Shown here: positions 1-64,000 of the stretch, in pieces
Numbering within the stretch: the first letter of the stretch is position 1
Layout: every line of letters begins with the position of its first letter
Assembly: GCF_001194135.2 (NCBI RefSeq)
Contig: NC_068986.1
Coordinates: 91,137,382 to 91,201,381, forward strand
DNA length: 64,000 nt
Source of the DNA: Octopus bimaculoides
Lineage: Eukaryota
Direction of reading: 5' to 3'
The notes under the pieces: model-generated
The model's input: the letters and a program-made list of their open reading frames with translations, nothing else
Told to the model about the DNA's origin: nothing
Databases searched by the model: none
Made by a program: the position numbers and the translations under genes

Positions 1-177
1 CATATTTCATTATTTAACTAGTTATTAATTATTTTTCACTTCTTTTATTACCTTCTTGTATTTCATTTAAATCTTTTATCAGTTATTTTATTGTCATCAT
101 TTATTTGCAAGTATACTGCAGAGTTTTTTGTGTAATTAATGCCATTTCCCTCTTTCCTGTATTCTTTTGCCCTGAAG

Positions 178-215
178 CATCCTCTGATCCTTGCTTTGAA
201 TGCTTTCAAGTAAAG
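178..215 (+). CDS. Candidate internal exon of the plus-strand C2-domain gene (xSSDPCFECFQVK)
   Basis: Pyrimidine tract then ctgaag| acceptor; AAG|gtaaaa donor; 38 nt, open, ends in phase 0, matching the phase-0 start of the exon at 383. An AAG acceptor is uncommon. Confidence 0.45.
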
Positions 216-382
216 GTAAAAATATAAACTGAAGAAGTCTTTGAGACATTGGGAAAATGAGGAAGAGATGATACTATTGCTTTTAATGTTTTATTTAACT
301 TCAAAAATTCTTTTTTATAACTGAAATCTTTTAGTCAATTTATTTTAAAATTTTGCACTCTTTTCTTCTCTAATTTTCACAG

Positions 383-606
383 CAGGAAGAATTATCATAT
401 GGCCGAAGTTCATCAGACACACATATTGCTTCTCCAGGAAGTTCGAGGTCTGTCTTAAAATCTAACAACCACCTCAATAGGAAAACTTCCCTAACCCGTA
501 CTGTTTCACATAACTTTCTAAGGCAACAGAATGCAAGATGGTCCCTGCTTGGTTCCTCTATAGTCAATTTCCGCAAGGCTAGCACCATGCTGCAGCCATC
601 GGCATC
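383..606 (+). CDS. Internal exon of the C2-domain gene; Ser/Arg-rich region (QEELSYGRSSSDTHIASPGSSRSVLKSNNHLNRKTSLTRTVSHNFLRQQNARWSLLGSSIVNFRKASTMLQPSA)
   Basis: ttttcacag| acceptor and TC|gtgagt donor; only one of the three frames is open over 224 nt; ends in phase 2. Confidence 0.7.
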
Positions 607-2407
607 GTGAGTAACAGAACAATAGCACCTCACCATCTAGAGGAAATATATATATGTCTATATATATATATATTAAGGGAAAAAAAAAACTATAGAACTC
701 ACAGCACATTAACTGTTGCAAGATACACTGTCACCATTACTACTAATACTGTTTCTAGCACAACTGTTATCTCTATTATTACTAATACTACTTCTACTAT
801 CCAACTAATCTAATCTGGTCTGGTTTGGCTTGAATTAGTAACATAGTTTCTTTTGAGCTTCAGATCTGTGTGTGCACCTTCATATACTCACAGAAGCATG
901 TACATACTTAGACTAAACCATAAAAATACATTCATGTGCTCACATGCAAACCATCACATACATACACTTACTTATGTGCACATGCACTCACACATGTACT
1001 CAGTCATGTACACATAAATACATACGCACACACACATTCACATATATATGTGCACTCGTTATGTACACATGCATTCACTTACACATGCTCTCACTTGTGT
1101 GCATACATGCTCAGTTATGTACACATGCACATACTCATGTACATATACGTTCTCTTATCTACACATGCTATCACTTGCATACACATGCATATTTATTTAT
1201 CAATTTATATTTCAAGTTCAAATCCTGCCGGGGTCAACTTTGTCTTTCCTTGATCGTCCTGTCTTTTATTCAGACAAGACTACATTATCCAATGTGTCCT
1301 TCCTTTTCTAAGACAGTAGACTGTAATTCAAGGAGATTTTACTGCTATTTCTAGCAGTTTAAGTGAATGCGTAGGGGATTCTTCATTGGAATATGGTACT
1401 TATTTTATGAACTGTAGAGAGACGAAAATCAAAGTTGATCCCAGTGAAATTTGAACATAGAGCATGAAGGAGTGACTAAATATTGTAAGGCATTAGTCCA
1501 GTGTTCTGCTGACTCTAATAATAATAATAACAAAAATCAAAAGGTCAAGAATTATTACATTTAAAGATAGCTTGCCTGGTAGTATTTTAGTGCCTGGTGG
1601 TTAATGACTGATGCATGATAAACTTATCCCTCACCCAGTTGCTTCCATCACAGCTATATTTCTTTTTATTATGATACACTTACAGATTTGTAGATTTTCA
1701 TTATCATTAAAAGCTCATCATTTCACAAATCAGAAAAATTCTTTGATATTATGCTTAACTCTGGTCTTCTTACCTATTAGTTAAAGAGTGGGAAAGGGCT
1801 GCAAAAACTATAGGTACTTACCCCAACCTTTCTGGAAAATATAATAATAAAAATACCCTTCTGGAAACTAATGATAAAAATTAAAAAGGTGAGAAAAATA
1901 TTCCCTGGATAAGACTAGTCTTTTGCAAATAACATTGCTAGAGTCTTGATAACTATGTTTAGCCTGGCCAAAGAGAACAACCTGCTGCTGCTAGAATTTT
2001 GGATTTAGGGTCTGAAGATGATTCAGTGAGATATTTGCTTTTACAATCTGCTTCAGACTTATTGATCACAAGTGAAACATGGAAGTTGTCTCCAGTTATT
2101 TGACAGTTGTTTTATCTCTAGAACTTCACAATAGCATATTGAGTATCCAGCTCACAATATAAAAGTAAGGGGCAAGTAAGCTCCAAATAAGCCAAGTCTG
2201 TAACTCCAATTCAATTCTCAGTAAGAGCTGTTCTTGGTAAAACTAGAAAGTGGGCTCTTCTGGCACTAAACAACAAATGCAACAACTCAAAGCTGTTTGA
2301 GCTGAGGTAATTGTCACATAGTCACTCAATCTGCTAGAAATAGCTGTCAAAGTTTCCTCAAATTATACCTTACAATCCTTGAAAATGGAACGTCACATAA
2401 GATAAGA

Positions 2408-2543
2408 TAGTCTTAGATACACAGTATATAAATATACGACAGGATTACCATAGCTGGAATGCCTTTGATCAAAGGTAGTCCTAGATACACAATATATAAA
2501 TATATGACAAGGCTACCATAACTGGGAAGCCTTGGGTCATAGG
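2408..2543. repeat. 68-bp tandem duplication
   Basis: tagtc.tagatacaca.tatataaatata.gaca at 2408 and 2476. Confidence 0.85.
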
Positions 2544-3149
2544 TCTGCTCTTTCACAATTAAACTAGAACTAAACAACAAACAATATTGTGGAGCTGGCC
2601 AGCAATTTTGTCATGGACATAACACGTGTTTAATCTATTCATATATGATTAAATAAACTCATGTAAAGTTCTTTTTAATATATCTGAGGTACAGCAGAGG
2701 TGGTCAGTTTTCCTAGTTTTGTAATTGTTGTTGTTGTTGGAATGGTAAAGATGGTGCAGATTAGTAGGAAGTAGATGAGATGTTTTGGGAGTTGAATGTC
2801 TCACAATTCTCTGCCCAAATCCCACCAGGGCCTACTTTATTCATCCTTATTCTTTGATTTCAGATAGTTGAGATAATCTTCTTATTTCCTCACACTTTTT
2901 ATTAAAGATATCTATAGCCTAGTCAAAAGAAATTCTTATTACACTTGTCTTAAATTATTTATGGTGTTTGGCTCTGGGGTATTTTTCTTCCTTTAGTGAA
3001 GTGTCTACAGTTTTTGTGAAATTATGTAAAATTTAGTTCCTGTTTCTTTTGTTGTTGTTTTTTAAAAGTTCTACATTATTTCCTTATGATAATCAGCTAT
3101 ATTTTCTTAACCAAAACAACATAGATTATATGGGGTTTTACTTGTTGTA

Positions 3150-3490
3150 CTCTAAATATATGATTCATCACAAATATTTGATGCCTCTTAACAAAATATG
3201 CAATATATCAAAGAAATATATGATGTATCATAAAAATGTGTATTTTATCATTAAAACATAATTCATCAGATAAATCAGCGATTCATCATAAAAATGCGAT
3301 TAATAATAATTCAGTCTTAAAAATTATGGCTGAGTCATGCATTTTTATGGTGATCACCATCATTAAAATTTATGATTCATTATAATAATGAGATTCATTC
3401 ATGAAAATGTACAATTTGTTTTTAAAAATATGATTCATTCATAAAAATGTGTCATTCATTCATAAAACATTGTGATTCATTAGAAATATG
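3150..3490. repeat. Degenerate minisatellite of about 20 bp (atatgattcatcataaaaat-like)
   Basis: Recurrent gattcat and cataaaaatg units. Confidence 0.7.
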
Positions 3491-3874
3491 CAACAGATCA
3501 TAGATATCTCATGCATTGTAAATATAATTCAGAATATGAGCTCTCTTATTAAATATATGAATTTTAAAATTTATCCTTATTTTGGTGTTATTTACTAAAT
3601 ATATCTATTTTACTTGAATGAGAATTGGTTGATGCCACTTTGATGTATAGTACCCTTTAAATCAGAGCACATGTTCTACTCTTCAGTTTTTGCATAGTTA
3701 GATATGTTGTTCTGTTTCACTTAAGTTTGTGTTATCCTTTTTTTTTTTTTTTTGCTCCCTCCTCGAAACTCTCTGGATGTGATAAAATGAGTGCCAGTCA
3801 AACAGTTAAACTGAGTAAAGCCCTTTTGCCTAAATTTTAGTCCGAAACCACTCCTAAGCTTCAATATTTATATT

Positions 3875-4312
3875 ATCATCATCATCATCATCGTTTAACG
3901 TCCACTTTCCATGCTAGCATAGGTTGGACGATTTGACTGAGGACTGGCAAGCCAGAAGGCTGCACCAGGCTCCANNNNNNNNNNCGATTTGACTGAGGAC
4001 TGGCAAGCCAGAAGGCTGCACCAGGCTCCAATCTGATCTGGCAGAGTTTCTACAGCTGGATGCCCTTCCCAACGCCAACCACTCCAAGAGTATAGTGGGT
4101 GCTTTTACGTGCCACCAGTACAAGGGCCAGTCACACGGTACTGACAACAGCTTCGCTCAAAAGGTGTTTTTTTACGTGCCACCTGCATGGGAGCCAGTCC
4201 ATCGGCACTGGCAACAATCTTGCTCGAATGATTTTCTAACGTGCCACCAGCACAAGTGCTAGAAGGCGACACTGGTAACGATTATGCTCAAATGGTGCCA
4301 TTTACGGGTCAC
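3875..4312 (-). mobile_element. RTE-tail SINE or LINE 3' end with (GAT)n tail; the same family occurs at 58515-58880 (-), 26960-27190 (+) and 47133-47358 (+)
   Basis: Shared ccaacccatgctagcatggaaagcggacgttaaacgatgatg terminus and acgtgccac subrepeats across copies. Confidence 0.85.
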
Positions 4313-4728
4313 CTATGAGTGTTTATATAGAATTGCTCATATAGCTGCCATTGTTACACATCCCAGTGGCCAACTCACTGCAAGCTAATGAAACTTGCAT
4401 TCAGTTATAGAATGTTTCTACTACTTATAACACTGAATTCTAGCTAGCTGTGGAACTCTTTATCTAAAATAGGGGTCCCTAAACGTTTTAGTCCATTGAC
4501 TCCTCATCAACCCCCAGGCATGTGCAAGAAAATAAATAAATAATAATTAAGCAGATGAATAGTCCCATCGACAACTACCCCCCACCCTAGGCATTGATAT
4601 CAGCCACTTTGGAAACCCTTCATCTAGAAAGAGGTTGTTTAGGTACATTGATCTAATAATCCTGGATGATTTTTTTGTTAAGCAATATATATTGTGTGTG
4701 TGTGTGCTGTGTAAGGAAGAATCTTGTT

Positions 4729-4900
4729 CTATATTTAAGAGATGAGGAATTATGTACATTATTTACATTTGACGGATATTTGTCCTCATCTTGTTTATTA
4801 TTAACACATTTCGGCTAATATATCCTCCAGCCTTCATCAGGTGTCTTGGGGAAATTTCGAACATGGGTTCTCATTCCTAAGGTATTTTTCGATGTTGCCG

Positions 4901-4964
<64 letters not shown>

Positions 4965-5072
4965 CATTTTTCAGGTCTTAACCACTACGCCATATTCCCA
5001 CAGGCATATCGCATAGTAGTTAAAAGTGTGGGCTACTAACCCCAAGATTCCATGTTCGATTCCAGGCAGTGA

Positions 5073-5110
<38 letters not shown>

Positions 5111-5250
5111 TCGAAAAATACCTTAGGAATGAGAACCCAGGTTTGAAATTTCCCCAAGACACCTGATGAAGGCTGGAGGGTATATCAGCCGAAATGTTGT
5201 GTTAACAATAAACAAGATGAGGACAAATATCCATCAAATATAAATAGTGT
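4729..5250. mobile_element. Head-to-head inverted pair of a tRNA-headed SINE with an internal (TAA)n tract
   Basis: 4729-4900 is the reverse complement of 5100-5250; A/B-box-like tagtagttaa and gttcgattcc at about 5013-5062; direct repeat aggaagaatcttgtt at 4714-4728 and 5251-5265. Confidence 0.8.
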
Positions 5251-7410
5251 AGGAAGAATCTTGTTTAGTTATTATGACCACATAATTCATTAATTTAAAA
5301 TCCTACAAGTGTTGAATTCCTTTCCACCCTTCGAAGGTTGATGAAATAAGTACCAGTTCTATACTGAAGTCAATTTAATATATTATTTTTTTTTCTTTGT
5401 TTCACTGAAGTTTATAATGGTGAACCAATTTTCAAAAAGGAATGTGGCAGTTTAGTAATAAATCTCTTTCAAATAGCACTTAGCATTTTAATGGCAAATA
5501 TTTTGCAAAGGAATGCTGTGTCACTACAAAAGGACATTAGATAATATAGTTTAAGGTATACTGTCTAAAGTAAAGAGGGATTGGATCAATGATAACTAAT
5601 ATCGATTTTATCTACACTTAGGATTTAAAATTGAATTATAAAAAGAAAAAGCAATATTGCACATTGTTAAGGTGGTATAATGGCTAAAATTGTAAGCTAA
5701 ATGCATTATAGTACATTCTGAGTTCAATGCATTATAGTACATTCCCTGTGTTGTCTATGTCTTCCATTCTTCCTAGATCAATAAAATAAGTATCTGGTAT
5801 ATAATGGGCATAATTCAGTAACTTTCTTCCCAATCCCCACAGAACCTAGTTTTGTACTTTGTCAGAAAACACCAAAGCATGTTACAGAAGAGTGACATGC
5901 CAAGTGGTTGACATGATTAATATAATTTAGTTGACTCTCTGTTGTATTGTTGCTATGACTACAATATTGTTGTGGAAGTACTATGTAGTAATGTCGATAT
6001 GTTTATATGATATCATTTATCTAGGAAAATCTACATAGCATTGTTGCTGTAAAGATCTTCCTAGATGAGAAATTATAATATATGTATGAGTTCTCTCCTT
6101 AACTAGTAAATATGAAATAGAAATATGTATGACAGTGTAGTTATTAGTACAAACCAAGTGGCATTGCTCTGTTTGTTGTTCTTTTTAGTTTCTAACATGT
6201 AAAATTTGTTGTTAATTGTCATTTCTTTTCTTTGACTTGTTTATCCTAATCAAATTGTCTCATAAAGTGCAATTTAAACACTGGTTCGTTTATAAAATGT
6301 AAGCAGAACAGTTTGAGATAAAGTTAGACATGAACTAGACATAATATTTACTAAAACAGTTAATCCTTTCAAGAAACCATGTGTCTCTTTGACCAGTACT
6401 TAAATCTTGATTCCTATGGATGAGTGAGCAACCTTCATCAGGGCAGAACTCTAGTCTGTCACGTGTTAACTTTCCTTGTTGTACTTATCTTTGACAATGA
6501 ACTAAACTCAGCTGATGTAAAGTAGTTGCTTTGTTTTGAGATACAATGGAATACCTGCAACAAATTTTAACTCATAATCTATTAGCTGATAGTTTCATCT
6601 GTCTTAGCTACTCAGCCACTTCACTATTACTTTTGGGAAAACAAAATAAAGACCAGCTAGTTAGTTCATTTCTCATTGCAGACATCACATTATGTCTCTG
6701 AGCAAGACACTTAAATATATATAATCTCATTTACTAAGTTATCAGAAATAGGTACTGAGTTTTTTTAGAGTAATACAAGAAAGGTTCGCATTTCAACCAA
6801 GAGGAGGTAGATCTATCATCCACTTAATGCTTTAGCAAGTAGAATTAAGCACTGGTCTAATTGACTATTGTGATTCATGAAAATGTTAACTTTATTTACC
6901 TTGTGATTGATTAAGATAATTTTTTCTAAATGTGTCTTACTCTATGCCTGCTTGCTTACTAACCTGAAACATTCTTTCCTGTTCTTACTGCTTCCAATGA
7001 ACAGTTAACATTCACCATCTACAAAATTAATTGCATTAATGAATTATTAATTTCCAAGGAGCCAAGTATACCAGTTGTAAAATACAAAAAAACGTCATCA
7101 GCCATCATCATTTAACGTCTGAAAATATATTTTTTTAAATACTACAAAATTTTGTCCATTCCAAATCATTGCTTGTTTTATGTATAACATATATGACAGT
7201 AACTCTGTTGCTATTTTTCTCCCATTTTATTTTTAGTTGTTACCATATATTTCCTTTGTTTTTTTTTTGTCAAATTGATTAGAGAATGGGAAAATAGACA
7301 CTAAAACAACAATGATAACAGGATAACTAATGTGAATCAGCATTTTTGAATGAATGAATAAATTATATTACATGTATTCAGTTCTCTTTCACACATTTGT
7401 GCATCCAAAT

Positions 7411-7444
<34 letters not shown>

Positions 7445-7544
7445 CAGCAGCATCTACATTCTCATACTTGCAAGGAGTCAAATGAAATTCATGAAGGCAG
7501 ATTTTGCATAGCCTGATTTGTTTTTTTCCTGTCATTAATCTTCT

Positions 7545-7830
7545 CTTGTTTTCATGTTAGATAATATTTTCACTAGTCCTTCAACCATGGGCAGCAGAGT
7601 GGATGGACTTGATTTCACAGAGGATTGTAAATGAGTGACATGGCTTGTATGATGGTAACATTTATTTACAATTAGTGTTTCCTTGTCAAGACAAGCAGAA
7701 CACTTGGCATATGTTAATGGTATGCTGTTACTCTGCGAACAAGAAAACCTCAAGATGGTTGCTAAACTTGCTAAGAATAGCAATCAATTTCCCACAAATC
7801 ATGCCTTACCATCTTAAAGCAGAGTACAAT
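7545..7830 (+). mobile_element. Highly degenerate LINE reverse transcriptase fragment
   Basis: Broken frames give IIFSLVLQPW and HLAYVNGMLLL, resembling the LF.lv and LAYADD RT motifs. Confidence 0.4.
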
Positions 7831-8783
7831 AGACAGTATAGTCTTTCATATATGAAAAGACAAGAGAGCCACTACTGGAACACCTTTGATCACAGCTCTA
7901 CTTGATTTGGGATTACCTGGATTCAAACAACAACATTATTGCTCTATTTAACTGACATTTTGTGTATTATCTATAAATATAGTTCTGCTTCATTAAAATA
8001 TGAATAATATAGTATTTGTTTGAATTTACCATATATTCATCTTACTGTGTACCAGAACCAAAAAGACATTTGTGGCTCAAGGCATAGACTATAGATCATA
8101 CAATTGACATTGCTTTTGTTGTTGTTATTTTTATAACCACTGTTGTTGTTGTTGTATTTGATGTCACCAAAACTACTTGGAATGGTATATCATAAAATCT
8201 GCAAACTCAACCATATTTCCTCTGGGTTACACCACATATAATCCCTTGAATTTAGGGAGCATCTTTGCTGAATACACTATATACATTTCTATTTAAGATT
8301 CTATTTCACACACCCGCCTTGTATAATATGATGTTCTACAAGGATCTACTTTCTCACCTACACTCATCTTCCTGATGAGTGACCTAGATATTACTGTGTC
8401 CAGTTAAACCTACCATTATAGCTAAAGCATTTTCCTTGCTATTTTGTTATTGCATCTGCCATGCAGTCACTAACTAAGCTGTTTATTATCAGCTCATTAC
8501 AATACATTATGAGTTTAAATGAGGCTGTGGAGTGGATGTAACACAGTGAGGTGCACTTCCGTTCTACCATAAAAAAATAATAAGGTACCGAGAAGCTGAA
8601 TTCCTTTCCAGTCTTACATTTCTGTCTCTCTTTCTCTCTGTGTTTGAGTTACTCTTTTAACTCAAGACTAACTACTTGTTTTGGAGGAGTAAGGGCTTCT
8701 ATAACTCATTGGTTGGTACTCTTTCCTAGCTAACTCCTATTTTCTCTTTTTCTTTTTCCATATACTTGTGTGTGTGCACATGA

Positions 8784-8821
<38 letters not shown>

Positions 8822-9459
8822 TTTGTGTTTCTAGCTTTTGGTCTGCATTTCTCTTCAACAAGCCTCTTGTCTCTAGATCAGGTGTCGGCCACTTTTTTTG
8901 TTATGGCTCAGTTTTGATTTTCTTTTTAACATTCTTCCATGAACTACATGCAAATTATATTGTGTCTTGAATATAAAAAAATCTCTGTGTAGCCCTCATT
9001 TCATCAATAGCAATGCTTCTTATGTAAGTAAAAATTAAACTAATCATAATGCAAAAGATCATCGAAAAAGCTATCAACTGCTCACTGGTTTACAAATACA
9101 TTAAATTTAGAACAATGTTTGCAAAAGACCCAATGTCCACAGAGTACATCACAATGGTTCGCTTGTGGGCTATGGCCCACCTCTTGCCAATGCAAACTCT
9201 GTTTATTTGCCTGTCACATGAAGCCATCACAAAATTCATACTGTAACTTCACTTTCATATCTAATTGGCTGTGACAGATTGATAGCTTCATTCATATCTC
9301 AAAAATATGTTATTTTTGATCCTTATTGTTTCAACATCAATCAATAATATTCACTTGATATTATTTCATGGATCTCTTTGTGTATAATTTTTTTTGTTTT
9401 TTGTTTCATATTGCGACTAATATCACATATATTGATATATTATATTTCCTTTAATTTAG

Positions 9460-9512
9460 AATTAACTCTATTGGACCTGCTTGCTACCCACCTGAAGATG
9501 GCAGCTCACTTG
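9460..9512 (+). CDS. Internal exon of the C2-domain gene (INSIGPACYPPEDGSSL in the frame leading to the C2 domain)
   Basis: tttcctttaatttag| acceptor and G|gtatgt donor; phase 2 to 1 fits the exon ending at 606. A second frame is also open (see findings). Confidence 0.6.
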
Positions 9513-9725
9513 GTATGTGATGTCTCTACTATTACTCATGCAAACACACACACATGCATATATATATATATATATATATAGAAGAAATAATTAAGATTCA
9601 GTTGTTAGGTACTTAAGTTGAGGCACCAAGTCAGTCCGGTGTTATCTACCCAGCTTGAAGTAAGGTGAATAAAAAGCAAATAAGTAACAAGGATGTCAAG
9701 GTATTAGTGCATAACAGCCGTTTCA

Positions 9726-9863
9726 GGTGGCTCCATTTAATCAAACAATGCAAGCATTACATCAATTTGAAATACACCGCCGTCTTCGGATACATGCATC
9801 TGAAGATGGCGGTGTATTTCAAATTGATGTAATGCTTGCATTGTTCGATTAAATGGAGTCATC
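9726..9863. repeat. Long near-perfect palindrome (arms of about 68 bp)
   Basis: Symmetric about 9794/9795; few mismatches, mostly transitions. Confidence 0.95.
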
Positions 9864-10154
9864 CTTGTTACTTATTTTCTAGAAATGGCTGCTAAATCTC
9901 CTTCATTCCCAATAACACACTGTCATCTTAACACTTTTATGACTATATTTCTAATGTTATACCTTCAAATATGTTTGGTTATCTTTAGAGGCTATGCATA
10001 TTTTTTTTTAATGCCTGGAAATTAAATTCAATGAAAATATATGAAGTCATAGATACTATCAATAATTCATTCCCTTACACTCTTTGGTCTCTTAGTTAAA
10101 TCAGTTACTCTTCAGTTACCTGTAAGTAAATCATCTACATCTCTTTATCTGAAG

Positions 10155-10196
10155 GATGTCTGGGAAAACCCAGCATATGGAGACGGTCATTCCGAG
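10155..10196 (+). CDS. Internal exon of the C2-domain gene (GCLGKPSIWRRSFR); acceptor uncertain, alternative start 10116
   Basis: Strong AG|gtatgt donor after 10196. Only the ctgaag| acceptor at 10154 gives the phase 1 to 1 exon needed to enter the C2 frame at 14842. Confidence 0.5.
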
Positions 10197-11375
10197 GTAT
10201 GTATTTTCAGTTAGGTCTATAGAACAAACACTGTAGTACATAGTTTTACAGTTACCTTTGTCTAGCACCTGCTCTAACCAACATAATCCTTTTACTAACA
10301 TTTTATTTTCTCATGTTCAATCATTTTTTTAGACAATCATTAATTGGCAAAACAACTCCAACACCATCAGCTTTTCTTCTATCAGTGGAGATCCCCCATT
10401 CCCAAAATAGTCTTTAGTATCACTCATAATCTCTCTTCCATTTGACATCCTGTTGAGACCAAGCATGTTGTATCTGATGTTCCCAAACCTTTCGGAATAG
10501 AGTAGCACAGAATTCTTAAGATAAAACACATTATGTGTTCCACCCATATCTAGAGCTTTTTTGCTAAGCACACTGTATCCTTTTGTTTTGAAGACATTTC
10601 AAATATCCACCTTGTACGCCCTAGTATCCTGCAAATATACACCATCTCAACTATACACTTCCTCTTCATGAGCTATTAGTTGCCACTTTATCCCATAGAC
10701 AAACTCTACAGCTATACATTTTTCGAATCATATTTTGTCCCTTCTTGTCAAGTTTCATCTTCTGGTATATGTTAAAAATCATTATCACAGTTTAGACAAA
10801 ATAACAATTATAACCAAAAACCTGCTTTAACCATCACCTTCATTACTTCCTCAAATAATATTTCTTAAGCCAAGACAGAACATACTTCATATCAAATAAA
10901 CAACGTTGTTGTTGACTAAGATTATCTTGAACCAGGAATAGGGGCTCTGATTTTTTAAAAAGTGTGTTACAGACTTTTGTATGGTTGTAATTTTTTGGAT
11001 TATTAACTGCAGTCCATCAAGAATGTAATCTTTGCATGTTTAGGGTGACAAGCCCTTAAGGAATTTCACTGAGAGATTGAAACTCATTAGCTACACTCAA
11101 CTAATGCAGTTGTGCAAGGAGATGGTGCTGCAGGTGAGAGGTTGTTACCAGATGGAGCCAGTGGCAGATGAGCTTGTTCTGAAGTAGGAATAGCCAAAAA
11201 CCCTATTAAAAGATACTGTCTCATTCTGATGCCACATACCTCTTCCATTTTTTCACATAGCCATGTCTGAATCTTATATCATCATCATTATTCTCTCATC
11301 TACTTTTCCATGCTTGCATGGATTGGACAGAGTTTATTGAGGTAGATTTTCTACAGCCAGCCACCCTTCCTGTCA

Positions 11376-11444
<69 letters not shown>

Positions 11445-11459
11445 TATATAAAAGGTAGA

Positions 11460-11880
11460 ACAGAAAATATACAACAAACGGAAACTGTCAAAACACATCA
11501 TGTGCAAAAAAGGATGGTAGCAGGACAATGGTAAACAGGACAAAACAAGATACACGGATCATTCACGGCCAATTGCCTCTTCAGTTGGAGTCCAGAATAT
11601 CCACATAGTTTCACCCACTTATCTCCGATACTACTCAAAACCAACTGGGCCAAGGACTTAAGCTAAAAGTATTAAGCCTCTGGGCAAGGCAAATGAATGT
11701 ACATATATGAAAACAAATAAGTAAACAACAGAAAGGGTCTTTCGACTATCAGACGAGTGTAGTAAGCTCGCACAAGGAAAATGGAAGTGGAAAAATCTTA
11801 ACAGACCAAGCGGCAGGACAGAACAGAATAGATGCAACTGATCTCAAAGGTGGCCGGCCGAAAAAGGACAACAGTGCCTG
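11460..11880 (+). mobile_element. (TA)n-associated interspersed repeat, possibly a Penelope-like terminus
   Basis: GC-richer block directly after a long (TA)n, built like the repeats at 15244 and 16013. The family assignment is tentative. Confidence 0.35.
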
Positions 11881-12589
11881 AACTGGACAGCAATCACATG
11901 GGAGGGGAGGGGAGGAGTTGAAGAGGGCAGAGGGACTATAGATAGATAGATGGATGGATGGATATTATCATCATCATCCTCATTTAATGTCTGTTTTCCA
12001 AGCTGGCATGGGTTGGATGCATTGACAGGAACTGACTAGTCAGAAGACAAGACCAAGCTCTATTGTCTGCTTTGGCTTGGTTTCTATGGTTGGATACCCT
12101 TTCCTAATGCCTACCATTTTACAGAGTGTACTGGGTACTTTTTGTGTAGCATCAGCAGCAGTGAGGTCACCAAGTAACTTGCAAGACAGACCCCCCACTC
12201 AGTTGGCGGGGAGAAGTATTGAAGGACAAAAAAAATGTCTGGCATTACAGGAGAAACATAGCTACCTCAAGTAGAAAAAAAGAGATGGTGAAGATGTAAC
12301 AGGGTGGTTATAGGTGTATAAAGTGAAGTGAATCAGACACTGGGGAAGATGAGTGGGTGGGTCAGTTCACAAGCTTGTGAAAGGAGAGCAGGAGCTGATG
12401 GAGGATGAGGAATGTCATGAGTGGGCATGGGTAGAGGGAAGGGGTATTAGAAGGCTATATTGTGGGTAAGGGATTCAGCAGAGATATATTTTGTGTAGGG
12501 AGGTTTATGAGGGAAAATAGAGGGGAAGGGACCATGGACATAAGAGGCATACCCTCATGACCTGGATTTTATTTAATTGAGTGGGTCTT

Positions 12590-12830
12590 CTCAAGCACAG
12601 CAAATTACCAATTGTTTTATTCCTTTGTCATGTCCCCTGTGCAGTTTGGCATCTAAATATCATTTCTCACCACTTCATCCTGGGACTTCCTCTTCCACAG
12701 ATTCCCTCTACATTCAGAGTTTGGCATTTCTTTATGCAGCTCTCATCCATATGCATCACATGACTACACCAGTGCAGTCTTTTCTCTTGCACTCTACAAC
12801 TGATGCCTCTTATACTCAGTTTTTTTCTCA
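12590..12830 (-). mobile_element. Degenerate RTE-clade LINE ORF C-terminal fragment
   Basis: Minus translation ...KLSIRGISCRVQEKRLHWCSHVMHMDESCIKKCQTLNVEGICGRG... matches the RTE RLRW.GHV.R...GRP pattern. Confidence 0.65.
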
Positions 12831-12878
12831 AAACATTTACACTTTACCATACATGCACATTGACAATGCACATCCAGC

Positions 12879-12910
<32 letters not shown>

Positions 12911-13195
12911 TCATTTAAAATGCAGAGATGCCTATAATAGGACATCTACTCGCTAGAAACAGCAGCAAAAGACTACATACCACAAAAGTTAGGGATAATT
13001 TCGAAAGGAAATGAAAAATAAAAACTTTTACCAATCTATATTCTGTACCATGGTTTCAAGTCAATTTTAGTAAGATAAAGATTATATCTTACAAGGTCGG
13101 ACTATCGTCAGCAGAAATGACCAGACAATTTCGGCATTTTTGCATTTTTGTATTTGCTGCCGATTAGGTAAACCGTAAATACGCGGTATATTTTG

Positions 13196-13802
13196 NNNNN
13201 NNNNNNNNNNNNNNNNNNNNNNNNNNNNNNNNNNNNNNNNNNNNNNNNNNNNNNNNNNNNNNNNNNNNNNNNNNNNNNNNNNNNNNNNNNNNNNNNNNNN
13301 NNNNNNNNNNNNNNNNNNNNNNNNNNNNNNNNNNNNNNNNNNNNNNNNNNNNNNNNNNNNNNNNNNNNNNNNNNNNNNNNNNNNNNNNNNNNNNNNNNNN
13401 NNNNNNNNNNNNNNNNNNNNNNNNNNNNNNNNNNNNNNNNNNNNNNNNNNNNNNNNNNNNNNNNNNNNNNNNNNNNNNNNNNNNNNNNNNNNNNNNNNNN
13501 NNNNNNNNNNNNNNNNNNNNNNNNNNNNNNNNNNNNNNNNNNNNNNNNNNNNNNNNNNNNNNNNNNNNNNNNNNNNNNNNNNNNNNNNNNNNNNNNNNNN
13601 NNNNNNNNNNNNNNNNNNNNNNNNNNNNNNNNNNNNNNNNNNNNNNNNNNNNNNNNNNNNNNNNNNNNNNNNNNNNNNNNNNNNNNNNNNNNNNNNNNNN
13701 NNNNNNNNNNNNNNNNNNNNNNNNNNNNNNNNNNNNNNNNNNNNNNNNNNNNNNNNNNNNNNNNNNNNNNNNNNNNNNNNNNNNNNNNNNNNNNNNNNNN
13801 NN
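13196..13802. other. Assembly gap (others at 3975-3984, 25975-25984, 37611-37768, 54402-54566)
   Basis: Runs of N, mostly next to (TA)n tracts. Confidence 1.
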
Positions 13803-13836
<34 letters not shown>

Positions 13837-14841
13837 GTACTGGAAGTTTAGAGGTAATACTTGATAAGTGTAAGCACCTGTATATGCCAGAGGTGAAAGC
13901 TTGAAACACGTGTACCGCGATATCCTTTGTGTTCTGTTTTCAATTTACGTTTGATATATATATATTTATATATATAGAATTTGTAATACAAAGAATGTTA
14001 TATCTGCAAATCAACAACCAAGATATATTAAAATAGATATATTTGAGATCATGAATTTTGAGCATGCTTCATTTGGATCCATCAGGGAGATTATAAGAAA
14101 TGAACTCATATTGGCTTGTAAATGTACACTTTAAAACAATGAACATTCATATATGCATACACACACATAAACACACACATATATTAGTCAAACACTAATT
14201 TAAAGATTAATCTGTGCCTTTCAGTAGAGTAACATATTAACTTCATTTGAACAAGTTACTTACATGTTTCAACTATGTAGCATAGCCTTGATCAGACAGT
14301 CTGTAGATGGTTACAAAACTGAAACTTCCAAGCAGATGTCAACCTGGCATGTGCCATCAGTAATTACTCAGGGCAGGTAGTTGGTGATGTTTATGTGGTA
14401 AAACATACAAAAAATAAGTGAAACACAGGCGCACGACTGAGTTGTAGGCAGATTTACTTCTGCCATTATAGCGCGTAAAGAAAACATTGTTGTCGGAATG
14501 TACGCAGAACGTGTATTACAACAGTTCTATGCATAGCTTTAATACTGAGATTGAAAGGTAGGGGCAAATTATGCCTGCCTAATCTACAAAAAAATAAAAT
14601 ATTTTGTATTTTATGCATAGTGATCAGAGTAACCTTCATAATTTTATTGACTTAGGTGCATATTTTGCCATAAAAGGAAAATATTACTACTGATCTATTT
14701 TATTCAGGGTAGGCACTGCCGACCTTGCCTACCCAGGCGGCATGTCCTTGCTTATGGAAATTAAATGTGAATGTGTGTGTGTGTGTGTGTGCGTGCCTAT
14801 ATGCCTTCATTGTCCTCAATTCTTATTGTTATTTATTTCAG

Positions 14842-14953
14842 ATGGCAGTATATTATCTGCAGACAAATACTACAGTGTAAGTGGCACAGTAGTGCAGGGA
14901 CGCCACCTAATGTTGCTAGAAGGAGATGTTTACTGTAAAGTCAGGTTGCAAAC
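14842..14953 (+). CDS. C2-domain exon 1 (DGSILSADKYYSVSGTVVQGRHLMLLEGDVYCKVRLQT)
   Basis: tttatttcag| acceptor and AC|gtatgc donor; phase 1 to 2; sequence fits the first C2 strands (V.G.HL ... DVYCKV). Confidence 0.82.
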
Positions 14954-15243
14954 GTATGCATTTTATTTCTACGTAACTTAGACATTACCCATCTGTGTGT
15001 CTCTCACTCACTCACTTTCCATCTCTGTATATATATATATATGCTGAAAATTTTCTTGCTTTAATGGTATTGCAAAAAGTCTGGTTGGCTGCCCAACCTT
15101 CTGAGTTCTTTTACAGGGTCTAGAAAAACTAAAAGACTGCTGCAATAAGTGTGTGAATCTGAGAGGGGGAATGTGTTAAGTAAAATCATAATTAAATGAC
15201 CCTCTTGTATGTTCTTTTGCTCAAAGCCAGGAACTTTTCAGCA

Positions 15244-16291
15244 TGTAATTGTGTACCATTTTTTTTCATCCTTGTTTTCGTATACATTCGCTTGCTTTCT
15301 TCCAAAGAATCTAGTGCTCTTAGCTTAGATTTTTTTGTGGGGCTGGCCAGATTGGGGCAGTCTCGAGTGTAACCAGCCAAAACTGCAACGACGATCTGGA
15401 ACTCGGCTGATGATAGAAAGCTCTAAATGACCTGTCCTTGTTTTTACCTGTCCTTTTTTGTATCGTTTAACTGTCTGGGTGTTTTGTTGTCGCCTGTTAC
15501 GTTCTTGTTCCATTTTTTGTTTTGTTTTTTTTATATATACATATAGCGGCATGCATACACATTCGGTCTCCTGTATGTAAGTATATATATACACATATAT
15601 ATCTAAATTTTGTACGATCCTTTTAGCCCCCTTCACACTTTCTTCATTCTTTCCACTTTTCTCGCTCCCCTCTCTCACATTTCTTGGCCTTCCCTTCATT
15701 CTCATCACTTTCCCTCCTCTTTTACCTCCCTTGTACCTCACTCTGTCCCTTTCTTTTTCTCTCTTTCTTCTCCCTCCCTAATTCCCCAATCTCCCTGCCC
15801 CCTACCTGTCTCCTCTCCTTCCACAGGACTGGTGTTTCGCCAGGCCCAACCTTTCTTGGTTCGACTACCATCTGTATAGCATCTCTTCTATTACTTCCTA
15901 TGACTTTCATCTCTTATGTTCCTGCCATAAGGTTTCACTCCACACAGGCCAGTTTAATTTAATTCATCTTTAGTCAAAAGACACCTATTGTTAATGTCCT
16001 GTTGTTTGTATTTGTAATTGTGTACCATTTCTCCGGTTTTTTTTTCATCCTTGTTTTCGTATACATTCACTTGCTTTCTTCCAAAGAATCTAGTGCTCTT
16101 AGCTTAGATTTTTTTTGGGGGACCCAGCCAGATTGGAGCAGTCTCGAGTGTAACCAGCCAAACTTGCAACGACGATCTGGAACTCAACTGATGATAGAAA
16201 ACTCTGAATGACCCATCCTTGTTTTTTCCTGTCCTTTTTTGTATCGTCTAATTGTCCAGATGTTTTGTTGTCACCTGTTACATTCTTGTTT
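15244..16291 (-). repeat. Two diverged direct copies of about 270 bp (15244-15510 and 16013-16291) around a CT-rich spacer
   Basis: Shared ccaaagaatctagtgctcttagcttagattt...gcagtctcgagtgtaaccagccaaa...gatctggaactc sequence. Confidence 0.85.
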
Positions 16292-17489
16292 CATTTATAT
16301 ATATATATATATCCCTTTTGTTCCTGCACTCCTCTCACTCTCACTCTCTTTCTTTCTCTCTCTCTCTCCCCATGTATGTATAACTTTATGCCTAATTTCC
16401 ATCATAAGAAATATTGTATTGAAGTAGAATGGAGTAAACAGTTTAGTGCTAGGCTAAAATCCTTGTACAATATGAGCTCAAGTCATGTCAAGACCAATTT
16501 AACCTTCATCATTCCATCATTCATAAAATAAGCAGCAGTCAAATACTCGGGTCAACTGTGCACTACACCCATCACTCAAACTAGTGCCAAACTTGGAAAT
16601 CAATTTTAATAATTATGAAATATTGAAATTGTCATAAACGAATCACCTTTTAGAATTTAGTTATGCCCCTAAATATTCTGAATCAAATCATTCCTGAATT
16701 CAAAGTGATAAATACCAGTGAAATACTAGGTTTGATTTAATCCACTCTACTCCGCCTCCCAGAATATTTCTGGTCTTTTCCTTTGTTCTTGTCTTTCATT
16801 TTTGAAGATGACCAAAACTGTACCACCTAAACAGCAATGATTAGCAGTGGAAGACACAGCCATATGGGTAACTAGAGAATTGTGATTGCTCCCCATCTAT
16901 AATATCCTACTTTCTGAGTACTCTTGCAATGAGGAAAATGTAGAAGCAGCGGTATCTTATTGTTGCAGATGCATGTGATTAACCCAACAGGCAACAACAG
17001 GTTATCTGTCTGTGGTTTCAAGAAGGTCAAGTCTTGCCTTGTCCTAAATTCGGATTATAGTTTGGGAGACCTGCACTGGGCACCCAGTAGTAAGGTGTGG
17101 TGAGATGCCCAAATACATACCAGAAATACAGTGAGATAATCAAGGTGATCCCTGTATATCACTGTGCTGCTGTGAGGTATGCATCCCACTTTGTTGACTA
17201 TTGCCTTTTTTTCCATTGAAACTTGACCACTCATGGTTTTGATTTCTTCTGCACAGTCCATCAGAAATCCTGTCTGCTAATGCCATTGCCCAGTAGTGGC
17301 ACACTGCAAAATGCAGACAGTTTGTGAAGGGCCAGTAACAGCTAGGTGACAGGTGCAAAAAGTAGCAGACAAGCTGTTGTGAAAAGGAATTGGTCAAACT
17401 CTACAAAAAGTGCTATTCCTTCCTGACATCCCATATCTCATAACCTAGTATTGTACCTAACTTAGAAATATGTATTGCAGTATGAAGTG

Positions 17490-17706
17490 AAGGTGGCAAG
17501 CTGGTAGAAATGTTAGCATGTTGGGCGAACTGCTTAGCGGTATTTTGTCTGTCTTTACATTCTGAGTTCAAATTCCACCAAGGTCGACTTTGCCTTTCAT
17601 CCTTTCGGAGTCAATAAATTAAGTACCAGTTGCATACTGGGGTCTATCTAATCAACTGGCCCCCTCCTCCAAAAATTTCGGGCCTTGTGCCTAGAGTAGA
17701 AAAGAA
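17490..17706 (+). mobile_element. Abundant SINE (ttctgagttcaaattcc...gtcgactttgcctttcatcctttcgg family); many further copies, e.g. 18090-18250, 25320-25520, 26530-26900, 27200-27920, 50540-51130, 52845-53050
   Basis: Repeated head ggcgagctggcagaa...ttagca, core gagttcaaat...ctttgcctttcatcc and tail ggccttgtgcc. Confidence 0.88.
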
Positions 17707-17919
17707 GTATGTAGTTATACTCCTTTATGTTCTGAGTTCAAATTTTGCTGGAATCTACTTTGTATTTATTTCATCCCTGCCTAGTTAGGTAGGGGATAAA
17801 ATAAGTACCAGTCAAATATTGCTGTTGATTTGATTATGCCCTTTCCTCACTGTGCTACTGTAAGAGACCATTATCATTATCATCATGAGTAATTTCTTGT
17901 ACACTTCTATTCTCTGCAG

Positions 17920-18028
17920 GCACCATCTCTCAAATGCGCGAACTAAATTACGATCAAGCGGGAGGATTCTTGGCCGTTCCACCACTGTTAAAGCCCAGCT
18001 TGAACCTCAGTTCAACTTGAACTTTGAA
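17920..18028 (+). CDS. C2-domain exon 2 (HHLSNARTKLRSSGRILGRSTTVKAQLEPQFNLNFE)
   Basis: ttctctgcag| acceptor and GAA|gtaagt donor; phase 2 to 0; RSTTVKAQLEPQFN resembles the C2 motif T..vk.tlnP.wNe.F. Confidence 0.88.
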
Positions 18029-18737
18029 GTAAGTCTGATATTTTGTTTTGTTATTATTATGTAGCCAACAGAATTCTTAGGATACCAGACAAAATGCTTA
18101 GTAGCAGTTTGCCAGTCTTTACGTTCTGAGTTCAAATTCTGTTGAGGTCAGCTTTACCCTTCATCTTTTTGGGGTCCACAAAATAAGTACCAATTGCATA
18201 CTGGGGTCAATGTTATTGACTACCCCTTCCTTAAAATTCCAGGCTTTGTGCATATAGCACTGATCAAATAGATCTGTGAACAAAATCATTCTGATCATGT
18301 ACAGCTCATCTTTGTTTACTAAGCTTTGTGTATCTAGAATTATATAATTCAATACATTCTTCCTTTCTTAAAATGACAGATCATGGTTTAGGGGAAATTT
18401 GACTGCTATTTCTAGCAGATCAGGAAACCATGTAAAGGCTCCCATGTTAGTTACTGTGGACATCCTTATTATTAGAATGGTTGTCTTTACTACACCAAGT
18501 AATATCAACTGACAATCCACCTATTTTGCCAGCCATCAGATCAGTAATAATTTGTTATATTAAAGTGCTAATGACAGGTTCCTGTGGTATAAGCAATGTT
18601 GTCATACTGAGTAAAGAGAATAGTAAAAATGGGTGTGTGTGTGTTATAATGAGAGAGAGAGAGAGAGGCAACAGACAGACAGATTCCAACAAACACTACA
18701 GGCCCATACACTCACATAAATACAAATGTTATTGGTA

Positions 18738-18773
<36 letters not shown>

Positions 18774-20195
18774 GCTATTTAATACTTTGTAATTGTTTAT
18801 AATTAAACCATGGAATATCTATCAGGTCACTTAGTAATAATAATAATCCTTTCTATTATAGGCACAAGGCCTGAAATTTTGTGGGAGTGGGCTAGTTAAA
18901 TACATCAACACCATGCTCCATTAGTATTTATTTAATCAAGACATTGGCAGAATTTGAACTCTGAATGTAAAGAGCTGGAATAAATGCAGCTGAGCATTTT
19001 CTCTGAGACACTGACAATTCTGCCAGCTCGTTGTTCTAATAACAGTTATAATAACAGCAACTAATTCAACCAATCATCATCATTTTCATCATCAGTTGAA
19101 CAGGTCTTCAGTACAATTTCTATAAATCTTTCTCACATTTTGCCCTTAGTCTACCTCTACTACTTGTACCTCCACAATTAGCACACATCATTTATTTACA
19201 CCTCACACACATCATCGTCAGCTTTTCAAGTGTCTATCCAAACATAAATCCATCCTCTCTATGACGCGCAATATTAGCTGATTATCTCTATTGCCATTAA
19301 ACATAACATACCAACATACCTTTAGTAGGTTTTTTTGTTTTTTTTTACTAAAATCTCTGTTAAAACATCAAAAACTAACAAGATTAAATTGATGAAACCT
19401 TGTTTATTTAAGACAGCTCAATGCCAAAAATGTTCTTATAAACAAACTTATATTGATTTATCTTAAACATTACCAAGCCATTACAAATAATATTAAGGTA
19501 TTAGCAGTAAGGAAAAACATTACATGAAGTATATGTTCTTAATCTTCTTTTATAGTTCCGTTTATATTTAAGCTACATTATCATCGTCATTCATCATCAT
19601 TCACAATTAGCGTCCACTTTCCCATGCTTGCATTGGTCAGGTAGAATTTTGTTAAGGTAGATTTTTTTTGGTTGGAGATCCTTCCTGATGCTAAGCATTA
19701 CCAGCTGGTTGGAAACAAACTCCATCACTTGTGTGACAGTGATACCCATTTACAATCATCACGTGATGTCAAAACAAAGATACACACACATATACAATAG
19801 GCTTCTTACAGTTTCCATCTACCAAATCCACATACAAGGCTACTGTGGAAGACACCTATCCAAAGAGCCACACAGGGGAATGAACCTAAGACACATAGTT
19901 GGGAAGCAAGCTCCTCAACCATGCAGAGCCATGTCTGCTCATGTCTCCTTGTCTGGGCTTCACATTATAGGCACATTATAGGAATATAAGTGATTTTCAG
20001 AGCATGACTGGTATTTTATTGACCCCAGAATGATACAAAACAAAGTTTATCTTTGTTGAATTTGAACTTGAAACATAAAAAGCTGTAGGTGAAAGACATT
20101 TAGAATTAAATCAATCTCAATATCTTGTTTAAAGATTTGTTTCAATTTAATATAGTTTTTTTTTTTAATAATTTTTTGGTAATTAATTATTTTTC

Positions 20196-20227
<32 letters not shown>

Positions 20228-20390
20228 TATTATTATTATTATTATTATTAAATAGATTGGTTTTTTTGAGGCATATTTCTGTATTGGTTTCTGTTTATTT
20301 TATTTTTTTGTTATGGATTTAATCAGCAGTCTGCTATTAATTATAATGTCCCTTTAGTCTGGTCACCTTAGTCTATTTTTCCTTCTTCAG

Positions 20391-20502
20391 GTTGACCGAG
20401 GAGCTGGTGTCTCTGCAGAAGCATTGCTTGTTTTTGATATGAAGAAAGCAACCAAAGAACATCTAGCTTCAAAAGGTTTCACTATACGAGAATTGCTGGG
20501 AG
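20391..20502 (+). CDS. C2-domain exon 3 (VDRGAGVSAEALLVFDMKKATKEHLASKGFTIRELLG)
   Basis: ttttccttcttcag| acceptor and G|gtgagt donor; phase 0 to 1; LLVFD and TIRELL resemble the later C2 strands. Confidence 0.88.
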
Positions 20503-20574
20503 GTGAGTTGATAAATGTTACTTTAAATTTGTGTGAGAAGCATAAGAAGTTGGTAAAGAACCCCTGAGAGATTA

Positions 20575-21400
20575 TTTAACCCTGTACATATTCTTCTCAA
20601 TTTAAAAATGATAATAATGAACTCAGGTGCTCTACAACTCATGTTTGTTGCATACATTAATGACATAGATGCCAACTTAAAGAATACCACAGGACTGAAA
20701 TATACAGTTGACATCAAACTGTACTTTGAGATAAAAAGGACAGATCCTGAACACTATAGAGCTTTCCTGCAATCAAACCTGGACACAATGTAACAATGGA
20801 TCATGGACTGGCAACTCAAGCTGGCTGTGGACAAGTGTACCACCATGCATTTTGGGAGGAAAAACCCTAGCATCCACATACTCTCTCCACAACACTAATA
20901 TCAAGCAGTCTTCTTAGGAATGTGACCTGGGCATTACTGTCAGCAGTGATTTGCACTGGACAAAGCACATCTCTAAAATTGTCAAGAAGGCCAATGGTGT
21001 CTTGGCATCACTCAGCAAGACCTTTGTCAGCCGCTCTCCAGCTGTCTATTTAAGGCTGTACATGGCTATGGTGCAGCCACACTTGGAATTTTGCATCACC
21101 AGTCTGGAACCCCTATCTTACTCAGGAAACATTTTTTCACACTCAGAGTTTCTGAAGCATGGAACAAACTACCTGCATCAGCTGTTAGTTGTCGAGTCAT
21201 TGTATCCTTTGAAACCTCCATACTTTCTGAAATTCGCCAACACTACACCTGATATCCCCACCTCCATATGCATGCACTCAGATATATCATGACTCATACA
21301 CTGTTCACTTTCCTGACTTTTGTACATAATTCTATGTACTGTACATGCACCTTTGATGAGTTGTAGTGCACCTGAGCACTAAACACAATAATTTCATTAT
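20575..21400 (+). mobile_element. 5'-truncated, degenerate CR1/L2-type LINE 3' end
   Basis: YINDI...KYTVDIKLY, WQLKLAVDKC..MHFG, DLGITVSSDLHWTKHISKIVKKANGVL, LYMAMVQPHLEF and FFTLRVSEAWNKLP motifs; (ATT)n tail. Confidence 0.85.
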
Positions 21401-22049
21401 TATTGTTATAGAAAAAGTAACTAAAATTGCATGAACAGTACATAGAATAAGAACAGGAAGTGAACAGTAAAAAAATCTTAAAAAAAAAAAAGAGAAGAAA
21501 TTGGGGTGGGGGCATCAGGTGTACTGTTGGCAAATTTCAGGAAGCATGGAAGTTTTGAAAGATATAATGTCTACACATACCATGCATATACCCTTTACTG
21601 TCCCACTTCTTTTTCTCAATTACTTTAATATATTTCTTGCTGGTATGAATGCATGTTCTCAGAGAAGTATAGTTTTAATACCTGGTTGGAGCTATTTCAG
21701 TCTGCTCATATAACATTAATGCTCTTGAATGACTTGAACATCAAAACCTTTCAGAATATATTTTCTGAAAGTGGATCTGTGTCAGTGATCAACTTGCAAT
21801 GGGTGCAACAAAAGTGAGGATACCAAATAATAAATATCAAAGTGAAGTTAAGTTTTTGATTATTTGGTTAGCTTTGTGAAAGTATTTAAATTGGGGTAGT
21901 AATGAAGGCTGGGGCATATAATTGGTGAATCTTTGTCATTTAATAATGAGGATTCAGTTGTTTAATCAACTGAATTAAATGTGTAATTGACTGAGCATTC
22001 AACAGACAGATGTTCATACTTCTGGAGTAAAAAAAAAAATAAAGTACCA

Positions 22050-23950
22050 ATTAAGTATTGTGTCTAAATTATTATATCCTTTTGGAGTCGATAAAATAAG
22101 TACCAGTTGAACACTGGGGCCAATGTAATCGACTAGTCCCCTCCCACCAAATTTCAGGCCTTGTGCCTTTAGTAGAAAGGATTATTATTAGCAGTATAAA
22201 TGGCTGCTCTTGTGGCAAAATTTGAAACCATTATTATTATTATTATTAGCAGTATTTTGTCCATCTTCACATTATGAGTTCAAATTTCGCCAAGGTCAAC
22301 TTTGCCTTTCATCCTTTTGGAGTTGATAAAATAAGTACCGGTTATGCACTGAGGTCAGTGTAGTTGACTTGCCCTCCCCCACCAAAAACAAATTTCAGGC
22401 CTTGTACATACAGTAGAAAGGATTGTTGTTGTTGTTGTTGTTAAGGTGGTGAGCTGGCAGAATTGTTAGCACACTGGACAGAATGTTGAACAGCATTTCT
22501 TCCATCCTAACATTCGGAGTTCAATTGTCACCGAGGCCAACTTTGCCTTTCATCCTTTCAGAGTAGATAAAATAAGCACCAGTTAGCTTCTGGAGTGTTG
22601 ATGTAATTGACCTTCCCCTCCCATCAAAAAAACTGCTGGCCCTGTGCCAAGATTTGAAATCATCATTATTATTATTGTTATTATTATTATCATTATTCTT
22701 TTCTACTCTAGGCACAAGACCCAAAATTTTTGGAGAAGGAGCAAGTCGATTGGATTGACCCCACTACACAACTGTTACTTAATTTATCAACTCTGAAAGG
22801 AAGAAAGGCAAAGTCGACTTCAGCAGAATTTGAACTCAGATTAAGGCAGTGAGCTGGCAGAATCATTAGCATGCTGGATGAAATGCTTAGCAGTATTTTG
22901 CCTGTCGCTACATTCTGAGTTCAAATTCCGCCAAGGTCGACTTTGCCTTTCATCCTTTCAGGGTTGATAAATTAAGTACCAGTGAATGACTAGGGTTGAT
23001 GTAATTGACTTAATCCCCTCCCACAAGCTGCTCTTGAGGCAAAAATTTGAAATCATTATTATCATCATCATCATCATTATCACCATTCTCATTGCAGAAA
23101 ATGAAAGTGGTACAGTCCGTAAATGGTTGACGCTAAACAACAACATAGAACTTGAAGTAGAACTGGTACACGGTAAACCTGATTCCAACCATCAAAAGAA
23201 ACCTGGCATATTTCGCAATTTCTCATTTCGCAAGGACAAACAACATTAACAAATAACAATACACAGAAACAAAAAAAAAACATTCATAAAACACTTATTT
23301 TTTTTAATTTATTTAATTTTCTTGTTTGTCATTGTTTTTGTATATTTTTCTCTGAATTTAATATCATATTTTAAATGTCTTGTTCATTAAATTTTCTGTG
23401 TATCTGAGTGTGTGACTCATCATCGTCATCATCATCATCATCACCATCAGAGTCGTGAATTGGCAGAATCATTAGAGCATCAGACAAGATAACTCATGAT
23501 ATTTGTTCTGGCTCTTTATGTTCAGAGTTCAAACCTCACTGATGTAAAATTTTGCCTTTCATTCTTCCAGGGTCGATATAATAAAGTACCGGTCATATTC
23601 TGGGAGTCAGTGATATCAACAAATCCCCTTCCCCAAAATTATTGATCTTGTGCCCAAATTAGAAGTAGTTATTATTAGGGGCAGTGGATCAGTAGAGTTT
23701 CAGATAAAATATCTTGTAATAATTTTTCTGGTTCTCACTAAAGTTCACATTGCCTTTCATTTTTTTCAAGATCAATAAAATAAAGTTCCAGTCAGGTACT
23801 GGGATCAATGCTCTGGGTTCAAATCCTGCTGAGGTCAAATTTGCCTTTCATTCCTCCAGGGTTGATAAGATAAAACTCAGTCAAGTATTGGGGTCAATAG
23901 CATTTACTCCTCAAAATTGTTGACTTTTTGACTAGACACAATCAAAAATA
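22050..23950. mobile_element. Dense cluster of about 7-8 copies of the same SINE family around the last C2 exon, one inverted (22698-22839)
   Basis: Recurrent family core separated by (ATT)n, (GTT)n and (ATC)n tails. Confidence 0.85.
23098..23249 (+). CDS. Terminal coding exon of the C2-domain gene (ENESGTVRKWLTLNNNIELEVELVHGKPDSNHQKKPGIFRNFSFRKDKQH*)
   Basis: attctcattgcag| acceptor; phase 1 fits the previous exon; KWLTL matches the C2 W..L motif; TAA at 23247-23249; possible ATTAAA poly(A) signal at 23386-23391. Confidence 0.82.
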
Positions 23951-25939
23951 AAATAAAATAAACCTTTTTTTTTCTTCTGTCATTATTAAGGTAGTGGAAT
24001 GGCAAAAACAGTAGAAAGCCACACTGAATGCTCAAATCCCAACAGGATCAACTCTAAGGCTTGGTAAAATACTAATCAATGGATAGCTAATAACAGATAG
24101 CACTTATAATACAGAATTACAAAACAGAAATCCAGTGTAGATTGGGGTAAACAGATGAAGCAACTGAGAGCACCCCACACACAATCCTGAATTACTTGCC
24201 AAAGGCAAGTGCCTTCTCCTAGTTCTTGCCGCCAGCCCAGTTGTTAAGTTAACATGGATCCAATTAGCCATGCTGTTTTTGTCACTCTCACCTTTTATAA
24301 AATTTATTAGACAGCAATATTTCCCTCTCTATTTTCACCTACACCCTCAGAAGTTGATTGAGGGTTTGGCTTGAGAGGAAAAGTTGAGTCCTTAAACATT
24401 CAAATCACATCCACCATATTAACTCCTTTGTCATAACTACCTGACAATGGAAGACTACCTGCTCTTCCTTGTCAAAGGGTAGGCCGAGGCTCAGCTAATA
24501 GCAGGGACCATCCTGCATGTGATAATGGCTGACCAGCAAAACCCCACACATTAGCAATGCATGAACACCGAACAAAACAAATGCATACCACATAAGCTCT
24601 TGAGCCAGACATTCTGGTTACTGGTGGTTCCAATGTGACCATACCTGCAGAGTTTATCCCAAACAGGTAATGTGAAATACATCCAGTAACCACATGGCTC
24701 TAAGTTCAAATCTAGATACTGTCACTGTTTTGTACCTCCGAACAACAGAACCAGAACAGACAGAACTGTGCTTCCTCCACTCCGGTTATCCTGACTGAAT
24801 AAAGGACAGCTTCCAATTGCTACTTTACAGATGAGTGGTTTGTGGTAGGAAGAAAAGCATCCAACTGTAAAAACCATTACTCTACCAAAACACTCCACCC
24901 ACCCATGCAAGTTTGGATAAGTGGATGTAAGACAGTTAAAAGTTTTTGTCTTTTTCAAATGTCTCATCTTTCAAAATATCTTTTTCTCTTTTTCCTTGTA
25001 TGAATGATTGAGGAAAGAAACCAAACTGTACTGGAATAAATATCTTTCAGTGCTTAGTTTTGTTCCTCTGTTTTTTTGTTTTTTTTACTTCAAGTTTTAC
25101 TAAAGTTGATAATACCAACTTCATACAATCACCAAAATTTGAGGTATTGTGCTATTGTTAGAAATCATTATGTTCTGAGATCAAATAACATTGCTATCAA
25201 CTTTATCTTTTATACTTCAACAGTCAATTAAATACATTTTCTCTCTAATGTTGGGGTTGATTTAACTGACTATTTTCTCTCATAATTTTGCGGCATTGTG
25301 CCTATACTAGAAATTTATTACCATTAGCATGCTGGACAAAAATCTTAGCAGAATTTTGTCTGTCTTTCTGTTCTGAATTTAAACTCCACCAAGGTTAACT
25401 TTGCCTTTCATCTTTTCAGGGTCGATAAAATAAGTACCAGTCAAACACTGGGGTTGACACTGTCGACTGACTCCCTCCCACAAAAATTTCAGGCCCCGTG
25501 CCTATAGTAGAAAGAATTATTATTATGCAGAAATAATGTCAAGAGCTTCCTTTCTTAAATCAAGGATAAGATACATCTTTGAGACCTGAGATCATTGTTA
25601 GAAATATTCAGGCTTAACAAAGATTTTCTTAATTTTCAAAAAATGTTGAAGGTCTACAAAAATATTAAAGGTTATGTTGCTGTTATAATTTTCTAATTTT
25701 TTTAGAATTTGTTTGCTTTTATTAGTATTTTTTTAAACCTCATGCTATGTTTATTTTTTTTTTATTTTCTGTTGTTTTATTTCTCATTGAACAGTTATAA
25801 TTACTGTTGTTAATGTTATTGTTGTTTCATTAACATTTACAAATATTTCTAACTAAACTAACTGAAATTTTCTGCACACTGTCACCATTCATCCTCCACC
25901 ATGTTCTATATTCATACACACATGTGCATATATGCATGC

Positions 25940-25974
<35 letters not shown>

Positions 25975-25987
25975 NNNNNNNNNNATA

Positions 25988-26021
<34 letters not shown>

Positions 26022-27431
26022 TGTATGCATATGTATGTATATATATAGTATGCCAATATGTATAGCTATATGTGTATGTATTTATATTCCTCTGAAATGA
26101 GGAGCAAAGGCAAAGACAGATTTGTTAAAAAAAGAAATTCATGCACCACATGTGATTAATAATTAATTCAATGAGCAGTCAGATGATGAAAACCTTTCCT
26201 ATCGATAAGGAAAAGAAACTAAAGAAGTCATAACGTTTTGCAAGGAGGTTGGGGGCATTTTTTTAATTTTATTTTTTCAAGTCTTACAATTTATATTTTA
26301 AAATATATAATAAATTGTTTACATTTTCTGCAAGGCAGTTTCAATTCCAAATTGAAACCAAATTCATTTGTACTCTAATGCCATTGAGCTTTGTAAGAGG
26401 TTTGGGTCTCACAGCTTCATTGTTACAACCCACCCTAGAACTATTTTCTTGTGCCTAAGATGTTATTATCAAAGAGAGATGGATTGGCAGTATTGGTAAT
26501 GTGAATGACTTGCTTTATTTGGTTGTATTCCATTACATTCTGAGTTCAAATCCCGGTGAGGTCAAATTTGTCTTTCCTCTTTCTGTGTTCAATAAAATTA
26601 ACACCAGTCATGTACTGGGGTCAGTTTAATCAACCTTGTTCCATCACATCAAAACCTGTGGCCATGTGCCAATATTTAAAATTATTATTTTTATTATTAT
26701 TATTATTGTTGAGTGTGGATTGGCAAAATTGTTAAAGCATCAGAAAAAATACTTGCAATATTTGTTCCAGCCCTCAAGTTCTGAGTTCAAATCCTGCCAA
26801 GGTCAACTTTGCCTTTCATCTCTCCAGGAATGATAAAATAAGAAATTACTCAGCCACAGTTTGTATATCAGACTTACCACCTTTCTTCAAACTGCTGGCC
26901 TTGCACCTCAATTAAACATCCTTATTTTCTTTGAAATAATAATTATTGTTACACCATCTTGAGCATGGGCGATGCCAGTACCGCCTGACTGGCCTTCATG
27001 CGGGTGACACGTAAAAGCACCCACTACACTCTGAGTGGTTGGTGTTAGGAAGGGCATCCAGCCATAGAAACTCTGCCAAATCAGATTGGAGCCTGGTGTA
27101 GCCATCTGGTTTCACTAGTCCTCAGTCAAATCGTCCAACCCATGCTAGCATGGAAAGCAGACGTTAAACGACGATGATGATGATGATGATCATTGTTAGG
27201 GCAGTAGATTGTCAGAATCAGTTGAACTTGGGAAGAAAATACTTTGCAATCCTTGTTCTGAGTCTTTTACATTCTCTATTCAAATCCTACCAAAATCAAC
27301 TTGGCCTTTTATCCATCTGGGACTGATACTTTATCCATAAAGTATCAGTCAAGTACTGGAGTTGATGGCATCAACTAACCTACACCTCTGGTCTTGTGTG
27401 AAAATTTTTAATAATAATAATGACATCAATA

Positions 27432-27525
27432 ATAGTTTCTATGTCATATAGTTATATAGTTACTATGTCATATAGTTATATAGTTACTATGTCATATAGT
27501 TATATAGTTTCTATGTCATATAGTT
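27432..27525. repeat. 24-bp minisatellite, about 4 copies (ctatgtcatatagttatatagtta)
   Basis: Period of 24 at 27439, 27463, 27487 and 27511. Confidence 0.95.
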
Positions 27526-28383
27526 GAGATAAGCTCATAGTGAACAGTCTACAGTTCTACTTTGGATCCCAACTGGAGCTACTTAATTAAAATATACTGG
27601 ATATCTGCTAAGAAATATTAGCTACCTTTGTAGATATAAGTATTTGGATTTATAGGGAAAAGATGAGAAAGTGTTACATTCATGCCTTTCTCAGAAGTAA
27701 TATTAGTAACCTACAAAGGCAGCGAGCTGGCAGAATTATTAGTACATGGTACAAAATGCTCAGCAGCATTTCTTTGAACTCTTTACATTCTGAGTTCAAA
27801 TCCTGCTGAGGTCAACTTTGCTTTTTATCCTTTCAAGGTCAATGAAATAAAATACCTGTCAAGTGGGATCAATGTAATTAACTAGCCCCTGTCTTGAAAT
27901 TTGATGGTCATGTGCCAAAATTAGAAAGAATATTGGTTGCCTACAAAGACAGGTGTAAGATTTTCAGTTTATAGAAAACAGGTCATAAGTTTCTGGAGGA
28001 CAACAGCAATGCAAGAAGTGAAATGACTAAATCCAAAATTAAAACATGATGGCTTTCATAGTTGAATTAATCAGAAATAATGATAAAAAAAATTAACCCT
28101 TTTTCTACCCCAAGATAAACTTCTATATGTTTATCATAAAAACCTCTCATTTTTTTTCATTTTTGTTTTCTCCCTCTCATTTGCATATTCCTTTCTCCAC
28201 TTCCTCCCTCAGTTTCTTACTTCCCTCTTTATTCCCTTCCTCTCTTAGGTATTTGTTTGAAATATCTTTATAAGAGTTTCTCTGAAACCATACATTACAC
28301 AACATACACCAGGTGCATCAATTGAATTGTTTGTTTAAACCTGGTTTGAAACAATGACTTGTTCTTTCAAATCAATGTTGAAT

Positions 28384-28465
28384 CCTGCTACGAAAAGTGA
28401 CCGTTGCAGGAAGACAGCATACTTTGTTCCTGCAACAGGTCGCCCATTGTGTTTGTGTAGCAAGG
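28384..28465. ncRNA. Candidate pri-miRNA-like or structured RNA hairpin
   Basis: Upper stem GUGACCGUUGCAGGA(AG)ACAG / UUGUUCCUGCAACAGGUCGC plus lower stem CCUGCUACGAAA / UUUGUGUAGCAAGG; no other copy seen in the window. Confidence 0.35.
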
Positions 28466-29782
28466 TTATCTCTCTTGTTTAAGGTCTTGGCTTGTTTAAC
28501 TTTCTCTAGCCTTTCTCTCTCTTATGCTCTCTCTCTCTCTCTCTCTCTCTCTCCCCCCTTCCCTTTTGTCTCACCCTTTGTGCTGATTGGTTTAACAATG
28601 CCAGAAATTCCTAGATGCACTCTTCTACACAATTACCTTGTTCTCAAAAGATATTTACCAGAAGAAAATATACTTTAAGCAATAGGGTACAAAATGTTCC
28701 CTTCTTCTGTAATTTTTCTTTTGGAAAGGTCTTTCAAAATCGGATTAAAACTGATGAAAGTATGGAAATTTTGAAGAAATATTGGGAAATTATATTTTTA
28801 GCCATTCTCTGTTAAATATTTCTTGATTTTTTTACAATATTATCTTCCAGTTTTAATCATTTATTAATTTTGCTGTTATCAAGATTATGCAATATTTTTC
28901 TGGTTATTGATTTTAACCAGTAAAATACTTAAAATATTGATTGCTTCAGATACTTGTCTATCACTTATGTATGTGAATATGTGTAATTATATTATGCATG
29001 TAAATGTGCACATAGACAAAGAGAAACAAGACATATATAGATAAACTAGTATCTGAAGAGATCAATATCAAATAGCAGGCAACAATGATTTTGTCTCTAT
29101 GAGAAGAAATACTACTAATTACAAAGTATTTTCTTCTTGCTTTGGTTGCTATGGTTTCAGTAAAACTTCATATTTTGTCCAGAGAGGTTCCTAGATCAAG
29201 CTATCTCTGTGTCCTCTGTGATAGTTTAATCTTCTCAGATCAAGGGGTTAATTGAATTATATATGAAATAACCTTTCGTTCAATTTCTTCATATATGTAT
29301 GTATATATAAAGGTATAGTTATGTGCTTAGTTAGAAACAAGTGTACATAGATAATCAGATATGTGTGCACAAATATTTAAGTGTACACCCATGTATGCAT
29401 TAAATAAGACAGCACTTAACTTCATCACAATGTTTGAATATTGCTTTATTTATGGAGTGCTTGTTATATATCTATGAAAACACACACACACACATCTATA
29501 AGCATATATCTCCATTCACACATTCCAGTATGAACTCACATGCAACCACATACTCAGAAACATAGACATAATGCAACCCGTTATAGGTTGATGCTGTCAA
29601 TAGAACTAATTTATTGCATTCCTAAATACTAATAGTGGCACCTTAACATGTTTTAAGCATCCCAGATGAATGAAAACTCTTTCAGAAATTTATCAGCCAA
29701 CCTCCAAACAATGCTGATAGTTTCCCATATTAATATGAAGCCTCAACTTCAGAAAGATTGCCATGTGTTGCTTCAACATTAA

Positions 29783-30043
29783 CCCATAAACTACTGGGAT
29801 TTTGCTGTATGTAACACGAACTGCTGAGCCTATTTTGGGTAAAGGTCAACATTGATCTATCACTCGAAAAAATACTCAGTGTTTCTTAACACCTTCTGTG
29901 ATTGACTACACTGTTTCATGGGTGAAAGGGTATCGTGTGCATACATTATACGTCATCAAAATTAGGTCACATCATGCCCTACTTCCATGGCCACGCACAT
30001 GGCCTGTTGTGTTTATGGGTTAATGCCTATCGCAGTTTATGGG
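29783..30043. mobile_element. piggyBac-type MITE with TTAA target sites and a duplicated right end
   Basis: TTAA|CCCATAAACTAC ... GCAGTTTATGGG|TTAA; a second right end TTTATGGG|TTAA at 30019-30023. Confidence 0.7.
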
Positions 30044-31315
30044 TTAATATTTTTCCAAAGACATTAATTAGCAATGTAATTGAAGTATTTCCAACTGAAT
30101 TGAAATAACTCCTAGACTGGGCTCAACAAATCTGCCCCTGTATTATAACAACTGGATTTTACATGACAAAGTAGAGTATATAGTCAACTGAATCAACTGC
30201 AGTGTATAACTTGTATGTATTTTACTGGTATCTGATATAACAGACTAGATCCTACTAAAGGTTCACCTGTTCTTAGTAATACCGATTTGTAGGAAAGACA
30301 GTGTGATGAACTAGACCATATCTAGTATATTACTGGTACTTATTGTATTAATTTTGACTAGAACAATAAGAATAATAGTTTCTTACTTTGGAACATGGTT
30401 GAACTGATTCTCTTCTCTAATACATATCTGTGTTATAATATAGACACTGGATAGATGAAGGGCAAAGTAAACTTCAGTAGGGTTTGAATTTAGAACTCAA
30501 GATGGATCTAAATTTTGTAAAGCATTTAGTCTGGTGCTCCACTGTTGTAAATAATAATATCTACAGGCATTTTTTTTTTTTTGTTTTTGTTTTGAAATAC
30601 CTTACAAACATCAAAATAAGTTATGTACTCTCTAAACTGGGATTTTCAAGCTGCATTTGAAGCAGCTGTGTCACTTATTTCAATAAATAATTACTGTAGC
30701 ATATTTCCTATTTAAAATATTTAAATAGGATGATGTCTGACATTATCCCCTACCAGTAGTGTCCTCTTGCATTATCACCTACCAGTAGTGTCCTCCTACT
30801 CCAATCTATGATGAAATCCTCAGTTCAAAAAGCCACTACTTTTGATTAACCTGTATCGAAATGTAAAATATCTATTGATGAAAAACTTATTTAAAAAAAA
30901 AAAAGAAAAATTAATTCCTATAAACTCTACTAATCAAATTTTAATTGACTAAGCTTGCTTCATTCATCAAATTAATTTTTATTTTTTTATTATCCTAAAA
31001 TGAAATTAAGTTGAGGCTGTTGAAATCTCACAATTTATTTTCTCCCTACAAAGCTTGAACGCAGTAAAGAGAAGCTTTCCTTCACATTCCCCTCTCTGTG
31101 GGAATAATTATCAGATATTAATGACAGGAATGTGATGCATAAGCAAATCCAAGGACCTTTCCACCTTTGGTAATGTGACTGCTTATTATAATTAGAGTTA
31201 ATTATAATAGTATCATTCTAAACTGAAATTGAGACTAATTAACATTAAAGTCATCATCTGTTCTAATAAAAATATTCATTTTTGTTTTTTGTTTTTTGGG
31301 GGGATTATTTTTTTT

Positions 31316-31363
<48 letters not shown>

Positions 31364-34300
31364 GTTGCATTTAGATGTGTGCGTGTGTGTATGAGTTTTC
31401 CTTCATTAATTAACTTTAAAATTTTTAATTGTAATTCCTTCATTTGTCTTTCTGTTAACTAATACCATGTTGTTGTTGTTCAAAAGGTCAATAAATATTA
31501 ACCAAAATTAAAAGCATAAAAGTGACATCTTCTGCTTAATTTATTTTAACCCACCAATTATTTCTTTTGATTTCATATATTAATTTTGAACTGTTTCTGT
31601 GAGTTATTTTATCCAATTCTGTTGTTTAACCATGGACTGTTCAGGTAGATTGTCGGAAGCAATCAAGTGAAATTCTACTTTTGCATAAGGCAAGAGATAG
31701 AGTCCATTTCTGGTGGCATGGCAAGAGATGTTGCAGGAGTGAAGCAGCACAAAATTACCTCTGGTTTATAATGCTTGTTAATGAAGGTGGGAAGGGTGAT
31801 GCTGAGGATCCTTGCTATGAAACTATTTTGTTACTTTAAGAACATGTATCTTTTTTTTTTTTTTTGGCCTAATGAGATGTTTTTTAAAATTATTTATTCT
31901 GTAAAGTAAAAGCAGTATCCATATGACTCATGGAAACAATCTTCAAACTAGGGATCTAGCCTGAATACTTACAATAGGGTGGGGTCTGCTAAAGGCACCA
32001 AAGAGTAGATATGTAAATAAGTGATTTCAGGCCAAAAGGTGTAGTAGACTATTTTAATGAAGTGTGATACTGTATGCCTGTTAAACTAGAATGGTGAATG
32101 TAAGAGGATCAAGGGAAACTGGAAAGGAAGAGACAAAAAAATGGTTTCCACCTTACTTGCTAACTAAAACTGGATTTTCATTTAAGCATGCAAATTGTAC
32201 TTTTTGGTGAAATTAATTCTTAATTGCATGAAATTATCTTCAGCTTGTCTTTGAAAGTTACAATTACTACTAGGTTTATTTTCTTTCTCCAAGTATGATG
32301 CATATTTTAACTGAGAATTTTGTGTGTGTGATCCAGTATATCATCCCCACTTGATGTACCTAAATTCATGCTACTGATCTGCTTCATTTATTCCCCTTAT
32401 ATCTTTTAACATCAAGTGCTAATGGCACCAAACCTTTTAAACCCTTTTTTCCTACTTGTAGAATCATTGTTGGTTGATCAAACAGATTCAAGTTTATCTA
32501 TATTTTAAGAACAAGACCAAATAAAGTCAAAAAACAGATTTTCTCTTCAGCCTGTAGATTAAAATTTTTGTAAAAGTAATTAATTTCTACAACTGTTTCC
32601 TTTCCTTTGAGAGTTACTAACAATCGCTTAAAAGTTTTTGTTTTCTTTTTCCAACTAATAGGCAAATTTGAATTGAGAATTTTTTGCATGTGTAATGTAA
32701 TACATCTCCATAGTCATAGCATGTCAAATATCACTAATTAACTTGGGGCAAAATTTGAGTACAAAGGGAATTAGAAGAAAGCAGTCAGATGTATAAAAAG
32801 TCATTAGCTAATGTATATTGTAAGGAAGACGACTTTAGATAGGTATGTGAATGAAAATAGCAATTTGGATTTATAAAAATGCAGGTTTGTTGTTTAGGCT
32901 CAGGTCAGTCTATCTTGATTCGCAAACATCATCGTCATTTAACATATATCTTCCATACCAGCATTGGCTGATGATTTGACATGATCCAAGCCAGAAAACT
33001 GCATCAAGCTCCAATGTCTATTTTGGCATGGTTGCTATAGTTGGATGCCCTTCTCTAACTCCAAGCACTTAGAGTATACCGAGTACTTTATTCAGTGGCT
33101 GGCACTGATGAGATAACTAAGTAACATACTAGATATGCACCCTCAATTGAGTGGAGGGGCATTAGAGAGGTAGGTGGCTTTATGCCAGGTGTTGAGAGGA
33201 CAGAACAGGTGTTTTGCTGTAGCAGAGATACATGCCTACCCCAGCTGGAAAGAGGAAGAAGTAGTGGTGACAAAGTGTCAGGGCATACCTTCAAGGTACA
33301 AGAAGGTGAATATAAGAGAGAGTAAGAACAGACGATTAGGAAGGGTGAGAATGTGAAAGGAGTGACAGATGGGGATAGAGGTGAACAAGGGTGGAGGTAT
33401 GGTTGATGGTGAATAGGAGTGGATCAAGGAGGAAGAGGTCTCAAAATGGAGAACAGCGATATTGTAGTATTAAAGATTTGGTATGGCAGTCATACGGTGT
33501 AACTTCAAGGAAGGAGATGTTCAGTTGAAAAAAATAAAATGGTAAAGGATGATATTGAGAATTCAGGACAGGTTGAATGAGAAAAGAAATGATTCCAAGG
33601 AGAGAGATGAATGCTAGTACAAGAGGGAATGGAATTACATCAGTTCTACTCTAATTATGGCAGCTGAGTGAGTAGTGATGTAGTAAGAATGTTGACAGAA
33701 AAATGTATTAGTCATGATTCTTTTTTTTTGTAAATCTTTCAGGCATAATAATTCTGTCTACATTATCTAATGTGCTTTTAAGATAGTTTGCAGTGATTTG
33801 AAAGAGATTTGGCTGTTAGTTCTAGCAAGTCAACTGACCAGGAGGAGGCTCACTTACTGGCTTTAATTGAGATAAGTAATGTGAGAAAACTATTAGTAGC
33901 AGGTTGAAATATTAAATAGCGCCTCTCTCTGTGTTCTGTAGCTCCATGCATTGTTATTAGGTTTTTTTTTTCAGGCATAGTCTATCCTGGACAAAAGTAA
34001 TGTGTTTTCCCTTTTTAAGACAACTAGTGCAATTCAAAGGAGATTTAGTTACTATTTCTAGCAATTCAAATGACTAAGTTTAAATTCCCTCATTGTTGTA
34101 AACAAAAGACTTGAAATGTAATGGTTAGATCAAACCTGAAGATGGAGTTAATAGATGAAGTGAAACAGAATTGACACTTTTGTAAACCTGATCAAACCAC
34201 TGCACCAGGAAAGAAAATAACCCCATATTTACTTGTATTCATTATATGAGGAATTTGATACAAAACACCAAGGTCAAAATTGAAGGTGTGCAATATATTG

Positions 34301-35852
34301 TGACAGAAAAATAAAGATAAATTATATTAATAATTGTTAGATAGAAAATAGGGGCTTATATTATATTCAAGAATACAATGTACATGAGTAAATGAAAATC
34401 AAAAGGATGTTAATGATTGTCACTCATTAGAGCTGTTAAATATAATGAACAAGGCAAAAACAAGAGATAACAAAATTTATTTATTTTTAATGGGATTACA
34501 TAAGTGTTTCTTTGTCAGAATCTTTACAGTTAAAAAAAAAAAAAGAAAACTGAAAAAGGAAAACTTGACACTCTTTGTATAAACATTTCGTTTGAATTAC
34601 GTTCAAGACACTTTTGGCAAATGAGAAGGATTGGCTGAGAATTTTACAGGTTTTATATTTTAAAATCAAATGCAGTGGGATGTGAACTTTTGATTTTTAA
34701 TCCAGTGTAATATCAAGGTCAAGAAAGGAAGTTTCCCCAATCTACTGTATTCAAACAACAAATTCAAAGTGGTTCCAATATGTACAAACTCAAATATTGG
34801 TACCAAATATAATTTTGAACTTCTGGAAATGTAATGATGGAGTAATTTATCCCATGTTCTATTTAAATTTTCCTAATCCATTCATGAATTGGAACTTAAC
34901 TAGGTAAGCCTCATTTAACTAGAAATGAAGGTCAGTGAGTGTGTATGCATGCAGGTGTAAGAGAGACAATTATATGGATTCTGGCCTAGTTGTGGGGTCA
35001 AACAGTTCACTTCACAACCATGTTTTATCAAACTTAACGCCCAAAGTGATGCGCACTTCAGGCAAGTGTATTTTACCATAATTTGGGGTTCACTGATAAT
35101 TTCAGAGACAAATTTGCTTAATAGAAACTGTGTGGAAGCCCATTGTGTACAGGTATGTATGTATATATAAATATATACAATTTACTGGTGAAAATTTTTC
35201 AGTAGATATTTTAAATGAATTCCATATGAAAATTTACAGTTTGTATGTCCAAATGAGAAGTTTACAAATGTGCCCGACTATCCAATAATAGGATGTTTAT
35301 ATCCTGTCAGGAGTACTGCATGAGGTCTAGAACTAAGACATTTATCCCATTCAATCCTACTTATGTGAATAGGTATCATGATGTGGTACTCCTTGCTACA
35401 AATGACAGCAACACTGTATATTGATTGAGGTGGTCTGTATTAGGATCAATTAATCAACAGGTAAGTTTAATGAATGTGACAATTGCAGAATCTAATATTT
35501 TGGGATTTGCTTTCTATTTGAGTATGAAGAACAATGAGAGTTTTGTCAGATTGAAATACTGAGTTCCAAATCTCTCATGAAGATCCTTACAGAGTCCCAG
35601 GCTACAGAGAGAGAAGCAAAACCCTTTAAATAATGACTGAATTATGTATGTGAACTTTAACTATGTATGTAAGATAGTGTATGTTTGTATATTATTAACC
35701 ACATCATGAAGACTGGGTCTTTGGATTCATTTGTGCCACATTTCTGGCAACAGCTGCTAGATTTCACTCACATCCAAGACTTGCCTTTAAATGCAGTTAA
35801 AAGCCTTGAAAGATAAAAGCTTTTAGCTATTTCTTTTGTGCCAGAATAAGAG

Positions 35853-36067
35853 TACAGTAATCCTTCGCCATATCACGGTTTATTATTTAAGCTTATGTTG
35901 ATTCTTCCATGGTGTTGTTTTGCATTTATAATAAAATAAATATATACAAATTAGAAAAATAATTTTAAAAAATATACAGTACAGTACTGTTTCTACTTTT
36001 CAGATTTTCAAATATCATGGGGGGGCTTTTGAAATGTAACACCTGTGATAGTCATGGGATTACTGTA
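35853..36067. mobile_element. Tc1/pogo-type MITE with TA target site
   Basis: TACAGTAATCCTTCGCCATATCAC ... GTGATAGTCATGGGATTACTGTA imperfect terminal inverted repeats. Confidence 0.7.
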
Positions 36068-36668
36068 TTTTAGTTACCAGCTTTTGTGTATGTGTAAGTA
36101 ATGTACCTCAGTCAACAGGGTTACAAAGGTACCTTTGATCATTTCATCATAATATAATAGCGATTCAAGAAAGAATACACTGCTAGAAATAGCAACCAAA
36201 CTTCCCTCAAATAATACCCTAATATCATTTTTAAAACAAACATGGGACATATTAGATAATTAAGTCTTAGATACACCATGTGAATAAAAGATGGAACAGT
36301 CAAAGTTTGAATGCCTTTGATCATTGCTAATGTGGGCCAAAATATCAACATAGCAAGGAAGTAGACTAGGTCAGAGGAAGTTCAGGTTTTTTTTTCCCCC
36401 TTATCAAAAGAGACCCTGCAGAACTGATGTTAAGATATGAACTTCTAACCAGTAGCCTGGCATTTTACAAAATCAAAATAATTTGTGAGAGTATTGGAAT
36501 GAATAAGATAGAGTGTGTCTGAGGGAAAGAATAACTCTATGCATTCGTATGTCTAAGTGTGACTGGTTGTTTATGTAGAGAAAATAAGACTGAAAGAGTA
36601 TAACAGGTAAGTATGTGTGAGACAGATACGGTAACCAATGCTGCAGAATATATACATGTAAACAGATC

Positions 36669-36683
36669 TTTATTAAATTTATT
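36669..36683 (-). terminator. Tandem AATAAA poly(A) signals of SELENON
   Basis: Plus-strand tttatt at 36669-36674 and 36678-36683, about 115 nt beyond the SECIS. Confidence 0.6.
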
Positions 36684-36796
36684 TTAACTAGTTCAATATA
36701 AAACTTTGCAACAGTAAAAAAATTAACCTCAATCTTCTATTGAAGATGTACCTAAATATATAGCTAAGAGTTTGTTTCTCTTTCTCAGTTCAGTTG

Positions 36797-36894
36797 TGCA
36801 CATCCAGTATGTACCCAGATTTCAGCATCAGGCACAAACTTACCATTTAAGGTTTTACATTGGTGCCATCATTCAGGTATCAACTGAGTGTGCA
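36797..36894 (-). promoter_or_regulatory. SECIS element (type 2) in the SELENON 3' UTR
   Basis: Minus strand reads ...UACCUGA AUGAU GGCACCAAUGU AAAA CCUUAAAUGGU AAGUUUGUGCC UGAUG CUGAAA UCUGGGUA...: AUGA/UGA core, GGCAC/GUGCC helix II, apical AA 11-12 nt above the core, and a lower helix extending to UGCACA/UGUGCA. Confidence 0.92.
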
Positions 36895-37059
36895 TAACTA
36901 AATGTGTGCAGGTTTGGAAGAAATTTAACAAGTCATATCACAGAACTTGCTTTAGTTCTTAGCTGAATTCTATATAAAAATATATATTTCATATAATTAA
37001 AATAATAATGATATAAACATAACATAAATTTGTTAATCTGCAATTCCCGACTTTACAGG

Positions 37060-37150
37060 TTATAGGTTTGGTCTCGTACGGTACTTTAAACTACTTTGAA
37101 AACCTGTCTTCAAGAAATTTAAGTAAGCCACGGAGGTTGGGTTTTGAAAC
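37060..37150 (-). CDS. SELENON: Selenoprotein N exon 8, last coding exon (GFQNPTSVAYLNFLKTGFQSSLKYRTRPNL*)
   Basis: Long pyrimidine tract then ctctag| acceptor; phase 2 fits; FQNPTSVAYLNFLKTG resembles FEDPSTATYMQFLKEG; TAA at 37062-37060. Confidence 0.93.
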
Positions 37151-37867
37151 CTAGAGATAAAGAAAGAAAGATAAATTACTTAATAGTTATGTTTCCATAC
37201 AATTTCCTCATAGTTAAAAAATTACAATATAATGTAAATGAATCACAAACTGTTAATGAATTTAAATACATACATATATATGTAAAGATGGATGTATAAT
37301 GACTGAATTACAATTTCCTCACAGAATTTACTACATACACTCACACACACATTATTATTTGAAAGATTTTGTCCTTCTGTTGTCAAGAACTTGGTTGAGT
37401 ACATCAAAGACGTTTTGAGCTAAACATTTTAAGCAACAAATAGCAGTTCTGATTTCCATGGTTACATCAGATAGCAGTATAAAAGAAATTTTTCTTGAAA
37501 TATCTAACTGCAACCTAAAATCTATATTATCACTAAAACTACATCTCAAAGACTTTTTTCATTGTTAGTTAATAAGACCCCCATTGCATATTTATTTTAT
37601 TTTACAATAGNNNNNNNNNNNNNNNNNNNNNNNNNNNNNNNNNNNNNNNNNNNNNNNNNNNNNNNNNNNNNNNNNNNNNNNNNNNNNNNNNNNNNNNNNN
37701 NNNNNNNNNNNNNNNNNNNNNNNNNNNNNNNNNNNNNNNNNNNNNNNNNNNNNNNNNNNNNNNNNNNNAAGGGCTTCATTTGTAAGGAATTTTGTTTGTT
37801 TTTTTTTTGCTTCGCTTTCTCTCTGACATTTTATCTTTTGCTGACATTCATCAGTGAAAGATATACC

Positions 37868-37902
<35 letters not shown>

Positions 37903-38094
37903 TCCGAGTTCCTATTCTTACCTACCAAATTCTACTCACAAGCGTTACCCAACAGAGAGTGTAGCCTGAAGATAAGAGTGTTTCACTAGATTGAGTTGCT
38001 ACTTCTCCACATTGAGAGGTCACACCTTTGGTACTACAGACACATGGTTAGAATGCTGCAGAAAAGAATCACAAAATAAATTCTTGAAACCAGG

Positions 38095-38159
38095 AGACCA
38101 TGACCAAAATAGTTGGGCACTACATGGTGTAGACCATGACCAAGATAGTTGGGCACTAC
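38095..38159. repeat. 36-bp tandem duplication
   Basis: agaccatgaccaa.atagttgggcactac at 38095 and 38131. Confidence 0.9.
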
Positions 38160-39376
38160 TTAAATATAGAGGTCCTGAACAGTGCACACTGGTTAGGGTT
38201 ACCTTTCCTTTATATCATTACGTAGATGCGTCAGGGCCTCTGTATTTAAGTAGTACCATTAGCTGGATAATATCCCTGGTCTCGGTTGTGTGGGAATCCA
38301 GTAAGAAAGTTTAATAATGGTTGCTTCTGATAAGATTCTGTGGAGGAAGTGCCTGATGGCTCAACCTCCACAACCTTCCTAGGGATAGTGGAGAGTGAAA
38401 ATGGATGAATGGTAACACTGACAAACACAAGACTATAGTTACCCAAGGTGTTATGCATACAATTGATTTCCAAAACTACATGTCATGAAGCAAACTTCTT
38501 AACCATACCAGAAAGAAACAAAGGCAGTTTTTGAACTCAGTATGAGATGGGATATAAGAAAAACTGAAAAACATTTTGTTCAGCAACCTACTAATTCTGC
38601 TGTCCACCACTGGCGATTACATTAACTGTGAGTTCTAAGATAGATATAAAGCCATTGCTTTTAATAATAATTATTATTTCTTTCATAGAACCAAAGCTTC
38701 AGATTTAAAGGGAAAGAACAGAGCCAATTATATCTACTCTAGTATTGAATAGATACTTAATTCCAGAAGAATGAAAACCACAAGACAAAGCTGGCTCCAA
38801 TGGGATTTAAACACAACATAAAATTGTGTAGCTAAATACTGCAAAGCACTGTATTTGATGACATAGGAGAGGCACTTTTCTCTCAAAAGAAATATCTATA
38901 AAAAAAAAACCCCATCCCAGATCCTATTTGCAAAGTTTTACCTATATTACATACTTTAATATACTAAAAACTCGTTTCCTGCATATGTGCTGCTGAAATT
39001 GGGATGCATCTAATATACCTGTGCATCTTTTAAGCTATCAAATGTGGTATCCTTTGTGACACATAACTGATCAAGTCAAACATTGCTCCTTATAATAATG
39101 TCTAACACTGCCACTGCCTCTAATAATCATAATAACTATTTCATTTGTCACAAGGGTAATGGTAAGAGGATAAGGACAAAGCACAAAGATGGTGGTGGTT
39201 ACACAGAATAATGAATAACAGAAAAGAAACATGGAAAACAACAGTATACAAAAAGGAATGAAATTGGATGTTTGAATAGGGGATAGCTCCTTGGGGACAA
39301 CCTGCAAACCCAACAGATCTGAGATTACCCTAACTGCCAAGGACAATTGCTCTTTCCCTACTATGTAATCCAATTT

Positions 39377-39770
39377 TGTGGAGGTGCAATGGCCCAGTGG
39401 CTTGGGCAGTGGACTCACGGTCATAGGATTGCGGTTTCGATTCCCAGATCGGGCGTTGTGAGTGTTTATTGAGTGAAAACACCTAAAGCTCCACGAGGCT
39501 CCAGCAAGGGGTGGTGGCGAACCCTGATGTACTCTTCACCACAACTTTCTCTCACTCTTTCTTCCTGTTTCTGTTGTCTGTAATTCAAAGGGACAGCCTT
39601 GTCACACTGTGTCACGCTGAATATCTCCAAGAACTATGTTAAGGGTACACGTGTCTGTGGAGTGCTCAGCCACTTGCATGTTAATTTCATGAGCAGGCTG
39701 TTCCGTTGATCGGATCAACTGGAACCCTCGATGCCATAAGCGACGGAGTGCCAACAACAACAACAACAAC
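39377..39770 (+). mobile_element. tRNA-derived SINE with (CAA)n tail and a 10-bp TSD; second copy at 48435-48803
   Basis: A/B-box-like head (ggcccagtgg, ggtttcgattccc); TSD aatccaattt at 39367-39376 and 39771-39780; strong similarity to the 48435 copy. Confidence 0.88.
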
Positions 39771-40336
39771 AATCCAATTTATAGGTGTATACTGAAAGTA
39801 GGCTCATTTATTCAGGTCATAGTCATCAATTCCATTCCTAGTTCTACAACTTTATTGGAGGGCAGTATCACGTTCTTCAACCTTTCTTTTTTTCTCTAAG
39901 TGGAACTTGAAGAAACTGAGGGATTAAGTGAAGAGGAGAGTCTGTCCTGAGCCTTTTTCAAAAAAAAAAAAAAGACACCCATAGTTGTGTAGGTAGGAAG
40001 TCTGTTTCATAACAATATGACCTTGGGTGAAATCCCACTGTATAGCACCTCATGAAAGCCTTGGGTTAGCCAATACTTTGTGTATGGAATTTGGTAAGTA
40101 GAACTATACAGTATTTATGTGGTAGGGGACAGTGTCTGTATTTATGATGTGTCCTTTTATACCTCTGAACTTAGAGATTGGTAAATAACAGATAAAATTC
40201 AACTACTGAAATTGATATACTTACAAAGTCCATGAAGACAATGCCCTGTCTAAGGAATGAAATCAGTAAGAGAATAACAGAAACTTAAGTGATTTATTGT
40301 ACAAACAGTTGATAAAAAAGTTTTAAAATGCCATAC

Positions 40337-40500
40337 CCTATATTCCAAAAGTCAGATGGAGCATCAAGGAGATCATTGGCATTTACTTTATTCAAGATAG
40401 TGCCATTGGGGAGAGATACCATCATCATGACAGGAAATTTATAATTCTCAAGGAACATAGTTGCAACTTTAGCAGCCTCGTCTTTGCCTTTCTTCAGATC
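40337..40500 (-). CDS. SELENON: Selenoprotein N exon 7 (DLKKGKDEAAKVATMFLENYKFPVMMMVSLPNGTILNKVNANDLLDAPSDFWNI)
   Basis: acttcag| acceptor and GG|gtatgg donor; phase 0 to 2; Y.FPV.MM..LPNGT....NAN..LD is conserved. Confidence 0.96.
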
Positions 40501-40579
40501 CTGAAGTCACCAAATAAGAATAAAATAATTTTGATTAATCGTCATCATCATCATCATAAGGTGGATAACTTGTGTAGAG

Positions 40580-40825
40580 CAGTGGCTCTCAATCTAACAA
40601 AAACCATGCCCCATCCAAATTATTAGTGAAATTTCTGTCCCTCTTCCATTTCTGTTAATAAGAAGACAAAAATTAAACTTGTATCCATATAATTCTCTTT
40701 TCTTCACAATGGTAATGGCTAATTTAAAAAGTTGAAATCCATCTAAAATTTATTAAACATGGCAATTTGTCAGCCCAACTTTTCAATCCTTACAGCAACT
40801 ACCCACATTTCCTTGAGAAACACTG
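40580..40825. mobile_element. hAT-type MITE
   Basis: CAGTGGCTCTCAA ... TTGAGAAACACTG with 8-bp flanks gtgtagag and gagtagag (7 of 8 identical). Confidence 0.7.
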
Positions 40826-41768
40826 GAGTAGAGCACAGCTCTATGGTCTGAATAATGTGTTTAATCCACTGTCCAAACTTGTATTTCTACTTAGTCTCTA
40901 AGTAACTGCCTGTTACTGTCTCTCTTCTGTTACTCCCTTCCCTATCAACCTCTCTTGTGCTAGTGCCACAATAAAATGCACCCAGTACATGCTGAAAAGT
41001 GGCTGGTGTTAGGAAAGACATCCGATCATAGAAACCACATTAAATGAAATGTAGAAGTAACTTGTGGTTTCCAACTTGTTTCAGAAGGTGCTAACTCCAA
41101 ATAGGAACTGACTTGGTCTGTGACAACCTGTCTAGGTCATGCTAGTATAGAAAATTGATGGAAAGGTGTAATGACAAAATATTTGGTTGGTTGACAGAAC
41201 AAAAATCTGTGTGAAATTCAAATACAAAAATATTTATTAATCATTAACAAAAATAAATGTCATAGCAACGATGGCAGAAAAAAAGATATTTCCACCTGAG
41301 TCAGTTTGTATGTATATCAGCAATGATAAATTAATGGCAGGAGTAATTGAATTCTGTAGCCAAAGTAAATGATGTAAGTCCCAGCAGCAATTGTTCTTGG
41401 CTGTTATTAGTCAGTTACCAGACGAACCATTTTTTTTTATACCCAATGGTCTGTCAAAGAATAAATGCCAAAGACAAAATCATTAACATTTTAATATGTA
41501 GTGTAAGCTTCTGCTGGATCTATTGTGTTTCAACAGTCAGCCCAGCTATTCATAAAAACAAGATTTTTAATGCATTTACCAAGGACATGAATTTCAGGTT
41601 CAATTCCTATGCAGTAATTTGGTATTTGGGACTCTACTGCTATTCCTGCTACAAAGGTAAAAATAGAAGTATGGTGATTTTTAACTACTAGCTGCAACTT
41701 CTGCCCAAAGTTAACCTAAAACAAGCTTTTGACAAGCAGAGAAGGAACTGAAATTGGCAACAACTTAC

Positions 41769-41978
41769 CTCAAGATCAACAACAAGGCAAGAAGTACTGA
41801 TAAAGTGCTCCTTAAGGAAAGACATAACGGGCGAACTCTGGAGAGCAGTCTCTCGCAGGGTTCGCCCTGAACCTCAGCAACTCTGATCATCTAGTACACC
41901 CCATAATACGATGGAGTGAACTAATTTCCGTTCAGCCTGGGCCTTTTTAAAGGCTGAAGTAAAGTTATAATAAGGGAC
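41769..41978 (-). CDS. SELENON: Selenoprotein N exon 6 containing the Sec codon ([70 protein letters not shown])
   Basis: ttttcag| acceptor and GAG|gtaagt donor; 210 nt; in-frame TGA at 41876-41874 (residue 501) with homology continuing for 35 codons beyond it. Confidence 0.98.
41829..41867 (-). promoter_or_regulatory. Selenocysteine redefinition element (SRE) hairpin 3' of the UGA
   Basis: GGGCGAAC-C-CUG-C-GAGAG-ACUG-CUCUC-CAG-A-GUUCGCCC: 16 bp, one C.A mismatch, one bulge, 4-nt loop, starting exactly 6 nt after the UGA as described for human SEPN1. Confidence 0.9.
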
Positions 41979-43527
41979 CTGAAAATATAATTCCATATTT
42001 AGTAGAAATTCAACATACAGGTACAATACACACACAATATACATGCAAAAAACACTATATACACACACACACACAACACCTGCAATAGACACTACATACA
42101 CAAAATCATATACACTTGACTCTACACACTACATACACTCTTCAAGTATTGAGTCATGTAGATTAGCTTCATCGTGCAGTTTCCACATGACAGGGAGAAG
42201 CCTCTACATGGTTGCTCAACTTGCTACAAATAGCAGTCCAATTTCCTTCAGATCACATCATACTATTTTAAATAAGGAAAGAACATGAGACAACATACTT
42301 TAAATAGATTGGATGGCCATTGCTGGAACACTCTTTGTCATAGGTTTGCATGAGCAGGATTAAAATAGGGATTAAATGATAATAATAATAATAATAAAGA
42401 ATTTTTTACATGCTCACCTACATGTACAAACATATGCACACACAACTCAGAATGCATGTATTAACACAGAAACATCCTTTATATTGTGCACAATCATACG
42501 TCACTTTACGTAATACACACAACCACAGTCATTGTATTATAATCTATGTCGTTTTTAGCCCAAGTTTATGTTGTTTTTAGCCAAATTTTGGTTGGCAAAA
42601 ATCAAAAGTATTCCAACTGTAACCATTCTGTCTTTTTTTATTATCTTTCATTTATCTAATACCAGCTTAAAAGCTGCACTCCATGCAGCCTTTTAATCTA
42701 ACTCCTGCAGAGGCCTAATTGGGTCTGAGGCCCAAAACTAAAGAGAGCTAAAGAACATGGCTATAATACATCCATAATGATTATATGCCCCAGTGGTGTG
42801 TGATCAGAGGTTAAGGAGAAATGAGAATTAATTCTGTAATGCAATCATTCTATTGTTCCAGTCCCAAGTTGAATTCCAACTGTTGGTCAATTTGTCCCAA
42901 AGTTTTCATCTCGACATAAAATTAACAAAGTTAATGTCATTTATCACACTCCTTGATCTCTGATATTATCTGACAAATGCCAACCAAGAAAGCATGAATT
43001 AGCCAAGCTTTACCTGCTAGAAATAGCAACCCAAATGCTTTTAAATCAAATCCCAATAATGGATGTTCAAGAACCAAATGAAGGGCAGATTTTTCAATCC
43101 TGGGATCATCCTGATTTCAAAAAGGTATAATATGTCTATATAGAGCAAATGTAGACTGAGATACAGGTGTCCCAGACAGACAGAATTTCACGTTTATTTA
43201 TATAGATAGACTTTGATATCTTATATTTTAAGATGATAGAGTATAATTTAAGGAAAATTTGACTGCTATTTCTATTATGTCAAGTGACTGTACAGAGGCT
43301 CTTATTGGTTCATTGGTCAAGCAGGCATGTAAAAGGCCCCTTTCTTATAATCTGCACAACTGCATTATGTAGGGTATATCTTAAAACAGTCACACTACGC
43401 GACATAAATATGCACACACAATGTATATAAACATACACATGGTCTGTTGCTTAGCAACATTTCCAATACAATATACAATGCAAAAAGTCAAACAAAAGAA
43501 ATAAAATATTCTACTAAAATAACCTAC

Positions 43528-43766
43528 TTCCTTAAAAGGAAACATTCTGGCTTCCATACTTTTCATTGCTTCTTCCATGGAGATTTCTTCCGTCCATGAA
43601 ATAGATGATATTTCTTGGTTGTTAACCTCCTCATCAATACCTTCCACATCAATTTGGTCAGTGTGAACAGCAGATCTGCTGAGGGACTTCAGTTCCATTT
43701 TGGGTAGGAATCCAATGTTGACTTCCATATTGACTTCATCAGCCACATCTGTCAGCCATTCCATGT
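43528..43766 (-). CDS. SELENON: Selenoprotein N exon 5 (DMEWLTDVADEVNMEVNIGFLPKMEL...SMEARMFPFKE)
   Basis: tctttcag| acceptor and GAA|gtaggt donor; phase 1 to 0; DMEWL, NMEV.IG..P.MEL and M.PFK are conserved. Confidence 0.96.
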
Positions 43767-44871
43767 CTGAAAGACATACAGAGTTGTAAAACATGAAACG
43801 TTTGTATTGTAGGACGTTTTGCCTGTATGAGTATGCAAGTTTGTGAAGGAGAGTGTGTGTATGTTTGTCTATGTATACATGGTGTGTTTGTATGTGTGCA
43901 AGCGTGTATATGTATGCATGTGCATTTGTATGTGTGTGTATGCATGAGTATTTTCTAAATCCTATTGCATCATAAGAACACTAAAAATGTTGGCTTGAGT
44001 ATACCATCGTTGTCGTCTTCATTGTTTTAACATCCACATTTTCCATGCTTGTAGGAGTCAGATTTTCTATGGCTAGATGCCCTTCCTGTCACTAACCTTG
44101 GCTTGTATCCAGGTAAGATAATACTTCACCAAGGCTTTACATGTGTTCATGGAAGATTGGAAATGAAGGACTCTGCTTGAATGATAGTAGCTCATTTATA
44201 AGTATTCTATGATGTGAAGACAAGGACACACACATATATATGCAACAGGTTTCTTTCAATTTCCATTTACCAAACCCACTCAAGGTTTTACTGACCCAGC
44301 ACCATAGTATAAGACATTTTCTATGCTGTGAGACTGAATCCAAAACCACAGGGTCAAAAAGCAAACTCCTTATTCATACAGGTTTGGAACATTCTATCTT
44401 TATTCAAGCTATATTCATAGAAGAATTTGAAGAATCCAGTACTAGGAACTAATGAAACATTTGTTTATTATGTATGTAGTTCATTAATATATGAAATGAT
44501 TAGAGCATCTTATCCTTGCATATACTGATAAACTGTCTCAGCTTACAGTTGCTAATAACAGTTAGGTGGGAGGAGATAGCATAGGTGTTTTGGCTACGGG
44601 CACAGTGCAGTATTGGTGACAGGAAAACAAACTATTTGAACTTTCAGCCAAGAAACCAATTTCCCCTTCAGTCTGGGTACCACTAATTCAAATGAGCAAC
44701 ATCCCACCAACAGGTTATACATTATTAAGATTGTATAAATGTAGTTTATTCACACACTAGTCTTCAAATAGCATCATAAACACACAGCGACACATACAAA
44801 CACACATATGCACACCAGGCATATCAACTACAAAACATTAATACAATATATTTTCAATTATTTCTACTAAC

Positions 44872-45023
44872 CAACATTGAGTTTATTGTGAGTTGGTACA
44901 GCAAGATGGAACTTCATGAGAGACGTAGCATTTTTGTTAATGATGAGATTGCCAAAGAAATATGCTGGAGTGAACCAAAATGGAAGATTTGGTCGTTCAT
45001 TCAGCTGGAATTCTGCATGTATT
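44872..45023 (-). CDS. SELENON: Selenoprotein N exon 4 (RIHAEFQLNERPNLPFWFTPAYFFGNLIINKNATSLMKFHLAVPTHNKLNV)
   Basis: atgcag| acceptor and G|gttagt donor; phase 2 to 1; RIHAEFQL and PFWF.PA are conserved. Confidence 0.97.
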
Positions 45024-45181
45024 CTGCATGAATTAAAGATGGAAATGAGAAGAAAGAATATATTAAATATGTAAATATGAAACTGAATACTGAGATTTTT
45101 GACATATACAATATTATACATTATAAGTTCTAATTTGAAATAGGAAAAAGAAGCTCACTTTTCTGTCTAAAATTGATGATT

Positions 45182-45182
45182 A

Positions 45183-45216
<34 letters not shown>

Positions 45217-45312
45217 CCTATCTATCTATCCACCTATCTATCTATCTACCTATCTATCCAGCTATCTATCTATCTACCTATCTATTTATCTATCTATCTA
45301 TCTATCTATCTA
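45182..45312. repeat. (CTAT)n microsatellite; many (TA)n, (CA)n, (TTA)n and (ATC)n tracts occur elsewhere
   Basis: Direct reading of the sequence. Confidence 0.95.
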
Positions 45313-45394
45313 CAATTTGTTTTTCTTCCTCCCACCATCACAAGTCGCAAAGGACCTAACTAAGCAAAACAAATAATTTAAAAAATGCAATTTG

Positions 45395-46515
45395 AATCAT
45401 CAAGTTCTAATTCCTAGTGTAATTATTTTGATTACATTACTGTTGTGCAAGAGTACAACACCCCTGGCAAGAATGGACTGGACCACTACATATAAATAGT
45501 AGCAATCTGAGCAAGTGAGGTAGATTAACCTGGACGGTGAGCAAGTGTGGTTTCCGTTCGTTGACAAGATATTTCCCAGGTTCACCTCTTCTGGTGAACA
45601 GGAAAGCTGGATCAGGCATAGACCAAGGCTGGGAGCTTGGCAAACAGAGTGTTGACAGGAACTCGTGCTTCTCTCCTGAATGAGCATTGCCAGCAGAGTG
45701 GGTACCATTTTGGCATACTATAGAGGGTTGGTAGAGGGCAAGTGTAATGACGGCTTGGGGGAGACTGGGTTTCGATGAAAATCAGCTTGCCAACCTACAT
45801 CAAAGGACTTTTGGCCTGGGACCTATGGACAACTTCCAGAAGTCCCTGGCTTGGTTGTGCTTTCGAAGTGCCTTGCCAGTCAGAATAAACTCACGGGGCA
45901 TGGCATCATGGTGTCACTTACATGCCCTCATTGTGAGCAGAGCAGCGAAACTGTACTGCATACTATCATACAATGTCCGAGTCTCTCAGACCTGTGCCAC
46001 AGTTGGGAAGAGTACAGCTGTCAGCTGAATCAATTATTAAGATCATTCAGCTGTCTTCTCTAAAAGGAGAAGAGAAATTCTGTTTTCTAGCCATAATAAC
46101 TATAGCGAAAGAGGCGATATGGAACGTGCATGGAAGAGGTATCACATCAGGCACCTTCGTCTCAGGGCTTTGGTTAACCTCGTTTTATATCACCTAAGAG
46201 GGAAAGCATGTCTGGAGAAGAAATGCCTGATGGCAAAAAAGTATGAAAGAAGATGAAAGAAAGTAGCCTGAATGTTGGGTATTTAAGTGCCTTATTAAAC
46301 AGAGTAAAAAAAGCACAAAGTAAACGGTTCAATGCAGGAATGTGGTTGGTGGGGTCAAACCCATTCTGCGTCCAGTCATTTTTTGTTTCATTTTCATCCG
46401 TAATTATAATGTATTTATTCATATATATGTAATATCATTCAATAAGTCCCCAACCCCATTTGTCCCTTGTATTGTCCCCTCTTTGTTTAACCCTTGTGGT
46501 TTCAATAAAATCATC
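45395..46515 (+). mobile_element. Degenerate Tx1/L1-like LINE ORF2 3' end with zinc knuckle
   Basis: LAWLCFRSALPVR, TCPHCEQSSETVLHTIIQCP and AIITIAKEAIWN motifs in broken frames; AATAAA near 46503. Confidence 0.75.
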
Positions 46516-47357
46516 ATGCTAGTTCTACAGTTCGTGCGTTGATAGTTCAAAGAGTTCAAAGTTTACAGTTAGAGTTAGCATGTTGGCTTGTTGGTTCTTA
46601 AAAGATTGTTATGTTCCATATGGTTACTACCATTTGTTTCAATTATATTGTTATCATATTGTTGATGTGTATTCATTTATCCATAAGGATACAACAATTA
46701 CACATCCAGCATGTTCTACTCATATTTGCTCTTCACATGACATTTGATGTGAACATTGTACTTTAAAATATATATCCACTACGATTAGACATTATTTGTT
46801 ATCATCCTCATTTTACATCAATTTTTTTACTGCTAGCATGAGTTAGATGAATATCACAGCACTTCACAAACGTTCATCAACTAGCAGTAAAAGAAACAAC
46901 ACAAAACCAGCACTTTTTTAATAGGGCAGGGGATACCCTTTCTATTACAAACCACTTTATGACATGCGATGCATTTTATCACACCACCAGCATTAGAAAA
47001 GTCATCTGTATCAGCACTAAACAGATCTCTCTACACTGTCAATGGTTTATTATCAGTTTTTGTCTTCCAAGACAGTTTGTCTTCTGTTAACTTGATCTTT
47101 TAAGTCTTTATGTACACCCTACTATGTTATTTCAGCAACAAACGTGGTCGATGCCAGCCCCTCTGGCTCCTGTACCGGTGGCATATAAAAAGCATACACT
47201 ACACTCTCAGAGTGGTTGACGTTAGGAAGGGCATCCAGCTGCAGAAACACTGCCAGATCAGATTGGAGCCTGGTGCAGCCATCTGGCTTCCCAGACCTGA
47301 GTCGAGCTGTCCAACCCATACCAGATGGAAAATGGTCGTTAAACGATGATGATGATG

Positions 47358-48434
47358 AATCTAATCAAATTACAAGTTTAGAGACAATGAGAGCACTATG
47401 TACTAAAGAAGTCAAATTATTGGTGCTCATATGGCAGGTGCTAGCATAATGAAAACAGCCGAAATATTTGTTGTATCAAGAAGTACTGTCTTGAAAGTAA
47501 TGACAGCCTTTGAGAAAGAGGGAAAAACCTCCTCATCGAAACAAAACTCTGGAAGGAAACCAGAACTTTCAGATAGGGACTGTCGGACTCTGACACAAAT
47601 TGTTAGAAAGGATCACAAAAGTACAGCTCCCAAAATTACTGCAGATCTTAATGACCACCTCAAGAACACAGTTTCCACAAAAACTGTTTGTTGGGAGCTG
47701 CACAAAGCTGGATTTCATGGGAGGGCTGTAATCAGAAAACCATTACTTTCAAGAACAAATGTTGCAAAGCATTTATAGCGGAGTAAAAACCTACAGAATT
47801 GGTCCCTAAAGCAGTAGAAAAATATTATTTTCTCGGACGAGTCATCCTTTACCTTATTTCCGACCACTGGCCGAGTATATGTGTGGAGACAGCCAAAAGA
47901 AGCATTTGACCCAGACTGCCTTCTTCCAACTGTTAAACATGGAGGAGGATCTGTGATGACCGGGGTGGGGGGGGCTATATCTTGGGAATCTGCTGGTTCA
48001 ACGGTTTCTCTTCATGGCAGAATCAACAGTCAAGACTATTTAAGCATTTTATCTGATCAAATTCATCTTATGGTTGCAGAACTGTTTCCAGAGGGAAACA
48101 CAGTCTTTCAGGATGATAATGCACCAATTCACACAGCTAAATGGTATAAGGAACATTCTAGTGAAGTTGAACATCTGGCTACCACAGTCCCCAGATCTCA
48201 ATATTATTGAACAAATATGCTGCATTTTAGAACAACAAGTAAGGAGTAGATATCCTCCACCATCATCACCACAAGAACTGGAGACTATTTTAGCTGAAGA
48301 ATGGACAAAAATTCCTTTGTAAACAATTTAAACTTTGTACAAGTCCATCATAGAATTCAAGCTGTAATTACTGCCAAAGGCAGTCCTACCCCATATTAAA
48401 ATAAATTTGTTTGAAATTTTAAGGTATTTCCATT
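47358..48434 (+). mobile_element. Decayed Tc1-family (DD34E-type) transposase in SELENON intron 3
   Basis: HTH region (MAGAS...SRSTV...GRKPELSDRD...KPLLS), IFSDES, TVKHGGGSVM, FQDDNAPIH and WLPQSPDLNIIE; several stops and frameshifts. Confidence 0.93.
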
Positions 48435-49499
48435 GGTCCAGTAGTTAGGGCAGTGGATTCGCAGTCATAGGATCGCGGTTTCGATTCCCAAACCGGGCGT
48501 TGTGAGTGTTTATTGAGCGAAAACACCTAAAGCTCCACGAGGCTCCGGCAGGGGATGGTGGCAAACCCTGCTGTACTCTTTCACCACAACTTTCTCTCAC
48601 TCTTACTTCCTGTTTCTGTTGTGCCTGTAATTCAAAGGGTCAGCCTTGTTGCACTGTGGCATGCTAAATATCCCTGAGAACTACGTTATGGGTACACGTG
48701 TCTGTGGAGTGCTCAGCCACTTGCACGTTAATTTCATGAGCAGGCTGTTCCGTTGATCGGATCAACTGGAACCCTCGACGCCGTAAGCGATGGAGTGCCA
48801 ATAACATATATATAGATAGATAGATATAGATATCATGGATGTCGTCTGGGAAACTAAAAGGTGAAAGGTGTAAGTAGCAAATGTAAAGTTTCAGCTTTTT
48901 ATAATAAACTAATTATATATATATTTCTCTGTCTCAGTCAGTTGTTTCATTTACACACCTATACCTAGCACAGAACAATCTCATGAGAAGATTATTGTTA
49001 GGTATTGCCATAATGAGTAGTAATGATGGGAAACAGGACATCCTGTTCCCATATCCTGTTACTTCAATATCCATGCATATAATATCCATCTACAGTCACT
49101 TTTTATATAATCTTGATTATGATTTGCATAATCACAATGATTATAAACATTTTGAAAACACATGTAATTGTCATGGGAATGTCTGAGTATCAGACAGTCC
49201 ACGTAAGCTCTGGTCGAAGCAGACTTGATGGGCAAGTGTCTTGATGTTAAATCCAGGACACTCCTGTTGATGGTTCTAGTATAGACAGGAAATACTGAGA
49301 GAGTTTTGATGAGAAAGGGTAGTTTATAATATCAACCCAAGTACATGAGTGGTACTTATTTCAACAACCCTGACAATGAAATGCAAAATCAACCTCGGCT
49401 AAATTTGAATTCAGCATGTGAAGGGCTATAACTAAATATTATAAGATGTTCTAAAGGGCTATACCTAAATACTAAGGCACTTTGTCACATGTTCTAAAA

Positions 49500-50480
49500 C
49501 AGCACTTCTTAAACTTTTTTCATTCACGACCCAATTTTTCATCACAAGATTTTTCACAACCCTAGGTATTAAATATGCGTTTGTGAAATCTATAATATAA
49601 ATTGGACATGGGCGATCGTTATATTCTTTCTTGTCTTCAGGTTCACAGCCAAACAGCTGGGTAGATTCGCGTGAAAAATGGCACACAAGTGGAGACGGAT
49701 GCATAGATTGGAATGTGGTTTGTATTTTTTTCCTAACCCCGATAGTTACCAAGAAAATTGATTAAAACTTTTTCTAATGGAAATCCCCTGCTTATTCCAC
49801 AATTAAAACAACCAGTTGCTCACACAGTCGGCATATACCATTTCGCTAGCAACAAGGAGAGTACAGGATGACAGTCAGCCAAAACTTTCGCTATGCTGTC
49901 TCTCTTCTTTCACCTCTTTGTGGGGTTAATAATCTTAATCTTTAGTTACAGTTTTTCATTCAAACTACATAATAGGCAGAATTACACACACACACACACA
50001 CACACACATATCTTCTTTCAATTTCTGCTCTCTGCAAATAAAATTTTTACGGATACAATTGCTTACAAAAATAGGGATTAATGTATAATTTCTTTCTATG
50101 TTCATAATTAAATCAATGTTTTAATGATTAAACAGAGGTCCAATAGAATAGCTCTCAGAAACAGACTACGTACAAATTCATTCTTCACAACTCCTGAAGC
50201 TGTTTTCTGACAAGGGGGTGGGAGTCAGAAAATTTTCATACAGCTAGAGGCTCCAATTGAAACAGGGGACCCGAAATGATAAGGTTGAGAAATGCTGTTA
50301 TAGATTATGCCTAACTGAAAACGATCACAGCCACATCATCCAAACAGACTGGGTGAAACCGGGCTTAGCTGCTACTAACATATAAACTGAAATTCAAGTG
50401 TTTGAATTTAATTTTCGTGATCCCAGCATTTCACTTCGCGACCCCAAATGTGGTCATGGCCCATAGTTTAAAAAGCACTG
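49500..50480. mobile_element. hAT-type non-autonomous element with nested insertions, including a Helitron-like 3' end near 50350-50378
   Basis: CAGCACTTCTTAAAC ... GTTTAAAAAGCACTG with 8-bp flanks ttctaaaa and tcctaaaa. Confidence 0.55.
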
Positions 50481-51339
50481 TCCTAAAATTCTGATAATAA
50501 CAAAACAAAGAAAAATAATAATGATAGCTATTGGTTTCAAATCTTGGCACACAGCCAGCAATTCCGTGGGAAGGGGTCAGTTAGTTTTATCAACCTCAGT
50601 GCTTGATTGGTACTTATTGTATCAACCCCTTGGTGGCATTTTCAACTCAGACTGCAAAGCTGGAAGAAATGCTGCTAAGCATTTTGTCCAGTGCAGTAAC
50701 AATTCTGCTAGCTCGCTCTTTCAATAGTGATAGATATTAATTTCAAATTTTGGCACAAGGCCAGCAATTGCAGGAGAGAAAGTAAGTCAATTACATCGAC
50801 CCAAGTACTCAACTGACACTTATTTTATCGACCCCCACCAAAAGGATGAAAGGTAAAGTTGACGTTGGTGCAGGCCCGTTGCCAGACTTTGGTACCTGGG
50901 AGTGCTTCAGAATATATTGGGTTGGCACAAATTTGTATTGCAGGAAGATTTTTGTAAATTGTATTTTCTAAATCTGAGGGTGCCCCAATGAATAGTGAGG
51001 GAACAGTGCAGTCCAGTGCCCCTCACCTCTTTAGTGACAGGCATGCTTTGGTGGAATTTGAACTCAGAACATACAGATGGATGAAATTCCACTAAGAATT
51101 TGGCCTGGTGTGCTAATGATTCTGCCAGTTTGTCACTTTGGTAGTGATAGATATTGAGAAATATAATCTCAATGAAAATCTGAGTGGCTGATTAATCTGA
51201 ATAGATTAACATAGATTAGGAAACAAATCATGACTTATTTCAGATTATCAAACAGATCATGTACAACTACGAGTGCAAAAATTATTACTTAAATCTCTGT
51301 GGTTTATGCCTGATGATAAGAAAGACATTTTATGTTTAA

Positions 51340-51658
51340 CCCATAAAGTGCTGGGATTTGCACTTACATAGCATGGACTGCTAAGCACATTTTATGACAA
51401 TAAGACTACTATGCACACATAAAAAACAACAAAATGGTTAAAATATCTTCTTAGTGTATAATGGTGGCAAGTTCTACATCATCTGAAAAGTCATTAGTTG
51501 AACTATTAGTCCTCTTGCATTCTGGTGGGTACCAGAGCCTTTGAGTAACATTAGAACCCAACAAACACCCATAAGTTAAATGTATCTATCTGGGCCATGA
51601 TTGTGGCCTGTTGACCTGTGCGTGACAGCCACGATTGTGGCCCATCATGCTTTATGCG
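51340..51658. mobile_element. piggyBac-type MITE, same family as 29783
   Basis: TTAA|CCCATAAAGTGCTGGGATTT ... GCTTTATGCG|TTAA; shares the internal tggcctgttg sequence. Confidence 0.6.
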
Positions 51659-52407
51659 TTAACATACATCAGTAAAATAATGTTGGACTGAACCTGTGAT
51701 TTCTAAGCAATTTTTAACTTGTAACATTTACTTCTTGTAACTCTTATTCTTCATGATAAAGGCATAAACATCACAACATCTTTTCTCCAGCATAAATTTG
51801 GAGGTTATGCAATGAATGCAAGTTTTCCTAATGTGTTCTATCTTCTATATTTTACTTGTTTCAACCATTGGACAGTGGTCATACTGGGGCACTACCTTGA
51901 AGGGTTTTAATTAAACAAATGAAGCCCAGTACTTGTTTTTGACTCTGGTACTTATTATATCAGTCTCTTTTACCAGACTGCTATGTTACAGAGATATAAA
52001 CAAACACCAGTTGTCAAGTGATTGTGGAGGAACATACACACACACACATATAAGGTAGTGCTCCAGCATGACCAGAAACACAGCCCAGATCCTTGCAATA
52101 GGGTGGTCCCTGCTAAAGACACTACATATGGAGTGTAGTGTTAAATCCAGAAATGGATTAAATCCACCACCCGAGACCAGCAACAGCTCTGGTGACTTTC
52201 ACAGTTTTCATAGGGAAAATTTCACTCACATGCATGATTACACCAAGGCTCTCATAGATGATATGTGCTCAAACAAATTTCTCAACCACATAGTCATGCC
52301 TTCATTTACAGAATAGGATTGAGTCAATCAGTTAAATGTGGTCTTCAAACAAAATAGCAATTTAAATATATTTCAAAGAACATAAGATATTACATGTTAT
52401 CTCTTAC

Positions 52408-52769
52408 CTAAAAGCTATGTCCACCAACTCAGAATTGTATGCTCTAATGCAAGCCACAGCTCCCTGTGGTTCAAAACGTGACAGGAGAAATGGGCGCGGG
52501 TGAAACATAGAAAGGAGACTGTGGAAAATAGCTTGGTTGTCTGTAAATAGAGATGGAAAATATCTGTTGCTGCTTGGCATTTGTCCAGTAATGTACTGGA
52601 ATCTACTGCCTTCCCACAGCGTGTAGACTTTACCCACAGAGTTCATGAAATCTGGGTTGGTTGGCAGAAAAGGTTTGAAGTGTTTAGCAGAATATATCAT
52701 GAGATTCTTGGCTGGTTTTTGCCATTCTTTGAGTCCAGCAAAACAGTTCTGAGTTTCCATAACCTGTTC
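52408..52769 (-). CDS. SELENON: Selenoprotein N exon 3 (EQVMETQNCFAGLKEW...SLLSMFHPRPFLLSRFEPQGAVACIRAYNSELVDIAF)
   Basis: Poly-T then tttag| acceptor; AG|gtaaga donor; phase 0 to 2; the LLSMFHPRPF..RF.PQGAVAC signature is specific to SELENON. Confidence 0.97.
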
Positions 52770-53850
52770 CTAAATTTAAAAAAAAAAAAAAAAAAAAAAG
52801 GAAGGGAAATAATAATCATACTTTCAAATATTGACACAAAACAAGGCAGCAATCTGGCAGAATTGTTAGCATGCTGAGCAAAATGCTTAGCAGCATTTCA
52901 TCTGTCCTAATATTCTGAGATCAAATTCTCTCAGGGTCAAATTTGCTAGTCATCCTTTCGGGGTTGGTAAAATAAGTATGAGTTGAACACTGGCGTCAAT
53001 TTGACTCAGTTCCACCTCCAAACTTGCTGGCCTTGTGCCTAAATTTGAAACCAATATTGACACACAAAACCATGTATCTTTAGCAGAAGTGGTTTATATC
53101 GTTTAATTGACTCTTAGGACTTGAAAATTCATCATGCAAAATTGTAAATTTCTTTCAAATCAGTATTTATAATTATTTATTTATCCCACATGTTAGTTTG
53201 AATAAAAAGAAGCGCTTAACTGAAGTTTCCATAATCAAAGGTATCATTCAATGAATAATCAGCCCAATTCATTTTGGTGCGAGGGGACAGATGACAATAT
53301 CAACCACAATACTTAACTGGTTCTTTTGACAAGATTCATGTGAATTCAGTACAATGAGTAAAGATATTTTAATTAATAATAATTCCATGTATGGGGAGAA
53401 GAAATAATAATAGCTTAATCACCAAGAAAGATGGGGAAGACAACTCTGAAATGTTAACTGATTAAAAATAGAATGTAAGCAATGCAATGAAGAGCAAATC
53501 TAATCTTTGCCTTAGAATGGTAATTTGTTTTGGTTTTATTAGATCACCTCAGAATCAGAATTAGCATGGGCAACTTCCAATGACTGACACCAATAACAGA
53601 ATGTGTGTGTGTGTGTGTGTGTGGTGCATGTGAAAGAAAGAGAGAGTGAATGCATGTGTGTGTAAGAAAATATTATGTATCGTGTGAGTATGTGTGTGTG
53701 TGTGTACTGGTTTACATATAGAAAGAGTGTATCTAAGGACAACTAATTAAAAGGTGAGATAATTGTTTCAAAAATTTAAGCATTATTCAGATATTCAAGC
53801 CCCTCAAGCAATACCCGTATGCAAACATCTGCAAACTGAAAGATACTTAC

Positions 53851-53961
53851 ACCTTCCTCAATAATCTTCTTCATGGAAGAAGGTGTAAGAGGAACGAAGC
53901 TGGCCTCCATTACGAATGCTTCATCTTCAACATCAAACTGGAAATTATACTCGAATGGAAC
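53851..53961 (-). CDS. SELENON: Selenoprotein N exon 2 (VPFEYNFQFDVEDEAFVMEASFVPLTPSSMKKIIEEG)
   Basis: ctccag| acceptor and GGT|gtaagt donor; 111 nt, phase 0-0; EASFVPLTPSSMKK resembles EARFQPLLPETMTK. Confidence 0.92.
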
Positions 53962-54109
53962 CTGGAGAAGGAAATAAGAGAAACAAAAACCAAAATGAAG
54001 GCGTGCAAGAATGTTGCATTAGCAACAGGGTAACTTGTGGTCAAACATGATAAGCCCCTGCATAGTATACAATTACAGAATATTGAGTTTATCTGAATAA
54101 TTGGTCTTT

Positions 54110-54345
54110 TTACCTTTTACTTGTTTCAGTCATTGGACTGCAGCCATGCTGGAGCATAGCCTTGAAAAGTTTGCTCAAGCAAATCAACTCCAATACTTAT
54201 TTTCTTTTGAGCCTGGTAATTACTCTATCAGTCTCTTTTATTGATCTACTAAGTTATGGGGATGTAAACCAACCAATACAGGTCGTCAAGTGGTGGTGGG
54301 GGCAACAACAAACACAAAGACACACATACATACATTATATATGTA

Positions 54346-54401
<56 letters not shown>

Positions 54402-54566
54402 NNNNNNNNNNNNNNNNNNNNNNNNNNNNNNNNNNNNNNNNNNNNNNNNNNNNNNNNNNNNNNNNNNNNNNNNNNNNNNNNNNNNNNNNNNNNNNNNNNN
54501 NNNNNNNNNNNNNNNNNNNNNNNNNNNNNNNNNNNNNNNNNNNNNNNNNNNNNNNNNNNNNNNNNN

Positions 54567-54597
<31 letters not shown>

Positions 54598-54750
54598 GTT
54601 TCTTTCAGTTTCCATCTACCAAATCCATTTACAAGGCTTTGGTTGGCCTACAGCTATAGAAGATACTAGCCCAAGGTGCCACAGTGTGGGACTGATCTTA
54701 AGACCACATTGTTGGGAAACAAGCTACAGAACCACACAACCATGCCTATG
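54110..54750 (-). mobile_element. tRNA-derived SINE with internal (TA)n, spanning an N gap; partial copies at 51850-52075, 62270-62330, 19760-19940, 37870-38030
   Basis: Shared ttttacttgtttcagtcatt.gactgc.gccatgctgg and cagtttcc.tctaccaaatcca blocks. Confidence 0.75.
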
Positions 54751-56179
54751 TAAATATACTCATTTTTTTTAATGCCAACTCGTGTACAATATTGTATGCC
54801 TGTTGAGAGAGTTTCTCTTCACTACATAGCTAGGTACAAAGTTCCACAAACATGCTGGAATAATTAAAATAGTGTTATTCATTGATATAGTCCTTTCTTT
54901 ATCTCATTTGTTTATAATTAGATTCTATTATGCACACTGAATTAAATATCATAGTACTAACACACACACACAAAACAATCATTATTATCATTACTGTTTT
55001 GTTGTTTACTTTTCCATGCTTGGCATGGATCAGATGAGAATACATTGAGGTAGAGTTTTCTACAGCCAGATACTCTTCCTTATGTTAACCCCTATCTATT
55101 TCCAAGTATGACAATACCCATCCAGTCTATTATCTAGTACATACAAATCACAGTATGTGTATATTGACTAATGCATACATTTCCACAGTTCTCAACTGAT
55201 TTTCACCAAATTTTACATGCACATTACTTATGTCCCAAGGATGGTCATGTACTACAACATTTTGCCCAGAACTCCTGCATAAATGGACAAACCAGGAAAA
55301 ATGGTGGTTTACATGGGTTTTTCTCTAATTTGTTGTATGTACATAGTTTTTTTGTATGTAGGGTCTTCCATACTTTTTTAATCTATATGGTTGTATATTG
55401 GCATGAGAGAATATTTTTTAGTGGTTTTTCACATTTTCTTTTATTTATCATTTATTTTTATGTTGTAATTGTGCATTATTACTTGGTTAGAGAATATTAT
55501 AAAAGTGAAAGGATTTTGTCTATTTATTTATTTCGACTGTCCACCTGTGACGGTGACTAGGAACATTGTACATGATGAATGTCCAATACCAAACAATATT
55601 AATCTCCATATTTAAACTGCATTAAACTTCAGCAAGCTTACTTTTACCTATTTTGAGTTACTTGAAAGGTGATGTTCCCTTCCCTCTATTCTATTTGTTG
55701 ATACCTTTGTTTATCTACCAATGCGTTGTTTCACTTTAAGGATGCTTATTTACCCATCCATTATGATATTTCAAACGTGACATCTTTTCACTGTGAACTG
55801 CTAAAGATTCAAAGCAGTATTCGTTAACTGAAGTCAAACTCTTCAGGTCTTCATTTTTCGTTACCTGAAGTCAATTGCAGAGTGGTCGTACTCTGTAAGC
55901 ACATAGCAAATACATTTCTTTAACTCTACTTTTTCAAGTAGGTATTATATTGCCATTTTTGAACATACCAATCATACTTCTCTCTAATAAAAAAAATAGC
56001 TCCTTTTGTTGTTGAGTAAAATAAACTTGCAGAGGGGAAGTTTCAACCTCTTCCTTCAATTTCCTTACACCATTTATGTGGCTGTTTCTGACAAGAAATT
56101 TTGCTTTCATGTAAAACAATTATATTTTGTAATCTTTATCCATAATCTACTCCCAAAACCCTTCAGTAGCATATGGACA

Positions 56180-56806
56180 AGGACAGCTGTGTAAAGAAGT
56201 GCTGATCTCTAACTGTGGAAGAAATCTGTAGTAGAGGTAGACACGTGACGAGGTGGTGAAGCATGATCTTTGAACTTTGGGCCTCACAGAGGCAATGACT
56301 AGTGACCGAAACCTTTAGTGATATGCTCTGCTTGAGGAGACCTGTCAAGCCATGGGAAATCATAGTCCTGGCTGATGCTGGTGTCACGTAACTGGCAACT
56401 GTGCCAGTGGATCATAATTGGATCTTTTGAGTGTTGGGTTACATGGAGGCAAATTAGCAGATGCTGGTGGTACATGAAAAACTCCTTTCAAGTGTTGTGC
56501 CTTAAGGAGGCAACGACTGAGACCTTTGGCATTATGTTGTGCTTGAGAAGAAGACCCATCAAGCTAAGTGAAATTGCAGTCATGGCAGATACCAGTGTCG
56601 CACAAATGGCACCCATGCTGGCGGCACATAAAAGCACCCGTTAAACTCTCAGAGTGATTGGCATTAGGAAGAACATCCAGCCATATAAACCATGCCAAAT
56701 CAGACTAGAGTCTGGTGCAGCCCCTCAGCTTGCCAGCCCTGGTCAAATAGTCCAACCCATGCTAGCGTGGACAGTGGATGCTAAATGATGATGATGATGA
56801 TGATGA
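56180..56806 (+). mobile_element. RTE LINE 3' end with a duplicated ORF-terminal segment and the same 3' tail as the (GAT)n SINEs
   Basis: DEVVKHDL..LGLTEAMTSDR-like peptide followed by the family tail ccaacccatgctagc...gatgatgat. Confidence 0.75.
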
Positions 56807-57955
56807 TATATGTATTATATATACATACACACACACACATTCATACATAGACATGTATGTATATAAAGCATATGCACATATATATGCATGTGCATGTATT
56901 ACAGACATGACTGTATTCAAGTTTGATTTTTTTTTATCAAGGATTTTTTATATTTATTTATTTGTCCTTTATGTTTAGTTTGAAACAATGGTGTTCCTAA
57001 AATTTGTCCGTTTCAAGATCTTCACAATCCCACTAGTGTTAATGAACTAATGGATTTAGAAGAAATTTGTAAATTAGGCATGAGGCTATTCATATCTGCC
57101 TCTTTTACTTAATTCAAACTTTAGATGAAAGGATGAAGGTAAAGTCAAACTAGGCTGGAGTTGAACTCAAAAGAGAAGGGGCATAACTAAATATCAGATG
57201 ATCTAACAACCCTGCCATCTCATAATAATCCTAATAATTATCAGATTAAATAATGTGGTGTTCAAATTTACAATACACATTAACATATTTTGTTTGTTGC
57301 TGTTAGCATCAAGTCAGCTGTGAATCAGTAGATCTACAATCAAGGCTTTCCAACCATAGCTACTTCATTTTCTTTTCAGATGATAAAGTGTGATTTGAGG
57401 GAGAATTAGCTGCTATTCAAAACTGTCAGTTTCTTTTATTTGTGTGAGTATATTCAAGTAGGAATATATTCATACATTACAAGTGTATGTATGCCTGCAT
57501 GCACAGCACCACACACACACACACTCACACACACACACACACTCACACACAAGCTTTCGTACATGTTCCAAGCCTCTTTCACCTATACAGAAAAAAACAA
57601 AGAAACGCCCTACTTTCTTTTTAAAATAACTTGTTTTCCTTCTCAGCTACCTAAAACAGTCACTATTCATTATTAACAAACAACACCAAAAATTACACAC
57701 CCTCTATAATTTTCCTAAAACCTAAGGCAACTCCTAAATATATACACAATAGAATGAATAAAAGTCACATTTACAATAAGACTTTTTTCCCACTATGTTA
57801 TCACTACAGGAACAGAAACATTGTTTAGAACTGCAACAATGGATTTCTACAAATGGTGGGGTGAGGAATAATATTAAGATATTGTTGGCAGTAGCTGAAA
57901 GAACCAGTAGAGACCTGGACAAAATGCCTTGAGGTATTTAGTTACATCACTTTAA

Positions 57956-58175
57956 CCCTTTAGCATTCAGATTCCTCTGTCAAATGTAATGTTTATTTAT
58001 TCACACTGTTTTGGATTAATCATGCATCATCTTGTAGCTTCAAGATTTTGATGATGTGGTTGTTTATTTTTACAATGACATTGTAGAGTAAGTGTGAGAA
58101 GCCTGACATGACTAGTTTGAACATAAAACAGGTAGAATATTTGAGATGGATATAACTGATTTAAATACTAAAGGG
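57956..58175. mobile_element. piggyBac-type MITE inserted into a SINE
   Basis: TTAA|CCCTTTAGCATT ... AATACTAAAGGG|CTAA; SINE sequence resumes on both sides. Confidence 0.7.
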
Positions 58176-58950
58176 CTAAAGTTTGAATTTAAATCACAGA
58201 AATCAGTTTTGCCTTGTTTTCATAGGCTCCATAAAATAAGTGTAATTCAATCGATTTAATCCATCAACCAGTTTAACACCACTAAACGGATTTCCACCTG
58301 ATTGCAAATATTTGGTTCAGGGCTCCAGCAAGTCAAAGGATAATCTAAGAGGTATAGTTCTTCATCCCCTCCCTCCAGAAGTCTTGGAAGTGGATAAATG
58401 CCACAAAATATTCATGGCTGCTACATGTTCATTTCCTCTGAATAAACCAAAAAATATTCTTTTTTTGAAGTATTAAGGCGAATTTAATCAGCCATGATTC
58501 CTTTGAAATATTTAATCATCATCATCGTTTAACGTCCGCTTTCCATGCTAGCATGGGTTGGACGATTTGAATGAGGGTCGGTGAAACCAGATGGCTACAC
58601 CAGGCTCCAATCTGATCTGGCAGAGTTTCTACAGCTGGATGCCCTTCCTAACACCAACCACTCCAAGAGTGTAGTGGGTGCTTTTACGTGCCACTGGCAC
58701 GAGGGCTAGTCAGGCAACGGCCACACTCAAAATGGTGTTTTTTACGTGTCACCTGCACAGGAGCCAGTCCAGCGGCACTGGAAACAGCCTCACTAGAATG
58801 TTTTTTCACATGCCACCGGCACAAGTGCCAGTAAGGCGACACTGGTAACGATCACACTCAAATGGTGCTATTTACATGATGCTTTTTAGGTAGCACTAGC
58901 AAGGTCACCAAATAATTTGCAAGGCAAGATCCTTCAACTGATCATCTTGT

Positions 58951-59221
58951 AGTAACGCCTTGTCTCGTGCGCATGCATAGTCATCAATATCCAAGTTTGG
59001 CGCCCTGATTCTTTCTCTTTTCCCGGCCAGGCGGCTATGAGCATGGACGTGTCAAGCTGTCTCTCCATCATTCCAACTCTGGGGACCGCCCACATCAACA
59101 TTCCAACGTCTCAGCAACCATGCTCTCTCACAGAAAGAGTCTCAGCAACCAAGATTAAAGCTGCCTATTTCCCTCCATAAATAAATATTGTTGTGTTGAT
59201 AGTTCGGAGTTCTGCGTTACA
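58951..59221 (+). mobile_element. Solo LTR (Gypsy-like), 271 bp, in SELENON intron 1
   Basis: (A)GTAACG ... CGTTACA inverted termini, 4-bp TSD ttgt at 58947-58950 and 59222-59225, AATAAA at 59180-59185, CpG-rich. Confidence 0.65.
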
Positions 59222-60275
59222 TTGTTATTTAGAATTTAATATAGGAAAGCGGGTGTACACCTAATACTGTATAACCACCTTCCTATAATCTAAAAATACA
59301 CACACACATTGGATAGGGTGAACTAAGGATTTTTTTTACTGCTAGCCACACACAGTCATCATGGCTGGAAAGTCTTTCATGATATATCTATCACTAGTAA
59401 AGCAGTAAAAAAAGATTATACATGGTCGCTGGAACTGCTAGAACTAGCAGCCAAATTTTCTTCACACTACACTATCTTGAAAAAAAGTAACAATACATCA
59501 AGGAGAGTATTCCAAGGTAAGCTACGCCTGAAAACTAGATGGTATGTTCATAGCTGAAATGTCTATGACTCTAAGTCAACTGGATAAGTGCTGAGCTCAG
59601 AATAAACACCAGCAAACGTGATCTGTATTAAGATTTGAACACATATCTATGCCCCTTAATCTCACAACAGTTTCAGAGTTAACACTCATATTTCTGTTGT
59701 TTTAATCCTCAGATCAAATTTGAAATAAGTTTCAGTTAAACATCACCGTCATATATGTGTGTGTGTGTGTACACACATACACACAGGTAAACTACAAGGT
59801 TAAAAAATCTAATATAGGCACAAACTAGAAATTATAGGAGGGTGGTAGTCGATTATATTGTTCCCAGTATTTGAACGTTATTTATTTTATCGACCCTAAA
59901 AAAAAAAGAAAAGAAAAGTTGAGCTAGACGTGATTTGAACTCAGACTGTAAAGATCCAGAAAAAGTACCGTAAAACATTCTGTTTGATGCTAAGGCTTTT
60001 TATATATAACCCACAACCTAATGATTAAGAGATTACTATCACATTTAATAATGCTACTGAATTTAGAGATAAGTACAACTTTTATCAACCTTGGATATTT
60101 GAGAAGACATCATTATTACCGGCAGTTGATTAAATATCTAAATGTCTTGCTTAGATTCGTCGTTAAAGTTCTATCGTGCCGAGCCATGTTGTTTGAATGA
60201 GATAGTGTGTGTGTGTCTACTGGGGGGTGCATTAAGTATACGTGATGTATAGGAAGAGTATAATATTCTACTTAC

Positions 60276-60809
60276 CCTGACGTCAATTAATCTGTGGGTA
60301 ATCGGAATAAATTCATTTAAAGACAAATAACCGTCTTCGTCCAAGTCATATTGGTCGAACAACTTCAGTCCCGCCTCTCCTACGCTGGCCAGAAGTTCTT
60401 GCTTGGCATTTTCGTAGTTCAATTTGTCAATTGATTTCTTGTACAAAATAGCAACTACAGCAACAATGATGCTAAACCAAAACAACCAGGATTTCATATA
60501 TTTCATGCAGTTAAAAAATTTCATTTTTATTTTTGAATCGCCAGTCTTTTTGCCTTTTTTATTTTGCATTCGTTGGCCTTTTGTGACATCGTTGCGGTTC
60601 GAACTCGAGTTGGTATTTACATCTCTAGAAAAGTTATCGGAATTCCGATAAGAAGACGAAGCAGCTTCGTTTGATTTCTTCGGTGAACTCTTGTTTTTCT
60701 GTCGGTTCCTTGATTCAGAATATTTGGGACTCGATGGAATCGACTTATTACCTGACTTGGCAGGAGACCGAGTAACGACGGAACCAGAAGGCCCCGTCGT
60801 ACTGGCCAT
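60276..60809 (-). CDS. SELENON: Selenoprotein N exon 1: basic Ser-rich N-terminus, transmembrane helix (WLFWFSIIVAVVAILY) and EF-hand
   Basis: ATG at 60809 in context ACGATGG; AGG|gtaagt donor; SVGEAGLKLFDQYDLDEDGYLSLNEFIPITHRL aligns with human SELENON [33 protein letters not shown] (recalled). Confidence 0.93.
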
Positions 60810-60963
60810 CGTTAACTTCGCTAATGCAGTTAACAGGCGCACCTCTTACATTATATACTCACGCTAAGTATCGGAATTTGTAACACTGCGAAATAACAGC
60901 ATAATAATTAGAAATAAATAAACAAATAAACGGTGACTAGGAAGATACAGTGGAAGTTAAAGT

Positions 60964-60973
60964 GGGGGCGGAG
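60964..60973. promoter_or_regulatory. GC box in the putative SELENON proximal promoter
   Basis: GGGGGCGGAG about 155 bp upstream of the ATG, in a locally CpG-rich segment. Confidence 0.4.
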
Positions 60974-61086
60974 ACAGTCGGGAGAGAGAAGGGGGAAAGG
61001 AAAACAGAGTGAGTGAGAAAACAAGAGAAAAGAAAAGGATAAACCTAAAGAAGAGGTAGAAGATGAGTGTTAGAGAGAATGAATGT

Positions 61087-61134
61087 TAACATAGAGAGAG
61101 GAAATGATATTTATCATTTCCTCTCTCTATGTTA
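61087..61134. repeat. Perfect 23-bp inverted repeat with a 2-nt spacer
   Basis: taacatagagagaggaaatgata-tt-tatcatttcctctctctatgtta, checked base by base. Confidence 0.95.
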
Positions 61135-63403
61135 TGGCAAATGTAATGGGCAAATAACTCTAACAACAAAATTTTGGTTTACTTCTCTTTATGTGATATG
61201 TCGTTACTAAGGCCAAATAGATCTCTGATCGAGCAGACTTATGATCGAAAGCCTTCTAGCTGTGACTATTCCATCTCTTTCCCAGAAACAATGCACCCTG
61301 AACTACATCATCTAGGCGGTACGTTGCTAGTTAGGAGATTTAGCTGCTATTTCTAGTAGATCGAGCGTCCACGTACAGGCCTCCTCTGATTTGTTTATGT
61401 GGTTGGTCATTTATGTATACGTAACGAAGTATGTATGCACTTAAATATATATATATATATATATATATATACTTTATATATACAGTGTACACTGTATGTA
61501 TTTATATGAATAATATATAGTCTATTGACTAGTTTTTTTTTTCTCGTTAGACCACTGGAAGCAAAAAGAATTTCTAAAATTTTTTTGTTACCCTGAGATT
61601 TATTTATAATATATATAGATAGACAGATAGATAATGAGAAGTTTAGTTCACTTGTGATCTACACCAATAGGTACGCTGACTCAGTGTTATAGTTGGTCGT
61701 CCTCTAGGTTCCAAGTTCACAGCTGAGGCTGGATTTAGGGATCCGAATAAATGAATGTACAAATACTAAGTGCCCAATCTTCCAAGTTTTCCACATCACG
61801 CCAGTGATATAGAGGGACCTCACAAAGGCTGACCAAACATTGGACAATGGTTGAGCCTCAAAGCTTCATCAGAGAGACCAAATATTAGGAAACTAACATG
61901 TAGGAGAAGTAAGTTAAAATAATAAAGTAAAATAAAAATAACAAAAATAGCAAAAACAATGAGTTTAATTTTTGTGTGAAGAGAAAGGGGAAGAGGGAGG
62001 GAGGGAGGAGTGAGAGAGTGAGACAAAGACAGAGGGGAGAGAGGGAGGGAGGAGTGAGAGAGAGTGAGTGAGACAAAGACAGAGAGAGAGAAAGAAAGAG
62101 TGAGTGAGTGGGTGACGAGATTTACTCAAACTTTGAATGATGATGATGATATATAATGAAAGAGAGAGAGTGAGAGAATGGTGTAACAATATATCATAAT
62201 TATATATACATATCACTAGCAGAGACACCCGGCCTTGCGCGGGATTAAAATGGCATAATTTTTTTCTTGTTTTACTTGTTTCAGTCATTAAATTGCGGCC
62301 ATGCTGGAGCACCGCTGTTGGTCGAACAAATTGAGAATCTGTCCAGTTTCGCTCACAGATTTGTTAATTACTTTTTTTTAACTAAACAGTTTGAAACTTC
62401 GTATAGTGGTGTAATTTCTCATGCTGAACAGTTTACTTTCAACATTTTTGACAAAATTTCGTAAGTGACCGTTACTTAGCCGTATAATATTATAACTCGT
62501 ACGTAACCTTATCATTTCGTATTTGTCTTGCTTCTGTATGTTGGTTCCCTGACGATGAATATATGTGCAATTCCAGCACCTCTTACTTCTTTGGAGTAGA
62601 GTGCACATATATTTTGAAACATATGTAGGAATTAAAGGAACTTTTGCTTATATGCGTTTTGCTCCATTTATTATTATTCTTCATATCTACTCAAAATGCA
62701 TCACTTTAACTTGAGATTTCTACCTATAAAACGGGTGTGATATCCTGTTTTTTTTTTTGCGTGTGTGTGATTTTTGCTACCCATGGTAACTATTAACATA
62801 TTTACATTGTCAAAGTTTTTTTAAACCGAGATAACATTAATATATATATAAATTTATATATATATGTGTGTGTGTGTGTGCGTGTAAGAACGACCGTGCA
62901 AACCCAAAAGGAGAAATGGTGAATAATGGAAAAACAGGGCTCCTTTTATTAAACGCGTCACACGGTCGAACACAAAATATATCAAATGATATAAATATGT
63001 TATACTTCGATAACATAGTGAATTCATAAATGCCAGTAAAGGAAGACGATAGAACACAACCAATAAAGATGAATAACCGTAATATTTATTGTAGCATTAA
63101 AATGTATGTCTGTGTGTGAGTGTATGCGACATAATGAAAACACAATAAAAGACAGGCCGTCGTGTAAAGAAAAGAGTGTGTGTAAGTGATACATGTATGT
63201 GTATGCGTGAGATACAGCAAATAGAAAAAGAGTCCGTAACACATATAAGAATTTGCCAGTTCTTAGAGTACACAATAGTAACAGTCTGTATGTAAGAAGT
63301 TGAGGCGTGTGGGGCAGAGCGATCACTCGTCGTGATGTTAGGGCTTCCATGCCGAGCCGGGTTCTTGAGTACAGACGTTCATCGCAAGCTGGGCTCTTGT
63401 CTA

Positions 63404-63496
63404 TTATTTATCGCGGTGAAGATGAATCACACAAACAGAATCGAAGAGAGAAGTGCCGCGGTTGTTTGGTTTAGCTGGTGTACGTATAGAAATCAT
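63404..63496 (-). other. Small ORF, 30 aa (MISIRTPAKPNNRGTSLFDSVCVIHLHRDK*)
   Basis: First ATG downstream of the TATA box, context GCCAACATGA, double stop TAA TAG. Translation is not demonstrable from sequence. Confidence 0.3.
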
Positions 63497-63694
63497 GTTG
63501 GCGACGTCGGTGGCGAATCTTGTAGTTCGTAGTTGAAGTGGTGTTGACGCTGGCGGCGACGATGGTGGTAGTCGTAGTGTCGTGTTGACTGGTGGCGGCG
63601 ATGCTGGTAGTCGTCGTTGGAGATGCTGTTGATATAGTCTCTGGAACTGCTGCTGCTCTGTGTGGTACACGGAACAGGTCTCTAAGAGATCTGA

Positions 63695-63825
63695 ACCGAG
63701 ACGAATTTGCTGGGTATCTAGCAGTCTATTTATAGCTGAAAGTAGGCTTCGATGGAGTATTAGAAACACACTATCACGTGACCTTATTAAGGGCTGTGGT
63801 TGGTCAGTTTGCGTTGTGGCGGGAA
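63695..63825 (-). promoter_or_regulatory. Putative Pol II promoter: TATAAATA (63734-63727), GTCACGTGA E-box (63775-63780 core), E2F-like TTCCCGCC (63818-63825)
   Basis: Motifs at promoter-like spacing inside a CpG-rich island that contrasts with the CpG-poor gene bodies. Confidence 0.5.
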
Positions 63826-64000
63826 CAGTACGAAGCAGTTGCCGCTTCAAATAATAATCAGTCAGGTGATAACAGGGAAAGAGATGTTTTCTACTACGCT
63901 CGCGTCTGTCATATTTATAGTGAGAGAAGATGGTCTGTTTGAATATAATGGCGATAGATGGTTTTGTATATAATGGCGATAGGTAGTTTCACTACATATA

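What the first reader, a model, noticed from the sequence alone, without database searches (positions are those of the whole stretch)
36797..60809. Complete selenoprotein N recoding system: in-frame UGA, SRE and SECIS in one gene
Eight minus-strand exons join with matching phases into a 620-aa SELENON. The ORF track stops at TGA 41874, but homology continues through GSGRTLRE and two more exons, so the TGA is read here as Sec (U501, SCUG motif). Both cis-elements known for vertebrate SEPN1 are visible. Automated annotation often truncates or mis-splices such genes, so this model may be absent or wrong in the existing annotation; whether it has been described I cannot check.
Basis: partly seen in the sequence, partly recalled or inferred. 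Interest (0 to 1): 0.85.

Follow-up and report, generated by a model that had tools for sequence, protein, structure and literature searches.

The report
Octopus selenoprotein N gene, mis-annotated as truncated
This is the ordinary octopus copy of the selenoprotein N gene, complete with the UGA codon read as selenocysteine and its two helper RNA hairpins; the only news is that public annotations cut the protein off at that UGA.

Summary
Eight minus-strand exons (60809..37060), all GT-AG and phase-compatible, give a 620-aa protein with one in-frame TGA (41876..41874, codon 501, motif SC-U-G). It aligns end to end with vertebrate, echinoderm and mollusc SELENON. Both assembly gaps lie in introns (1 and 7), and their flanks are collinear with continuous Octopus vulgaris sequence.

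A 39-nt hairpin starts 6 nt after the TGA (-30.6 kcal/mol). It is more stable than all 2000 synonymous recodings. It is kept, with compensatory changes, in 10 SELENON mRNAs or genes from octopus to teleost.

A SECIS (AUGA...AAAA...UGAU) lies 178 nt past the stop codon. It is the only SECIS_1 match in the window. Its score (26.6 bits) is below Rfam's cut-off, but so are the scores of the SELENON SECIS elements of a bivalve-like transcript (30.6) and a teleost-like transcript (25.9).

The window is Octopus bimaculoides. The UniProt entry A0A0L8HM81 and the O. vulgaris protein CAI9724856.1 both stop at residue 500, that is, at the Sec codon.

Selenoprotein N was already known as a selenoprotein in molluscs. 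This is therefore a correct re-annotation of a known kind of gene, of low surprise. Sec insertion itself is inferred, not shown.

The parts
60276..60809 (-). Exon 1 (534 nt, codons 1-178). The ATG at 60809 is the first ATG after an in-frame stop. It encodes a low-complexity S/N/K-rich N-terminus (~100 aa, shared with O. vulgaris only), a hydrophobic segment W108-Y123 (60441-60488) and an EF-hand at residues 149-168 (60306-60365).
   Evidence: identical to annotated protein P0121; EF-hand Pfam hits E 6e-4, below cut-off; aligned with the TM/EF-hand region of other SELENONs
53851..53961 (-). Exon 2 (111 nt, phase 0/0)
52408..52769 (-). Exon 3 (362 nt), includes the conserved FHPRPF...QGAVAC region
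44872..45023 (-). Exon 4 (152 nt), IHAEFQLNE...PFWFTP
43528..43766 (-). Exon 5 (239 nt), DMEWL...NMEV.IG
41769..41978 (-). Exon 6 (210 nt): carries the Sec codon and the SRE; ends ...VVDLE
41874..41876 (-). In-frame TGA = codon 501, read as selenocysteine in the motif S-C-U-G
   Evidence: the same codon is TGA in O. vulgaris and in 8 further SELENON transcripts
41829..41867 (-). SRE hairpin: begins 6 nt 3' of the UGA. Lower stem GGGCGAAC/GUUCGCCC (8 bp), middle CUG/CAG, apical GAGAG/CUCUC, loop ACUG.
   Evidence: fold -30.6 kcal/mol, z -5.35; 0 of 2000 synonymous recodings as stable; 95.5% of cells paired with 3 compensatory pairs in 10 taxa
40337..40500 (-). Exon 7 (164 nt), DLKKGK...YKFPVMMMVSLPNGT...NAND
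   Evidence: the junction is homologous to the one in cephalopod-like transcripts
37060..37150 (-). Exon 8 coding part (91 nt including TAA 37062-37060), ...FQNPTSVAYLNFLKTG...
36818..36881 (-). SECIS element in the 3'UTR, 178 nt after the stop. 5' AUGA at 36872-36869, helix GGCAC/GUGCC, AAAA 12 nt after AUGA, small apical stem (type-2-like), 3' UGAU with GA at 36829-36828.
   Evidence: Rfam SECIS_1 26.6 bits, E 0.0057 on 601 nt; sole SECIS hit in the 64 kb; motif scan; conserved in O. vulgaris with changes only in the apical part; orthologous SECIS of a bivalve-like and a teleost-like transcript score 30.6 and 25.9 bits
36669..36683 (-). Two overlapping-range AATAAA polyadenylation signals (36683-36678, 36674-36669), about 135-150 nt 3' of the SECIS: likely mRNA end
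   Evidence: motif only; inference
37611..37768 (.). Assembly gap inside intron 7; not in the CDS; flanks collinear with O. vulgaris L001 37272/37369
54402..54566 (.). Assembly gap inside intron 1, within a (TA)n microsatellite; flanks collinear with O. vulgaris L001 21359/21651

Best explanation
The region is the Octopus bimaculoides orthologue of SELENON (selenoprotein N). SELENON is an ER-membrane redox protein with an EF-hand and a thioredoxin-reductase-like SCUG centre.

The mRNA is spliced from 8 exons. During translation the UGA at codon 501 is redefined as selenocysteine. [quoted passage not shown] The stable hairpin starting 6 nt after the UGA (the SRE) raises the efficiency of that redefinition. 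Translation then continues for 119 more codons to TAA.

Shown here:
- the gene structure;
- homology along the full length;
- conservation of the UGA and of the downstream frame in relatives;
- the presence, unusual stability and covariation of the hairpin;
- a SECIS-type element at the expected place.

Inferred from established knowledge of eukaryotic Sec decoding:
- that Sec is actually inserted;
- that both RNA elements act as in mammals.
For: Gene model:
- 8 exons, GT-AG introns, fitting phases, 620 aa, one TGA.

Homology:
- 384 homologues were found, and the named ones are SELENON.
- The model aligns end to end with coelacanth, cichlid, whale, marmoset, sea urchin and starfish SELENON. 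Invariant residues lie on both sides of the Sec position: DDQSC | SGRTLRET...FPV.M...PNGT...NAN.

Conservation in relatives:
- O. vulgaris has the same 8 exons of identical lengths, the same splice sites, TGA at the same codon and the same stop.
- Transcript contigs of two cephalopod-like species carry the TGA in frame, followed by 115 conserved codons, spliced as in the model. So do transcript contigs of four other invertebrates and a teleost-like fish, followed by 118-131 conserved codons. A fifth invertebrate contig ends inside the coding sequence.

SRE:
- MFE -30.6 kcal/mol, z -5.35 against dinucleotide shuffles.
- It is more stable than 2000/2000 synonymous recodings of the same peptide, and it is the most extreme of 60 windows along the CDS.
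- Across 10 sequences, 11 stem pairs are 95.5% paired, against 24-52% for slid controls. Three pairs show changes on both sides, for example G-C to C-G at pair 11/47, which costs Gly->Ala and Ser-Pro->Pro-Arg in the protein.

SECIS:
- SECIS_1 match over all 64 model positions, with AUGA, AAA and UGAU in place.
- It is the only SECIS match in the window and lies on the gene's strand.
- It is conserved in O. vulgaris.
- Its score is in the range of orthologous SELENON SECIS elements.

Literature:
- SelN is a selenoprotein in the mollusc Lottia and in other invertebrates (PMC3473315).
- The SRE of SelN enhances Sec insertion (PMC5727441 introduction; PMC3541580).
Against:
- The SECIS_1 score (26.6 bits) is below Rfam's gathering score (35), and nothing was reported at gathering thresholds.
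- Thermodynamic folding of the SECIS region alone is unremarkable (z -0.95). This is expected for a motif built on non-Watson-Crick pairs, but it gives no independent support.
- The whole 3'UTR is 92% identical between the two octopuses, so SECIS conservation there is not discriminating.
- No canonical SECIS was found in the squid-like transcripts, so the cephalopod-wide picture is incomplete.
- Between the two octopus species, 8 of the 119 residues after the UGA differ. That comparison alone therefore shows no strong purifying selection.
- The start codon and the long N-terminal extension are supported only by the two octopus sequences.
Confidence: 0.93

Rival explanations
1. The TGA is a real stop codon. 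The gene encodes the 500-aa 'EF-hand domain-containing protein' as annotated, and the downstream exons are untranslated or belong to another gene.
For: This is what the public annotations say: A0A0L8HM81, and CAI9724856.1 plus a separate 103-aa gene. There are no protein data to the contrary.
Against: - The 119 codons after the TGA stay in frame across two more introns.
- They are homologous to the SELENON C-terminus in every phylum sampled.
- The active-site motif would be cut in half.
- A SECIS and an SRE are present.
- The annotations are what a gene caller unaware of Sec would produce.
Confidence: 0.03
2. The UGA is decoded, but not (or not only) as Sec. One route would be A-to-I editing of the codon to UGG (Trp), which is plausible in principle in cephalopods. 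Another would be hairpin-stimulated near-cognate readthrough.
For: A stable 3' hairpin can stimulate readthrough of UGA in other systems (PMC3159437). Cephalopods edit mRNA extensively (established knowledge; PMC9989829 covers editing in O. bimaculoides).
Against: - A SECIS of the same type as in orthologues lies in the 3'UTR.
- The UGA is conserved from teleost to octopus, and the genomic codon is TGA in both octopus species.
- No editing evidence was seen. The transcript contigs of the relatives still read TGA.
Confidence: 0.03
3. The locus is a decaying or unexpressed copy (pseudogene), and the functional SELENON lies elsewhere in the genome.
For: Only one window was examined, so a second copy cannot be excluded.
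Against: - There are no frameshifts or stops other than the Sec codon.
- All 14 splice sites are intact and conserved in O. vulgaris, with zero indels in any exon, against 85-92% identity with gaps in the introns.
- The homologue search returned a single octopus cluster.
Confidence: 0.02

Closest known systems
Vertebrate SELENON / SEPN1 (human selenoprotein N; here represented by coelacanth, cichlid, whale and marmoset proteins and a teleost-like transcript, L014)
   Same: 41-43% identity over ~80% of the length. Same order of TM segment, EF-hand, conserved core, SCUG centre and C-terminus. Same SRE position (6 nt after the UGA) and nearly the same lower stem, GGGCGAAC/GUUCGCCC. Same kind of 3'UTR SECIS with a similar Rfam score.
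   Different: 8 coding exons instead of the 13 of the human gene (PMC12839072). An extra ~100-aa low-complexity N-terminus. A shorter linker before the C-terminal FxxP...FLK.G motif. The apical part of the SRE pairs in a register shifted by one base.
SelN of the limpet Lottia gigantea and other invertebrates (Jiang et al. 2012, PMC3473315)
   Same: Same family, already recognised as Sec-containing in a mollusc, an annelid, amphioxus, a cnidarian and a sponge. Invertebrate SECIS elements are mostly of the AUGA_AA type, as here.
   Different: A different molluscan class (cephalopod). In the protein collection searched here, the Lottia entry too is truncated at the Sec codon (P0099).
Octopus vulgaris CAI9724856.1 'selenoprotein N-like isoform X2' and O. 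bimaculoides A0A0L8HM81 'EF-hand domain-containing protein'
   Same: Same gene. A0A0L8HM81 equals residues 1-500 of the model (100%), and the O. vulgaris protein is 92% identical.
   Different: Both end at Cys500, that is, at the UGA. The 120 C-terminal residues, including Sec, are missing, or in O. vulgaris are called as a separate 103-aa gene.
SEPN1 selenocysteine redefinition element (SRE; Howard et al. 2005/2007, Maiti et al. 2009, cited from PMC5727441 and PMC3541580; originals not held)
   Same: A stem-loop immediately 3' of the Sec UGA, inside the coding sequence, overlapping the codons for [11 protein letters not shown]. These are the residues whose human mutations (G463V, R466Q, R469W/Q) weaken the SRE (PMC3541580).
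   Different: Function was not tested here. The octopus apical helix differs in sequence (GAGAG/CUCUC) from the CCGGG/CCUGG type of most other taxa.

Membership tests
SELENON (selenoprotein N) protein family | Homology to SELENON along the whole length, including the part after the Sec codon | tested here: met
   E 1e-126 to 1e-91 to named SELENON proteins; end-to-end alignment with invariant columns before and after position 501
SELENON (selenoprotein N) protein family | SCUG redox motif with U encoded by an in-frame UGA | tested here: met
   [16 protein letters not shown] at 41876..41874; the same in 9 other sequences
SELENON (selenoprotein N) protein family | N-terminal membrane anchor followed by an EF-hand | tested here: inconclusive
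   Hydrophobic W108-Y123 was identified by eye and by alignment. EF-hand Pfam models match residues 149-168 at E 6e-4 to 8e-3, below the curated cut-offs. The Ca-binding loop DLDEDGYLSLNE is canonical by inspection.
SELENON (selenoprotein N) protein family | Protein actually contains selenium / is made full length | not testable with these tools
   Needs 75Se labelling, mass spectrometry or ribosome profiling
Eukaryotic SECIS element | Located in the 3'UTR of the same mRNA, on the same strand, beyond the minimal distance from the UGA | tested here: met
   36818-36881(-), 178 nt after the TAA and about 540 nt after the UGA in the mRNA
Eukaryotic SECIS element | Core AUGA on the 5' side and GA on the 3' side flanking a helix, with unpaired AA(A) 10-13 nt after AUGA | tested here: met
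   AUGA-U-GGCACCAAUGU-AAAA...GUGCC-UGAU
Eukaryotic SECIS element | Reaches the Rfam SECIS_1 gathering score | tested here: not met
   26.6 bits against 35. The yardstick is that orthologous SELENON SECIS elements also fall short: 30.6 bits (L011) and 25.9 bits (L014). The cut-off is therefore too strict for this gene family and does not count against the element.
Eukaryotic SECIS element | Binds SBP2 and supports Sec insertion | not testable with these tools
   Needs a reporter or binding assay
SEPN1-type selenocysteine redefinition element (SRE) | Stable stem-loop beginning a few nucleotides (6 in SEPN1; own knowledge of Howard et al. 2005) 3' of the Sec UGA | tested here: met
   The hairpin spans +10 to +48 relative to the U of UGA; -30.6 kcal/mol, z -5.35
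SEPN1-type selenocysteine redefinition element (SRE) | The structure is selected beyond what the protein sequence requires, and is phylogenetically conserved | tested here: met
   0/2000 synonymous recodings as stable; 95.5% paired, 3 pairs with double changes, slid controls at most 52%
SEPN1-type selenocysteine redefinition element (SRE) | Stimulates UGA redefinition | not testable with these tools
   Needs a dual-reporter assay with stem mutations and compensatory mutations

The most novel reading that the evidence does not exclude
The SELENON SRE hairpin is ancestral to bilaterians and has been maintained for more than 550 million years by compensatory substitutions. Some of these force amino-acid changes next to the active site (Gly->Ala at U+3 paired with Ser-Pro->Pro-Arg at U+14/15 in the annelid-like sequences). 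On this reading, an RNA recoding signal constrains the evolution of the protein's catalytic loop.

I could not establish whether this protostome-wide conservation has been published.
Probability: 0.3. Interest if true: 0.45.

Novelty: new member of a known kind. Interest (0 to 1): 0.27.

Why it matters
The practical value is a corrected gene model. The octopus proteomes in UniProt and GenBank that I could reach lack the catalytic selenocysteine and the last 120 residues of SELENON. In O. vulgaris one gene is split into two. Anyone studying ER redox or calcium handling in cephalopod muscle, or counting cephalopod selenoproteins, would be misled by these entries.

The same error pattern (truncation at U, or exon-skipping around it) shows up in most invertebrate entries returned by the homologue search. 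This illustrates a general annotation weakness that is already well recognised.

The side result may interest people working on recoding, if it is not already documented: the SRE hairpin is kept with compensatory changes from teleost to octopus, bivalve-like and annelid-like animals.

Tried and rejected
- Rfam at gathering thresholds on the whole window gave nothing. The SECIS appears only with E-value thresholds.
- Thermodynamic folding of the SECIS region is not informative (z -0.95).
- Octopus-octopus comparison of the 3'UTR cannot single out the SECIS, because the whole UTR is 92% identical.
- I looked for a SECIS in the two squid-like transcript sets, both with Rfam and with strict and relaxed motif scans of my own. 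None was found. A conserved block just after their stop codon does not fit canonical SECIS pairing by inspection. The real element may lie elsewhere or be non-canonical.
- Amphioxus (L013) was left out of the SRE alignment because an intron follows the UGA after one base.
- P0083 (scallop) and P0121 (the window's own annotated product) are not on record for contig look-up. I therefore could not see how exons 7-8 are annotated in the O. bimaculoides assembly itself.
- Howard et al. 2005 and 2007 and Maiti et al. 2009 are not held. What I say about the 6-nt spacing in human SEPN1 rests on my own knowledge.
- There is no PDB relative by sequence.
- No tRNA genes were found in the window. No other convincing protein-coding gene was seen among long ORFs.
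- The miRNA-family hits sit on simple repeats, and I treat them as chance.


Full report
**Observation**

Open stretches on the minus strand with SELENON-like peptides were trimmed to canonical splice sites. The result is 8 exons: 60809-60276, 53961-53851, 52769-52408, 45023-44872, 43766-43528, 41978-41769, 40500-40337 and 37150-37060. All introns are GT..AG and the phases are compatible. The CDS is 1863 nt, giving 620 aa. There is one in-frame TGA at 41876..41874 (codon 501...[15 protein letters not shown]...) and a TAA at 37062-37060.

**Assembly gaps**

The N runs at 37611-37768 and 54402-54566 lie in intron 7 and intron 1. The second sits inside a (TA)n microsatellite. The sequences flanking each gap map in the same order and orientation to uninterrupted sequence of the orthologous Octopus vulgaris locus. 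Window 37769 and 37600 correspond to L001 37272 and 37369. Window 54580 and 54365 correspond to L001 21359 and 21651. Neither the frame nor the continuity of the coding sequence depends on the gaps.

**Identity of the gene and the organism**

A search of the protein collection returned 384 homologues, and the named ones are selenoprotein N. The best cluster holds O. vulgaris CAI9724856.1 ('selenoprotein N-like isoform X2', 92% identity) and O. bimaculoides UniProt A0A0L8HM81 ('EF-hand domain-containing protein'). The latter is 100% identical to residues 1-500 of my model. The window is therefore O. bimaculoides, or something indistinguishable from it.

Both database proteins are exactly 500 aa long, so they end at the Sec codon. 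In the O. vulgaris assembly the C-terminal exons are called as a separate 103-aa gene. The identity over residues 1-500 also means that junctions 1-5 of my model agree with the existing annotation.

The full model aligns end to end with coelacanth, cichlid, whale, marmoset, sea urchin and starfish SELENON. There are many invariant columns after position 501: [22 protein letters not shown]. Pfam sees only a sub-threshold EF-hand at residues 149-168. No PDB relative exists by sequence.

**Is the UGA read through?**

There is no direct evidence for this species, but the comparative evidence is strong.

- O. vulgaris has the same eight exons of identical lengths, the same splice-site dinucleotides, TGA at the same codon and the same stop. 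The exons are 92-97% identical with no indels. The introns are 85-92% identical with indels.
- Transcript contigs from public sequencing runs show what the spliced mRNA looks like. These come from two cephalopod-like species (51-54% identity), five other invertebrates and one teleost-like fish. In every case an in-frame TGA after DDQSC is followed by conserved codons running to a stop: 115 in the cephalopod-like transcripts and 118-131 in the others. One of the five invertebrate contigs (L009) ends before its stop. The sequence across the positions of my junctions 6 and 7 is homologous.

**SRE**

The 62 nt from the UGA fold into a hairpin of -30.6 kcal/mol that dominates the ensemble (frequency 0.86; z -5.35 against dinucleotide shuffles). 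The stem starts at +10 from the U of UGA, which leaves a 6-nt spacer.

The region is coding, so I tested whether the protein sequence alone explains the structure. None of 2000 synonymous recodings of the same 19 codons is as stable (z -4.6 to -4.9). Among 60 windows of 20 codons along the CDS, the one starting at codon 501 is the most extreme.

I aligned 10 sequences without gaps: two octopuses, two cephalopod-like species, five other invertebrates and a teleost-like fish. In that alignment 11 stem pairs are 95.5% paired, against 24-52% when the 3' partners are slid by 1-3 columns. Three pairs carry changes on both sides. Pair 11/47 switches G-C to C-G in three sequences, and pair 15/43 switches A-U to G-C in four. 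The first switch changes the protein (Gly to Ala at U+3, and Ser-Pro to Pro-Arg further on), which argues for selection on the RNA. The apical helix pairs in a register shifted by one base in the octopuses.

According to the literature held, the SelN SRE enhances Sec insertion but is not essential (PMC5727441), and human mutations in it cause myopathy (PMC3541580).

**SECIS**

A scan of 36500-37100 against Rfam gives SECIS_1 at 36818-36881(-), covering all 64 model positions at 26.6 bits (E 0.0057 for that search). AUGA, AAA and CUGAU are aligned to the consensus. A whole-window scan at E<=1 shows this as the only SECIS match, and it is on the gene's strand.

The score is below the gathering score of 35, which is why the default scan was empty. 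As a yardstick, the SELENON transcripts of a bivalve-like animal and a teleost-like fish give 30.6 and 25.9 bits. The cut-off is therefore simply too strict for this gene's SECIS.

My own motif scan finds the element in the window and in O. vulgaris, at the same distance from the stop. The only differences between the two lie in the apical part. AATAAA signals follow at 36683 and 36674.

**Mechanism**

This is standard eukaryotic Sec decoding. The SECIS recruits SBP2 and eEFSec carrying Sec-tRNA. The SRE, close to the ribosome that is paused at the UGA, favours redefinition over termination. The product is a 620-aa ER-membrane protein with an EF-hand and an SCUG centre.

The gene structure, homology, conservation and RNA structures are shown here. 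Sec insertion and the function of both RNA elements are inferred by orthology.

**Comparison with what is known, and novelty**

SelN is already listed as a selenoprotein in the mollusc Lottia, the annelid Capitella, amphioxus, Nematostella and a sponge, mostly with AUGA_AA SECIS elements (PMC3473315). Reviews say orthologues exist in 'some invertebrates' (PMC12839072). Selenoprotein mis-annotation is a recognised problem (PMC13134290).

No held paper mentions an octopus SELENON. No full-length octopus protein is in the collection searched. I therefore file this as a new member of a known kind: a correct re-annotation that will not surprise specialists.

The one point that might be new is the depth of SRE conservation with compensatory changes in protostomes. 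I could not check it against the primary SRE papers, which are not held.

**Verdict**

- Observation: confirmed.
- Interpretation: supported.
- Confidence in the best explanation: 0.93.
- Interest: 0.27.

Noticed in passing
window 60750-60809 (-): The first 44 nt of the coding sequence form a very stable hairpin starting 2 nt into the ATG (ACGACGGGGCC....GGUUCCGUCGU; -31.1 kcal/mol for the first 60 nt). It is the second most extreme window in the synonymous-recoding test (z -4.1). It is kept in O. vulgaris (-29.0). It could affect initiation.
   Followed up: partly
window 39380-39790 and 48431-48806: Two copies (90% identical, same orientation) of a ~380-410 bp interspersed repeat, probably a SINE, in introns 7 and 3 of the gene.
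   Followed up: partly
window 38095-38159; L001 36483-36655: A 36-bp unit (AGTGCCCAACTAT.TTGGTCATGGTCT...) is present about twice in intron 7 of O. bimaculoides. It matches at least five overlapping positions spaced 36 bp apart in O. vulgaris, so it is a minisatellite that differs in copy number between the species.
   Followed up: no
window 20951-21292 (+): A 113-aa ORF (…KIVKKANGVLASLSKTF…LRLYMAMVQPHLEFC…) looks like the C-terminal tail of a non-LTR retrotransposon reverse transcriptase. This is by eye only.
   Followed up: no
L001 33990-38346 (O. vulgaris OX597819.1): The O. vulgaris annotation splits SELENON into a 500-aa gene ending at the UGA and a separate 103-aa gene covering the C-terminal exons.
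   Followed up: yes
proteins P0035, P0071, P0082, P0041, P0051, P0090, P0012, P0020, P0026: Many database SELENON entries avoid the Sec codon by mis-splicing. Bivalve and annelid entries jump from ...LLWG/LLWE to the region after the SRE, and several Ensembl-derived vertebrate entries have wrong residues at the U position. Others (Lottia, scallop, amphioxus) are truncated at U. The problem is widespread, not specific to octopus.
   Followed up: partly
L002-L007, first ~60 nt after the stop codon (e.g. L006 2240-2290, L004 1968-2015): The two squid-like SELENON transcripts share a conserved block right after the stop (…TGRTGSWGGAGACCMTCTCRG.T.ACTGTGATATTCAT…), but no canonical SECIS was found anywhere in their 3'UTRs by Rfam or by my motif scans. 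Their SECIS is either non-canonical or missing from the contigs.
   Followed up: partly
L013 18582-18590 (Branchiostoma lanceolatum): In amphioxus an intron appears to follow the Sec codon after a single base (TGAG|GTAAC). If so, the SRE could form only in the spliced mRNA.
   Followed up: no
window 13196-13802, 3975-3984, 25975-25984: Three further assembly gaps lie outside the finding. The 607-nt gap and the 54.4-kb gap are flanked by (TA)n/(TATATA) repeats. The Rfam miRNA-family hits (9740-9849, 25903-26084, 1006-1086, 56805-56908) sit on such simple repeats and look like chance.
   Followed up: no

Follow-up and report, generated by a model that had tools for sequence, protein, structure and literature searches.

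A very probable SECIS element on a long lower stem in the SELENON orthologue of Octopus bimaculoides

A hairpin in the genome of Octopus bimaculoides raises the question of whether it directs the reading of a UGA codon as selenocysteine (Sec), of which gene it would be a part, and why its lower stem is so long. The analysed sequence is a 64,000-nt stretch of contig NC_068986.1, hereafter the window, to which all coordinates refer unless stated otherwise. An initial annotation had read positions 36797-36894 as a type-2 SECIS of SELENON on an unusually long lower stem, a hairpin of about 98 nt whose core was said to match the human one and whose duplex might be a substrate of ADAR.

Stop-to-stop open reading frames and tblastn with related proteins identify the host gene as an eight-exon SELENON orthologue on the minus strand, the features of which are presented in Table 1. 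The hydrophobic segment WLFWFSIIVAVVAIL, encoded near the N-terminus by exon 1, corresponds to the transmembrane segment of SELENON. It is accompanied, as in SELENON, by an EF-hand loop, DLDEDGYLSLNEF, which matches four Pfam EF-hand models with E-values of 2e-4 to 5e-3, all under the Pfam cut-offs. The SelenoN core itself yielded no match in Pfam or PDB sequence searches. When the part of the protein preceding the UGA was used in a database search, 269 proteins were returned, and those that carry a name are called selenoprotein N or SELENON. The part following the UGA, which ends in FQNPTS...RPNL, is 92% identical to a "hypothetical protein" of O. vulgaris and 77% identical to one of Argonauta hians. 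The assignment of the hairpin to SELENON is thus upheld by the minus-strand exons, by the UGA in the SCUG motif and by homologues named selenoprotein N.

In the annotations of O. vulgaris (L001 1-7357) and A. hians (L002 1-6221), SELENON is split at the Sec-UGA into two "hypothetical proteins", with 500 and 479 aa, respectively, upstream of the UGA, and 103 and 104 aa downstream. Splitting at the UGA is the usual fate of selenoprotein genes under automatic annotation.

The in-frame UGA of the octopus gene, placed in the SCUG redox motif of SELENON, precedes the SECIS core by about 550 nt in the spliced mRNA. It is followed by a Sec redefinition element (SRE), a hairpin with a folding energy of -32.7 kcal/mol and a z-score of -3.7. 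Across eight SELENON sequences from different animals, the outer stem of the SRE is invariant and the inner stem covaries. Both the UGA and the SRE are kept in O. vulgaris and A. hians.

Table 1. Features of the SELENON locus and of its SECIS hairpin, in window coordinates.
Feature	Position	Strand	Remarks
Exon 1	60809 to about 60270	minus	start ATG, transmembrane segment, EF-hand; bounds approximate
Exon 2	about 53967-53854	minus	bounds approximate
Exon 3	about 52770-52407	minus	bounds approximate
Exon 4	about 45025-44873	minus	bounds approximate
Exon 5	about 43767-43513	minus	bounds approximate
Exon 6, Sec-containing	41978-41769	minus	SCUG motif
In-frame UGA (selenocysteine codon)	41876-41874	minus	...LDDQSC-U-GSGRTL, SCUG redox motif
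SRE hairpin	41867-41829	minus	begins 6 nt past the UGA; outer stem GGGCGAAC/GUUCGCCC
Exon 7, penultimate coding	40500-40337	minus	DLKKGK...SDFWNIG
Exon 8, last coding	37150-37060	minus	G, then FQNPTSVAYLNFLKTGFQSSLKYRTRPNL and the stop; from translation, AG acceptor and homologues P0002 and P0003
Stop codon TAA	37062-37060	minus	
Complete SECIS hairpin	36902..36789	minus	length 114 nt; 36 standard pairs, of which helix I contributes about 25; contains 36797-36894
Helix I, 5' strand	36902..36875	minus	UUUAGUU.UGCACA.UCAGUUG.UACCU
5' core AUGA	36872-36869	minus	unpaired A, then UGA of the quartet; fourth quartet base U at 36868
Helix II	36867-36859 and 36839-36831	minus	GGCAC.AAU/GUU.GUGCC; encloses the apical part (36831..36867)
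Unpaired AAAA	36856-36853	minus	12 nt after AUGA, the same distance as in the Rfam consensus
Helix III (mini-helix)	36853-36851 and 36844-36842	minus	ACC/GGU, 3 bp
3' core UGAU	36830-36827	minus	GA of the tandem sheared G.A/A.G pairs
Helix I, 3' strand	36816..36789	minus	GGGUACA.ACUGG.UGUGCA.AACUGAA
Two AAUAAA poly(A) signals	36683-36678 and 36674-36669	minus	376 and 385 nt after the stop

Some features of the surrounding sequence are worth recording. The window contains five runs of N, i.e., assembly gaps (3975-3984, 13196-13802, 25975-25984, 37611-37768 and 54402-54566); two of them interrupt SELENON introns, one the first (between exon 1 and exon 2) and the other the last. Related ORF fragments (…LDALPNANHSES…) are found at 3993-4259 on the plus strand, and at 47125-47364, 56567-56704 and 58687-58851 on the minus strand. 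The dispersed repeat that carries them occurs both inside and outside the SELENON introns, and is presumably an interspersed element. At 9740-9848, a near-perfect palindrome gives matches of 58.7 and 56.4 bits to the plant family MIR4374 on its two strands (the cut-off, 105, being far higher); it probably represents a transposon end or an inverted repeat. The many (TA)n and (CA)n microsatellites of the window give rise to spurious matches to miRNA families.

The hairpin is located in the 3'UTR of this gene, whose in-frame UGA occupies the known Sec position. It had been placed about 170 nt after the stop, in good agreement with the 165 nt measured between the TAA and position 36894; 187 nt separate the stop from the AUGA of the core. 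The sequence from the stop to the SECIS contains neither AAUAAA nor AUUAAA. The first poly(A) signals follow 106-115 nt beyond the hairpin, hence the SECIS falls inside the predicted 3'UTR.

A second conserved island, AAGAACUAAAGCAAGUUCUGUGAUAUGA, is present in the same 3'UTR at 36933-36960 of the minus strand, upstream of the SECIS. It consists of a 6-bp hairpin, AGAACU/AGUUCU, followed by CUGUGAUAU, and hardly differs in A. hians. In the decapod-like L006 and L010 transcripts, too, the 9-mer CUGUGAUAU is found no more than about 90 nt after the stop. The island may be a protein-binding site; its interpretation as a second K-turn or SECIS was rejected, given the pairing attempted by hand does not fit.

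All motifs listed in the initial annotation (i.e., the core, helix II, the AAAA, the mini-helix and the three lower-stem segments) are found between 36894 and 36797, read on the minus strand. The RNA from 36894 to 36797 is UGCACACUCAGUUGAUACCUGA-AUGAU-GGCACCAAU-GU-AAAA-CC-UUAAAU-GG-UAAGUUUGUGCC-UGAUG-CUGAAAUCUGGGUACAUACUGGAUGUGCA, in which the segment between the GG of the mini-helix and UGAUG, UAAGUUUGUGCC, reads UAA GUUUGUGCC. The eukaryotic SECIS consensus comprises a non-Watson-Crick quartet, UGAN/KGAW, with an invariant UGA...GA and an unpaired A or G before it (PMC2647825). Both the sequence and the Rfam alignment place the octopus hairpin within this consensus. Helix II is expected to span about 11-16 bp above the quartet and to start with a Watson-Crick pair, with a G in position 1 and a Y opposite. 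In the octopus it begins with a G-C pair directly above the quartet and comprises eight standard pairs and one C.U mismatch, which a G.A and a U-A extend to 11 positions; it thus has the expected form, and includes one compensatory change. The unpaired A residues of the apical part conform to the AAR of the consensus. Helix III is intact in the window and in O. vulgaris; in A. hians, one of its pairs is lost and another is a wobble. Hence, the type-2 label fits the window but is marginal, since the 3-bp helix III of this octopus is not fully maintained in Argonauta.

The minimum free energy (MFE) fold of the 98 nt obtained with RNAfold is the structure that had been described in the initial annotation. 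It presents an energy of -29.6 kcal/mol, against -20.4 ± 3.2 kcal/mol for shuffled sequences, which corresponds to a z-score of -2.9; none of 200 shuffles was equally stable. When more of the flanks is folded, seven extra pairs, UUUAGUU/AACUGAA, prolong the stem to 36902..36789, and the 136-nt stretch 36915..36780, with the hairpin inside, presents an MFE of -37.1 kcal/mol and a z-score of -3.3. The pairing behind the original length of about 98 nt therefore holds, although the true extent is longer. Below the internal loop, helix I has 25 pairs and is 96% paired across the three octopod species compared below.

Searching both strands of the window with Rfam at E-values of up to 10 produced a single match to SECIS_1 (RF00031), at 36881..36818 of the minus strand, with 26.6 bits. 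Corrected for 4227 families, this match has an E-value of 0.61 over the window and of 0.0076 in the local 800 nt; a single-family E-value would be about four thousand times smaller. The 26.6 bits fall short of the SECIS_1 gathering score of 35, for which reason a default Rfam scan is empty. Other SELENON SECIS elements score similarly: two from invertebrates obtain 24.9 and 30.6 bits, and one from a bat obtains 35.6 bits. Given the two invertebrate elements are also below the threshold, the Rfam cut-off misses some genuine ones. The motifs alone, on the other hand, are weak evidence, as a loose motif-plus-pairing scan that required [AG]UGA, an AA at the right distance and five of six pairs above the core returned 62 matches on one strand of the window.

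O. vulgaris (L001) and A. hians (L002) possess an orthologous hairpin, located 182 nt and 170 nt downstream of the stop, respectively. Compared with A. hians, the hairpin is 79% identical and free of gaps; the UTR is 59% identical before it and 51% identical in the 120 nt after it, both with many gaps. For O. vulgaris, the identity is 96% in the hairpin, and 82% and 92% in the UTR before and after it, respectively. The hairpin is thus an island of conservation in both species. Both sides of the core (A-UGAU at 36872-36868 and UGAU at 36830-36827) are invariant in the three octopods. In the three-species alignment, 95% of the cells are in standard pairs, against 21-45% when the partners are slid by one to three columns. 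Two pairs change from C-G to U-A in a compensatory manner, one in helix I and one, in A. hians, in helix II. The statistical support from covariation is weak: with three related species compared and most pairs invariant, the observed value is equalled or exceeded in 59 of 500 shuffles. Hence, the alignment supports the hairpin through conservation and a few compensations, rather than through strong covariation.

In O. vulgaris (L001, about 7513-7535), a (CA)n microsatellite is inserted at the 5' foot of the hairpin, where the window has only GCACACA; the boundary of the hairpin is the point at which conservation resumes. The closest non-octopod SELENON transcripts (L006-L011), with 57% protein identity, are probably from decapodiform cephalopods. 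No convincing SECIS was found in them, L010 and L011 ending too early, and homology is consequently not traceable past Octopoda at the sequence level. The best site in L006 (4293-4359) is at most a weak candidate: it obtains 19.2 bits with Rfam and 17.8 bits with the octopod model, and presents no SECIS fold under constraints. Three further sequences (L003, L004 and L005) contain too little 3'UTR for a SECIS comparison, L005 being cut off within the apparent 5' arm of a SECIS, and Rfam detects no SECIS in L012 or L015.

The length of the lower stem was evaluated by extracting the 45 nt that adjoin the SECIS core on either side, and by comparing the best duplex between the two flanks, obtained by local alignment, with that of 500 dinucleotide shuffles. 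The window yields 27 pairs (z = -3.2), O. vulgaris 25 (z = -2.5) and A. hians 31 (z = -4.3). The same procedure yields 35 pairs (z = -6.6) for the invertebrate transcript L014 (4820-4985), 32 (z = -4.6) for the invertebrate transcript L013 (2740-2900) and 31 (z = -4.7) for a bat genomic locus (L016, 23775-23935). All six of the SELENON SECIS elements examined in this way present a significant flank duplex, with z-scores from -2.5 to -6.6, and the folds of the whole hairpins agree. These values indicate that the long lower stem is real and is found in four independent lineages, three of them outside the cephalopods. The stem is thus as long as had been claimed, and longer, but it is not unusual for SELENON, given the 31-35 bp found in two invertebrates and a bat. 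According to the SECISaln paper, helix 1 of SECIS elements has no defined length range (PMC2647825).

This bears directly on the suggestion that, besides its SECIS role, the long duplex is a cephalopod-specific ADAR substrate whose A-to-I editing tunes selenocysteine insertion. Of the 36 pairs of the hairpin, about 25 belong to a lower stem that is nearly continuous, and the lineage is that of an octopus, its closest loci being those of O. vulgaris and A. hians. Imperfect hairpins of such length are physically within the range that ADAR can edit. However, the SELENON SECIS of the bat, and those of two other invertebrates, have flanking helix I duplexes of equal or greater length, so that a cephalopod-specific ADAR explanation is not needed for the stem, which is moreover broken every 5-7 bp by a bulge, and also by the kink-turn. 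A single published link between ADAR and SELENON was found, and it concerns introns rather than the SECIS: in human muscle, ADAR1 editing of intronic Alu elements controls exon inclusion (PMC9076623). Such an editing role is, on this evidence, improbable.

The remaining alternatives question the SECIS role itself. The score under the Rfam cut-off, and the ease with which loose SECIS-like patterns arise in A+T-rich sequence (the 62 matches mentioned above), would fit a chance SECIS-like hairpin with no recoding role, in which case the true SECIS would lie elsewhere or the gene would no longer use Sec. Yet the hairpin is the sole covariance-model match in the window, it lies in the right UTR and on the right strand with a spacing conserved in three species, it coincides with a conservation island that includes compensatory changes, and the gene retains both the UGA and the SRE, all of which leaves this reading hardly credible. 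The hairpin is also long and fairly regular, with weak matches to Rfam miRNA families nearby (mir-101, 14 bits), and its reverse strand matches the octopod model too, as would suit a primarily different structured RNA such as a pre-miRNA embedded in the 3'UTR or the inverted repeat of a transposon. The reverse-strand match, however, is due to the stem being palindromic. The miRNA matches are at noise level (E-value of about 5), the AUGA/GA/AAA features are confined to the strand of the gene, and the window contains a single copy of the hairpin, which is conserved at the orthologous site of Argonauta. A different structured RNA is thus most unlikely.

Given the consensus features, the sole SECIS_1 match, the position in the 3'UTR, the conservation among octopods and the retention of the UGA and the SRE, the hairpin at 36902..36789 of the minus strand is very probably the functional SECIS of the Octopus SELENON orthologue. 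In the mRNA, AUGA and UGAU would form the kink-turn quartet (U.U, G.A, A.G, U.U). By analogy with the established pathway, SBP2 would bind this quartet, helix II and the unpaired AAA, and would recruit eEFSec with Sec-tRNA(Sec), so that the UGA of exon 6 would be read as selenocysteine in the SCUG redox centre, and not as a stop. The SRE, which is present in the octopus gene, may aid recoding locally, as its human SEPN1 counterpart suggests. Were recoding to fail, the protein would be truncated and, with a stop located 105 nt before an exon junction, the mRNA would become a target of NMD, which is expected because two introns lie downstream of the UGA. NMD after failed recoding is reported for human SELENON.

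The helix I of about 25 bp, a conserved portion of the element, most likely makes the SECIS fold autonomously and remain stable in an A+U-rich 3'UTR, and may also support contacts with SBP2. SBP2 has been shown to contact helix I besides helix II (PMC1874613). A broader reading, according to which a helix I of 25-35 bp (as counted by flank duplexes) is a conserved part of the SECIS characteristic of SELENON across Metazoa, with a function beyond the minimal element, is possible but rather doubtful. On that reading, the additional function would be, e.g., a high recoding strength or the docking of dsRNA-binding proteins, cephalopod ADAR included. The former is reported for human SelN, whose SECIS ranked first in strength among 26 human elements in HEK293 cells (PMC2761289).

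The element is thus an ordinary and well-understood one, newly identified in a species that lacks its annotation; a literature search combining SECIS and octopus returned nothing relevant. Its value lies in marking a selenoprotein gene that automatic annotation breaks, and in the demonstration that the Rfam SECIS cut-off excludes genuine SELENON elements of some invertebrates. What is slightly new is the long, statistically supported lower stem under the SELENON SECIS of four distant lineages. Should this stem be functional, it would refine the notion of the "minimal" SECIS on which reporter and disease-variant work relies; in all other respects, the locus presents textbook recoding machinery.

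In comparison with the Rfam SECIS_1 model, the octopus element shares the AUGAU/UGAU quartet, the G-C pair above it, the AAA 12 nt on, the internal loop, helix I, helix II and a location in the 3'UTR of a UGA-containing mRNA. It differs from the model in its score, 26.6 bits being less than 35, and in its helix I, which has about 25 bp instead of 5 bp.

The mammalian SELENON SECIS belongs to the orthologous gene, is likewise located in the 3'UTR and, in the bat, is enclosed by a long helix I (the 31-pair duplex). The literature assigns the human SelN SECIS to type 1 (PMC3753652 Fig. 2; PMC2761289), whereas the octopus element, with its 3-bp helix III, fits type 2, and the bat core is AUGACGG...CGAUG, against AUGAUGG/UGAUG in the octopus. 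The proposed match to the human SELENON core was therefore not reproduced, and outside the core no sequence homology between the mammalian and octopus elements is detectable. Closer in their core letters are the SELENON SECIS elements of the invertebrate transcripts L013 and L014, in both of which AUGAUGA...UGAUG recurs, and which also share the sub-threshold Rfam scores and the long lower stems. They have no sequence similarity to the octopus element outside the core, and are located about 0.8 kb (L013) and 3.1 kb (L014) after the stop, in comparison with 165 nt in the octopus.

Finally, an SRE has been described for human SelN/SEPN1 (PMC12839072). The octopus gene presents its equivalent, a stable hairpin beginning 6 nt after the UGA, which accompanies the SECIS from within the coding region.

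Follow-up and report, generated by a model that had tools for sequence, protein, structure and literature searches.

Selenoprotein N (SelN) of Octopus bimaculoides carries an RNA hairpin 6 nt past its selenocysteine (Sec) codon that is very probably the non-chordate orthologue of the SELENON selenocysteine redefinition element (SRE), with a role in recoding that we infer from the human element. We make this identification because the gene, the codon, the spacing, and the sequence all match. The gene lies on the minus strand of the window, by which we mean the whole 64,000-nt stretch of contig NC_068986.1 that was analysed. Extending the SELENON SRE to an invertebrate is tidy but expected, and we regard it as confirmation rather than surprise.

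The vertebrate SELENON (SEPN1) element is said to go back to Howard et al. (2005, 2007) and Maiti et al. (2009), and to the EvoFold hairpin of Pedersen et al. (2006); its stem-loop reportedly begins 6 nt after the UGA. In published accounts, the element is located <10 bases downstream of the UGA (PMC1440920), and its stem, loop, and spacer are functionally important, with mutations cutting Sec incorporation and raising termination (PMC8704476). In the absence of a SECIS the human SRE still drives readthrough, and in its presence more strongly (PMC4561486). Patient mutations in it reduce SelN protein and mRNA and cause myopathy (PMC3541580, PMC8584023), a link that the first-pass annotation of this DNA had mentioned and that the reviews bear out (PMC8704476, PMC3541580, PMC8584023). 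Few RNA structures within coding sequences have a proven link to disease, and the SRE is among them through human SELENON myopathy. SelN had already been reported as a selenoprotein in molluscs, annelids, cnidarians, and sponges (PMC3473315). Our literature search, which stopped short of the taxonomic scope of the original comparison, found no accessible statement on SRE conservation in invertebrate SelN.

We assign the gene to SelN because it combines the SCUG motif, a series of mapped exons, an EF-hand-like first exon, and a SECIS-like element in the 3'UTR. The translation of the Sec exon includes the SCUG active-site region of selenoprotein N (41-residue stretch read). Six exons were mapped by tblastn with full-length SelN transcripts from metatranscriptomes as queries, and the seventh and last was placed from the sequence. 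In the order of the transcript, the features are:

60279 to 60809, minus strand: first coding exon (MASTTG..., a transmembrane segment, and the EF-hand-like DLDEDGYLSLNEF), 3' boundary approximate; stop-to-stop translation, tblastn 60488-60279
52407 to 52769, minus strand: SelN exon, 5' boundary approximate; stop-to-stop translation and tblastn
44873 to 45025, minus strand: SelN exon (IHAEFQLNERPNLPFWFTPA...), boundaries approximate; tblastn
43513 to 43767, minus strand: SelN exon (DMEWL...MEVNIGFLPKMEL...), boundaries approximate; tblastn
41769 to 41978, minus strand: Sec-containing exon, 210 nt and 70 codons (cag/GTC...GAG/gtaagt); sequence and splice sites, tblastn 41981-41769 at no more than 72% identity to metatranscriptome SelN
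40337 to 40500, minus strand: exon 3' of the Sec exon (DLKKGKDE...NANDLLDAPSDFWNIG; cag/GAT ... GG/gtatgg); sequence, tblastn extent 40548-40336
37060 to 37150, minus strand: last coding exon, ending in GFQNPTSVAYLNFLKTGFQSSLKYRTRPNL and the stop codon TAA at 37062-37060; placed from the sequence
36818 to 36881, minus strand: candidate SECIS with an AUGA ... AAA ... UGAU core; Rfam SECIS_1, 26.6 bits

As read from the sequence, the last exon joins the preceding one in phase 2, and its C-terminal motif D/NPxSxxYxxFLKTG agrees with two of the collected SelN sequences (L025 and L036). EF-hand Pfam matches in the first exon scored 17-21 bits, below the cut-offs; Pfam returned no family for the SelN body, and a PDB sequence search with the C-terminal part found no relative. 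The candidate SECIS lies ~180 nt past the stop codon on the same strand as the gene. Its match to SECIS_1 is full-length, against a gathering score of 35 bits (E = 0.11), and its canonical shape is not reproduced by MFE folding. The Rfam SECIS search of 12 SelN transcripts or loci returned none at E <= 1, the model being weak for these sequences.

The rest of the locus is rich in repeats. A Tc1/Tc3-type transposase helix-turn-helix fragment at 47431-47778 on the plus strand (PF01498, 44.8 bits, above the cut-off) sits in a SelN intron on the opposite strand to the gene. Near-identical translated segments recur at ~39070-39780 and ~48450-48910 (minus-strand translations), and also at ~27000-27120, 47125-47360, and 56570-56700. 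These segments, for example ..AGASWSFRCF.SINTHNAR.GNRNR.PMT.. and ..TRLQSDLA.FL.LDALPN.NHSE.., lie in SelN introns and upstream, and the stop-to-stop translations in which they were seen suggest dispersed SINE-like repeats. N runs (assembly gaps) at ~13190-13830, 25960-25975, 37610-37770, and 54340-54560 have (TA)n microsatellites on their flanks, CA/TG-rich microsatellites are frequent across the window, and window GC is 27-39%.

Within the Sec exon, the in-frame UGA, in the context UGC UGA GGU UCA, is the Sec codon of selenoprotein N and is followed by a spacer and a hairpin, which we resolve as follows:

41874 to 41876, minus strand: Sec UGA; the surrounding C-U-G-S-G-R-T is the same as in 33 metagenomic SelN loci
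41868 to 41873, minus strand: 6-nt spacer GGUUCA between UGA and hairpin, read from the sequence
41829 to 41867, minus strand: SRE hairpin, 39 nt, from RNAfold, covariation, the synonymous recoding null, and the apical register
41867 to 41860, minus strand: basal 5' arm GGGCGAAC, 8 perfect basal pairs with GUUCGCCC
41859, minus strand: C, in a C·A mismatch with A41837
41858 to 41856, minus strand: CUG, 3 bp with CAG
41855, minus strand: bulged C
41854 to 41850, minus strand: GAGAG, 5 bp with CUCUC
41849 to 41846, minus strand: loop ACUG
41845 to 41841, minus strand: CUCUC, apical 3' strand
41840 to 41838, minus strand: CAG, 3' partner of CUG
41837, minus strand: A, mismatch partner of C41859
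41836 to 41829, minus strand: basal 3' arm GUUCGCCC

The hairpin totals 16 bp, and the span from the UGA to the last paired base is 41829-41876. In the lower stem (41867-41856 with 41840-41829), 11 of 12 positions are paired, and the C41859·A41837 mismatch is the twelfth. Both the coordinates and the RNAfold structure agree with the first-pass annotation, which had read a 16-bp hairpin starting exactly 6 nt after the UGA with perfectly complementary basal arms. The hairpin has an MFE of -30.6 kcal/mol, and the structure given above makes up 89% of the ensemble; dinucleotide shuffles averaged -17.2 +/- 3.1 (z = -4.3), and 0/200 were as stable as the native sequence. No family in Rfam matched 41829-41867, either at gathering thresholds or at E <= 10.

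A stable hairpin in a coding sequence could be a by-product of a conserved peptide (here GSGRTLRE...SSP) and codon bias, with no selection on structure. This peptide is very conserved, and it fixes several positions of the stem that fall on the first or second base of a codon. We therefore kept the 17-residue window peptide, redrew its synonymous codons, and refolded the same 51 nt. The native sequence folds at -27.4 kcal/mol, uniform-codon recodings at -11.9 +/- 3.2 (0/1000 as stable), and recodings weighted by the codon usage of the gene itself at -11.0 +/- 3.4 kcal/mol (0/5000 as stable). Across 27 SelN sequences given the same treatment, only 0-7 per 1000 recodings were as stable in 25. 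Codon bias in the gene also runs against the by-product explanation, as the stem codons GGG, UCG, and CCC are rare elsewhere in it, accounting outside the stem for 1/21 Gly, 5/55 Ser, and 3/25 Pro codons, respectively. The window hairpin is real, and it is far more stable than its peptide or its base composition requires.

To compare the hairpin across species, we back-translated C-U-G-S-G-R-T-L-R-D/E into a DNA pattern, with every third position and the entire 3' arm unconstrained, and scanned metagenomes with it. This gave 41 matches, 33 of which were SelN (..LWGALDDQSC/U/GSGRTLR..), 25 of them distinct. Because the metagenomic SelN proteins are only 41-52% identical to the window protein over 256 residues, the set is a deep one. 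A protein search with the 70-residue Sec exon returned no match, since the GenBank- and Logan-derived SelN entries of the database end at the UGA, and a search with the upstream 256 residues returned 212 SelN N-terminal products, many with organism names. From labelled loci, we took three molluscs (Lottia gigantea, Potamilus streckersoni, and Lymnaea stagnalis) along with Branchiostoma lanceolatum, Heterocephalus glaber, Ameca splendens, Porites evermanni, and Nematostella vectensis. The closest unlabelled relative, a Logan transcript at ~60% identity, was added to these. Porites SelN is matched at 65% identity by L038, a locus from a coral metatranscriptome, which marks that class of metagenomic sequences as cnidarian. 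In a neighbour-joining protein tree, built with no support values, the window SelN is not part of the chordate clade and groups loosely with sequences that include Lottia and Potamilus.

Synonymous sites in the stem hardly vary in this collection. In the alignment of the window with 22 metagenome loci, Ser+13 is AGU in 21/21 sequences and Ser+14 is UCG in 17/17, that is, one codon of the six in every sequence. Likewise, Pro+15 is CCC in 17/19 and Gly+3 is GGG in 19/23. By contrast, invariant Leu, Gly, and Ser residues a few codons from the stem use 4-6 codons each, so that synonymous sites are frozen within the SelN stem and saturated outside it, which is not what a conserved peptide alone would produce. 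The context of the UGA is similarly constrained: UGC precedes it in 23/23 sequences, although the search pattern permitted UGY, and in the spacer GGU follows it in 18/23 and UCN stands in 22/23.

Pairing in the lower stem was scored in two alignments. In the first (A1, the window plus 22 metagenome loci, n = 23), the lower 12 bp are 95.7% paired against 29-51% for slid controls, and 5/12 pairs show double-sided changes; in the second (A2, A1 plus six labelled sequences, n = 29), they are 94.0% paired against 30-53%, with double-sided changes in 7/12 pairs. These percentages come partly from protein conservation, as selection by the pattern fixes the first two bases of each codon in the 5' arm; this bias is addressed by the synonymous-site and recoding controls, and the Lymnaea sequence was found independently of the pattern. 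None of 500 shuffles of A2 attained any of five measures, a count that is not a probability, given that the aligned SelN sequences are phylogenetically related. RNAalifold predicted the same stem from the alignment.

Several of the changes are compensatory even where the protein changes: a residue replacement encoded in the 3' arm goes with a synonymous change in the 5' arm. Arg CGA->CGG is paired with Ser UCG->Pro CCG in three sequences (L017, L031, and Lottia). In L034, L035, and L040, CGC or CGU is paired with Ala GCG, and in L012 and L035, Gly GGG->GGC is paired with Pro CCC->Ala GCC. In Lymnaea, the peptide itself is different (GSARSLRNSALRDPG), and a 14-bp hairpin is still there at the same place. 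In Nematostella, which has SRP for SSP, the 3' arm is shifted by one base with a bulged A. Given these matched changes and the recoding results above, we hold it extremely improbable that the hairpin is only a by-product of peptide and codon usage. Instead, because covariation, frozen synonymous sites, and the recoding null coincide, the comparison shows the signature of selection on RNA structure on top of coding, as the first-pass annotation had suspected.

Conservation is uneven along the hairpin. All SelN sequences but two divergent ones have it 6 nt past the UGA (7 nt in Lymnaea), and the spacer is 6 nt long in 30/31 folded sequences. The lower stem retains 10-12 of 12 pairs in 28/29 sequences, and the apical stem takes at least three registers across the 29 sequences, by lineage. 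As judged from these alignments, the constrained module is the conserved spacer with the lower 12 bp, and the apical stem would only have to pair. The two divergent sequences, L013 (GC 72%) and L033, are GC-rich SelN-like Sec genes with a CUGSGRTLRD motif and a different downstream peptide, and may be non-animal SelN homologues. Neither has a significant hairpin, as 146/1000 and 73/1000 codon-usage-matched recodings, respectively, were as stable; we considered them as evidence of a pre-metazoan hairpin and dropped them on this ground. Because of these two sequences, our claim is limited to animals: on present alignments, the predicted hairpin is conserved from cnidarians to mammals, and the claim goes no further. 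Within that range, the comparison shows predicted pairing, and not just sequence, to be kept in SelN of cnidarians, molluscs, amphioxus, a mammal, and many unlabelled eukaryotes.

The exon structure around the UGA differs among these animals. Five of the labelled taxa (Heterocephalus, Ameca, Branchiostoma, Porites, and Nematostella) have an intron 1 nt past the UGA (TGA G/gt..), leaving the UGA and the hairpin in separate exons (L049 9886-10860 in Heterocephalus, L051 6323-6777 in Branchiostoma, L052 8482 in Ameca, L054 16674-17467 in Porites, and L055 7611-11010 in Nematostella). Splicing puts the hairpin exactly 6 nt past the UGA in Heterocephalus, Branchiostoma, Porites, and Nematostella, which are four of the five intron-bearing taxa; in Ameca splendens, the next exon is outside the sequence range. 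The window and all three molluscs (Lottia, Potamilus, and Lymnaea) are without this intron, so that UGA and hairpin share one exon; taken with the protein tree, its absence puts the window SelN outside chordates and close to molluscs. Because it is common to cnidarians and chordates, the intron looks ancestral and lost in the window lineage; we had considered it as chordate-specific, which the same intron in Porites and Nematostella rules out. An exon junction 1 nt past a recoded stop may matter for exon-junction-complex or NMD effects on SelN mRNA. A second arrangement occurs in L012/L030 (minus orientation), from an AT-rich metagenome eukaryote, where a 60-nt intron interrupts the hairpin loop ~31 nt after the UGA (junctions GAAACAG/gttaaat...tttag/TTCTCC) and the spliced hairpin has 11 + 5 bp with the compensatory GGC/GCC. 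Since splicing restores the hairpin both here and in the intron-bearing labelled taxa, the hairpin is a feature of the spliced mRNA.

These observations bear on whether the structure might be selected for a role other than decoding, such as pausing the ribosome so that the thioredoxin-like active site can fold co-translationally or be handled by the ER, protection from NMD, exon definition, or service as a dsRNA editing substrate. Comparative data show that pairing is kept, not what pairing does, and less Sec insertion lowers the transcript through NMD (PMC8584023), so that effects on stability and on recoding are entangled. However, a distance of 6 nt that holds in nearly every sequence, across intron gain and loss, ties the helix to the UGA, and the human element stimulates recoding in reporters (PMC8704476, PMC4561486). 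A splicing role in particular is unlikely, as the hairpin forms across exon junctions in several lineages. Overall, we consider a purely non-decoding function unlikely and continue to favour a recoding element.

Direct comparison with a mammal supports that assignment. The vertebrate SELENON SRE and the window hairpin share the gene, the codon, the 6-nt spacer, 16 bp overall, and a loop with an ACU Thr codon. From the UGA on, 54 positions of the window and of Heterocephalus glaber (a mole-rat) align without gaps, and the basal arms are one base apart (GGGCGAAC/GUUCGCCC in the window, GGGCGGAC/GUUCGCCC in the mole-rat). The differences are concentrated higher up. The apical helix of the window has i+j = 59 with a bulged C and a 4-nt loop, whereas that of the mole-rat is continuous at i+j = 58 with a 5-nt loop; pair 21-37 is C-G in the mole-rat and G-C in the window; and an internal mismatch at 19/39 in the mole-rat is at 18/40 in the window. 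The window also has UGA and hairpin in one exon, unlike chordates and cnidarians with their intron 1 nt after the UGA. The first-pass annotation had identified the element as the SELENON SRE and had described its upper stem as remodelled yet still paired relative to a human one given as CCGGGA/UCCUGG. That stem is present in spliced Heterocephalus glaber; position, spacing, and basal arms are as in the mammal but for one A/G; and the flipped pair, moved mismatch, and slid apical helix prove to be part of a general pattern across lineages. Its suggestion of an ancient origin holds as well, and reaches deeper than it had supposed: with the hairpin also found in the cnidarians Porites and Nematostella, the comparison shows the predicted SRE hairpin to be older than the cnidarian-bilaterian split.

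Other recoding structures are alike in function rather than in descent. The SREs of SELENOT, SEPHS2, and SELENOP (SRE1) and the hymenopteran HRE are also coding-sequence stem-loops at a Sec UGA that enhance recoding and are not essential (PMC5727441, PMC4561486). However, they belong to unrelated genes and sequences and differ in spacing and shape, so that a class of function is common to them and not homology. The SELENOT hairpin begins 8 nt past the UGA (PMC1440920) rather than the 6 nt of the window, and the HRE has three stems and carries the UGA in an apex, unlike the window hairpin. Readthrough structures such as the extended stem-loops of the alphavirus type (PMC3159437) similarly place a stable helix a few nt past a UGA and were seen via synonymous-site conservation, but they serve readthrough by near-cognate tRNAs in viral or cellular genes, whereas the window presents a selenoprotein mRNA with a SECIS-like element, where the outcome would be Sec insertion. 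The eukaryotic SECIS (RF00031) is a cis-acting RNA element of the same recoding event. We rejected the window hairpin as a SECIS kink-turn, as 41829-41867 has neither the AUGA/GA quartet nor the AA apical motif (AUGA...AA...GA core), and the SECIS-like element is separate, at 36818-36881.

The bacterial SECIS is closer in position, being an in-frame hairpin directly 3' of the UGA, and raises a further alternative: that the SelN hairpin is of bacterial type, a direct site for the Sec elongation factor or SECISBP2 and not a passive helix. Mariotti et al. (2015) proposed a descent of SRE-type hairpins from the bacterial SECIS (PMC4561486), and the resemblance is repeated in a 2026 review (PMC12936836). 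The bacterial element, however, is essential and bound by SelB through its apical loop, and in SelN conservation is lowest in the apical stem and loop, with register and loop size varying by lineage. As read from the sequence, the hairpin is also without the AUGA/GA kink-turn core, and readthrough on the human SRE without a SECIS (PMC4561486) fits factor-independent action. The SelN Sec-site pattern found 4 chance out-of-frame matches and no bacterial SelN in 185,579 bacterial and archaeal genomes. A bacterial SECIS proper was rejected for the window hairpin in view of this absence, the variable apical loop, and a gene that is eukaryotic, with introns and a SECIS-like element in the 3'UTR. A protein-binding site of bacterial type is, in our estimate, very improbable. 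In a historical version, the SelN hairpin would date from when the gene began to use Sec, would descend from an in-frame bacterial-type SECIS, and would have survived as a helper after takeover by the 3'UTR SECIS, leaving the 6-nt spacer and 12-bp lower stem as a relic of the insertion signal. This version seems to us quite improbable, and neither the two most divergent SelN-like sequences nor the scan of bacterial and archaeal genomes lent it support.

How an SRE of this kind might work in the octopus can be sketched from its geometry. With the UGA in the A site, a 6-nt spacer would place the base of the helix at the mRNA entrance of the ribosome. By what is generally known of downstream stimulatory structures, a helix there could hinder termination by release factor, and less termination would give Sec-tRNA delivered by SECIS, SECISBP2, and eEFSec more chance to decode the UGA. 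If reviews of human SELENON are a guide, SelN output would rise and decay of the transcript would be limited. Evolution has fixed the UGC-UGA-GGU-UC context, the 6-nt spacer, and the lower 12 bp, even at amino-acid cost, and has left the apical stem free to change in register, length, and loop. Because the spacer and lower stem are fixed while the apical part drifts, the pattern argues against a sequence-specific site for a binding protein and for a helix at the ribosome entrance that would act through where it sits and how stable it is. The collected variants form a natural compensatory set that is usable in reporter tests.

Finally, the collection bears on how SelN is annotated. GenBank- and Logan-derived SelN products (P0006-P0120) mostly terminate at the Sec UGA, at ~430 residues; the Porites and Nematostella models (among P0123, P0130, and P0178) skip the UGA via invented introns; and one human UniProt SelN entry continues into a wrong C-terminus. 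Nearly all public SelN models examined thus halt at the Sec codon or splice round it, which amounts to systematic misannotation. Separately, two contig pairs from the same two metagenome sources, L006/L018 and L009/L023, are identical over the 34 residues before Sec and differ after it (REGPLESSPVTHYLKSNAVSSW vs. RDGPLESSPVVTLLNEEFVSSW), with the hairpin kept in both. Each pair could represent one of two paralogues, or one of two alleles whose conversion boundary lies close to the UGA.
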